Source: Utricularia gibba (taxonomy: Eukaryota; Plantae; Magnoliophyta). Taken from it: a DNA stretch of 64,000 bases. The DNA lies in NCBI GenBank assembly GCA_002189035.1, contig NEEC01000020.1, positions 1,488,001 to 1,552,000 on the forward strand, read 5' to 3'. Below are positions 1 to 64,000 of this stretch, piece by piece (position 1 is the stretch's first letter; each line of letters opens with the position of its first letter). Both the position numbers and the translations under genes were made by a program. The notes beneath the pieces are model-generated. The model was not told the origin of the DNA, searched no databases, and saw only the letters and a program-made list of their open reading frames with translations.

Positions 1-330
1 TCCCAAAGATCGAGTACTAATAAAATGATTAAAAAAAAATCACCACTCGAACGAAAATGCTTCCAAGGATCGAGTGCTAATAAAATGATTAAACAAAAAA
101 ATCACCGCTCGATCCAATTCAAACTTAAGGAGCGAGTGCTAATAAAATGATTAAAATAAAAAATCATCGCTCGATCGAAATGACTCTCAAGGATTGAGTG
201 CTAATAAAATGATTAAACAAAAAAATCACCGCTCGATCCGATTCAAACCTAAGGATCGAATGGTAATAAACTTATTAAAATAAAAAATCACCGCTCGATC
301 CGAATCAAACGTAAGGATCGAATAATAATA
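1..330. repeat. Tandem repeat, 60-62 bp unit, at least 5 copies, truncated by the window start; probably subterminal repeats of a DNA transposon
   Basis: The motif GATCGAGTGCTAATAAAATGATT...AAATCACCGCTCGATC recurs at 8, 68, 130, 192, 254 and 316 (last copy partial). Each unit has a GATCGAG/CTCGATC inverted repeat. Confidence 0.9.
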
Positions 331-585
331 AAAAACGTTTGGGTGTGAAGTGTTTTAGAAAACGTTATCGACCGAAATGAGGTGCAATATGGAAAGGTTT
401 GTATACCTTTTGATTTTTTCTCACGGAATTGTTGCAGAAATGCACAGGGAATTGATAATAATATTAGCACACAGAATTGTTACATAAAATCAAATTCAGT
501 CAAACATCCACATGAAATAGTTCAACTTTAAAGAAAACGATGTTCTTAATACATTTCAACTTCTCTTACTAATAGTCAAAGAAAA

Positions 586-1400
586 CTATTTTAGATGAGC
601 ACTCTTATATGCTCTGATAGATGCCAATCTCTCTTCATTGCTTGTTATACTCATAAAAGCTCCACGATAAACAATCTTGCCAAACGTCAATGCAGCAGCT
701 CCAAACACACTTGTATCCTCTCGTACTTCTGGAATTCTCCTCACTATATCTAAGCACTCTGCAATCGAGGGTATCTTTGATCTTTGAAGCACAGATGAAT
801 AAGATCCACTCTTTAACTGATTTGTTAAATCAGCGACTGACTCAACCAACTTTTCTCCTGTTTCTTTCATGGTTCTTCTTTGACATTTGTTTCCCACATT
901 CACACTACTCACACCAACTTCCACACTTCCCTAAACATCAACGGATTAGAAGTAGGCTCAACCATGCCGAATCAGCTGTCGCAGTCACTAGTGTGAAGAT
1001 AACATTTTGCAAGTCAGAATAAATAGGTGGAGTGGTCTTGAATTTTTTACATGCTGGCATCTGTTAAAAAATATAAAATAATTGAGTCATAATACATTAA
1101 TCATTTATACATAAGTGTAAATATAACAAAAAATCACCTTAATTATTTTTTACCACCATCCATATGTTCCTGTTATTATTCCCAAATTGTCATCCCAACC
1201 ACTTCCAGTTGTCTTTTGAAGCCTAATCCATGTAGATCAATCTTTTTTTATTGTATTGAATTTATTCTTCAACTGTTTTATCACATAACGATGGCCCGTC
1301 CTTTCATTAAACTCTTTCAAAATCCCATGCCACCCTTGAGAATTGAAACATGTTCCAAACATATTGTTTGCATAGACTTGATGTACACAAGCTTCTAAAA
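586..1400 (-). pseudogene. Myb/SANT-like DNA-binding protein (PIF/Harbinger ORF1 type), disrupted
   Basis: The minus strand at about 1140-1350 reads FNSQGWHGILKEFNERTGHRYVIKQLKNKFNTIKKD*STWIRLQKTTGSGWDDNLGIITGTYGWW*, a Myb_DNA-bind_3 pattern with two stops. After an intron comes KKFKTTPPIYSDLQNVIF...ATADSAW, then ORF 586-924 with the typical C-terminus SIAECLDIV...AFMSITSNEERLASIR. Confidence 0.85.
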
Positions 1401-3047
1401 ATATATTAGTATTTTTGTCCCAAGCAGCACTAGAGGTAGGCGAAAATGGTCCCTATTTATCCACGTGTTCCCTGGTTTCAAAAATTATTTATACATCATT
1501 TAATTATAAAACATCTAATACTATTTCAAATAAATTTTTAATAACAAAAGATAAAATAATAAAATTACACATATAAAAATATAAATACATACAACAAAAC
1601 AAGCCAATAGTATCATTAAATCACATATACACAAGAAAAGTATAAGGGATCATGATTTTTTAGACAATTAGTTACCCAAAATGTTCAATTACAGCAGCAA
1701 AAGTAAGAAGAAAGGTATGCGTCAGCTAAGAGTCCATCTCCCTGCATAGGCAACCGCACACAACACCAAGGAAAAATCAGATTTGTGAAAAAAAAGCCAC
1801 GCCTTGGATCATTGGCTCCCAACATTAAATACATACCATAAATAGAAAATAACATGCTTAAGATTATGTGTTTAGAAGAAAAAAACCTGATGAAACATAA
1901 GTGTAAGTTTTGATCCGTAACAGCAAAAAAAAAAAAAAAGATCCCTCTTGAGATGCTATTATGTTTTAATGCAAAATTTTCATAAATAACACTTAACAAT
2001 GATAATAAATCAATTTGACATTATGTTCTAATACAAAACTTAAACTCTAAAATTATCCCCAAATAAAAAATGATACTAAATGTCATGTACAAATAAACAC
2101 ATATTTCAAACAAGTTTCACATTTGAATAAACACTCATTTTATATAGTCAAATATCACATTCATAATCTCTCATGAAAATATAAATCAAAAACTCACCAC
2201 CAAACCTTAGCCAAAGACCCACGAGAGAAATGGTCCGATGAAGTCAAATTTATCTCATTTTATATTTCAATATGAGGGCATATAAGTAATTTCACAGAAT
2301 TTTTTTTATTTAAGTTACAATTAAGTAATTACATACCTACTTTTAAAATACTATTTATATGTAACTTATAAGTCATAATTTATAAGTTAAAAAAATAATC
2401 ATTTAATAAGTTGACTACTTATAATTTGGTTAAATTACTTATAAGTTATGTAAAACCCCCCCTTATCGCTGCTTGATAGTGTTGAACTCTATGCAATTTT
2501 CCTCATTTTGCCACTACTCTCACCGTATCCTCTAGATGTAATAATATTCAATCTCATTTCCACATAACTATTAGCGTTCAATTCGGATATAGGCTTCTGC
2601 AAAACATTAGTTACGTATATAGCCTTATTTTGTAAAAGTTCGCAAAATAATCCTCTTTTATTAAAAATATTTATTTTATTAATAGTACATTTTCTTTCAT
2701 GGATATTATAAGTATTTAAGAACTCTAATTTTTTTAATAATAATAATATATTTATAAAATATATTTTTTTAAATAATAAAAAAATATTAAAAAAATTAAT
2801 ACGTTTTATTGTAATTAATTATATTAATATTTCGTTGATTAATTAATTATATATTTTTGAATATTATAATTCATAATATTTTTTAAGTAAATTTATTTAT
2901 TTTATTTTAATATAACCATAATAATATATTTTAATTTCAATATTTTACAAATCATAGTTTCAATATATTACGAATTATGTTTTCAAAAAATATATTTTTA
3001 TTAAAAAATTTAAAAATAAAATTCATGCACCGACATGCAATGAGGAA

Positions 3048-3089
3048 GGGCGTAAGCCGCGCCCATTGGAAGGGTGTAACGCCCCTAAT
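3048..3089 (+). mobile_element. Possible Helitron 3' terminus
   Basis: GC-rich hairpin (GCGCCC-attggaa-GGGTGT, with outer GGGCGT/ACGCCC) in very AT-rich DNA, followed within about 10 bp by CTAA|T (CTRR). The 5' TC end was not located. Confidence 0.4.
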
Positions 3090-3781
3090 AAGAGCATGGT
3101 TTTTAAATATGATTAACGTGATTTTCTAATTATAGTTAAATTACTATAAATATAATTATAAATACCTTTTAGAAAAATATATATATTTATATTTAGTATA
3201 TCAAATACATATATTTTTATCTCAAATAAATTACGGGTATTTAATAATTCAAAAAGACAAGGTATTCAATATATTTACATGAAAAGAATGATATTTTGCA
3301 AGCCTTATTTTTTGTAGATGGGTATTTTAATAAATGACTTTATCTAAACATAAACATTATATTTTTAATCTTATATCTTATCAGAATTCAAATGTTTCAA
3401 GGATATTGTAATGTATGAATGTCTGTGATGAGTCTAATAACATGTATTTGATAACAAGAGTCATCATGATAATCTTAAAATGACTTATATAAACGGAAAT
3501 AACACATAGGTGTCAATTATGTATAACAAAAATTTGTATATATCCTTAATCCCAAACCTTATTATTTTTGAACTAATGTTCATTTTATAAAAAATAAAAA
3601 TTAGAAACGAAAAATAATCAAACCTTCTTTATTGTATCTGACGTCTATGTTAGACAAAATCACATCTAACAGCACTACGCACCAGTATGCACTGATTAGA
3701 TACATAGGAAATATATTTTCTATATACTCAATATGTAAAATATAATACATTTAGAATTTGAATAGTTTTTAAGTCAATTGA

Positions 3782-4957
3782 TGATAAACGAAAAATTTAG
3801 TAATGTTGTTAATTTGTAAATTTCTCCTATCAAATAAAATTTATAAACCTAATTCACATCAAATTATATGAAAAATATGAGCATAGTGAACTAGGGTCGA
3901 ATACAAGAAGCTAGGTGCTTAATATGTAAAGTTCAATAGATGAAATTAGTGTCACGTTGGTAGATTTGGTTTTAACTAAGATTAAGGTAGAACTACGATA
4001 AAATACAGTAAAGAAAGGTAACAAGTTTATGAAGTCGGTTGTTCCTGAAATGAAATGGGTGATCCCTTGGGACTCATAGGGGATGTATGCTCATCACTAA
4101 ACACGCTCACACAAACCATAAATCAAACACTTAACATACAAGGTCTAGGTTTCACCGCACTCTTGTTTTCCCCCTAATCTTTGGTCTACCTCTAATTAGG
4201 ATTGTTAATGTGGGTTTCACTACTTACCCCTCCTATATCTATCCTAATTTGTTAATGAAATGATGTGACTTATGATTGATTAGGTCTGAAGATTGACTAC
4301 CACAAATCTCTCTTTTTCACCCCAAGACACTCCCTAAATGCTTAACCACTCATACTTAAGATAAACGAAAATAGAAAATAAAACATCATCTACATTGTAC
4401 TCATTCTCTCAGTCAACAATCAAAAAGTAAACAAGTAAGGAATTTAAAATGTCAACAGAAAACTAGAAAATGTCACTAGCTACTCTTAGCTAAGAGTAAT
4501 ATTCTTTGGAAAACAAAAAATAATCTTAAGACATCAACTTCATTCCTATTCGTCTTACTTCTTCTTCTTCCCCCCCAGAAAACATTCTCCATAAAAAATG
4601 TCGTGTGTCTTCAATTGAGGAGATCTTTTTCTCTCTCCATCTTGTTCCCTTTTTTGTCTAAAATTCTACCTTTTCATTTCTTGGATTTTGTGTGTGTTTT
4701 TTACTTTGGCCCCATCTTCTGCCACTACACTGTTTATATACAGTTCCTTGGGATTTATATTGCGACATGTGATGCATTACTCAAAAAAAACTATTAAAAG
4801 GTTGAGACTAAATTACAATTTAGTCCCAACTAAGACTCAAATAACACAACTATGGTATTTACGCGTAAAAATATAGAATTAGATAATAAAACTTAATTTT
4901 TGTAACACAATATGAATCTTTTCCATATACTTAATCACTCAAAAATATGTATTATTA
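3782..4957. mobile_element. Solo LTR (Gypsy, Athila/Tat-like)
   Basis: Starts TGATAAACG and ends ...ATGTATTATTA (CA decayed to TA). Perfect 5-bp TSD ATTGA at 3777-3781 and 4958-4962. Colinear with the LTR at 42188-43333. Confidence 0.85.
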
Positions 4958-6524
4958 ATTGACTTAAAAACCCTCACCAGAATGCAAACATGTTTATCTG
5001 GTCAAAAGTGTTTGATCCTATGTCTTGCTCCGGATGTCGAATTTCAAATAAAGCCATAGCAATGAAATAGGGATGGGTAAGATATGGGAGGTATAACAAC
5101 CAGCATTTGAAGTTGAAAGTCATTGCAATCACCTCAAAAAATTTTACATAAAAATACAGCTTCATACGGACATTATTTAGGCATAAACTACATCTGTATT
5201 ACCGTAAAACCTATTGTGTTACTCATATGAATGTGACTTATGCCTGCAATGCTCATAACTTAGTCAGCCATATTTTTGTTTTGACATTTGTTTGTCATAA
5301 GTTCAATTTATCTTTAGTTCAAGTTATATATTTTATTATAAAATTAAAATTAATTAAAAACAGTATTAATTGATTAAAAAATAATTAAATAATTGATTAT
5401 TTTTAAATGTATTAAATAATTATTTTTTAAATAATTAATAACATATTTTATTTTAATATAAATTAATTTTTGAAACAAATTCAAAAATATCTATGTCTAT
5501 TGACAATCTGACATGGTTTATACAATAAGCCTATAACTTATTCCACTTATAAAACGCACGATCAAGTTAATCTTTAAGACAGCACTAAATCTAAAACTTA
5601 TATATTAACCCTAAATTCCAAAGCTCTAAATTCTATAAATATATTGCGACACGAGTAATGTTTATATATAATCCATATCATAAACCCTAAGCTCTATAAA
5701 TATACAATCAGATGGGCGTAGGTTGTATATAATCTACTGCTGTAATCAAGTTGATTATATTTTGCTTTTAAAAGTTGCTAGTCGAAGGTTTGATTCATCT
5801 TTATACCAAATTATATGGTTTTATAAATTACAATTAATTCAAAAAAAGTATTTAAGGATTAAAAGAGTAAATAGTTATATGATTGAAATTATTATCAGCG
5901 TTATACATTTGTAATTTTTATATAAATAATGCTTTAATATTGAAATATTAATTCATATTAATATATAATTTTATTAAAAATATACTTTATGATGAAAATC
6001 ACTAACCCTTCATCATGAAGTATAAAAAAAAAATTCAATTAAATGATGACAGTCGTAGATTACCTAAATGACGGTCGTAGATTACTTAAACCATGCTCAA
6101 GTATTATTTGGAATATGATATGGATGTGTTATGTACAAGACATACTTGTAGCTTAATTTGATATAATGTATTCTTTAAATTTAATGGTCAAGCGTTCGAT
6201 TCTTCTTCATTACAAATTATATTTTTTATAAAATTAAAATTTAATTTAATAATATTATTAAAAAATTATGTACAGTTTTTTAATATTTTAATTAATACGA
6301 ATTTTAATTAAATATATAAAAAAATGGCTAATTTGCTAAAAGTTATAAAAGGATATTTTACTAATAATATCAAATTCTAGCCGATCGATCTTGGGAAACA
6401 CCGTTGTTTGTTAAGTTCAACATCGTTACATTTTTGTCGGACATCTGATTGTATATTTGGTATATACAATCAGATGATTTGATTCGTCTTTATACCAAAT
6501 AAAAGCAATGTTTGTCAAGAATAA

Positions 6525-6758
6525 GGCAGTAGTCTGTACAACTTATTTTGTGACTTATAACTTAAAATAGAAGTAATTTAAGATATTACTACTAATTATA
6601 TAAAGTCTACTTCTATAATTTAACTTCTACTTATTACTAACTTCTACTTATTAATAATTTCAAATAGACTACTTCTACTTATTATGTATCTACTTGTACA
6701 ATAACTTCTACTTGTGAATTAAGTAAAAGTTATTGAATAAGTTGCACATACTACACCC
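6525..6758. mobile_element. Tourist-like MITE (PIF/Harbinger)
   Basis: 21-bp TIRs GGCAGTAGTCTGTACAACTTA / TAAGTTGCACATACTACACCC (17/21 match), flanked by TAA on both sides. Confidence 0.8.
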
Positions 6759-6989
6759 TAAGTCGTCCACTGCATGAAAACACAAAAGTTCGAATACACA
6801 CAACTTGCAAACTACTCCAAACTATGTTGTTGCAGCACCAATATACCAATCAATAAATTTACAACCCACCTTTGAAGCACCTACTAAGAACTACTACACA
6901 AATATTTGTATGTTTGAAGCCATATTTATGACATAGCAGCCTCTGGGCCCTAAATTCGATATCTAGGATTGAGCCACATGTGCATTTTA

Positions 6990-7903
6990 TAAATTTCCCT
7001 TCTGTCATACCTACAGTTGACCCTGTGATGACAGCAGCAAAATGTTGTTATTTCTATGGAAGCATTTGTGAGGTATGCTCGTGCCTTTCGATTACTTTTG
7101 TTAGTTCTTCTTTGTCTTCTTTCCTAATTAACTGGAAATGACGCATTTTGTAGATGTCTTCTGTGCAACCAGCATTAACCGTGCCTGGAAATAATAACTG
7201 GCCTGTGACTAGGGGCGCGAGTAATGACAGAAATCCAAGCAAAAATAAGATTCTTAGACTGTATGTAGCTGGCTATCAACATGGATCAGTTCGAATATGG
7301 GATACGAGCCGTCGTGTTTTTCGACTCTCCTGTGTTTTGAGCAGTAAGGTAATAGAAATGATGTTGCAGAAATCATTCCCTTCAATCAGGAAGGTTAGCT
7401 AATGTTAATACCAAGATTAACATCTATGGTAATGAATGCCAGTTCGGGAGTCTTGTTGTTTCCAAGGCTCCACCGGTAGCAGCACTTGATTTATGCTCTT
7501 CCACTTGATCATTAGCTGTGGGGAGAGAATGTGGTCTGGTCAGAAATGCTTGGAAGAATATGTACATCAAGGAGACGTTGATTTCATTCCTTAGTTACTG
7601 TATCCAGGTCCAGTTGTATGATCTTTCCGGTAGTGATGACTGATGACACAAGATGTTATTTTGTTTCAGAAAGTCAAAAAGAAGCTGCTTTTTTCTGTTG
7701 AAGGCACTTGTTTTTAGATCATATGGCATTTGCAAAACTCATTGATAATTTCACTTCTTTTCATATCATGAGCTAAGTGAGCTCATGGCTTTCTTGGTCC
7801 TTGCTTCTCAGATTGCAGTGCTAGCCATGAGCTCGTATGCGGTTATATTTTTGAAAGATCCAATATCAAATTCTCCGGTTCTCTGGAAAGACTTTCTCAG
7901 TGA
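6990..7903 (+). pseudogene. Tomosyn / lethal-giant-larvae (STXBP5-like) WD40 protein gene remnant, part 1
   Basis: Exon remnants FPSVIPTVDPVMTAAK, NNWPVTRG...LRLYVAGYQHGSVRIWDT...LSCVLSSK, PVAALDLCSST*SLAVGRECGLV and PVLWKDFLSE resemble plant tomosyn-like proteins (At5g05570/At4g35560 type, recognised from memory). Stops and frameshifts are present and the N-terminal exons are absent. Confidence 0.8.
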
Positions 7904-10900
7904 TGTCAGTCAGATCAGCAGCCTGATCGGCAGCGAAGACCACAAGCTGGCGCATTAATGGAATAGAGACGTTGAAATAAGCTTCGGAAGATCAAATGAC
8001 ATAAGCACTACACCCACTGTATAAATACATAGATACTTAAGGTGCATCTCTGGAGTTTCATTGCTTCTATTTATACTACTGATTTTTCTTCAAAGTATTC
8101 TGCTTCATCGCTGGTTTTACATGGTATCGGAGCAAACAATAACCTTCTCGCAAGTCCTAGAAAGTCCTAGATGCCAACTGAAACTCTCATTCAAGAACTA
8201 ATTACTGTACTTAAAATGGCAGCAGTGCAATCCTCTTCCTCTACACATACTGATCTACCCTTACCCTAAAAGTTGCTACCTAATAAGACCAGTGATATCA
8301 CCCTCACTACTCTTTCTCTACTCAACTATGCTCAATGATCCCGTGACATTTTTTGCACGCTTCGAATCTGGGGAAAAGAAGCCTTCTTCAATGGCAATCT
8401 CAAGCAACCCACCCAAAGTATCAGATCCGTTGTACAAACAATGGGAGAGATGTAATGATCTTGTTGTAGTGGGCCATGTCTCCCCCATGGTGGGTTGGAT
8501 AAATTACTTGGCCTACGTCCACTGAAGGCCCACCAAAAATAACCGCTAACGGTTATGAAGTCCAGTAGCTAAAAACAAAGGGTATCAGAGCTGAGTAGAT
8601 GAGGTCGAATCCGATGAACTAGAGGAGATGAAGGAGTGACTCTGGTCCCCTCCAACGATGATCTGGTGATTGATCAAAGGAGCAAGAACTGGTGCTGTGG
8701 AGTTGTAACTCGGTTTGTAGCAGACTCCCTTTATTGCGTGTGGGAACCTTCTTGGAATCTTGCTGTGATTGCAGATTCTTGGTTGTGCTCCTTGGAACTG
8801 AGATTGTTCTCAATTCTTTATCGCTGTTAGTGGATTTTCATGCCTAGTGTGGAGCACCCGAGGTTTTTCCCTGAGAAGGGTTTCCTCGTTAAAATTTCTG
8901 ATGCATTATGCCATCATCTTTCATTTCCAAACATGTAGGTTTGAATGATTAATAAATATGGGTTTGTGTAATCAGTGGATAATTGTCAAAGATCCCAAAA
9001 AACTGGTATCAGAGCGGCGTTCTTTGGACATAACAAAATCAAATATCTTTGTGCTTCTTCACGGTTGTAAATGGAGGATTTCCTTGGGATGATTAAACTG
9101 AATTCCTAGAACTACTCCATGGCGCATGAAGATGAAGGTTGTACTTATCTGCAAAGACCTCTGGAATACAGTCATTCTAGGAAAGGAAAAACTAGAAAAG
9201 ACCAGTGAGGCAGATTAGAAAACTTTGCACTTGAAAGCTTGTGCATACATGCAGCTTTGCATCGAAAATGCATATGAGAAAAGATTTAGGGATCATGAAG
9301 ATGCAAAGGAGCTATGGAAGAAAATTGAAGAAAGTTTTCGTCCCTGCACAGCTCAAAACAAGATGCTGCTGGATCAAAAACTCTCAAGTCTCAGGTACAA
9401 GGATGGTGAACCTATGGCAGATCACATTAGCAAGTTTGAAGACCTGGTGCATGAAATGACATCCATAGGTATGGACTTGGATGAAGAGACTTAGGCAATT
9501 AAATTGCTTCGCTCATTGCCACCAAGCTGGGAGGTTCTCACGGTCACCTTAACACACACTTCCAGTGGACTGACCTATGACTCTGTGGTGAACTCACTGC
9601 TGCACGAAGAACTGAGGTAGAAAGACACCAACCGAAACATTAAAGGGAATCTAGCTATCACTGAAGAGAAGGGAAAATGGAAAGGCAAGAAATCCCAGAA
9701 CAAGAAAAAATACTTGAAAGAAAAAGAAAAAGAGGTGCAAGAACCTGATAGAAATAAAGCCTTTGAAGAATCAAGGACTTGCCACTATTGCAAGAAGGTG
9801 GGACACTTGAAAGGACAATGTAAATTCTGGGTGAGGACACAGCCACAAGGGCAGTCTGGAAGTGATCCTCAAGGGTAGAAGAAGGGTGAAAACTCAAGCA
9901 TAACACTTGCTCCCTGGAAGAGGAGCTGCTGGTCTTACTTCCACACTCAGAAGACAATGGAATCATGGTATCTCAGACGGCAAGAGAATCTATGAGAATC
10001 ACTAATTCAAAATGGGTAGTTGATTCTATAGCCAGCTATCATGCCACACCATGTAAAGAGATCATGTCTAATTTCAAACCAGGTGACTATGGAAAAGTGA
10101 AGATGGGAAACTCAGCCATTTCGGACATTGCAGGCATTGGGGATATTCATATCACAACAAACCGTGGATTCAAACTCACCCTAATGATGTGAGATATATC
10201 CCTGATATTCGGTTGAATATGATGTTAGTGAACCACCTGGATCAGTCTGGCTATGTGAGCTCATTTGGAAAAAAAAATGGAAACTCATAAAAGGATCAAC
10301 GGTTTATGCAACTAGAGAAGTGGATAGGACACTGTACAAGACAGAGGTTACTCCTATAATTCATGAAATACATGTGGCTAGTTTCTCAGAAAATCTGCAC
10401 AACTTGTGGCACAGAAGAATGGGACACCTGTCAAATAAAGGCTTGAACCTTATGGTGAAACAGAACCTCATCGACAGATGTCCATCTGATCAGTCAAGAT
10501 GTGAGGAATGCTTGATTGGTAAACATCACAAGGCTGAGTTTAAGAAAGTGTTCAGTAAGAGCAATGAGTTGTTGAACACTCTATTTTCAGACGTTGGAGG
10601 GCCATTCGAGTGTGAATCAGCAGGAGGGGCAAAATTTTTTGTTAGCTTTATTGATGATGCCTCCAGGAAAGCTTGGGTTTTCCTAATTCATAGAAACAAT
10701 GATGTATATGCTTGCTTCCAGGAATTGCACATGCTGTTGGAAAGACAAACAGACAAGCGGCTGAAGAAATCAAAATTAGATAATGGTTGTGAGTATTGCT
10801 CAGATGAATTCGAAAATTATTGCAAAAATAGGGGAATTAGGAAAATCACAACCACTCCTAGAACCCCTTGAACACAATGGTATAGCAGAAAGATTCAACC

Positions 10901-12646
10901 GAACTATCATGGACAAAGTAAGAAGCATGTTACACACAACCAAGTTACCAAAAAATTCTGGGCAGAAGCCCTGAAGACAGCCTGTTTTTTATCTAGCCAA
11001 TCCCCCAAAACAGCACTGAACTTCCTGACTCCTCAAGAAGTATGGACAGGGAAGAAACTGAATTTGAGTTACCTTAGGGTATTTGGATGCAAAGCATATG
11101 TACACATACAAAAGGAACATAGGCTAAAGTTGAATGACCGATCTAAGCCCTGCATACTGCTTGGATATGGTGAGGATAAAATGGGATATAGAATTTGGGA
11201 TCCGATTGAAAACAAGATTCTGAGATCAAGGGATGCCGAATTCTTAGAAGACCAGACTATCCTAAACATTCGTGTGGAACAAGAGACTCAACCAATTGCA
11301 CTGCCTTTAAGGTCTGAAGCATGACACTCATATGATTGGCAAATTGAGTTCGCTGGTGATTCTGATGAAGCCAATATTCCGAACTCTACAGGAGAACAAA
11401 TTGGCCTCAGAAGATCAGAAAGGAGGCCAGTCCCCTCTACCAGGTATCCCACTGATGAATATAAACTATTGATAGAGGAAGGAGAACTTGAAATTGTGAC
11501 AGAGGCAATGTGTTCAACAAATAGAGAAAAATGGATGGAAGCTATGAATGAGGAAATGAATTCCATCTGGGCCAATGATACATACGACTTGGTGGTTCTC
11601 CTAGTTGGGAGAAAGGCATTGGACAATAGATGGATCTTCAAACTCAAACGAAACTCAGATGATTCAATTAGGTCCAAGGCAAGAGTAGTAGTAAAAGGCT
11701 TCAAACAGTAACCCGGACTAGACTTTGAGGAGATATTCTCTCCAGTGGTTAAACTAAACACTATAAGGATCATCCTATCCCTCACTGCCTACTTCAACTG
11801 GGAATTGGAACAACTAGATTTAAAAACCGCCTTCTTGCATGGTGGCTTGGCAGAAGAAATTTCCATGAATTAGGTTGAAGGATTTGTAGAACCAGGAAAG
11901 GAAAAGCTTGTTTGCAAATTGAAGAGAAGTCTTTATGGGCTCAAACAAGCTCCTACATAATGGTACTTGAAGTTTGATAGCTTTATGATAAACAATGAAT
12001 TCCAAAAGACCACAGGGGATCAATGTGCTTACTGGAAGACCTATGGGAAAGGTGATCATGTGTTCCTTCTCTTGTACGTCAATGATATGTTGGTAGCAAG
12101 CCCTTGCAAATACAGAATCATTGAGCTGAAGAAGTCAATGGAAAGGAATTTATGTATGAAGGATCTAGGACCGGCTAAGAAATTCCTAGGGATAAACATA
12201 TGGAGGAACAGATCTAAAGGGACCATAGCACTGTTCTAGAGTAGCTACATAGATCAGATATTGAGAAGATTGTGTCTAGATGAAACAAAATCGGTAAACT
12301 GTCCCCTGCCAGGCCATTTGAAGCTCTCAAAAGAAATGGCTCCTTGGGACAACTTGGAAAGACAATTGATGGCCAGGGTACCTTATGCCTTTGTTGTGGG
12401 ATCAATCATGTACTTAATGGTGTGCACAAGGCCGAACATCAGCTTTGCAGCAAGCACCCTCAACAGATTCTTAGCTGATCCTGGTAAAATGCATTGGGAA
12501 GGTGTCAAATGGTTGATGAGGTACCTTAAGGGTACCAAAGAATACTACCTATGCTATGGCTTAGACAACACATCTCCTAGGATAAATGTACATGCAGATC
12601 TTGGAGGAGATCTGGACACAAGAAAATCAGTCACAGGTTTGATCAC

Positions 12647-13561
12647 TGTTAAGTGTCATTTTCTAGTTATTTGTTAGGTGTTATTATGTGTTAATTATAT
12701 ATTAAGTCACCCAATTAGGAATTATATTGATGAGAAATTGATTTTCCTTAGAAAATCCCTATTTTCCTACTTTGTATATATTCCTCTTTTTTTCTCACAC
12801 TTTGACCGAGGCATGTGAGGAGACTGTCAGGAGTGTTGCAGGAGTATTGTAGGTGGTCAGACTCTGAGTTTTTGTGCCTTGTACGCGAGTTGGAATGATT
12901 GTGGGCGGAAGACTGACACTAGTCAAGGTCCATGACTTACGGCATGTCAGAGTCTGTAGCAATGATTGGGCGCAAACTTGCACGCAAAGAAAGGCTGCTG
13001 GCACACACAAGACAGAAGGAATGATGAGAAGGGAACCCAAAGGAGTTAATGCACGTAGGAAGTCATATAAAAGCCACTTGGAGCACCTAGTTTCGAATTT
13101 TTTAACAATTTCTCTTGTACTTAGAACTTTTGAGTTCTTCCTCCCCTCAAGGAGGAAGAACACTTAGTTTCTTTTCGTTTCTATTTTCCATGGCCCTTTT
13201 GGGCTAAGTACTTTAGTTTTTGGGAAGTAGATTAAGTCCTTCTAAGTTTCCACTCGGTTTTTTGCTTCTATAACCAGCTATTCGGAAGAAATTAGTGAAA
13301 ACCGAGGCAAGGACGGACAAAGGAAGGAGATGGAATTTGATTCCCAGGAACTGCGTACTGTAGTCAAGGCCCATCACTTAGGTTGTAACTTTTCTTTCTG
13401 CACTCTACAAACCCCTTTTTACAAAACCGTGAAATTTTGTAGAAGTTCTTTACAAAACACTTTCCACGAAAAACAACTCCCTGATATCGATACTTGTACT
13501 ATGCTTTCTAGTGTTTTACGTTTTAATTATTTAAAATTTGTTGAGGAAACGACACGCAACA
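12647..13561. mobile_element. Solo LTR nested in the RNase H region of Copia B
   Basis: Termini TGTTAAGTGTC...GACACGCAACA with perfect TSD ATCAC (12642-12646, 13562-13566). Removing it rejoins RKSVTGLIT|IMGGGAMTWSSKLQ. Confidence 0.9.
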
Positions 13562-14514
13562 ATCACTATTATGGGAGGAGGTGCTATGACTTGGAGTTCA
13601 AAACTTCAGAAAACCGTGGCATTGTCAACCATAGAATCAGAATACATGGCACTCACTAAAGCATTGAAAGATGCACATTGGACAAGAAGGTTCTTAACCG
13701 AGATTTGTCTCTTGGAAAGAAAACTAGTTGTACTCTTTGACAGTCAAAGTGCATTCCAGCTCAGCAGAAATGCCACCTTCCATGCTCGAATTAAGCACAT
13801 AGAACAGTGGTGGCACTAGATCAAAGAGGTATTGGAAGGAAATGAAGTTGAGTTTTGTGAAGATAGAAACAAAAAGAAACATCACTGATGCCCTGACTAA
13901 GCTACTACCATCCTCAAAATTCATGTTCTGCGTGCAGCACATGGGCATCAATAAGAGTTAATCCAGTGAGGGATGACCAGCTGGAGGGGGTGATTTGTGG
14001 TGGGCCACATCTCCCCCGTGGTAGGCTGAATAAATTACTTGGCCCATATCCAGCAAGCTCATCCACCGAAGGCCCACCAGAAATAACCGCTGATGGTTAT
14101 GAAGTCACAGTAACTAAAAACATAGGGCATCAAAGCTGAGAAAATGAGGTTGAATCCGATGAACTAGAGGAGACGAAGGAGTGACTCTGGTCCTCTTCAA
14201 CAACGATCTGGTGATTGATCAAAGGAGCAAGAATTGGTGCTGCGGAGTTGTAACTTGGTTTGTAGCAGACTCCCTCTATTGCATGTGGGAACCTTCTTGG
14301 AATCTTCATGTGATTGTAGATTCTTGGTTGTGCTCCTTGGAATTGAGATTGTTCCCAATTCTTTATGCTGTTAGTGGATTTTCGTGCCTGGTGTGGAGCA
14401 CCCAAGGTTTTCCCCTAAGAAGGGTTTCCTCGTTAAAATCTCTGATGCATTCTGCCATCATCTTTCATTTCCAAACACACAGGTTTGAATGATTAATAAA
14501 TATGGGTTCGTGTA

Positions 14515-15017
14515 TGTTGTGGGTGAAAATCGGTGTTCATGGTGGGACCGATTTTTGGGTGAAAACCGGGAAATTCCGCACCTTAGTATGCTTTTCATGA
14601 TTATATTCGGTTTGATCCACGAAAACGGGAGTAGGTGGAGATTTTTACGTGGAAACCGAAGGTAGACGGAAAAAATCCTTCACTAGACGGAGGCAGTGGA
14701 ATAAATTACAGGTTGGGAGGCTTGGGGTCGAACCCCTTTCTTCTCAGAGCTTCTCCTATTTATGGGAGAGATTGATTTGACCGTCATGAGTTCTGCAGAT
14801 GTCAGTTGCTTTCTACGCCTGCTATCTGATCTTGCTTTTTAGATACCGGTCGCCTGCTCTGCCGTAATTCGGTGACTTTTCAGATTGTACCATACGGACA
14901 CCACTGTCAGATTTCTAACACATACCGGTCTATCGACTGACGTTATCCCTTCCGTTAGAGCTCTTTTTGGAAGCCTTTTAGAAGCCGATTATCATCAACT
15001 GATTTATCCCCCCATCA
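14515..15017. mobile_element. Solo LTR nested in the 3' LTR of Copia B
   Basis: Termini TGTTG...CATCA with TSD GTGTA/GTGGA. Removing it restores colinearity with the B 5' LTR (gtgtaatcagtggataattgtcaaagatccc). Confidence 0.85.
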
Positions 15018-17703
15018 GTGGAATCAATGGATAATTGTCAAAGATCCCAACACTTGTCATAGGGTGGCTTCACAAATGCATCGAACCGACCATATCCACA
15101 ATGGTGGCACAGCATGAGATAGCTAGAGAGATATGGCTGATACTCCAAGAAAGATTCATGCACCTGAATGAAGATTGGGTCACACATCTACAACATGGGA
15201 TAGGAAACTTGGTTCAAGGTAATCTATCAATCAATCAATCAGTTTTTTCAATAAGTTAATTAACCACTTTATAGCACAAATATGATGCATCTCACCCACC
15301 TAGATGATGCAAGTGTGGCAAGTGCAATGATACCTATTTCCAAACCCTTCAGGAGCAGCAAACTAAAGACCTTGTACACAAATTTCTGACCGGCCTCAAC
15401 CCCGAATACCACTCGGTGAGGCAACAGTAATTGAATCAAAACCCACTACTCGACGTCAATGAGTCCTATCAATCTGCATTTCATGAAAAAACCACCTCAA
15501 GAAACCAATCCTCTCAACTCCAATAGAAGCATTGGCACTATACAACAGAGGACCTTCACAAATAGAAAACAAAATATCCATCAACAAAACCTACAGGAAA
15601 TATTGTACTAATTGCCGCCAAACCAATCACAACATTGATTAGTGTTGGAGAATTATCGGAGTTCCACTTGAGTTTAAGAAAGCAGACAAAAATGACAAAG
15701 GAAATAAATCCCATACCTTCTATGCTAACAATATGAGTTCTATGTCACAAGATCAATCCATTGATGGAGAAGTAACTTTCATCACCAAGAGCCAGCTTCA
15801 CACCTAGCTTCAAAAAATTATTGAAAACAACAAGCTGACTCAAGTGGGGGCTCCTCGTCCAACCATGGGACATGTCCATCAACTGCAAAAAAAGAAGGGA
15901 ATCCTGCAATAGATGGATTTTCTAGTAACATAATTAATCCTACAAACACTAGAACACACACATGGATAATTGACTACGGGGCCAGCGAACAAATGTGCTA
16001 CAACCTAGAACTTTTCGAATCCTATACTCCCTTTACAACACAACTGAGATTTCCTAACAATCACACTATCCAAGTGCTACACAAAGGAACATTTGAACTC
16101 AATAAGGATATCACAATCCACAATGTGTTGCCCATACCATCATTTACAGTTAATTGTATAGCAATGTCTCAACTATTATCTAACAGCACCATTTTCCCTG
16201 TCTACTACTCATGAGTGTCCACTACAGGACACATTGTGCCCTAAGACAACGATTGAGAAAGCTAGACTACAAAATGGATTATACCTGTTTGATCATATTG
16301 TCTTCAATTTGAACCTCTTGCACATTGACAATGATTATGATTCTACTTCTAGTGTGCTGCCAACTAAATGTGATTTACATTCCACTACTGTTAATGCATC
16401 ATTTTTTATTTATGGCATCATGGAATGGGACACCCATCCCATCATGTGATTTCTAACCTTTCGAAAACATCTTCCTAAACGTATAGCATGCCCTCTCGTG
16501 TTCCACACTACCTGCCCTTGAGCTAATTAACATAAGCTACCTTTTCCTACTCATGACGGATCAACTAACAAGCTTGACTTGATTCATTTAAATACATGGA
16601 GGCATTATAAAACACAAGCCTAGGGAGGATATGGGTATTTTCTCACAATAATAGAAGACAATACCCAAGCAACATGGATATATTTGATGCGGATGAAATT
16701 AGAAGCAAAATCCCTCATCACATCATTCATAAAAATGGTTGAAACACAGTTTGGAAAATGTGTAAAAAATGTAAGTGATCAAGGCCTAAAATACTCACTA
16801 GTGAACTTCGTGGATTTGGGAATCCATCATCAAAATAGATGCATTGAAACTGTAGAAAAAAATGACATTGTTGAAAGACAACATTAGTGTCCCATCAACA
16901 TCACTAGTGCGTTACTATTCCAAGCAGAACTACCCGAAACATTGGGGGAGACATTGTCCTGATTGCTACGTATCTCCTCAACAGAACTCTCATGAAAAGC
17001 TGCTCTCGGATGGTACTCTAGAACAAAGAAAAGTTCAGCTAGTTGCAAAAGGATACAATCAAGTGGGAGGGTTTGCTACAAGGAGACATTCAGCTCAATT
17101 GCAAAACACATGATTACTAGGCCATTTTTCGCTCTAGTTGTTGCTCACTCTTGAAATCTAAAGCAACTAGAAATAGATAATGCTTTTCTAAATGGAGATC
17201 TTGAAGAATGCATCTACATGGAAATCCCTCTAGGATGCAAACATCATCAGAAAGTCAGGAAGGAACAACACAACTACCTAATCAGCAAGATGAGCATGAC
17301 TAGCATCCATGCTCCTCATGAGGGGGGAGGGGGGGGGGGGTGTTACCTAGATCAGCAGCAAGATCGACAGCAAAGGCCACAAGTTGGCGCATTTATGGAA
17401 TAGAGACATTGAAATAAGTTCCGAAAGATCAAATGACATAGGCACTACACTCATTGTATAAATACATAGATAACACTATGTTTTAAATCAAATAAAGAAA
17501 ATGAGAAATGATCAAAACCTCAGGCATGTATACACGTTCTAAAAAATTTTGCATAGCTTTTTGGGTTTCATGGCCCTATGAAAGTCCAAACTAATCTACT
17601 AAATTAGAAACCCTATATACCCACAAGGTGCAACTCACTCACAAGTCCATCAAAACTAATGGTTTGATATCCCATCCCATATAAACTAGTTGAAGAGGAC
17701 TTC

Positions 17704-19071
17704 TGATAAACGGGAATTTCCTAATATCATTGTAAATAAAATAGAAACCGTATCAAATAAATTTATAGTCCCTAATCTACACAAAATACAAATTTAGAAA
17801 ACTTGTATAGTGGGTATCGGGGTCGATCACGAAGAGCTTGTGCTTGCTAAGTATTTTAGTAGATGCAAGATTTCGGATAACAGTAGGTTTTAGTCTAAGC
17901 TCGGACTAACAGTGGTACACAAGTTCAGTAAACAAGGTAGGTAAGCAATATCAGGTTTCTACGCTAAGGTATACTGGTTTTGACTCAGACTAATACGAGG
18001 ACGCCTTGAGGATCTGCGGGTGGTGTTATGCTAAGCTTCCTAACTTAATTTATTATCTTCCTACACTCACAACTTCAAATAACCAACATATTTTTGGCTT
18101 AAGCTAGTCCCCAATATCATAACCAACATTGCAATTAGGTCTACCCACATGCAAGGCATATAGAACTAGGTCTACCCGATTCTACTAGTTCTACCCTGGA
18201 CTAACACCGACTGATCTTGTCTTGGTTTGTTGGTCTACCTCTAAACCAAGCATCTAAGTTGTGAAACTACTTGCTCCCCTCCTTAGGTCTACCCATGGTT
18301 TGTTAGAAAAAAGAGTTAAGGAAGACAACTAAATTTCATCATCAACCTAAGCACATACCACCCACTTCTCCTTAAGGCAACCCTAAGACTCTAGCCACTC
18401 ATGCTTTGGAAATAAAACACGATTTCATTCATATAAGTTGGCCAAAATGGCAGAAACATTGTAAACAAGTAAAATGCAAAAAGTCGAAATGTTCAGAAAA
18501 CTAGAAAGTAAATAAAGATTGTTCTTCTGCCGTTAGCTACTGTTCACAGCCCGGAATAGTAGCCCTGGACTGGGCTCCAGTGCTATTCTTGATGATGGAG
18601 GCGTTTCTTCCCCCTTCTGGTTGGTTTTTCGCGTTGGGGAAGAAGACCCCTTGCGTTTCCCCCCCGGTCGCTTCACTTTTTCGAAAATAAATTTCCTCTT
18701 TCCTTCACTCCATTGCACTGTTGGTGTCCGCCATTACTATTCCCGACCGCCAGCAATGTTCTCGGCCTGAACTTGCAGACTGCGGTGGCGGTAGAACAGT
18801 GCTCTTTGTCCTTCTCCGGATTTTGCGCCTTTTTTTTTGCTTGTTTTACACGTTTGTAAGTCTGATTTTCGGCTCATCTCCCTGCTGAACTTACTGAAAC
18901 ATTAGTAACAAGAGTTGTGGACTAAATCAAAGGATTTAGTCCACTTTTCAACATAATCACATAGGATTAACATAAACACCACTAAAGCATGAAAAACCAC
19001 ATTTATCTAACCTAAATTATGATAAAATATAGCTATTTTGTGATGAATTTTAGGAAAAATGTGTGTTATCA
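17704..19071. mobile_element. Solo LTR (Gypsy, Athila/Tat-like) nested in an LTR of element D
   Basis: Termini TGATAAACG...TGTGTTATCA with perfect TSD ACTTC (17699-17703, 19072-19076). Confidence 0.9.
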
Positions 19072-19371
19072 ACTTCAAACAGCAATGTGGGATAGAAACT
19101 TCTTCTCCAATGTAAGAATTTCCGACAATCCCCTACATATTGGAGAAGAGCTAAGTCGTGCAAGCTCTAATGTTTGGAAAATGATATCTTTCGATGGTGA
19201 ACCAAACTCTTGATTGCATTATATATGTATCACTAATTAGATGGTGAAACCGTATTTCTATAAAGCAAATACTAATTTTGGGATACAAAGGTATAGTCAA
19301 TCACATTAAGCTCATCCCTACAACTATCAACTGTTTAACACTCAAGTGCACCTATAAGTCAAATGTAGCTC

Positions 19372-19832
19372 TGATTAACGAAAATTTCCTAATATCGTTG
19401 CAAAAATAGAAATTTCGTATCAAATAAATTTATAAGCCCTAATCTACACAAAATACAAATTTAAAAAACTTGTATAGTAGATTTTGGGGTCGATCACAAA
19501 AAGCTTGTGCTTACTAAGTGTTTCAGCAGATGTAGAATTCAGAATAATAGTAGGTCTTAGTCTGAGCTCAAATTAACAATGGTAAGCAAGTTTAGTTAAT
19601 GAAATCAGGTCTCAACACTAAAGGTAACAAGTACTGATTCTAACTCAGAGTAATACTAAGATGCCTTAAGGGTCTGCAAGTAGTATGGTGCTAAAATGTC
19701 TAATTTAATTTACCATATTCTTACACTCACAACTTCCAATAACCCAAGTCTACCAAGGTCGTTCATCATATTTTCGGCTAAGCTAGTCCCCAATATCATT
19801 ACCAACATTGCAATTAGGTCTACGCGCATGCA
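19372..19832. mobile_element. Truncated second copy of the 17704 LTR family
   Basis: Starts TGATTAACGAAAATTTCC and aligns with 17704-about 18155 up to GGTCTAC..CATGCA. The other end is missing. Confidence 0.85.
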
Positions 19833-20592
19833 TTAGAGGTGAATAGTTCAATCTTTGTAATGTCAAGGAATTGTTGACCAATAACCGAATGATTCATAGA
19901 TAGATTGCGAACATTAGAGGTGACTCATGGTAGATAGGTCGAGAGAAGCAGATTATGGAAAGGGTTTGTCTATGACAATGGGAAAGGGACCAGATCTGCA
20001 TCAAAGAAGACCATCGGAGTTGTTGTGGCATTGGTGAATAGTGCATGGGTAACCAAAGGCATGGCGAACAATGTAGGGGTAGGGTTTTCAAAAGGAGCGG
20101 CTGCTGAATCCTTCGAGATAACTCCTTTAGATTGTTGTAAATTGAATATAAAAAATGAGAAATGATCAAAACCTCACGCACATATACAAGTTGTCCTAAA
20201 AGAATTTTTGATCTCCCATGATTCAAGAGGATCTTTGTTCGATCTAGAAATCAGTCGAATATATATATCTAACCCTAATTCTAAATTAGAACCCCGCACA
20301 TGCAGTCTTTTTGGGTTTCAATAACTTCCAAAAGCCCACCCCAATATACTAAATTAGAACCCTATGCGCACATGAGGCCTAACTTAATTTCAAACCCATC
20401 AAAGTTAATTAATTGATATCTCATATAAATTAATTGGAGAGGACTTCAAATATCAATGTGGGATAACAACTTCTTCTCCAATACATGAATTTCCAGCACA
20501 TTGTAAAGAGCATTTTTGGAGCTACATTGCTTTTATTTATACTAAGGATTCTTCTCCAAAGTATTCTGCTCCATTGCTGGTTTTACAAGTGA

Positions 20593-21570
20593 ATCTTGTA
20601 AAATCATAAAGGGAGAAACCATGCTCATCTTAACCATGGATACAAGTTTTTGTGTCATTGATGGTTATAGTGGTAACACAATACAGCTAAGGAAGAAGCC
20701 AAATGCTGTTACAATGCACGTTATCGGGTAGTATCTTTGTTGTTAACTGCATTGCGATTATCAGATTTGTATTCATTATCTTGTTTCATAAAGTCATTCT
20801 CTGGATCGCAGCAACAGCTCTGTTCCAAATTTAAAGAATTTGTATGTCTTACTCTCTTGCAAAGATTCTTGGCGCCTCTACTCTGCTAGGTATTTGATGC
20901 AGGTAAGTGGCTTATCCTTCTTTACTTTTTTTGCGGATACTCTTTCACAAAATGCATCTTTTATCAGCCAACAAGCAAATCTATTCACAGGGTGAAGCTC
21001 TCCAAACCCTGCTGCTGGACTGGCTATTTCAAGAAAAGATGAAATAGTCGGTGGATTAGTTGTATTTTATCAGAGAGGGGAACTGGGAATCAGGTAAGTC
21101 CTTCACTTCGAGTTATCAATCAAAGAGTTGTCGAAACTGTCACTCACTTTTGACTGCACTGCAGATCTCTGCCTTATCTAGAAGGGTTGAGGGAGCTCCG
21201 CTTTCATGTTGAACTCGAGATGGAACTTCAATTAAATTCCAGAGCTGCAGAAGCTCATTACCTCCACAGAGGAAGGAGATGTTATATTGGTAACTATGGA
21301 ACAATTTTTACTGCTTTGGAAAAATGATCCATCACATTCGGGCTAATTTTCCAGGCATGATGACGCATCGTTGTTGCTGTTCAATGGCACAGGCAGATGG
21401 CTGTGAAGTACTATTCATCAGTGTGCTGGATGGTGAAAATACTTTCAGGTTTCTGTTCTTTATGCAATTGATTTCCTGCCTGTCATCATTTCATCCAAAG
21501 GCTGAACGGCTTGTCTTGCAGATCCCGCATTCCTCACATGATCGGCAGAAAAGGAAAAGAAGGCAAAGGC
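20593..21570 (+). pseudogene. Tomosyn / LGL-like gene remnant, part 2
   Basis: Continues the exon cut by Copia A (FLSE|SCKIIKGE). GT-AG introns bound exons reading VKLSKPCCWT, KDEIVGGLVVFYQRGELGIR and SLPYLE, matching the plant tomosyn C-terminal region, with frameshifts. Confidence 0.75.
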
Positions 21571-23117
21571 TTAATGTAAATGTTGTGGGAAAGTACATCA
21601 AGTTGTTATAAACTATGGCAAAACTAACTTGAGGAATCATTACAAAAAATGCTTAAGAGGTAAATGCGATGATATTTAGATAATAAATATCACTAAATAA
21701 TTCTTATGAAAAATAGAAAATAAATTAATTAGAATATCAAATTTAGCATAAATATTATTCTCTATTTGAATTCCTCTTCAAAGTTCTGAATGGTAAATTT
21801 TCAACTTACACAAATGTATAAAATCAATCTTTCCAAGGCTATAAGTTTTCACTTATCACTTTCATTGACCTAAAAAAATAATCACATAATATTGACTTCA
21901 TAAAAGATCTTAACATTGAGATTGCAGAAATATAATTGGATGCATTATCATGATTAATGTTAAATATATAATAAAAAATAGAATATATAATGCCTAAAGT
22001 GGTAATAAATTCATCATTTGTACACGTATGTGTGGAAAATCCAAAATCTAAAACTCAAGTATCATCTTTTATAGTATCCATTTGCAATTGCGATAGGCTG
22101 TCAAAATGAAAAAATGCAAACCATCACACATTAACCCAAATTTTCATTTCACTGAATAAAAAATAGAAACTAGTCATGCTTTTTTTTTGTCAAATTGTTT
22201 TATTGCAATTCTAATTGTCTTTCTAGACATCAGATTATGTAGGCTACAATCAATATTCATATAAATGCCTTATAAATGGATTTTTTAATTCAAAAAAAGA
22301 TTTCTCACTAAAAACAAAGCAAGTACATAATTATCTTGACCAATATTAAAATCAAATAAAAAGTGGAAATGTTACCACTGATTAAATTTAAAATTGTTTG
22401 TCTCAATGAATTATAAGTTTTATCTTTATGTTTATTTATAATATAACATATAAATTTCAGAGTAGATCCACTCTTACTATGATCATAGATAATGCCATAA
22501 TACTTTAAACATATCTTTTTTGCTCTTTATTATGATTGAAATACCCTTCCAATGAATGGAGGAAGCATAACGTTTTCTTAAAGTGAAAGACACACCTTCA
22601 CCTTCACTGGAAATGCCAATTGCACAAGAAGTTTCTTCTTCATTTATAGGCATCAAAGTTTGATGTAATTTTTTCATTAAAGGTTACGAAAATACATTCT
22701 TGATATATTAATAGTCTCAATAATCATCAAAATGAGATAAACCGAAAAACTAATAATCCACAGGTAAATTCAGAAAACATGTACGTTGAGTTTTTCTTTA
22801 GACAATTAGACAGCTTGGTGTTAAAAGGCTTGCGATGCACTGTAAGGCGTGAGTAATGCTTCAATTGAACACAAAATAGCTAAGAACAGCATTCTAAGTG
22901 AAGAATGGGCTTTTTCATCCATTTAATGAGCAATAAATTATATGCCTCTAAATCATATTATACCTCAATTATAAAATCCTAATGGCCCAAGCTCTAAATG
23001 GGACAAGCCCAAGAAATTATTTTTTTAATGATATTATAAGCCCAACCCATTAAATCGCACTCCTATCCATCAACTATCAACTCGATATCTGGGTCGATGC
23101 ATCGTCACATGTGAGGT

Positions 23118-23788
23118 TAGAGCTGGGCACGGATACGGGTTGACCCATGTATCCGACGGGTTGACTCATGATGGGTCTGACCTATTACCCATAACCGTCG
23201 AAAACGGGTATGGGACGGGTCAGTTGTACATGGGTATGGGTCGACCCGAGGGTCAACCAAACTGGACCTATAATGTAATGTATCAAGAGGCTTCAACGTC
23301 TTTCAGATGCCATAATGGTATATTTACAATGCCTGGACATCAAGAGGCTTCAATTTATTTCAAGCACCATGGACATGCCATTGCAGTGCCTGGAACACGT
23401 TTGCTTCAATGTTCTCCAAGCATTGCGGACATGCTATTGTGGTGCTTGGAAGACACTAGTTTCAATATTATTCAAGCATCACAAATATGTCATTGCAGTG
23501 CTTGAAAGACACTGGCTTCAATATTTTCTAGACACCACAAACATACAATTGTAGTACCTGAAAGACATTAACTTTAATGTTCTTCAGACACCACAAATAT
23601 GCAAATTGTAATGCCTAGAATCTAATATTATTAGATTCTAAAAAAAAAAAAATGCTGACCCATGTCAACCCGTGACCTGGGACGGGTTGACATGTCCATC
23701 CCCTCAACCCGTACCCATCGAGTCATTTCATGTTTTACTCGGCAGATTCGACCCGTGAGCCACCGAGTCGGACCCATGTCCAGCTCTA
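23118..23788. mobile_element. hAT-family MITE
   Basis: TIR TAGAGCTGGGCA / TGTCCAGCTCTA (11/12), perfect 8-bp TSD TGTGAGGT (23110-23117, 23789-23796), and ACGGG/ACCCG subterminal motifs. Confidence 0.92.
23290..23620. repeat. 56-bp minisatellite, 6 diverged copies, inside the hAT MITE
   Basis: Unit starts at 23291, 23348, 23404, 23460, 23516 and 23572. Units are internally palindromic, e.g. TTCAAGCA...TGCTTGAA. Confidence 0.85.
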
Positions 23789-24809
23789 TGTGAGGTTGAT
23801 TTTATGACACTCGTATCATGACATGTGCAAGTCCGTGATTCGAGTATGTCAATGCTTCTTCATTATTGTCATATTTGTTAAATGCATGCTTGTCTCAAGC
23901 CACAATGGCTATTTTACTCACAATGTATCTAAAACAAATAAACTGAAAACCAAAAACACAACAAATCAAATATTCCCAATATTTAGTAAAAATATCTAAA
24001 TACATAATGTAACTCCTAATTGTATAACTCTAGTATAAATTAAATCATAAAATATATGAAACATTGTACTTAGCATAAGGTTTATATGAAAAAAATGACA
24101 TAGTTGTATGGAAACATTTCGAATTGTGCAAAACATGATTTTAGTAGGCAATGAGTCCTGTGAGATTTATGAATCACTAAAAAAATTAGTAATACGTAAT
24201 CCTGTTATATTAGAAAATGATATCACTCGAACTTACAATGTTGTATCAGTGAAACCTAATAAGTAAATAATTCACTTTTATTTCTCAAAATATTTGTATC
24301 TTTTCCTAATAATTCATTTGGAAAAAGTAATTTAAAAATAATTAAATTAAAAATTATGGTATTTAGGAAATGTTTTTTTTTTTTTGTTTTACTATGGGCA
24401 TTTGGCAAGTGCACGCTTGATTTGTATCACAAAAGCAATACTGAAATTGTTCTGGCTGTTGTCGCACCACTTTGATTGATATGCTTCAACAGGATAACTA
24501 AATTGAATGCCGTGACAATAAATAGCAGACGCCTAACTCCTCATTCGATAATCAAGAGAACACTACATTCAGATAAGGCCACTCGTTATTGCTGTAGGCA
24601 TGGAGCCTACACAGCACGGTGTTCTGCACACTGGAACTCAGGCATGTCGGCCGCTAAATGCTGAACACGGTGAAGAGCTTTGTTGATTGTCGTCGTTTGT
24701 GCAGGCTTCATGCCTACAATATGAGTTGATCAATGCTGACGGAAGGATGGCTTGCCACTTGCCAAGTTGTGTGGTGAGCTAGCTTCGTCTCCAGCAATTA
24801 GCACACAAA

Positions 24810-25981
24810 TGTTGAAGACAAATATGGTTTCAAGTATTAGTAGATCTGGACTTAGTGGATAAAGTCCATATAGTAGGTGTTTTTATTATAGTAGTTTTGT
24901 GAGTTAGTTAAACAAGTAGTTAGTAGTATGTAATAGATGCAGAGAATTATGCTATAAATGATTGAAGTATGTAATAGATAGGGATGTGATCATGGAAAAC
25001 TTTGACTTACAGACATTCTCTTATTTCCTTGTTTACAGAAACATTCCTTCAAATGACATCGATATAATGTCATTGGATGAACTGAGTGGTTCACTACAGG
25101 CTTATGAAAGCAGGTTAAAGAGCGAGGAACTTGTTGTGCAACTTTTGCAAGTAACGATTGCTACCAAGTATGAATCCAATCATAAGGAAGGGATGTCTTT
25201 GAGACTTCAAGTTAGAGGCAGATTTTCTTATAGAAGTCGAGGAGGATGGCAAAACTAGCAACAATTCCATCAAACTTCCCTTGCTGAGAAGGAGCTTGTC
25301 TCATCCTCGAGGGGATAAGATAGAATAGCAGAGGTAGAGGAGAACGGAAGAATGGGAAAAAAACAATTAATAAGTCCAACATTGAATATTACTTTCGTTA
25401 TAAGAAAGGGCACTTTTCTTGGGAATGTAAGAATGCCAATACAGATGAAATCCAACAATCCAACATGACTCATGAAATGTTTAAGTAGGAGGAAAGTCCA
25501 ATTCTGCTCATGGCTATTAAAGAGAAAAATTCAAATCTTTTTAAACTATGGTATTTAGACTCAGGGGTGAGCAGTATATGAGTAGCTATAAGCACATGTT
25601 TATGATCTTGATGAATCTCATAGAAACAAAATCATATTGCGGAATTCCACCACCATTGAAGTTGCTAATTAAGACTATATTTTGATGAAATTGCATCATT
25701 AAAGTCATAAAGTTATCTTCAATGTGTTCTTATTTCCTAGTTTGAAGAATTTGACTCTTGGCTGAGTTCTTGAGAAGGGATATCAAATTTATTCTCATGA
25801 CACAAAATGATTATGTGGAATTCCTCCATTGAAGTTGTTGGCTGAGGCTCTATTTTGATGAAATTATATGTTCAAAGTCACAAAATTATCTCTAATATGT
25901 TGTTAGTTCTTGGTTTGAAGAATAATATTTTGAGTCTTGGCAACCTCTTGAAAAGGAATATCAAATTTATTCTCAAGAGAA
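24810..25981 (+). mobile_element. Copia fragment (LTR plus partial gag-protease), truncated
   Basis: LTR-like start TGTTGAAGAC. gag DIDIMSLDELSGSLQAYESRLK, decayed knuckle KKGHFSWEC and protease WYLDSGVSS. It ends abruptly at the start of the large duplication. Confidence 0.8.
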
Positions 25982-26066
25982 TAAATTTTGGAGGTGAAGT
26001 GTGTCACATTAAACTCTTGAGGCATTTTTGATCATGTGTGTGAATAGTTGGGGGTAAAAATAAACC
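25982..26066. mobile_element. Truncated outer part of a Mutator-like TIR
   Basis: Only the last three periodic motifs of the TIR-like array seen intact at 47360-47627 are present. Confidence 0.6.
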
Positions 26067-27330
26067 TGACCTAGTTAGAATATATCAATCTAAACTGCAA
26101 CTTAAATTTTTACTATTGTATTTTCGATTGGAATTCCGATGTATGTATTAGTGTTTCCTTTATTTTATTGATTTTATTTAAATATGTATTTTTAAAATTT
26201 ATTATTGATGGGGCACAACAATTGTGACTATTATTTTCCATAGGGATTACAATATAAGTAACATTTGTAATATTCTGGATCATTATTTTTGAATAGAAAT
26301 GGATTTCAAATCAAAATGAAAACAAAATTCTTATACCTGACCTCAATTATCATGATTTATATTTTTATACCTGACCACAACAAAGACAAATCATATATTT
26401 AAATTGCAAAGGGCAAATATATTTTGAGGTAGTTCAACTTTAAGCTCGATAAACGTAATATGATGTTATTATATAAAAAAAGTGGTATTTTTTAATTAGA
26501 AAATGAATATCATGACCCAAACCTTATTAATTATTAAAAAATTATTTTCTCGATCAGTTATTCAAAAAAATTATTGCTTGCATTTTTCTAATAGATGGGT
26601 AAATACAGCAAATGTGCATTTGCAATGCTTGAATTTTTTTTTTTTTTATAAAGAAACATTACCACCTCAATGCATAGTTGAAGCACTTGCAATTTTTTTT
26701 CATAAATGCGCAGGCACCACAAACGAACATTTACAGTGATTGTGAAAATTTTAATTTCTTTATAAAAAGCATACGCACTTTAATGCAGCATTTGTGGTGC
26801 TCACAATTTTTTAAAAGAAAATGGGAAGGCAACGTCAGTGCACATTTATTGTGATAATTTTAATTTTTAGAGAATGGGGTCGCCGAGTTTAGTGCAATCC
26901 ACACACCCTCAACTTATTTTTTAAAAAATAAATTACCATGTTGATTTACAAGAAAAAAAAAATTGAAAGACATTCAATGAAATCTTTGAAGTTTTCCATT
27001 AAAGTAAAAAGGAAAAGAATGAATAATTATTTGGATTTGATTATCGCATTCGCCAACTTGGTGCATTAGGGGCCAATGAATTACTAATTTTAGAAAATTA
27101 GGTCATGCGGTTTAATGCAATATGTACTGACCTTGTTTTTTTTTATTAAAAAAAATATTTTTTAAAATAAATCACCACTTTGATTTACAAAAAAGCATTT
27201 GAAAGATCTCTAACGAAATCTTTCAAATTTTCTATTTAATTATAAGAGAAGAAGAAATATAAGTATTTGAGGGCCAATGAATCACTAATTCGTGTAGTTT
27301 GATTCAATCCATGAAGCTAATAAACGTAAA

Positions 27331-27750
27331 TGATAAGTGATTTTGTGTTACTAATATTTGTGTTTTTTATGATTCACTTAGATGGGTTTTGCATTCTTTT
27401 AATCCTACTTTCCTTATCTTTTTAAAGAATTTTATATCTTCATACTATTTTGATCTTTTTGGAGTAAAAGTGTGTTTTGTGATTTTTTAGTACGAATTTG
27501 GAATAATTTGGAGGATTTTCGAACTACTTTGATGAGATTTGGTCTATCCGGATAAAGACTCGGTCAAAGATTCTCGAATAAGATAAGATTCGTATCTTAT
27601 CTTAGAAAATTTGGATCTTATCTTAGAAGATTTATATCAAATCTTAGAAGATGAAGATAGAAAATTTGATGTAAGTCCATCAAGAAAGCCCAACAAATCT
27701 CCACCATTATATAAAAATCCAAAGACGAAGATCAAAAGGGAGCCATGAAC
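27331..27750. mobile_element. Gypsy LTR fragment (Athila/Tat-like)
   Basis: Starts TGATAAGTG, with T-rich LTR composition and ATCTTAGAA micro-repeats. The 3' end was not found. Duplicated at about 48893-49312. Confidence 0.55.
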
Positions 27751-27914
27751 TAGATGTCGACCATATACTTTGTATCAAATAACAAATTCCTCCAAAGGAC
27801 TCGATCATGGGGGCTGGTCCAATTGCACTGTTCTAAAGTAGTTTATGCCGTTAACTTTGATTTTTCAATGTCAAAATGCTTGCTGACTTGTATAGAAAAA
27901 CATTCAACTTGTCT

Positions 27915-28366
27915 AACAAAGTGGGTCACAGTGAACAGCCCCTGGAAACTTTTTACCAAAAAAACACGTCTTGGCAAAGTTGTAACACATGTATGGGGCT
28001 GATGCCTGCCAACTATCGGAAGGTGAAGGAAGTTAGTGATCTGATGATAGGGGAGCCCGTGATTAAAGCCTCAGTGAACGAAAGCTGTAATTATAACGAT
28101 TCTAAGTTAGTGAAATTCATTTTCGGGTAAGTTCCAAATGTTTAACGATCTGAGCACTATATCAAAGAGAGGATCGACATGTTTGTGAAAAATGCGGACT
28201 ACCTATGAAGCTTGATTGTTCCCGGGAACACCTGCATCGCTTAGGTGGAAGGCGAAGAGTGCAATACCACTCTCGAATAGCTAAGGTAGGATTCTAAGCT
28301 TGTGTCAGGAGCTATGGAAGTCTTAGGTAAGATAGTGTTCATGCAACATAGGCCTCCTAAAAGGGA
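27915..28366 (+). pseudogene. rrn23: Nuclear insertion of a plastid 23S rRNA fragment (NUPT), degenerate
   Basis: Recognisable 23S blocks in correct order: TGATGCCTGCC...GAAGGTGAAGGAAGTTAGTGATCTGATGATAGGGGAGCC, GTAATTATAACGATTCTAAG.TAGTGAAATTC..TTTCGGGTAAGTTCC, GATCTGAGCACT, GCTTAGGTGGAAGGCGAAGA, ATACCACTCT, CTTGTGTCAGGA, TAGGCCTCCTAAAAGG. Many C>T/G>A changes and short deletions relative to the plastid sequence as remembered. Confidence 0.85.
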
Positions 28367-30089
28367 TTTATATATGCACATTCAAATTCGGAATTGCCTC
28401 AATTATCTTTCTTTTTTCAAAGAAAAAAAAATTAACTTAGATAAAATGGATCGATATAAGCACAATTATACGCCCACTCATATGCTACGTTTAAAAGGTT
28501 TTCCCAAAAACTATCCTATACACATTTTATTTTTATTAAATCAAAATTTTGGAATGAACAAATTGCATTTTGAAAAAGTTCATGGAAATCTAACAAATCT
28601 TGTGAACTAGTATCCATTTGAATGAGATGTCAAACGAAACTCCTTTTTGATTAACATTGAACTAGTATCCTAGCATTGAAATACTGAAAAAAACTATAAA
28701 AAGAAAAATTCTCAAGTATCTGTGATCATGACACGTCACTAGAAATAAGAACAAGAATTCCAACATTAGTAATTAACAATGCATTGATCAAATATCCGAC
28801 ATCTAAATGAAAATCATTATTGAGGACCCAACCCAAAGAAGGATGGCATAATGGATTGATCAATTACATACAACAATACTTTTTCTAGAGTATTGTACAA
28901 TGTTTTTTATACTAACTTTAAAATTAGGCATATATACATTGAAATAAGTTTAGGATGGATAAACTCTGAAGACACTCTAACCAAATATGGAGAGAACATA
29001 AATTTAGGAAAATTGAATGTCAGATAAAATATATAATATCATAGAAATTGAATTTGAATGGTGACGAGACCATAAATATTGATAATTTTAACTACTATTT
29101 ATTTGTTAAATAGAAAAATTAATTGGCAACATGATGGCTGTAGTTAACAATCAAGTACTCGTAAAGAGACACATACCACGAATATTTGTATTTGTTGTCG
29201 GGAAAAACAGAAGCCCTGTTTCTCTTAAGATAGGAACTTAAAATTGAACCAAAATTATAATTCACGTATATTGATATGTTATGTCCATAAAAGTAGCCAC
29301 ACCGAAAAAAAGAAAACCATGAGTGCCCATATATCAAAGGAATTCCGCTAAGAACTTGAAAGGAAAGTGAACTAAGGGTTGATTTCTTTTTCTAAAAAAT
29401 CGATCCTCATCTGCTTTTCACATCATGTTTATATACTTGCATAAAGTAAAAATAACAAGATAATAAAGTAAAAAACCATTGGTTCCCGAAACTCCATTTG
29501 AGGTGTAGGGTGCTTAGTGTGGGCTCCTGGACCCGATGCAGTGTGGGGTGCAAGAATGAATATCTGATTGAGGGATAAGGAGGTCTTTGTGACCATAACT
29601 CCCGTTGAATTCCATGGGGCTGATGTTCTATAAGATGTAGCTTCACAATAAAGGTTCTAACCTCCTCGGGCAACTTCTCTATACTCTTACTTTATTAGAC
29701 CAATTACGCTTTCATACCTTGAGGGTTACTAACAATTTCCTACGATGATCTCAACCCCCTTATGATGTGAGAGAACAATTTCATTCCCCATAACATTAAA
29801 CTTTAGCTTTGAGATGCCAATTAGTTAGGGCTAGGGTTCAATCCTATATTTTGTGTAGATGATATGAGATCTTTGGCATTATGACATTTTTTTATTGCAC
29901 TTTATCCAATGAAAAATGTTAGCTTGTACGTGATAACATTTCCATACTCTATTAGCTTGTGGACTGATACCATCAAAAAAAGCACAGCTTGATTAATTGT
30001 GATTGAAAATTGAAACTTAACTAAATATTGTGACTTTTATTTTCTTATTTCTAAAACAATATATCATAGTAACTTCTTATATTCTTCGA

Positions 30090-33000
30090 TTACTAATTCT
30101 TTCATGTGACCAAATTTTACAATCAATGAAAATATTATCTTTTGAAACTTTAAAAGATGGATCTTTTACATTCAAGTTATCAAGTTTTCATCAAGAAGAA
30201 TTTAGAAAATTGTTGACAAACATGATTATTATTGATGATTGTCTTTTTATAACCGATGAGAGTTTAGGATTCAGAAATTTTGTTTATAGTTTACAACCAA
30301 GATTTAAGATTCTTAGTCGTTGTCATGAGATTGGAAAGATTATGTCTTACTACAGGTACGTAGACTTCCATACAAAATATGAACTATATGTGTGTTATTG
30401 ATGTGTGTCGTTTCCACAATAAATTTTAATATTTTTAAAACTCATAAAACACAAAAGCGTAGTACGGGTGTCGAACGCAGGGAATTGTTTTTCAGTGAAT
30501 GGTAAGGTTACACTGGATACAACTGTCACGATTTGCAAACGGTTTTGGAAGTAAAAGTGTGAGAAACGTAAATGATGAAGCCTGAGTAAGGGAATAAGAG
30601 GGGTTTGAACAGACAACTGAAATAAATGTAAGCGATGAACCTTAAATAAACTGAATGTTCCTAGGTTTGGAATCCCACCCGGCTATATTCGTTGCGTCTT
30701 CACTCTTCTCTGGTCTTCTCAAATACTCAGTTATAGGAGTAAGGAATTGCCTACCCTCCCTTACATTTTTTTGCAAGAAGGCACAAGAATAGCCCGATGT
30801 TACTCCTCTTTGGACGAAAGTGAGAATAAGAGGTCCTACTAGCATACCCTCACGGTTGAATTGCACATGTGTGCCCAAGTGTTGCCAATGATCCAATGAG
30901 TCCAGATACGAGGTCACTACCTGTCCATTGATCCTGAGGTACAGCCATAGACAAAACATTGTCTTCCTCCTACCAAAAGGACATGAGTTGGTGTTCTCCA
31001 CCTTACTCCTCTCCAAAACTCGTGGGTAGTGATCAATTAACTATGAATCTTGAATAAGGGGACTGTTACAGAAAAACTGCAATATAGTCGCGTGAAGACA
31101 TACGGAACCCGTTCAGATTCAAAGAAGACATAAAGATAAGCTAATGAAACATAGATCTGGGGGTGTCCCAACCCAGAAACAGAAGTTTCTAGCCGTGGAC
31201 GGCCATACAAACTAAAGGAAACGAACACAGATTCTAGAGAAAAGCTAGAGGAAAATCTTATAGATAAAGAAACAAAGTCTAAAGTAAACTAACTACTACT
31301 TGTCCAACGTCTGAATAGAACTGAACTTCAATGAGAGTCTGAGCTTTCGTATCCCCTTGGTTCCTGCTGTGAATTGGGGTAACTTGCAAGCAAACGTCTG
31401 CTCTAAATTGGGGTAATGATATCGCCTGTCAGAGACTCCCGTGTTCCCTACATCAAGGCTCATAATTAGGTGTCTACAGTCTTCCGGAAATCAAGGGAAT
31501 GTCAACTCGAGAAGATCCAATTTGTCGCCATCTGCTGCCCTTTTGCTCTCACTTCCTACCACGTGTGCACCTCTAGAAAAACTCAATTAAAACTAGCAAA
31601 ATTATTATATAAAATACAAGATTTAGGATAATTACCCTAAACTACATAAAACCTAAATCTCATATTATAGATTTCTAATTAGACTATTCTAATCACATTT
31701 AGACTTAAAAACAACCTAAGAAATACTAAGAAAATGACACTTAAGAGTTATATTGTATATTGGATTGATAAAGATTTCAATTTACAGGTTCTCAATTTTT
31801 CTATCATTCCAAATCACAAAGGTAAGACCATTGGTTATATGATTGAGTGCTACCTCTTAGAATGGGGAATTGAGAATCTACTTACAATGTATGTTAAAAA
31901 TTACGAGTTCTAATGATGTTGTCATATGATACATCAAGGATAAGATGAAGGGTTGGAAAAATATAGTTTTGAATAATGAGTTTGTGCATATGAGATGTTC
32001 TTCTTATTTTAAAAAAATTCATGGTAAAAAATGATCTGAAGTTGTATATTGCATCAATTTTGAAAATTAAAAATGATATCATCTTCTCCATCTAAACTTT
32101 GAACTTTTATGAGTTATCCATCCATTCAAAAAAATTGAAAGTAAGAAACTTATATGTCTTGATGTTGACACTCGGTGCAATTCCACTTATTTGATATTAA
32201 AAAATACCTTAGTTTTTTAAAAGTATTTGAAAGTATGTTTGAGGATCATTGAAATTATATAAATATTTTGGTATCTATAAGAAGAAAGGTCATGCTGAAT
32301 TTCATTTTATCAGTTGTATTAAAGAAGCTGAGTGAAATTAATGAAAAAGAAAGCTTAAAAGATAATTATATTGATCCCCCTGATGCTTTTGATTGAAAAG
32401 TGGCAAAGTGTTTTGTCAAGTTTCTGAAATTTTTCTATGATGCAACAATGAGATTTTTGAAAAGTAAATATTCTAAATGTTAACATTTTATTTCAAGAGA
32501 TTATGAGCATCCCTGGTATTTTAAGTGTTTTATTTGGATATCATGATACAAGTATAGCTTTGGTTGCAATGAAACTGAATGATAAATTCTCAAAGTATTG
32601 GAGTAAATTGAATACAACTAATGCTTTATTGTTTATTGAAACTATTTTAGATATTCGATATAAGTTGAGATTTATCAAGTATTATATTGATAAAATATAT
32701 AATCAAGGGAAGCATGGTTATTTGTGTAAACAAGTGTTGGATAAATTGATGAGCACATTAATTACTTTATTTGATTTTTATGCAAAACTTTATTTTTTTG
32801 CATCTAAAGATGATGATATGTATTTCTCAATCGCTAACTCTTCAAATACTTCTTTGAATGCTAGCTTGGATGACATGTTCAATTCTAATTTTTCTCTAGG
32901 GTCCCAATTCGCTAAAGAACTTGAGAAGGATTTTAATAATTGTAATATCTGAGCTTGCCATCTATTTGGAAGAAAAGTGAAAATTAGTTGGAGAACATGA

Positions 33001-33450
33001 AACTTTTGATACCCTAATTTGATAGAAAAATAATCCTTCAAGATGTCATCTTCTTTCTCAAATGATTAGAGAAGTGTTGGCGATTTCAATTTCTACCATA
33101 TCATCTAAATCAGGTTTTAGTGCAAGTGGGCATATGCTTGATTCATATATACGTTCTCTTAATCCAAAAATGGTAGAGGCTCTTATTTGTTGCCACAATT
33201 GGCTGAAAGAATAACCACATTTGCTTGACATTCATTGATCCATGAGAGGAGTTTCATTTAATGATGTAGAGAAGTATGGAGATATCTTCAGTGGTAATAC
33301 TTGAATTTTTCCTATTCTATCTTTGTTATTTGAAATATTTCTCATTTAGTATATTACATTGAAATGTACTTTTTTTATTAATTATAGATGTATACTTCGA
33401 TAGTTCTTCTTCAAAAGAAGATGTAAGGACAATGGATGTTGATGAATATT
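30090..33450 (+). pseudogene. hAT (Ac/Tam3-like) transposase remnant
   Basis: FHQEEFRKLLTNMIIID...LGFRNFVYSLQPRFKILSR, TGT*TSIQNMNYMCV, LDVDTRCNSTYL, KLNDKFSKYW...ILDIRYKL, and the hAT dimerisation domain REVLAISISTISSKSGFSASGHMLDSYIRSLNPKMVEALICCHNWL. Many stops. Confidence 0.9.
30399..31746. mobile_element. Solo Gypsy LTR inserted in the hAT transposase
   Basis: Starts TGATGTGTGTC and ends GACACTTAAGA (decayed). TSD GTTAT at 30394-30398 and 31747-31751. It splits the NYMCV...WIDKD motif. Confidence 0.8.
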
Positions 33451-35818
33451 AGATATCATTTCCTTTTTTAATATCTAAAAGTTTCAGATTTATTTGTAAC
33501 TAATGATTCATTCTCAATCTTTATTGTTTCGTGATTTTTTTTGAAGTTATTTTGTTACCTATTGCAATGACTTTGCAGCATTATTAGATTGAATGGGATC
33601 AAATAACGAAGGTTGTTGTCTGCTCTTTAACTTTGTTGGAAATGTTTTTCTATTGAGTATTTTATGTATTATTAGTTACCAGATTATATAATGTTAGAAT
33701 TTGGAATTTTTAGTAATTATGATGTTTGAGTAATGTATAACACTTATTCTTAGCTGTTCAACCGCTTGTTCACCTGCTTTCCACTTGTTGTATTTATATT
33801 TCAATTTGTAGGTTTTTTGACAATAATATTAACTGATGATTTTAAAATATATATAATCTACTATTAATGAATCAAAATAATAATATAGGTTTAAACTGTA
33901 TGACTACGTGTTTACTCACTCCTAATCATATCCTTCAAGATAACATGTCTTATTATCTCTATACCCTTTAAAAAAGAGAAAAGTTAGAGAAATTTCATTT
34001 TATTATTTCTCGATTACTCGAAAATTTTCTATTCCAACTAGCGTTTTTCCAGTGACTTTACTCCTCCAATCTCTAGCAAAAGTCACCAAAGGTATTTTAA
34101 TTCCATCTCTGGATATTTCTCCTTGATATGCGGAAGAAGTTTCAAAATATGCGTTGAGAAGATGAAAAGTCTTAATGTATTGAAAAGGTAAACTCAAGAT
34201 ACAAAGTATTGAGACGTAGGTCCCGTTTGGTACAATTATTTATTTTATAGTCCATTAAGATTATTATTTTTAAATAAACACATTCATTATTTAGATTGGA
34301 GATGCATTTGATAACATTGTATAAGAATATGAATGTTTATATTATTTTGTATTTGATAGATTGTTGTTAAATAGATGATTTTATGAAAATTACCAAAATA
34401 TACTCATTATTATTTGAAGTTTTTTAACATTATTTTCCCCTATTCTTCAAATTTTGTTCATCGAAGATTTTAGGATTTGTGTTTATGTTTTACTTTCATA
34501 TAAGATCTATCTATGTTATCACTTTATTACACTTCCATCTCATCAACTCCCATTCTACCCATCAGACCCAAGAAGAAATCGGCATGTATTGAAGGTGGAG
34601 AAGGTTCTAGGGCTAACTGTAAGGAGAGGAATAGAACTAAGATAATGAGAGTTTGTTAGTGTAAAAGTAGACCCCCTCTTCCCCACTTTAAGTTTCACAT
34701 TCCAAAATTAATTCTATATGTGTGAAGATAAATAAAATTGTCTATTTTCACAATCGCTACCAAACATACTTCTAATTTAAATTTCTTGTTAAAATGCATT
34801 AACAACCTTACCAAACAAATCTGCTTATTTGTACAACATTTCCTGTTATATGCATTTACTTGAGCTAATAAGTGTTTGCTAATCTGTCATGGTCATCCGG
34901 TCAACACTCCCTATAACTCCTCAATATTCATATTGCAATGATTCTGGGGTTGTAGAATGATAAAATTGGTGCCTTTTCATGACCTCCACCACTGTCGGTA
35001 CCTAAGATGCCCTCCCATGCGATCCGCCTTATTTTGGAAGCTTTTAAAGCCAGTTTGCAGATTCCACCACCACCCATTCATAGCTCTTTTATACGCTCTT
35101 CATCCCCACATTTATGAAACTTGTCACATACCTCATTTTTCTCAACATTCAAAAGTCAGAATTTTCTTTTAATTTCTTTTTTTCATTTTATTTTTTTCTC
35201 TGATAGCACCTATTTTGATTCAAAATCTTTATGTAGATAGGAAAAATTTTCTTTTTTTTGCCCGATGAGGCTGCATCTCTAGCTTGAAGCCTTAGGGAAA
35301 CCAAGGCTGAATTCTAGCTTTTTGCAGAATTCTAACCAGCCGCCGATTATTTTCTGCAAAAATAATTTATGCTAGCTTATTTTCTGCCCGATAAGAAGCC
35401 TGAATTCTAGCTTTTTTTTTCATTTCGGTCCTAGTTAGGAAGCAAAAAACTTCTACTACCCGACACGGACTCTAAAGATTCCCTCCTCAATCACAGCTCA
35501 TAGTATTCTTCTTCCTCCAGACAAGCACCTCAAGGGGCTTTGGATGAATGAGGAACGATTTGCCTCCTCATCTTTTTTTATAAAATAAGCTAATGCATAG
35601 TGTTTTCTTTTTGTCTTGCAGAACACAGAATGAATAGCCTCATCAAGTCTACCTTCGGTTACAATTTAAAACACCAAGGCACTTGCTAATTCGGTGGTAG
35701 ATGGAAGCAAGGTGCCTCACTTTCCTTGAGTTACTTCATCGGATTTTAGTTGAATGTCAACTTGATAGGCACTATGATTTTACAGAAGAAAGTTCTGGAA
35801 ATCAGTAGAGTTTATAGA

Positions 35819-37285
35819 TGTTAAAATAAATAATCATATATCCAAAAATAAAAGTGAAATAATCAAATATATAAAAAATCATAGATCATTAATAATTGAT
35901 TGGGTCTAATTTTTTCTATTGTGATCCATATTTATTATATACTTAGATTTCACATGTAATAGTCTAACCCATTGGATCCTAAATTTTAGCATGGTATCAA
36001 AGCATTTGACTTGCAACATAGCTTGGGTGACCAAAATAAGTTTCATTCTAGTTTGAGCTTCTATTAAAAAAAAAAGAAAAAAAGAAAAAGTAAATGCATT
36101 GGGCTTAGACAACAAAAATTAGATCGATCTATGACTTGCCGAATTGAAGACCAGTTCGACTTGAGCACCTAATCCCACATCGAAAAATGAAAGTGAAATA
36201 TTCAAGTATACAAGTAATTATGGATCATTAGTAACCGATTGGATCTAATATTTTCTATTGTGATCCACGTTTCTTATGTACTTGGATTTCACATGTGCTC
36301 GTTCAATCCATCAGATCCTGAATTTAAATATGGTATACAATCAGATAAAAAAAACACAAGTTTTAACCGGATCGAAGCTCAGTTCCACTTGAGGGCGGGC
36401 ATTAGAATACACAATCCTACATCGGAAAATGAAAATTTTATAGTCAAGTATATAAAAAATTGCAGATCACAAATAATCAGTTGAGCCTAACCTTTTCTAA
36501 TGTGATTTACATTTATTATGCACTTGGCTTCACGTGTGTGCTCATGTAACCCATCAAATCCTGAATTTAAATATGATATAAGAGTGTTTGCCTTGCAGCA
36601 TGGCTCGGGTGGTCAAGATGGGTTTCGTTCACGTGTGCTCACCTAAACCATTGGATACTAGAATTTCAACATGGTATCACAGCATTTGCCTTTCAGCACG
36701 GCCTGGGTGGCCAAGATGGGTTTCATTATTGTCTGAATTCCGATTAAAAAAAAAAGAACAAGAAGATTCATTGGGCATAGATGACAAAAAAATTAGATCA
36801 ATTTATAATCTGAGCACTACCTACAACCAGACAAAAAAATACAAGTCTTATTTGGATCGAAGACCAGTTCGACACGAGGGCATCTTTTAGAATACACAAT
36901 CCCACATTGGAAAATAAAAGTGGAATAGTCAAGTATATAACAAACTACATATCACAAGTAATCGATTGAGTCTAATCTTTTCTATTGTGATTCATATTTC
37001 TTGTGTGCTCGCCTGACTCATCGGATCCTGAATTTCAACATGGTATTAGAACATTTGCCTTGCGGCATGACTTAGGTGGCCAAGATGGGTTTTGTATTTG
37101 TCTGAGATTCAATTAACAAAAAAAAAAAAAAAAAAAAACAAGGACATGCATTGAGCTTAGGCAACAAAAAATCAAAATCAACCTATGACCCAATCACTAC
37201 CTACAATCACACAAAAAAAACCAAGTCTTAACTAGATTAAAGACCGGTTCGACTTGAGGGCAAGTATTAGAATACATAATCCGAA
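35819..37285 (+). mobile_element. Tandem-array TRIM (about 5 LTR-internal units)
   Basis: An LTR of about 170 bp (TGTTA/ATTAGAATACACAATCCCACATCGGAAAAT...GGATCCTGAATTTCAACA) alternates with PBS variants (TGGTATCAAAGC 35992, TGGTATAC, TGATATAAGAG, TGGTATCACAGC, TGGTATTAGAAC) and a short internal region ending in the PPT-like TTGAGGGCGGGC. Confidence 0.85.
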
Positions 37286-37308
37286 TTCTCATCCAAGTCT
37301 CTCAATTA

Positions 37309-37592
37309 AAGCATCTTTAGTGGTTTCTGGAAATACTGATGTGGCTTTCCGAAAACTACTATTATTTTTACAGAAATAAGTAATTTGAGGAAATCTCATT
37401 TTATGGAAACCAAAAGGAGGAAATCTTGTTTCCTTATTGAAACCAACTTCCATAAGGAAACTTCACTCTATATTTTTTCAATGATTTTACTACTCGTTTT
37501 CGAAAATTGATAAAGTAATTTAGGAAACTTCGTAAAGAAAACTTAATAAAGAAAAGACACATTACTATTTGCGAGCATCATTAAAGATGCTC
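37309..37592. mobile_element. Tourist-like MITE
   Basis: TIR AAGCATCTTTA / TAAAGATGCTC (10/11) with TSD TTA on both sides. Confidence 0.85.
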
Positions 37593-39189
37593 TTAGCATT
37601 GCCTATGAATGTTTGGTGTCACGTTTCCATGAGAGAGGTTGGAGGGTTCTAGGCCGCTCAATGCACAAGTTGCTGTTTCTTAGGAGAGTAGGAAGGAAGG
37701 AGAATGCTATCAAAGAGGTAGTTAAGGAAAAAACTGAGGAGAGAGTGGAGGCCTAACTTCTCCAAGTGGAGAAGTGTTGAGTGGGGATGACTTTAAAGCT
37801 AGAGGCCAATAGCACGGTGCTAAATGAAATGGAATGGACATCACTTGTTCACACTGTAGAGTGGATAGTATGCGGGCGAATACTTTTCTTCGATACTTAG
37901 CTTCCAGGCTCTTCGGGTCGTAAGAGCAGTTGCACCTAGCCTCTATTGAGGATTTTTAGCTCCTAGTCTTCCCGCAGTTCCGAAAATGGTTGGTCGGTTG
38001 TACATATGCATTTACCAAACGCAGACTTGCCTTTTCGTTCATTTCTTCTGTATTCACTTTTACAGGTTACGTACGATATGTAAGTTTCTTTTCAGTTATG
38101 CGCAACAAGTGAGCAGATTTGTTTCCTCGCAGTTGCTATTTCTTTTCATTTTTTCAGCCATGTCTTCATCTTTTGTTTTTAAAATGTGTTTTGAATTCAG
38201 TTTTGCTTCACATATCATTAGTTTTTCAGAATTCAACAATAATTTATGCAATTTGATGATTCCAGCCCCAATTTTTTAGATTTAAACCCTAATTTATGTT
38301 CATGATTTACCAAGATTCTCTAACATAAATTATTTTCATTTTTTATTGTGCTGCAAATTAATTTTTATGGACTTTAGTTTTTTCATGATATTCATATGCT
38401 ATTATCATTTTAATTTTACACTTAATTTTGCATATCTATTGTTCTATTTCCAGATTGAAACATTAAATTATTACATCTTGTATCATCATTTTTTTATTAC
38501 AATTTTTTGTAGGAAATGATTACAGAGGATTAACATCTCAACGAATTATATAAGCAAATACTTTAGATGCAAGATAGAATGAATACAAACTTATTCTTGT
38601 TTTAGCTTGACTAAATGTTAATAATGATTCTGAGAAAGATAACTTCACACAAAGGAAACAAATTTTGGAAGAAGATATTTGATTATCTATTATGAAGTAA
38701 TACCACTAGTTACTTGTAGCATGGATACAATTAGAAAAAAATGAAAAAATTTGAGCTCTGATAATGTCAAGAGAAGTTTGACTATAATGAATTTGATTTC
38801 AAGCAACAAGTCATGTAGCTTTTTAAAATTGATCAACAAGGAGATTTCATTGATATTAAATATTGAGAAACATTATACCATGACTCAAAGTAGATGTCAA
38901 TATGAAAATTAATGTCAAGTTTATTTTTTTGAGTGTATTTACTATATTAAATGTCTTTTTATAAATCACAGAAATTGGTAGGTGCTTAAATGGAAAAGAA
39001 TTATAAGAGAGTGTCGTATGTGCATCAATCAAATGAACAAGGATTACCTTCACAACTATCACTGCCTTTAATAAAAGAAGAAAGATCTTTAGGATAAAAT
39101 TTAGCAAATGTAAATAAAATGAAAGGCAATTGTCTAAGTCTACTTCTTCTTCTTTCAAGACTAATCACTTGGAAGGTATCTTGGTAGTT

Positions 39190-40231
39190 GATTTGGCAGT
39201 TCAATCAAGTATATTTTGCTAATATGCTTCAAAGACTTTAAAATAAAGATGTGAACAAGTTTATTCCATGACAACAAAAAACAATTCATGATATAACTTA
39301 TCATGACATTGCAAACGCCAATTTAGTGAATGAAGACCAGAGCACTTCTAAAGATGAGGAAAATGCATTTGTCACTTTTTTTTCACTGCTATTCAATTTT
39401 GATTTTCATAACAATGTATGGGATCTCCAATAACAGAGTATTTGAAATGTTTGCTTGTATGTGGAGAGACTCAGAGCTTTTACATAATCTTTGGAAACAC
39501 TGATTGCATAGATTGAGAGTGAAAAAATTGTCTCATTTTATTGCAAGGTCAATTTAAATGTGGAGATCATTGAAAACCTTCATTAATGTTAGAAGTCGTA
39601 GCTTTTGAGGATATATGAATTTCACATGCATTTTTAATAATGTCAATTGTGAATAATGATTTAAATATCTTACAACATTTTCTTTATTAGATGTAGATCT
39701 CGGACCTATGAATGGGGATATATATTTTTCATTGTTTTCTGTAATAATTTTTAAAAATTGAAAAATGGATAATCTAAATGAAATGCATAATGGTATTGGT
39801 CCAAAAGTGCAATTTACTTTTAATGAAAATTTTTATGAAATGGAATATTATTTGGTTGATGGAATTCAACTTGATTGGGCTGTTTTTATGAAGTCCATTA
39901 CTCTTCAAGACCAAAAAACTTGACTTTTTGTTAAATTTCAGGAGAGTGCTCAAAAAAATATGGAAATCACTTTCGGTATTTTGTTTGCAATACTTAGAAT
40001 ACCTGGACAAGTTTGGGATAAGACTTAGAAATATTTTATGCATGTATAAAATATCTCCAGTAGCTGAAGGCGGCTGTCATAAAAGCCACCCAAGCCCATG
40101 TATTGTTGACGGCTGTAGTAAAGAGCAAGAGCTTCTGAACCTGAAGGTAATGCCAAGATGCTCATTCTACTCTTCAGCTACTGCTCACAATATCATGAGG
40201 CTCAAGAAAATAATGAATTATATTTAAAGAA
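39190..40231 (+). pseudogene. PIF/Harbinger transposase remnant
   Basis: GNTDCID*E*KNC...QGQFKCGDH*KPSLMLEVVA and GIGPKVQFTFNENFYEMEYYLVDGIQLDWAVFMKSI...FVKFQESAQKNMEITFGIL, then YACI..HN. This is the Plant_tran/DDE_Tnp_4 pattern, with stops. Confidence 0.85.
40058..40183. mobile_element. 126-bp miniature TIR element
   Basis: Perfect 12-bp TIR CAGTAGCTGAAG/CTTCAGCTACTG with a 3-bp flanking duplication CTC (40055-40057, 40184-40186). It interrupts the CIILHN-like motif of the Harbinger transposase. Confidence 0.8.
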
Positions 40232-40796
40232 TGATGAGGTGTTTGTCCAAATGAATACATTAGAGAAAAAGATCATTCCACCAGGACCAATGACTAGGAG
40301 TAAGAGCAAGATGTTTGATGATACATTTAAGGCTTTTCTTAATACTATTGGAATCAAACATGGACTTGAAGACATCTCATCAAAAGACCTCAACTACTTG
40401 AAGGTGGATTTATCTTAGAGTATTGGACTTGCTAAATTTTTCTATTTCATTTAGTTTGGGCCAAGTAATGTTAGAGCCCAATTCTAAAGTATAAATACTC
40501 TAAAGTTGTACTCTTTTATAACTTTTAGTTCATTTCATATATGTTGTGAGGATTCTCTTCTTCTTTAAGTGTTTGAATACTCTTGACTTATGAAGCTTTG
40601 AGCTTGTGGTGTTCTAGGATTATCACTTCCAATCTTCTCTCTTTTCTGAAGTGTGGCTCTTAATTTTCTTTGTTTCGAAGTCTAATTGCAAGAGATTCAT
40701 TCTCTTGAGGATAGACTTGGGTGGTTTTCTTTTTAAGCTTCAAAATCACCTCTTGTTCGTCGATTGTTAATCTCTATAGATTAGAGGGTCACATCA
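40232..40796 (+). mobile_element. Solo LTR of a CRM-type (centromeric chromovirus) Gypsy element
   Basis: TGATG...CATCA termini. The 5' part encodes GPMTRSKSK, the CR-motif-like integrase tail that runs into the LTR in CRM elements. TATAAATA at about 40490. TSD imperfect (AAAGA.a/CAAGA). Confidence 0.7.
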
Positions 40797-40960
40797 CAAG
40801 ATAAATAACTATGTGGAATGTCAGAGTAGATGCCGGGGATCCAATAGGAAGATGCGAATTTTCCCTTCGGAGGTTACCGCCTAAGTATGTGTTTGGGCCT
40901 TGAAGACTTAACTTGTACAGTTCATGCAACATAAGACTGGTTTTATTATTGAGTGTACAC

Positions 40961-43900
40961 TAAAGATGTCACTGGGTCTCGGTATACCTGGACCCGAACC
41001 GAAACTAACCCGAATGGGTTCGGTTTCGGGCCAAGAAGTGCTAATTTTTTTTCGGGTTCGGGTTGTTTTACATGGACCCAACAAGCTATCGGTCATGTTT
41101 GGGCTTAGCTTTCTAAAACCTGTTGATCCGGATCTGAACCGATGCATAAATATTTTTAAAATATTGATAACATTTAATTTCTTAATGGGCTTAATAATTA
41201 ATATATCCTTAACCCTAATTAATCCTTTCAACTTCTATATCCTTAACCCTAATTCATCATTTCAACTTCTAAAATCATCACAGTGGAAACTTGAAGAGTA
41301 TGTACTACATCATTTTCGAATTTCTATTTTGCAACACTTTCGTTTGTGGTGAATATTTTTTGTTTTGTTTGTTTCATCACAATGGAAACTTGAAGAGTAT
41401 GGACTACATCATTTTCAAATTTCTATTTTGCAACACTTTCATTTGTGATAAATATTTTTTTGTTTTGTTCGTTCAATAGTTATATAATTATTTATTATTT
41501 TTTTATGTGAACTACCTTTTTTCCTGTTTTTTGTTTACGTGTGCCGAGCGGTAGATGGTTTCTTATTGTGCATTTTTCCTGTTTTAGTTTTAGGATTTAG
41601 GGAGCCATAGATTGGTTTTTTAATGGCTAGTGACACTAGCTAGTCAGCACACCACACACCATTCGAATATGGAAATAAAATTATTTTTTTTTTTACAAAA
41701 GTTTCTTATTTTTCAGAAACTTTGATTTTTGATATTTTAATTTTACAATTTTCAATTTTCATGAGTTGAAATTTCAGTGTTTTTTCATTCTAAAACTCTA
41801 AATTCCTAATTCTAACCTTTATGTTTGTATTTTTAATTTCTTTAGATGACATCTCAGCAAGACAGTTCACTAACATCACTTCCATTATTGGGATCTCCAG
41901 ATCAAGGTAGCCGTGGAGTTGATGATGATAATGACCTAGTGAAAGCTGTTGAAATATGACAATGGAATCTCTAAAAAAAGAAAACTAAAATCTGAGATAT
42001 GGGAGCACTTCAAGCAATTCCATGATGATAAGACAAATGAATGGAAAACTCAACGCAATCATTGTCAAAAAGTCATGAGTGGAGACACAAAAACTGGTAC
42101 GTCATCTTTGAAAAGACATTTTAATGATACATGTCCTTGGACATCAGATACTATGAATATTAAGCAAGTGATTTTGAAGATGGGAAATGATAAACAAAAA
42201 ATATTGCACGTCATTAAAATGTAAATTTCTTTTATCAAATAAAATTTATAAACCTGATTCACATCAAATCATATAAAATATATGTATATAGTGGATTAAA
42301 ATCGAACATAAGGAGCTAGATGATTACTATATGAAAGTCAATGCATACAATCAGTATCACGTTAATAGATTTAGTCTTAACTAGGACTAAGGCATAAGTA
42401 TGATAAAATACAGTAAAGAAAAGTAACAAACTTCTCAACTTGGTTATTTTTAAGATGAAATGGGTGATGTCTTGAGATTCCTAGGAAATGTATGCTTATT
42501 ATTAAACACGCTCACATAAACCATAAATTAAACAACTAATAAACAAAGTCTAAGTCTACCTCTCATTAGGGTTATTAAAATGGGTTTCACTATTTCCCCC
42601 CTTTGGATCTATCTTGATTTGTTAAGGAAGTGACGTGACTTATGAATGATTAAGTCTAAAAATTGATTAGCACATTTCTCTCCTTTTCACCCCAAGTAAC
42701 CCCTAAGTACTTAGCCACTTATAATAAGGGAAATAAGAGCGTTTTTATAATACATCCTAAACAACATTTTGTTCTCAAGGCTAAATAACAACATAAGATA
42801 CGTAACAAAGCATAAACAGTAAGTTGTTCAAGTAGGGAAAATGAAAACTAGTCTCAGCTAAGAACAGTGTTCATCAATAACAAAAGTAAATCTTCAAATG
42901 GAAACTTATTCTTCTGAATCGCCGTCCCCCTCCTTCTTCCCTCTAGAAAAATTCTCTAGAAACATGTGTCGTGTGCCCCAATGGGGGAGCTCTTGTTTCT
43001 CTCTCTATCTTGTCCCTTTTTTATCCAAAATCCTCATTTCTCATCTACTTAGATTTTGTGTTCTTATTTTCAGACTTTTATCTTATCCTTTGTCATTACA
43101 CTATTCATATCTGACTCCTTGGGATTTGTGTTGCCGATATATGTTGCATTATTCAAAGAAAACTATTAGAAGTAAAGTTAGGACTAAATCAAAGATTTAG
43201 TCCCAACTAAGATTAAAAAAACACAACTACGGTATTATGTGCAAAAATATAGAATTAGATAGTAAAGTTTAAATATTAAAGTACAATATGAGTCATTTCA
43301 ATATATTCAATTACTCAAAAATATGTGTTATCAAGAAACTTTTGAAATATTGCAAAATTTGTGTTTGATCAAGATCAGTCAACAGAAAACTTTGCAAAAA
43401 TGATAATATTGCATGATTATATACTAAGTATGGCAGATCATGTTGGTTTTAAAAATTTGTGTATTAGTTTGAATCCAAGTTTTAAAACTATTACGAGAAA
43501 TACATTCAGGCATGACATTCTTACTCTTTATACCAAGTACAAATCCATGTACTACAAGGAGTTAGAAAAGGTAAAAAGTCGAATTGGTGTAACGACTAAT
43601 ATGCATACATCTCAGAATAACAATAAAGGATTTATGGCAATTACGGTTCATTACATTGACGAGAATTGGTCATTGAAAAGTTTTATTCTAAGGTATGTTT
43701 TATTTGATGAATATGATCTTAATAGTGATTATTGGCTATTGTACTTTAAATTTAATGTAGTATTTTTTTTCAGATTTGTATATCTTCATGCAACACATAT
43801 AGTAGAAGCAATTTTTGAAGTTGAAGATGAAAAAATAGAATCGTATGTTCAGGACTTAGATAATAAAATAATTTAGAATTTTTGATAATTTTATTTAATT

Positions 43901-44016
43901 TAAGTTGTTGAATTAAATTTATTTTTTATATTAATTTTGCTATCATATTATTTTAAGGTAAAACATAAAAAAATTTTGAGAATACCAGAACTCAACCCCG
44001 CCCATTGACATCTCTA
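40961..44016 (+). mobile_element. Internally deleted hAT element with BED-finger transposase remnant
   Basis: TIR TAAAGATGTCACTGGGT / GCCCATTGACATCTCTA (14/17) with CCGAA/TTCGG subterminal repeats. BED finger KSEIWEHFKQ...HCQKVMSGDTKTGTSSLKRH, then FDQDQSTENFAKMIILHDY...GFMAITVHYIDENWSLK. The flanking 8-mers GTGTACAC/GACCAGAC do not form a TSD. Confidence 0.85.
42188..43333. mobile_element. Solo Gypsy LTR inserted in the hAT transposase (same family as 3782-4957)
   Basis: Termini TGATAAAC...TGTGTTATCA with TSD GGAAA/AGAAA. Confidence 0.85.
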
Positions 44017-44487
44017 GACCAGACGGTTGCGCAAGATTTCGTACCATTGCGAAACCTCGTAACTGCAGCACAGCAGACTGAAGGGAAGGGAAGGTCATCC
44101 CAATGCAACTACGAGCCTCCGTCTTCTTCTTCTCTTACTGCACAAACATGTAGTAATAATTATTAATATGATTTCAAATGTCAGTTTTCAGAGACTTAAT
44201 TGACGCAAGTCAAGGAACGCGACGGGGAAGAAGATAATCATGATTGGCAACCGGTTGCTCTCCAAGGCAATTATTATTTTTAATACAGATTGTCTTCATC
44301 TGAATGCCTTCTCAACTCCAACTACGCAATTATTATCTTTGGTTGACCGACCGGCGACCGGTGTCTCGCCCCAAAGCCAGCCAGCCTACGCATCTTCAGC
44401 AATTAACACGGCCTACTAATTTGCCGCTGCCATTTGCTTCCTTCTTGTGAGTCCTTCAGACTTCATAATTAAGCTTTATCCCACCCC
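44017..44487 (+). promoter_or_regulatory. LecRK proximal upstream region with W-box and TGACG motifs
   Basis: TGACG at 44201, reverse W-box AGTCAA at 44208 and W-box TTGACC at 44343. These are motif matches only and function is untested. Confidence 0.45.
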
Positions 44488-46464
44488 ATGCCTATGCCTC
44501 CTCTTTTCCTGTGTCTTCTTCCTTTCATTTTGCGGATCTTCCCCTCATTGGCCGCATCTTCCTTCTCCTTCAATGGTTTTAAACCTTCAGATCTCGCCCT
44601 CGACGGTGTAGCGCAAATCCAATCACACGGCCTGCTCAGGCTATCCAACGACAGCGCGCTGACAACCGGCCACGCCTTCTACCCAACCCCTTTTCAATTC
44701 AAGGATACGGATAACTCTTCCGTTTATTCCTTCTCCACCCATTTTGTCTTCCAAATTGTTCCAGAAACTAGAGCAGTCTGTGGACAGGGGATTACTTTCG
44801 TCCTCGCGCCAACCAGGGGCCTACCTGGCTCTTCACCCAGAGGCTATATCGGCCTTCTCAACGCGACCAACAACGGCAACTCTTCTAATCACATCTTCGC
44901 TGTTGAAGTTGACACCTTTTTGAACCCCGAGTTCAATGACTCAAATGCTAATCATGTTGGCATCGACATCAATAGTATGTTCTCCATCAAGAGCTCTCCC
45001 GCTGGATACTATGATGATCGAAATGGAGATTTTGTTTCCCTTGGACTCAACACTAGCACACCAATGCAACTTTGGGTTGACTATAATGGGGCCTCTGGAA
45101 CCATTGAGGTCGCTCTGGCTCCCATGAACACTACCAAACCTAGAAGACCTCTCATTTCAACGAGGTACGAGCTTTCCCCCATCTTAAATCAGAATATGTA
45201 TGTGGGTTTCTCAACGGCTGCCTTTGTAACTTCACACTACGTGATGGGGTGGAGTTTTGCCATCAATGCCCAGGCGCCCCAGTTGAATCTCTCTAAACTT
45301 CCCAAGGTTGGGCGTCAGAGACCGTCCAGAGTTTTGGTATTTGGGTTGCCCGTTATTCTCGTCGTTTTATTGGCTACGCTTGTCCTTGTTATAACCTTCT
45401 ATTTCACAAGGAAGCGGAAGTACTCGGAGGTGATGGAAAATTGGGAACGAGACTACGTATCTCATAGATTCAAATACAAAGATTTGTATGCCGCCACCAA
45501 AGGCTTTAAAGACGACCAATTGTTGGGAAAAGGAGGATTTGGGAAAGTTTATAAAGGCTTATTATGTGGCTCCAACACTCAAGTCGCTGTGAAGAAGATT
45601 TCTCACGATTCAAAACAAGGGAACAGAGAATTTGTATCTGAAATATTTAGCATTGGGCGTCTTCGTCACCGAAATCTAGTACCTTTGCTAGGCTATTGCA
45701 GACGACAGGGAGAATTCCTTTTGGTGTATGAGTGTATGCCCAACGGGAGTTTGGAGAAACATCTTCATAGCGAAACAAACTCCAACCTCAGCTGGGCACA
45801 AAGATTTCATATCATAAAAGGCGTGGCAAGTGGACTTGTTTACCTTCATGAAGAATGGGAGCAAGTTGTGATCCATAGGGACATAAAACCTAGCAACGTG
45901 CTGTTAGATGAGAAATGGAATGCAAGATTGGGTGACTTTGGCCTCGCAAAACTACAGGATCATGGCTCCGACGCATCAACCACGAGACTTGTCGGAACTA
46001 TTGGCTATGTTGCACCAGAGCAAATACAGACAGGCAGGGCCACCAAGAGCAGTGATGCGTATGGTTTTGGTGCCTTGTTACTCGAAGTTGCAACTGGTAG
46101 GCGACCCATAGGATTACAAACTTCGCTAGCAGACTGGGTTTATTCTATGTGGATTAAAAATGAAATGCTAGGTGCCATGGATCCGAAGTTGAACGGTGAG
46201 TTCCCCAAGGATGAAGCGGAGTTGACGCTGAAACTTGGATTGATGTGTTCTGATCTTCGGCCTGAGGTTCGGCCAAGCATGAGAGACATTGTGGCGTATT
46301 TCGAGGACCCATCAACGTTGCAAGTACAGGAGTTTTCCATTCCTCGGGACACCTCGTATTCCCATGGATTTAACCAAGTTCCTCCATTGTTCCTGTCGCC
46401 GTCATCAATTACCATCTCGGGGGCCTTCTCCATTTCAAGTTCGCTTGTTGCTGGAGGTCGATGA
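44488..46464 (+). CDS. L-type (legume) lectin-domain receptor-like kinase, 658 aa, intronless, apparently intact RD kinase
   Basis: Signal peptide, then lectin domain (FSFNGF, FSTHFVFQI, GQGITFVLAP, NHIFAVEVDT, NHVGIDINS, MYVGFS), then a TM helix at about aa 282-306. Kinase motifs LGKGGFGKVYKG, VAVKK, HRDIKPSN, DFG and GTIGYVAPE are all present. It resembles LecRK clade IV/V receptors, but the ortholog is not assignable by eye. Confidence 0.97.
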   Translation: MPMPPLFLCLLPFILRIFPSLAASSFSFNGFKPSDLALDGVAQIQSHGLLRLSNDSALTTGHAFYPTPFQFKDTDNSSVYSFSTHFVFQIVPETRAVCGQGITFVLAPTRGLPGSSPRGYIGLLNATNNGNSSNHIFAVEVDTFLNPEFNDSNANHVGIDINSMFSIKSSPAGYYDDRNGDFVSLGLNTSTPMQLWVDYNGASGTIEVALAPMNTTKPRRPLISTRYELSPILNQNMYVGFSTAAFVTSHYVMGWSFAINAQAPQLNLSKLPKVGRQRPSRVLVFGLPVILVVLLATLVLVITFYFTRKRKYSEVMENWERDYVSHRFKYKDLYAATKGFKDDQLLGKGGFGKVYKGLLCGSNTQVAVKKISHDSKQGNREFVSEIFSIGRLRHRNLVPLLGYCRRQGEFLLVYECMPNGSLEKHLHSETNSNLSWAQRFHIIKGVASGLVYLHEEWEQVVIHRDIKPSNVLLDEKWNARLGDFGLAKLQDHGSDASTTRLVGTIGYVAPEQIQTGRATKSSDAYGFGALLLEVATGRRPIGLQTSLADWVYSMWIKNEMLGAMDPKLNGEFPKDEAELTLKLGLMCSDLRPEVRPSMRDIVAYFEDPSTLQVQEFSIPRDTSYSHGFNQVPPLFLSPSSITISGAFSISSSLVAGGR

Positions 46465-47359
46465 GAACATAAATTCAAGTATCACGTTGCCGATTCCCAA
46501 ACGGTAGAAATGGGGGTTCAAAAGATAGGAAATGTATTATGGGTAGGCGCAGCTGCATGCTCCACCAATCAACAGTTGATGCCTTCAGTTTACGAATTCC
46601 CATGTTTTATTTTTTTTTTCTTTTTTACAAGTATGGGTATGGGATGATGATATGATCTACAATACTAAATGCCCACCTCTTTCATTGACGACTTTGGGTC
46701 AATCCCCTGGAAATCACCTCTTTCACCCATGTGTTGTGTAGCGTTGGCAGGGGATTATCTTTCCCCTGCAAATTTCCTCTTTAAATACAACACGGGGGGC
46801 CTTTTCTTCTTTCTTCTTTCTTTCACCAGGCTGGCTTCTTTTCCTAAAAAGATGCTGAGGTTGGTCACCGGAATCCCGGGACCAAGCGGCTTCGGAACAG
46901 GTTACTCAGGGGATTGACTAGTGGTATTAGTGGATAATCCGATTGGAAATGATAATAAAATGCACATGTCGTAGCTCTAAGATGCATTTGGACATAGTAC
47001 ACAACCACACATTACTCTATTTCATGTATGTGGAACAAACCCACAATCAGAGTTATGTCCTAATACGAAAATGAAATGGATTCAATAAAAATTTTGTAAA
47101 ACATATTAATAAAGTAGAATCATATTATGAGTTGTTTCATACCCTAAATAAACTTGAACACTCAACAGATCCATTGGAACAGTAGATACATATCTCTTAA
47201 AATATCAACGCAATCCTCGGCTGTGGGAGCAGCAGCCATTTGATTAGGCTTACAACCATCTTAGGATACATTGAGTGTATCTTATACGCATATCATACTT
47301 TACTCAAGTGACATTAAATCTATACTTCATAAAATTTCGATCTAGTAATAATAAATAAC

Positions 47360-47627
47360 TAGTATGGAATAAAAATGCACACTTTAAAATATTTGAGTGA
47401 AAATATATATTTAAAACTTTGATGAAAGTTAGGGAATTTTTGTATCATCAAAAACATTTTGGGGTAAAAATATATTTTTCAAACATATGTGACATATTTA
47501 AACATTTTTATAAATATTTTGGGGCATTGTTGCATCTGTGTGTAAATTTTGGAGGTGAAGTGTGTCACATTAAACTCTTGAGGCATTTTTGATCATGTGT
47601 GTGAATAGTTGGGGGTAAAAATAAACC
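47360..47627. mobile_element. Mutator-like terminal inverted repeat (right end; partner TIR not found)
   Basis: About 7 periodic AAA(A/T)TTTTGGGG(T/C)A-type motifs (about 47387, 47425, 47453, 47513, 47545, 47572, 47603), ending GGGGGTAAAAATAAACC. Confidence 0.6.
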
Positions 47628-49476
47628 TGACCTAGTTAGAATATATCAATCTAAACTGCAACTTAAATTTTTACTATTGTATTTTCGATTGGAATTCCGA
47701 TGTATGTATTAGTGTTTCCTTTATTTTATTGATTTTATTTAAATATGTATTTTTAAAATTTATTATTGATGGGGCACAACAATTGTGACTATTATTTTCC
47801 ATAGGGATTACAATATAAGTAACATTTGTAATATTCTGGATCATTATTTTTGAATAGAAATGGATTTCAAATCAAAATGAAAACAAAATTCTTATACCTG
47901 ACCTCAATTATCATGATTTATATTTTTATACCTGACCACAACAAAGACAAATCATATATTTAAATTGCAAAGGGCAAATATATTTTGAGGTAGTTCAACT
48001 TTAAGCTCGATAAACGTAATATGATGTTATTATATAAAAAAAAGTGGTATTTTTTAATTAGAAAATGAATATCATGACCCAAACCTTATTAATTATTAAA
48101 AAATTATTTTCTCGATCAGTTATTCAAAAAAATTATTGCTTGCATTTTTCTAATAGATGGGTAAATACAGCAAATGTGCATTTGCAATGCTTGAATTTTT
48201 TTTTTTTTTATAAAGAAACATTACCACCTCAATGCATAGTTGAAGCACTTGCAATTTTTTTTCATAAATGCGCAGGCACCACAAACGAACATTTACAGTG
48301 ATTGTGAAAATTTTAATTTCTTTATAAAAAGCATACGCACTTTAATGCAGCATTTGTGGTGCTCACAATTTTTTAAAAGAAAATGGGAAGGCAACGTCAG
48401 TGCACATTTATTGTGATAATTTTAATTTTTAGAGAATGGGGTCGCCGAGTTTAGTGCAATCCACACACCCTCAACTTATTTTTTAAAAAATAAATTACCA
48501 TGTTGATTTACAAGAAAAAAAAAATTGAAAGACATTCAATGAAATCTTTGAAGTTTTCCATTAAAGTAAAAAGGAAAAGAATGAATAATTATTTGGATTT
48601 GATTATCGCATTCGCCAACTTGGTGCATTAGGGGCCAATGAATTACTAATTTTAGAAAATTAGGTCATGCGGTTTAATGCAATATGTACTGACCTTGTTT
48701 TTTTTTATTAAAAAAAATATTTTTTAAAATAAATCACCACTTTGATTTACAAAAAAGCATTTGAAAGATCTCTAACGAAATCTTTCAAATTTTCTATTTA
48801 ATTATAAGAGAAGAAGAAATATAAGTATTTGAGGGCCAATGAATCACTAATTCGTGTAGTTTGATTCAATCCATGAAGCTAATAAACGTAAATGATAAGT
48901 GATTTTGTGTTACTAATATTTGTGTTTTTTATGATTCACTTAGATGGGTTTTGCATTCTTTTAATCCTACTTTCCTTATCTTTTTAAAGAATTTTATATC
49001 TTCATACTATTTTGATCTTTTTGGAGTAAAAGTGTGTTTTGTGATTTTTTAGTACGAATTTGGAATAATTTGGAGGATTTTCGAACTACTTTGATGAGAT
49101 TTGGTCTATCCGGATAAAGACTCGGTCAAAGATTCTCGAATAAGATAAGATTCGTATCTTATCTTAGAAAATTTGGATCTTATCTTAGAAGATTTATATC
49201 AAATCTTAGAAGATGAAGATAGAAAATTTGATGTAAGTCCATCAAGAAAGCCCAACAAATCTCCACCATTATATAAAAATCCAAAGACGAAGATCAAAAG
49301 GGAGCCATGAACTAGATGTCGACCATATACTTTGTATCAAATAACAAATTCCTCCAAAGGACTCGATCATGGGGGCTGGTCCAATTGCACTGTTCTAAAG
49401 TAGTTTATGCCGTTAACTTTGATTTTTCAATGTCAAAATGCTTGCTGACTTGTATAGAAAAACATTCAACTTGTCT

Positions 49477-49928
49477 AACAAAGTGGGTCACAGTGAACAG
49501 CCCCTGGAAACTTTTTACCAAAAAAACACGTCTTGGCAAAGTTGTAACACATGTATGGGGCTGATGCCTGCCAACTATCGGAAGGTGAAGGAAGTTAGTG
49601 ATCTGATGATAGGGGAGCCCGTGATTAAAGCCTCAGTGAACGAAAGCTGTAATTATAACGATTCTAAGTTAGTGAAATTCATTTTCGGGTAAGTTCCAAA
49701 TGTTTAACGATCTGAGCACTATATCAAAGAGAGGATCGACATGTTTGTGAAAAATGCGGACTACCTATGAAGCTTGATTGTTCCCGGGAACACCTGCATC
49801 GCTTAGGTGGAAGGCGAAGAGTGCAATACCACTCTCGAATAGCTAAGGTAGGATTCTAAGCTTGTGTCAGGAGCTATGGAAGTCTTAGGTAAGATAGTGT
49901 TCATGCAACATAGGCCTCCTAAAAGGGA
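49477..49928 (+). pseudogene. rrn23: Duplicate of the plastid 23S rRNA fragment (NUPT)
   Basis: Copy of 27915-28366 at offset 21562. Confidence 0.85.
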
Positions 49929-51651
49929 TTTATATATGCACATTCAAATTCGGAATTGCCTCAATTATCTTTCTTTTTTCAAAGAAAAAAAAATTAACTT
50001 AGATAAAATGGATCGATATAAGCACAATTATACGCCCACTCATATGCTACGTTTAAAAGGTTTTCCCAAAAACTATCCTATACACATTTTATTTTTATTA
50101 AATCAAAATTTTGGAATGAACAAATTGCATTTTGAAAAAGTTCATGGAAATCTAACAAATCTTGTGAACTAGTATCCATTTGAATGAGATGTCAAACGAA
50201 ACTCCTTTTTGATTAACATTGAACTAGTATCCTAGCATTGAAATACTGAAAAAAACTATAAAAAGAAAAATTCTCAAGTATCTGTGATCATGACACGTCA
50301 CTAGAAATAAGAACAAGAATTCCAACATTAGTAATTAACAATGCATTGATCAAATATCCGACATCTAAATGAAAATCATTATTGAGGACCCAACCCAAAG
50401 AAGGATGGCATAATGGATTGATCAATTACATACAACAATACTTTTTCTAGAGTATTGTACAATGTTTTTTATACTAACTTTAAAATTAGGCATATATACA
50501 TTGAAATAAGTTTAGGATGGATAAACTCTGAAGACACTCTAACCAAATATGGAGAGAACATAAATTTAGGAAAATTGAATGTCAGATAAAATATATAATA
50601 TCATAGAAATTGAATTTGAATGGTGACGAGACCATAAATATTGATAATTTTAACTACTATTTATTTGTTAAATAGAAAAATTAATTGGCAACATGATGGC
50701 TGTAGTTAACAATCAAGTACTCGTAAAGAGACACATACCACGAATATTTGTATTTGTTGTCGGGAAAAACAGAAGCCCTGTTTCTCTTAAGATAGGAACT
50801 TAAAATTGAACCAAAATTATAATTCACGTATATTGATATGTTATGTCCATAAAAGTAGCCACACCGAAAAAAAGAAAACCATGAGTGCCCATATATCAAA
50901 GGAATTCCACTAAGAACTTGAAAGGAAAGTGAACTAAGGGTTGATTTCTTTTTCTAAAAAATCGATCCTCATCTGCTTTTCACATCATGTTTATATACTT
51001 GCATAAAGTAAAAATAACAAGATAATAAAGTAAAAAACCATTGGTTCCCGAAACTCCATTTGAGGTGTAGGGTGCTTAGTGTGGGCTCCTGGACCCGATG
51101 CAGTGTGGGGTGCAAGAATGAATATCTGATTGAGGGATAAGGAGGTCTTTGTGACCATAACTCCCGTTGAATTCCATGGGGCTGATGTTCTATAAGATGT
51201 AGCTTCACAATAAAGGTTCTAACCTCCTCGGGCAACTTCTCTATACTCTTACTTTATTAGACCAATTACGCTTTCATACCTTGAGGGTTACTAACAATTT
51301 CCTACGATGATCTCAACCCCCTTATGATGTGAGAGAACAATTTCATTCCCCATAACATTAAACTTTAGCTTTGAGATGCCAATTAGTTAGGGCTAGGGTT
51401 CAATCCTATATTTTGTGTAGATGATATGAGATCTTTGGCATTATGACATTTTTTTATTGCACTTTATCCAATGAAAAATGTTAGCTTGTACGTGATAACA
51501 TTTCCATACTCTATTAGCTTGTGGACTGATACCATCAAAAAAAGCACAGCTTGATTAATTGTGATTGAAAATTGAAACTTAACTAAATATTGTGACTTTT
51601 ATTTTCTTATTTCTAAAACAATATATCATAGTAACTTCTTATATTCTTCGA

Positions 51652-54600
51652 TTACTAATTCTTTCATGTGACCAAATTTTACAATCAATGAAAATATTAT
51701 CTTTTGAAACTTTAAAAGATGGATCTTTTACATTCAAGTTATCAAGTTTTCATCAAGAAGAATTTAGAAAATTGTTGACAAACATGATTATTATTGATGA
51801 TTGTCTTTTTATAACCGATGAGAGTTTAGGATTCAGAAATTTTGTTTATAGTTTACAACCAAGATTTAAGATTCTTAGTCGTTGTCATGAGATTGGAAAG
51901 ATTATGTCTTACTACAGGTACGTAGACTTCCATACAAAATATGAACTATATGTGTGTTATTGATGTGTGTCGTTTCCACAATAAATTTTAATATTTTTAA
52001 AACTCATAAAACACAAAAGCGTAGTACGGGTGTCGAACGCAGGGAATTGTTTTTCAGTGAATGGTAAGGTTACACTGGATACAACTGTCACGATTTGCAA
52101 ACGGTTTTGGAAGTAAAAGTGTGAGAAACGTAAATGATGAAGCCTGAGTAAGGGAATAAGAGGGGTTTGAACAGACAACTGAAATAAATGTAAGCGATGA
52201 ACCTTAAATAAACTGAATGTTCCTAGGTTTGGAATCCCACCCGGCTATATTCGTTGCGTCTTCACTCTTCTCTGGTCTTCTCAAATACTCAGTTATAGGA
52301 GTAAGGAATTGCCTACCCTCCCTTACATTTTTTTGCAAGAAGGCACAAGAATAGCCCGATGTTACTCCTCTTTGGACGAAAGTGAGAATAAGAGGTCCTA
52401 CTAGCATACCCTCACGGTTGAATTGCACATGTGTGCCCAAGTGTTGCCAATGATCCAATGAGTCCAGATACGAGGTCACTACCTGTCCATTGATCCTGAG
52501 GTACAGCCATAGACAAAACATTGTCTTCCTCCTACCAAAAGGACATGAGTTGGTGTTCTCCACCTTACTCCTCTCCAAAACTCGTGGGTAGTGATCAATT
52601 AACTATGAATCTTGAATAAGGGGACTGTTACAGAAAAACTGCAATATAGTCGCGTGAAGACATACGGAACCCGTTCAGATTCAAAGAAGACATAAAGATA
52701 AGCTAATGAAACATAGATCTGGGGGTGTCCCAACCCAGAAACAGAAGTTTCTAGCCGTGGACGGCCATACAAACTAAAGGAAACGAACACAGATTCTAGA
52801 GAAAAGCTAGAGGAAAATCTTATAGATAAAGAAACAAAGTCTAAAGTAAACTAACTACTACTTGTCCAACGTCTGAATAGAACTGAACTTCAATGAGAGT
52901 CTGAGCTTTCGTATCCCCTTGGTTCCTGCTGTGAATTGGGGTAACTTGCAAGCAAACGTCTGCTCTAAATTGGGGTAATGATATCGCCTGTCAGAGACTC
53001 CCGTGTTCCCTACATCAAGGCTCATAATTAGGTGTCTACAGTCTTCCGGAAATCAAGGGAATGTCAACTCGAGAAGATCCAATTTGTCGCCATCTGCTGC
53101 CCTTTTGCTCTCACTTCCTACCACGTGTGCACCTCTAGAAAAACTCAATTAAAACTAGCAAAATTATTATATAAAATACAAGATTTAGGATAATTACCCT
53201 AAACTACATAAAACCTAAATCTCATATTATAGATTTCTAATTAGACTATTCTAATCACATTTAGACTTAAAAACAACCTAAGAAATACTAAGAAAATGAC
53301 ACTTAAGAGTTATATTGTATATTGGATTGATAAAGATTTCAATTTACAGGTTCTCAATTTTTCTATCATTCCAAATCACAAAGGTAAGACCATTGGTTAT
53401 ATGATTGAGTGCTACCTCTTAGAATGGGGAATTGAGAATCTACTTACAATGTATGTTAAAAATTACGAGTTCTAATGATGTTGTCATATGATACATCAAG
53501 GATAAGATGAAGGGTTGGAAAAATATAGTTTTGAATAATGAGTTTGTGCATATGAGATGTTCTTCTTATTTTAAAAAAATTCATGGTAAAAAATGATCTG
53601 AAGTTGTATATTGCATCAATTTTGAAAATTAAAAATGATATCATCTTCTCCATCTAAACTTTGAACTTTTATGAGTTATCCATCCATTCAAAAAAATTGA
53701 AAGTAAGAAACTTATATGTCTTGATGTTGACACTCGGTGCAATTCCACTTATTTGATATTAAAAAATACCTTAGTTTTTTAAAAGTATTTGAAAGTATGT
53801 TTGAGGATCATTGAAATTATATAAATATTTTGGTATCTATAAGAAGAAAGGTCATGCTGAATTTCATTTTATCAGTTGTATTAAAGAAGCTGAGTGAAAT
53901 TAATGAAAAAGAAAGCTTAAAAGATAATTATATTGATCCCCCTGATGCTTTTGATTGAAAAGTGGCAAAGTGTTTTGTCAAGTTTCTGAAATTTTTCTAT
54001 GATGCAACAATGAGATTTTTGAAAAGTAAATATTCTAAATGTTAACATTTTATTTCAAGAGATTATGAGCATCCCTGGTATTTTAAGTGTTTTATTTGGA
54101 TATCATGATACAAGTATAGCTTTGGTTGCAATGAAACTGAATGATAAATTCTCAAAGTATTGGAGTAAATTGAATACAACTAATGCTTTATTGTTTATTG
54201 AAACTATTTTAGATATTCGATATAAGTTGAGATTTATCAAGTATTATATTGATAAAATATATAATCAAGGGAAGCATGGTTATTTGTGTAAACAAGTGTT
54301 GGATAAATTGATGAGCACATTAATTACTTTATTTGATTTTTATGCAAAACTTTATTTTTTTGCATCTAAAGATGATGATATGTATTTCTCAATCGCTAAC
54401 TCTTCAAATACTTCTTTGAATGCTAGCTTGGATGACATGTTCAATTCTAATTTTTCTCTAGGGTCCCAATTCGCTAAAGAACTTGAGAAGGATTTTAATA
54501 ATTGTAATATCTGAGCTTGCCATCTATTTGGAAGAAAAGTGAAAATTAGTTGGAGAACATGAAACTTTTGATACCCTAATTTGATAGAAAAATAATCCTT

Positions 54601-55012
54601 CAAGATGTCATCTTCTTTCTCAAATGATTAGAGAAGTGTTGGCGATTTCAATTTCTACCATATCATCTAAATCAGGTTTTAGTGCAAGTGGGCATATGCT
54701 TGATTCATATATACGTTCTCTTAATCCAAAAATGGTAGAGGCTCTTATTTGTTGCCACAATTGGCTGAAAGAATAACCACATTTGCTTGACATTCATTGA
54801 TCCATGAGAGGAGTTTCATTTAATGATGTAGAGAAGTATGGAGATATCTTCAGTGGTAATACTTGAATTTTTCCTATTCTATCTTTGTTATTTGAAATAT
54901 TTCTCATTTAGTATATTACATTGAAATGTACTTTTTTTATTAATTATAGATGTATACTTCGATAGTTCTTCTTCAAAAGAAGATGTAAGGACAATGGATG
55001 TTGATGAATATT
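51652..55012 (+). pseudogene. Duplicate hAT transposase remnant (with solo LTR 51961-53308)
   Basis: Copy of 30090-33450 at offset 21562. Confidence 0.9.
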
Positions 55013-57380
55013 AGATATCATTTCCTTTTTTAATATCTAAAAGTTTCAGATTTATTTGTAACTAATGATTCATTCTCAATCTTTATTGTTTCGTGATTTT
55101 TTTTGAAGTTATTTTGTTACCTATTGCAATGACTTTGCAGCATTATTAGATTGAATGGGATCAAATAACGAAGGTTGTTGTCTGCTCTTTAACTTTGTTG
55201 GAAATGTTTTTCTATTGAGTATTTTATGTATTATTAGTTACCAGATTATATAATGTTAGAATTTGGAATTTTTAGTAATTATGATGTTTGAGTAATGTAT
55301 AACACTTATTCTTAGCTGTTCAACCGCTTGTTCACCTGCTTTCCACTTGTTGTATTTATATTTCAATTTGTAGGTTTTTTGACAATAATATTAACTGATG
55401 ATTTTAAAATATATATAATCTACTATTAATGAATCAAAATAATAATATAGGTTTAAACTGTATGACTACGTGTTTACTCACTCCTAATCATATCCTTCAA
55501 GATAACATGTCTTATTATCTCTATACCCTTTAAAAAAGAGAAAAGTTAGAGAAATTTCATTTTATTATTTCTCGATTACTCGAAAATTTTCTATTCCAAC
55601 TAGCGTTTTTCCAGTGACTTTACTCCTCCAATCTCTAGCAAAAGTCACCAAAGGTATTTTAATTCCATCTCTGGATATTTCTCCTTGATATGCGGAAGAA
55701 GTTTCAAAATATGCGTTGAGAAGATGAAAAGTCTTAATGTATTGAAAAGGTAAACTCAAGATACAAAGTATTGAGACGTAGGTCCCGTTTGGTACAATTA
55801 TTTATTTTATAGTCCATTAAGATTATTATTTTTAAATAAACACATTCATTATTTAGATTGGAGATGCATTTGATAACATTGTATAAGAATATGAATGTTT
55901 ATATTATTTTGTATTTGATAGATTGTTGTTAAATAGATGATTTTATGAAAATTACCAAAATATACTCATTATTATTTGAAGTTTTTTAACATTATTTTCC
56001 CCTATTCTTCAAATTTTGTTCATCGAAGATTTTAGGATTTGTGTTTATGTTTTACTTTCATATAAGATCTATCTATGTTATCACTTTATTACACTTCCAT
56101 CTCATCAACTCCCATTCTACCCATCAGACCCAAGAAGAAATCGGCATGTATTGAAGGTGGAGAAGGTTCTAGGGCTAACTGTAAGGAGAGGAATAGAACT
56201 AAGATAATGAGAGTTTGTTAGTGTAAAAGTAGACCCCCTCTTCCCCACTTTAAGTTTCACATTCCAAAATTAATTCTATATGTGTGAAGATAAATAAAAT
56301 TGTCTATTTTCACAATCGCTACCAAACATACTTCTAATTTAAATTTCTTGTTAAAATGCATTAACAACCTTACCAAACAAATCTGCTTATTTGTACAACA
56401 TTTCCTGTTATATGCATTTACTTGAGCTAATAAGTGTTTGCTAATCTGTCATGGTCATCCGGTCAACACTCCCTATAACTCCTCAATATTCATATTGCAA
56501 TGATTCTGGGGTTGTAGAATGATAAAATTGGTGCCTTTTCATGACCTCCACCACTGTCGGTACCTAAGATGCCCTCCCATGCGATCCGCCTTATTTTGGA
56601 AGCTTTTAAAGCCAGTTTGCAGATTCCACCACCACCCATTCATAGCTCTTTTATACGCTCTTCATCCCCACATTTATGAAACTTGTCACATACCTCATTT
56701 TTCTCAACATTCAAAAGTCAGAATTTTCTTTTAATTTCTTTTTTTCATTTTATTTTTTTCTCTGATAGCACCTATTTTGATTCAAAATCTTTATGTAGAT
56801 AGGAAAAATTTTCTTTTTTTTGCCCGATGAGGCTGCATCTCTAGCTTGAAGCCTTAGGGAAACCAAGGCTGAATTCTAGCTTTTTGCAGAATTCTAACCA
56901 GCCGCCGATTATTTTCTGCAAAAATAATTTATGCTAGCTTATTTTCTGCCCGATAAGAAGCCTGAATTCTAGCTTTTTTTTTCATTTCGGTCCTAGTTAG
57001 GAAGCAAAAAACTTCTACTACCCGACACGGACTCTAAAGATTCCCTCCTCAATCACAGCTCATAGTATTCTTCTTCCTCCAGACAAGCACCTCAAGGGGC
57101 TTTGGATGAATGAGGAACGATTTGCCTCCTCATCTTTTTTTATAAAATAAGCTAATGCATAGTGTTTTCTTTTTGTCTTGCAGAACACAGAATGAATAGC
57201 CTCATCAAGTCTACCTTCGGTTACAATTTAAAACACCAAGGCACTTGCTAATTCGGTGGTAGATGGAAGCAAGGTGCCTCACTTTCCTTGAGTTACTTCA
57301 TCGGATTTTAGTTGAATGTCAACTTGATAGGCACTATGATTTTACAGAAGAAAGTTCTGGAAATCAGTAGAGTTTATAGA

Positions 57381-58848
57381 TGTTAAAATAAATAATCATA
57401 TATCCAAAAATAAAAGTGAAATAATCAAATATATAAAAAATCATAGATCATTAATAATTGATTGGGTCTAATTTTTTCTATTGTGATCCATATTTATTAT
57501 ATACTTAGATTTCACATGTAATAGTCTAACCCATTGGATCCTAAATTTTAGCATGGTATCAAAGCATTTGACTTGCAACATAGCTTGGGTGACCAAAATA
57601 AGTTTCATTCTAGTTTGAGCTTCTATTAAAAAAAAAAGAAAAAAAGAAAAAGTAAATGCATTGGGCTTAGACAACAAAAATTAGATCGATCTATGACCTG
57701 CCGAATTGAAGACCAGTTCGACTTGAGCACCTAATCCCACATCGAAAAATGAAAGTGAAATATTCAAGTATACAAGTAATTATGGATCATTAGTAACCGA
57801 TTGGATCTAATATTTTCTATTGTGATCCACGTTTCTTATGTACTTGGATTTCACATGTGCTCGTTCAATCCATCAGATCCTGAATTTAAATATGGTATAC
57901 AATCAGATAAAAAAAACACAAGTTTTAACCGGATCGAAGCTCAGTTCCACTTGAGGGCGGGCATTAGAATACACAATCCTACATCGGAAAATGAAAATTT
58001 TATAGTCAAGTATATAAAAAATTGCAGATCACAAATAATCAGTTGAGCCTAACCTTTTCTAATGTGATTTACATTTATTATGCACTTGGGCTTCACGTGT
58101 GTGCTCATGTAACCCATCAAATCCTGAATTTAAATATGATATAAGAGTGTTTGCCTTGCAGCATGGCTCGGGTGGTCAAGATGGGTTTCGTTCACGTGTG
58201 CTCACCTAAACCATTGGATACTAGAATTTCAACATGGTATCACAGCATTTGCCTTTCAGCACGGCCTGGGTGGCCAAGATGGGTTTCATTATTGTCTGAA
58301 TTCCGATTAAAAAAAAAAGAACAAGAAGATTCATTGGGCATAGATGACAAAAAAATTAGATCAATTTATAATCTGAGCACTACCTACAACCAGACAAAAA
58401 AATACAAGTCTTATTTGGATCGAAGACCAGTTCGACACGAGGGCATCTTTTAGAATACACAATCCCACATTGGAAAATAAAAGTGGAATAGTCAAGTATA
58501 TAACAAACTACATATCACAAGTAATCGATTGAGTCTAATCTTTTCTATTGTGATTCATATTTCTTGTGTGCTCGCCTGACTCATCGGATCCTGAATTTCA
58601 ACATGGTATTAGAACATTTGCCTTGCGGCATGACTTAGGTGGCCAAGATGGGTTTTGTATTTGTCTGAGATTCAATTAACAAAAAAAAAAAAAAAAAAAA
58701 ACAAGGACATGCATTGAGCTTAGGCAACAAAAAATCAAAATCAACCTATGACCCAATCACTACCTACAATCACACAAAAAAAACCAAGTCTTAACTAGAT
58801 TAAAGACCGGTTCGACTTGAGGGCAAGTATTAGAATACATAATCCGAA
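57381..58848 (+). mobile_element. Duplicate tandem-array TRIM
   Basis: Copy of 35819-37285. Confidence 0.85.
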
Positions 58849-58871
58849 TTCTCATCCAAGTCTCTCAATTA

Positions 58872-59155
58872 AAGCATCTTTAGTGGTTTCTGGAAATACT
58901 GATGTGGCTTTCCGAAAACTACTATTATTTTTACAGAAATAAGTAATTTGAGGAAATCTCATTTTATGGAAACCAAAAGGAGGAAATCTTGTTTCCTTAT
59001 TGAAACCAACTTCCATAAGGAAACTTCACTCTATATTTTTTCAATGATTTTACTACTCGTTTTCGAAAATTGATAAAGTAATTTAGGAAACTTCGTAAAG
59101 AAAACTTAATAAAGAAAAGACACATTACTATTTGCGAGCATCATTAAAGATGCTC
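58872..59155. mobile_element. Duplicate Tourist-like MITE
   Basis: Copy of 37309-37592, with TTA TSDs. Confidence 0.85.
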
Positions 59156-60752
59156 TTAGCATTGCCTATGAATGTTTGGTGTCACGTTTCCATGAGAGAG
59201 GTTGGAGGGTTCTAGGCCGCTCAATGCACAAGTTGCTGTTTCTTAGGAGAGTAGGAAGGAAGGAGAATGCTATCAAAGAGGTAGTTAAGGAAAAAACTGA
59301 GGAGAGAGTGGAGGCCTAACTTCTCCAAGTGGAGAAGTGTTGAGTGGGGATGACTTTAAAGCTAGAGGCCAATAGCACGGTGCTAAATGAAATGGAATGG
59401 ACATCACTTGTTCACACTGTAGAGTGGATAGTATGCGGGCGAATACTTTTCTTCGATACTTAGCTTCCAGGCTCTTCGGGTCGTAAGAGCAGTTGCACCT
59501 AGCCTCTATTGAGGATTTTTAGCTCCTAGTCTTCCCGCAGTTCCGAAAATGGTTGGTCGGTTGTACATATGCATTTACCAAACGCAGACTTGCCTTTTCG
59601 TTCATTTCTTCTGTATTCACTTTTACAGGTTACGTACGATATGTAAGTTTCTTTTCAGTTATGCGCAACAAGTGAGCAGATTTGTTTCCTCGCAGTTGCT
59701 ATTTCTTTTCATTTTTTCAGCCATGTCTTCATCTTTTGTTTTTAAAATGTGTTTTGAATTCAGTTTTGCTTCACATATCATTAGTTTTTCAGAATTCAAC
59801 AATAATTTATGCAATTTGATGATTCCAGCCCCAATTTTTTAGATTTAAACCCTAATTTATGTTCATGATTTACCAAGATTCTCTAACATAAATTATTTTC
59901 ATTTTTTATTGTGCTGCAAATTAATTTTTATGGACTTTAGTTTTTTCATGATATTCATATGCTATTATCATTTTAATTTTACACTTAATTTTGCATATCT
60001 ATTGTTCTATTTCCAGATTGAAACATTAAATTATTACATCTTGTATCATCATTTTTTTATTACAATTTTTTGTAGGAAATGATTACAGAGGATTAACATC
60101 TCAACGAATTATATAAGCAAATACTTTAGATGCAAGATAGAATGAATACAAACTTATTCTTGTTTTAGCTTGACTAAATGTTAATAATGATTCTGAGAAA
60201 GATAACTTCACACAAAGGAAACAAATTTTGGAAGAAGATATTTGATTATCTATTATGAAGTAATACCACTAGTTACTTGTAGCATGGATACAATTAGAAA
60301 AAAATGAAAAAATTTGAGCTCTGATAATGTCAAGAGAAGTTTGACTATAATGAATTTGATTTCAAGCAACAAGTCATGTAGCTTTTTAAAATTGATCAAC
60401 AAGGAGATTTCATTGATATTAAATATTGAGAAACATTATACCATGACTCAAAGTAGATGTCAATATGAAAATTAATGTCAAGTTTATTTTTTTGAGTGTA
60501 TTTACTATATTAAATGTCTTTTTATAAATCACAGAAATTGGTAGGTGCTTAAATGGAAAAGAATTATAAGAGAGTGTCGTATGTGCATCAATCAAATGAA
60601 CAAGGATTACCTTCACAACTATCACTGCCTTTAATAAAAGAAGAAAGATCTTTAGGATAAAATTTAGCAAATGTAAATAAAATGAAAGGCAATTGTCTAA
60701 GTCTACTTCTTCTTCTTTCAAGACTAATCACTTGGAAGGTATCTTGGTAGTT

Positions 60753-61794
60753 GATTTGGCAGTTCAATCAAGTATATTTTGCTAATATGCTTCAAAGACT
60801 TTAAAATAAAGATGTGAACAAGTTTATTCCATGACAACAAAAAACAATTCATGATATAACTTATCATGACATTGCAAACGCCAATTTAGTGAATGAAGAC
60901 CAGAGCACTTCTAAAGATGAGGAAAATGCATTTGTCACTTTTTTTTCACTGCTATTCAATTTTGATTTTCATAACAATATATGGGATCTCCAATAACAGA
61001 GTATTTGAAATGTTTGCTTGTATGTGGAGAGACTCAGAGCTTTTACATAATCTTTGGAAACACTGATTGCATAGATTGAGAGTGAAAAAATTGTCTCATT
61101 TTATTGCAAGGTCAATTTAAATGTGGAGATCATTGAAAACCTTCATTAATGTTAGAAGTCGTAGCTTTTGAGGATATATGAATTTCACATGCATTTTTAA
61201 TAATGTCAATTGTGAATAATGATTTAAATATCTTACAACATTTTCTTTATTAGATGTAGATCTCGGACCTATGAATGGGGATATATATTTTTCATTGTTT
61301 TCTGTAATAATTTTTAAAAATTGAAAAATGGATAATCTAAATGAAATGCATAATGGTATTGGTCCAAAAGTGCAATTTACTTTTAATGAAAATTTTTATG
61401 AAATGGAATATTATTTGGTTGATGGAATTCAACTTGATTGGGCTGTTTTTATGAAGTCCATTACTCTTCAAGACCAAAAAACTTGACTTTTCGTTAAATT
61501 TCAGGAGAGTGCTCAAAAAAATATGGAAATCACTTTCGGTATTTTGTTTGCAATACTTAGAATACCTGGACAAGTTTGGGATAAGACTTAGAAATATTTT
61601 ATGCATGTATAAAATATCTCCAGTAGCTGAAGGCGGCTGTCATAAAAGCCACCCAAGCCCATGTATTGTTGACGGCTGTAGTAAAGAGCAAGAGCTTCTG
61701 AACCTGAAGGTAATGCCAAGATGCTCATTCTACTCTTCAGCTACTGCTCACAATATCATGAGGCTCAAGAAAATAATGAATTATATTTAAAGAA
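60753..61794 (+). pseudogene. Duplicate Harbinger transposase remnant (with mini-element 61621-61746)
   Basis: Copy of 39190-40231 at offset 21563. Confidence 0.85.
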
Positions 61795-62359
61795 TGATGA
61801 GGTGTTTGTCCAAATGAATACATTAGAGAAAAAGATCATTCCACCAGGACCAATGACTAGGAGTAAGAGCAAGATGTTTGATGATACATTTAAGGCTTTT
61901 CTTAATACTATTGGAATCAAACATGGACTTGAAGACATCTCATCAAAAGACCTCAACTACTTGAAGGTGGATTTATCTTAGAGTATTGGACTTGCTAAAT
62001 TTTTCTATTTCATTTAGTTTGGGCCAAGTAATGTTAGAGCCCAATTCTAAAGTATAAATACTCTAAAGTTGTACTCTTTTATAACTTTTAGTTCATTTCA
62101 TATATGTTGTGAGGATTCTCTTCTTCTTTAAGTGTTTGAATACTCTTGACTTATGAAGCTTTGAGCTTGTGGTGTTCTAGGATTATCACTTCCAATCTTC
62201 TCTCTTTTCTGAAGTGTGGCTCTTAATTTTCTTTGTTTCGAAGTCTAATTGCAAGAGATTCATTCTCTTGAGGATAGACTTGGGTGGTTTTCTTTTTAAG
62301 CTTCAAAATCACCTCTTGTTCGTCGATTGTTAATCTCTATAGATTAGAGGGTCACATCA
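61795..62359 (+). mobile_element. Duplicate CRM-type solo LTR
   Basis: Copy of 40232-40796. Confidence 0.7.
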
Positions 62360-62523
62360 CAAGATAAATAACTATGTGGAATGTCAGAGTAGATGCCGGG
62401 GATCCAATAGGAAGATGCGAATTTTCCCTTCGGAGGTTACCGCCTAAGTATGTGTTTGGGCCTTGAAGACTTAACTTGTACAGTTCATGCAACATAAGAC
62501 TGGTTTTATTATTGAGTGTACAC

Positions 62524-64000
62524 TAAAGATGTCACTGGGTCTCGGTATACCTGGACCCGAACCGAAACTAACCCGAATGGGTTCGGTTTCGGGCCAAGAA
62601 GTGCTAATTTTTTTTCGGGTTCGGGTTGTTTTACATGGACCCAACAAGCTATCGGTCATGTTTGGGCTTAGCTTTCTAAAACCTGTTGATCCGGATCTGA
62701 ACCGATGCATAAATATTTTTAAAATATTGATAACATTTAATTTCTTAATGGGCTTAATAATTAATATATCCTTAACCCTAATTAATCCTTTCAACTTCTA
62801 TATCCTTAACCCTAATTCATCATTTCAACTTCTAAAATCATCACAGTGGAAACTTGAAGAGTATGTACTACATCATTTTCGAATTTCTATTTTGCAACAC
62901 TTTCGTTTGTGGTGAATATTTTTTGTTTTGTTTGTTTCATCACAATGGAAACTTGAAGAGTATGGACTACATCATTTTCAAATTTCTATTTTGCAACACT
63001 TTCATTTGTGATAAATATTTTTTTTTTGTTCGTTCAATAGTTATATAATTATTTATTATTTTTTTATGTGAACTACCTTTTTTCCTGTTTTTTGTTTACG
63101 TGTGCCGAGCGGTAGATGGTTTCTTATTGTGCATTTTTCCTGTTTTAGTTTTAGGATTTAGGGAGCCATAGATTGGTTTTTTAATGGCTAGTGACACTAG
63201 CTAGTCAGCACACCACACACCATTCGAATATGGAAATAAAATTATTTTTTTTTTTACAAAAGTTTCTTATTTTTCAGAAACTTTGATTTTTGATATTTTA
63301 ATTTTACAATTTTCAATTTTCATGAGTTGAAATTTCAGTGTTTTTTCATTCTAAAACTCTAAATTCCTAATTCTAACCTTTATGTTTGTATTTTTAATTT
63401 CTTTAGATGACATCTCAGCAAGACAGTTCACTAACATCACTTCCATTATTGGGATCTCCAGATCAAGGTAGCCGTGGAGTTGATGATGATAATGACCTAG
63501 TGAAAGCTGTTGAAATATGACAATGGAATCTCTAAAAAAAGAAAACTAAAATCTGAGATATGGGAGCACTTCAAGCAATTCCATGATGATAAGACAAATG
63601 AATGGAAAACTCAACGCAATCATTGTCAAAAAGTCATGAGTGGAGACACAAAAACTGGTACGTCATCTTTGAAAAGACATTTTAATGATACATGTCCTTG
63701 GACATCAGATACTATGAATATTAAGCAAGTGATTTTGAAGATGGGAAATGATAAACAAAAAATATTGCACGTCATTAAAATGTAAATTTCTTTTATCAAA
63801 TAAAATTTATAAACCTGATTCACATCAAATCATATAAAATATATGTATATAGTGGATTAAAATCGAACATAAGGAGCTAGATGATTACTATATGAAAGTC
63901 AATGCATACAATCAGTATCACGTTAATAGATTTAGTCTTAACTAGGACTAAGGCATAAGTATGATAAAATACAGTAAAGAAAAGTAACAAACTTCTCAAC
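62524..64000 (+). mobile_element. Duplicate hAT element, 5' part (with solo LTR from 63749), truncated by the window end
   Basis: Copy of 40961 onward, with TAAAGATGTC at 62524 and TGATAAAC at 63749. Confidence 0.85.

Follow-up and report, generated by a model that had tools for sequence, protein, structure and literature searches.

The window analysed here (the whole stretch of DNA, 64,000 nt) holds what we take to be a genuine head-to-tail segmental duplication of very recent date, in which a 21,561-bp transposon-rich block carrying an intact L-type lectin receptor kinase (LecRK) gene was copied by a non-homologous event. We put the probability of this reading at roughly two in three. If it is correct, the locus is a clean example of a receptor kinase gene gaining a copy, together with its regulatory surroundings, through non-homologous segmental duplication, and one that was caught before the copies diverged. 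On present evidence the duplication is an ordinary young structural variant, useful in practice mainly as a prompt to verify copy number in the assembly. The plant is probably a member of the Lentibulariaceae, with a bladderwort as the leading candidate.

Extent and identity of the repeat

Self-BLAST of the 64,000-nt window identified a single long direct repeat, pairing 25982-42439 with 47543-64000. The alignment of the two copies covers 16,460 columns with four mismatches and three gap openings (99.951% identity), a length and closeness that cannot be the product of chance. The period is 21,561 bp and is the same at both ends of the comparison. Copy 1 is complete (25982-47542, + strand, 21,561 bp): identity with the sequence from 47543 onward starts exactly at 25982, and the length of the unit equals the period. 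Because of this equality the copies lie head to tail without a spacer, with copy 2 beginning one base after copy 1 ends. The first 16,458 bp of copy 2 (47543-64000, + strand) are visible, the match extending up to the window's final base, and its projected end is at about 69104.

A sequence-only reading of this DNA had described a block at 25982-47542 that repeats head to tail from 47543 at about 99.95% identity, and both the self-BLAST and the full list of differences confirmed that description. The same reading predicted that a second LecRK would lie outside the window at about 66049-68025, a position that is arithmetically correct from the period. We infer that copy 2 is complete by extrapolating its remaining 5.1 kb, including the LecRK, from this period.

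The full list of differences between the copies holds four substitutions, at 29347/50909 (G/A), 36136/57698 (T/C), 39416/60979 (G/A), and 39929/61492 (T/C) in copy 1 and copy 2, respectively. The three indels involve a single A within an A-run (26474), a single G (36525), and two bases within a T-run (41461-41462). Each of the four substitutions is a transition, an outcome with a chance of 0.012 under random change; CpG sites account for two of them, and a CHG and a CHH site for the other two. Cytosine deamination in methylated repeats produces this pattern. Of the indels, two lie in homopolymer-like runs and may be consensus errors.

The joint between the copies in sequencing runs

The joint of unit end and unit start, at 47542/47543, is expected to be the sole novel adjacency of the duplication. 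Our query for it was the 60-mer 47513-47572, in which all 30 of the 31-letter words cross the joint. Two of these words were sampled and looked up in the read-derived contigs of sequencing runs, instead of in the reads. Both were present in five runs: X3, X4, X11, and X12, which are the four runs of one 2013 sample (S2, study P1), and X5, a run of a 2016 sample (S3, study P2). The two sampled words were absent from X1 and X2 (sample S1, 2013), from X6-X8, and from X10. Since S2 and S3 are possibly the source material of the assembly itself, their words demonstrate a physical joint, rather than its presence in an independent plant.

The S1 runs X1 and X2 hold 0.96 and 0.90, respectively, of the words of 45001-51000, the region around the joint. 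The missing joint words in S1 may reflect a copy-number polymorphism, or else a coverage effect or a missed joint. We consider it rather unlikely that the duplication is a presence/absence polymorphism within the sequenced material, with the joint in S2 and S3 and not in the well-covered S1. A polymorphism of this kind would mean a change in copy number, segregating or of clonal origin, that is no more than roughly 10^4 generations old and affects a receptor kinase evolving unusually fast. The lineage of this plant is known for rapid genome turnover. Were the joint truly missing from one sample, the copy number of the gene would be shifting very rapidly in this plant, and what a doubled LecRK does would be directly testable.

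The lookups also bear on the main alternative raised by the sequence-only reading, a haplotype false duplication in the assembly. Taken here more broadly, two haplotypes or overlapping read layouts of one 21.6-kb locus would have been placed end to end, and the genome would be single-copy. A joint made by the assembler should be missing from read-derived contigs, so this explanation loses ground to the joint-spanning words in five runs from two studies (2013 and 2016); it stays as a rival, and an unlikely one. Near-identical adjacent copies with a few differences, homopolymer indels among them, do resemble false duplications in long-read assemblies, which arise by haplotype retention or overlap mis-joins; a divergence of 0.05% would suit alleles if the plant is mostly selfing or clonal, and S1 has both sides of the joint and not its words. 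Such artefacts differ from the present case, however, in that here the joint words recur in independent read-derived contigs and the window is without any N, hence without a gap at the joint. Assemblers also tend to collapse, rather than expand, repeats that exceed the read length.

Boundaries of the unit and mechanism of duplication

Identity between the copies ends sharply at 25981/25982; over the 100 bases that precede each copy, the two flanks are unrelated. A 173-bp tandem repeat (25653-25975, 1.8 copies) ends 6 bp before this left breakpoint. A sensitive self-comparison of the window found no repeat common to the left flank and the end of the unit. Because the unit is without flanking repeats, we infer that it originated by non-homologous joining. 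The 21,561-bp transposon-rich block may have been duplicated either through end-joining between sister chromatids or through a switch of replication template.

Two other origins were considered and rejected. The self-comparison revealed no boundary homology of the kind that unequal crossing-over between long flanking repeats would need. The unit begins with TAAATT and terminates with GTGTG, and a Helitron, LTR, or TIR element was dismissed as its source in view of the lack of TC...CTRR or TG...CA ends, terminal inverted or direct repeats, and boundary homology.

Because the window ends at 64000, only part of copy 2 can be seen, which leaves room for a real but partial or interspersed duplication (U1-U2-U1), in which a copy of the initial 16.4 kb, or slightly more, would lie downstream of the LecRK segment while the LecRK stayed single-copy and its dosage unchanged. 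Short G-rich motifs with weak similarity to each other lie on either side of 47542/47543, and this similarity across the joint means that the junction of unit end with unit start could be old, not new. The similarity is weak and gappy, however, and lies in AT-rich sequence (score 56), and a U1-U2-U1 arrangement requires two novel joints as opposed to one. The 173-bp repeat, reaching to 25975, suggests instead that the original adjacency is the one between left flank and unit start, in line with a simple tandem duplication. We view the partial duplication as improbable.

The LecRK gene and its product

The LecRK gene of copy 1 (44488-46464, + strand) is intact and intronless, encodes 658 aa, and was recognized from its open reading frame (ORF), Pfam domains, and motifs. 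It is the sole LecRK-like sequence in the window. Its product has the features of the L-type: an N-terminal legume-lectin domain (Lectin_legB, PF00139, E = 1.5e-74, residues 24-272, profile positions 2-249 of 250), a putative signal peptide and one putative transmembrane span, and a Ser/Thr kinase with its motifs (Pkinase domain, E = 2e-48, residues 341-602). By hydropathy, the hydrophobic N-terminus is signal-peptide-like, and the strongest peak, at residues 282-305 and followed by basic residues, is the single predicted transmembrane span. The kinase is of the RD type, with five of five catalytic motifs in place: the Gly loop (GKGGFGKV, 347), the VAIK lysine (VAVK, 366), HRD (HRDIK, 463), DFG (483), and APE (509). 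Judged by these motifs, the protein is probably catalytically competent.

The LecRK retains 181 of 199 near-invariant columns of the family and is the most diverged at conserved sites among the 91 sequences compared. Several residues of the activation segment that are near-invariant across the family are altered in it. A homologous-protein search placed its nearest proteins at 58-60% identity, and the lack of any protein above about 60% identity in the database indicates that the species' own proteome is not included there. The best full-length named matches are LecRK-IV.1 or IV.1-like by automatic annotation. In a tree built without Arabidopsis clade references, the LecRK groups with two Genlisea proteins within the Lamiales set, on a very long branch (end branch of 0.83 vs. 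a median of 0.18). These comparisons point to a LecRK that is highly diverged and fast-evolving and may be clade IV-like. It has the same domain order as the LecRK-IV.1-like kinases (Arabidopsis clade IV and potato StLecRK-IV.1) and departs from them in its distance to even the nearest proteins, its long end branch, and its altered activation segment.

The label "immune-type" given to this gene by the sequence-only reading is a generalization from the level of the family and is unsupported. The best-named relatives are IV.1-like, the branch is very long, and the one clade IV.1 study found describes potato StLecRK-IV.1 as a negative regulator of resistance (PMC9016858).

Several of the top matches in the protein search are fused double-LecRK gene models of >1,000 aa. 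A scan of metagenome contigs with the LecRK protein yielded nothing beyond relatives from other plants, none of them above 55% identity, and the exact 40-mer 47303-47342 had no match in metagenome contigs. No encoding contigs were found on record for the LecRK (with two choices of start) or for two neighbouring ORFs.

Age and consequences of the duplication

The copies diverge by 2.4e-4 substitutions per site, from which the age of the duplication would be, by order of magnitude, about 10^4 generations or years. This age would be smaller if some of the differences are consensus errors and greater if gene conversion has homogenized the copies. Along with the LecRK, the block includes about 2 kb of DNA upstream of the gene and 1.1 kb downstream. 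A complete copy 2 would give the plant two near-identical LecRK genes with identical flanks, and a doubled dosage would be the sole immediate consequence. In all likelihood the duplication is neutral or has no effect known so far.

LecRK genes are intronless and commonly expand by local duplication, and their typical arrays consist of old, diverged copies a few kilobases apart. The present locus would be like those arrays in the local duplication of an intronless gene, and unlike them in that the duplicated segment spans 21.6 kb, is 99.95% identical between copies, and consists mostly of transposon remains. An array of more than two such copies, partly collapsed in the assembly, would suit the presence of joint words in all four S2 runs and X5 despite modest coverage in some, and noisy long reads generally struggle to resolve a 21.6-kb unit at this identity; we nevertheless hold such an array to be very unlikely.

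A further point of reference for the head-to-tail duplication that we favour is soybean Rhg1, already cited by the sequence-only reading, a 31-kb tandem unit present in up to about ten copies, with several expressed genes per unit, that confers nematode resistance. Dosage-dependent resistance and variation between accessions have been demonstrated for Rhg1. The two loci share a near-identical head-to-tail unit of many kilobases, a joint without long flanking repeats, and a gene from a defence-associated family. Unlike Rhg1, the present locus has at most two assembled copies and one gene, and is known from sequence alone. That it is an adaptive copy-number variant of the Rhg1 kind, a special case of our preferred reading in which LecRK dosage is selected and copy number varies among plants, is highly unlikely: the gene and its flanks within the unit are intact, and the joint words found in some samples and not in S1 could mark a segregating copy-number difference, but four substitutions between the copies permit no selection test, the clade is not uniformly one of positive immune receptors (PMC9016858), the LecRK is the most diverged of the 91 sequences compared at conserved sites, and the region is transposon-rich.

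Other content of the unit

In Pfam scans of the unit's ORFs of at least 45 aa, covering all but the one at 26503-26739, the LecRK was alone in having a domain unrelated to transposons. All other Pfam matches in the unit are to transposase fragments (hAT, PIF/Harbinger), and neither the Pfam scans nor the self-comparison found retrotransposon domains in it. The earlier description of the unit as transposon debris around one intact LecRK is thus borne out by the Pfam scans and the LecRK motifs. The debris includes a hAT transposase fragment with an RNase-H-like fold (32503-32952, + strand; PF14372, E = 2.3e-11) and a BED zinc-finger fragment that is probably hAT-related (41949-42224, + strand; PF02892, E = 3.2e-4). 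Beside the BED fragment, a 1.1-kb stretch (42187-43334) is 72% similar to 3781-4958. The unit also holds a diverged, satellite-like internal repeat array at 35821-37282, with many self-matches of 67-80% at short offsets, and this array recurs in copy 2 at 57383-58845.

Structure and boundaries of the duplication

Comparison of the window with itself aligned 25982-42439 to 47543-64000 as a direct repeat with 99.951% identity over 16,460 columns (four mismatches and three gap openings), in agreement with both the coordinates and the identity percentage of the sequence-only reading. The match between the copies reaches the final base of the window. Because the period is 21,561 bp, copy 2 begins one base past the end of copy 1 (25982-47542). 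Identity starts abruptly, the 100-base stretches immediately left of 25982 and of 47543 being unrelated, and no N occurs anywhere in the window. As a young tandem duplication of a segment with a receptor kinase gene, this would be a fresh instance of a well-known type of event.

Presence of the joint in sequencing runs

The main alternative was an assembly artefact, in which the joint between unit end and unit start (47542/47543) was invented by the assembler. We queried a run index with 6 kb across the joint (45001-51000), which matched several runs carrying one organism label. The share of words present was 0.96 and 0.90 in runs X1 and X2 (sample S1, 2013), 0.90 and 0.80 in X3 and X4 (sample S2, 2013), 0.59 in X5 (sample S3, from a "plant metagenome" study, 2016), and 0.41 in X6 (sample S4, 2019). 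For a second query of 60 bases (47513-47572), in which all 31-letter words cross the joint, two words were sampled and the search was made against contigs rather than reads. Both words were present in X3, X4, X11, and X12 (all S2) and in X5 (S3). X1 and X2 were not listed for these words, and neither word occurred in X6-X8 or X10. An assembler-invented joint should be missing from the contigs of other read sets, so its occurrence in the contigs of these S2 and S3 runs weakens the artefact explanation, even if S2 and S3 are possibly the source plant of the assembly. Based on two sampled words in contigs, the adjacency is thus very probably physical.

The joint words were found in five of five runs from S2 and S3 and in zero of two from S1, although S1 covers the surrounding 6 kb best. 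The missing words may be an effect of sampling or coverage, because depth at the joint would be half that of the duplicated unit. They may also mark a true copy-number difference between samples, for which five of five against zero of two is suggestive only. S1 (X1, X2) and S2 (X3, X4, X11, X12) come from the same 2013 study and both cover the 45001-51000 neighbourhood well, yet differ in the joint words; this possible presence/absence difference is one intriguing loose end.

Differences between the copies and age

The duplication is probably real and very recent. Its copies differ by substitutions at 29347/50909 (G/A), 36136/57698 (T/C), 39416/60979 (G/A), and 39929/61492 (T/C). All four are transitions (probability of 0.012 under random change), two in CpG, one in CHG, and one in CHH context, a pattern that is as expected from deamination of methylated cytosines in repeats. 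These substitutions look more like real mutations than consensus noise, and allelic differences would look identical. The three indels involve a single A in the A-run at 26474, a G at 36525, and two bases of the T-run at 41461-41462; the two in homopolymer-like runs may be consensus errors. With four substitutions over 16,455 sites, K is 2.4e-4 (95% Poisson range 0.7e-4 to 6.2e-4), which corresponds to ~17,000 generations (4,700-44,000) or ~9,000 years (2,500-24,000) under commonly used rates borrowed from other plants. At the observed rates, ~0.5 substitutions and 0.36 indels are expected in a 1,977-bp ORF, so a complete second copy of the receptor kinase could appear frameshifted in the assembly.

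Origin of the duplication

The ends of the unit differ from those of Helitrons, LTR elements, and TIR transposons. In a sensitive self-comparison the left flank shared no repeat with the end of the unit, which excludes unequal crossing-over between dispersed repeats. The duplication would most likely have arisen by non-homologous joining between sister chromatids or by a replication template switch. The left breakpoint (25981/25982) lies 6 bp past the end of a 173-bp tandem repeat (25653-25975), and a few short G-rich motifs of weak similarity flank the joint on either side.

The receptor kinase and other contents of the unit

The L-type lectin receptor kinase (LecRK) is encoded on the forward strand at 44488-46464, and no other LecRK-like sequence was found in the window. 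Its 658 aa contain legume-lectin (E = 1.5e-74) and protein kinase (E = 2e-48) domains, with a hydrophobic N-terminus, a single strong hydrophobic span at residues ~282-305, and the Gly loop, VAVK, HRDIK, DFG, and APE motifs of the kinase. The top full-length matches come from Lamiales, at 56-60% identity, and automatic annotation calls many of these proteins LecRK-IV.1 or IV.1-like; neither the protein database nor the metagenome collection yielded a close homologue. A maximum-likelihood tree placed LecRK inside the Lamiales set, where it grouped with the two proteins from Genlisea aurea (support 100/99). Its end branch is 0.83, compared with a median of 0.18 for its relatives, a 4.5-fold excess. 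Of 199 columns near-invariant across 90 homologues it retains 181 (91%), the lowest share among the 91 sequences, and several of the changes fall in the activation segment. The protein is intact and unusually diverged and, judging from its sequence, probably active. The long branch and low retention, with all catalytic motifs kept, point to either rapid evolution or a recent loosening of constraint. The proposal of adaptive immune-receptor dosage is unsupported: "immune-type" is a label at the family level, and the single study of clade IV.1 that the search yielded, in potato, concerns a receptor that negatively regulates resistance to late blight (PMC9016858).

All other ORFs of at least 45 aa in the unit, except one, were scanned against Pfam, and every match was a transposase fragment: a hAT RNase-H-like fragment (32503-32952), a BED finger fragment (41949-42224), a hAT dimerisation region, and a PIF/Harbinger "Plant_tran" piece. 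Within this scope LecRK is, as first read, the sole intact gene amid transposon remains; a short multi-exon gene encoding no Pfam domain would escape such a scan. The unit also holds a 99-bp tandem pair (41275-41473) and a diverged satellite-like array of ~1.4 kb (35821-37282, also 57383-58845), which self-comparison revealed through many internal matches of 67-80% at short offsets and which Tandem Repeats Finder did not report.

Just upstream of LecRK, beside the BED finger fragment, 42187-43334 is 72% similar to 3781-4958 in the left flank; these 1.1-1.2 kb segments probably represent one hAT-like element in two old copies. The left flank also carries a Copia-type LTR retrotransposon (8464-14514), in which 10320-10871 encodes gag-pre-integrase and integrase core domains and the two LTRs (8464-8970 and 13995-14514) are 88.7% identical; this element is far older than the duplication. 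Further tandem repeats lie at 23347-23610 (~4 copies of a 56-bp unit) and at the start of the window (1-333, period ~60-122 bp).
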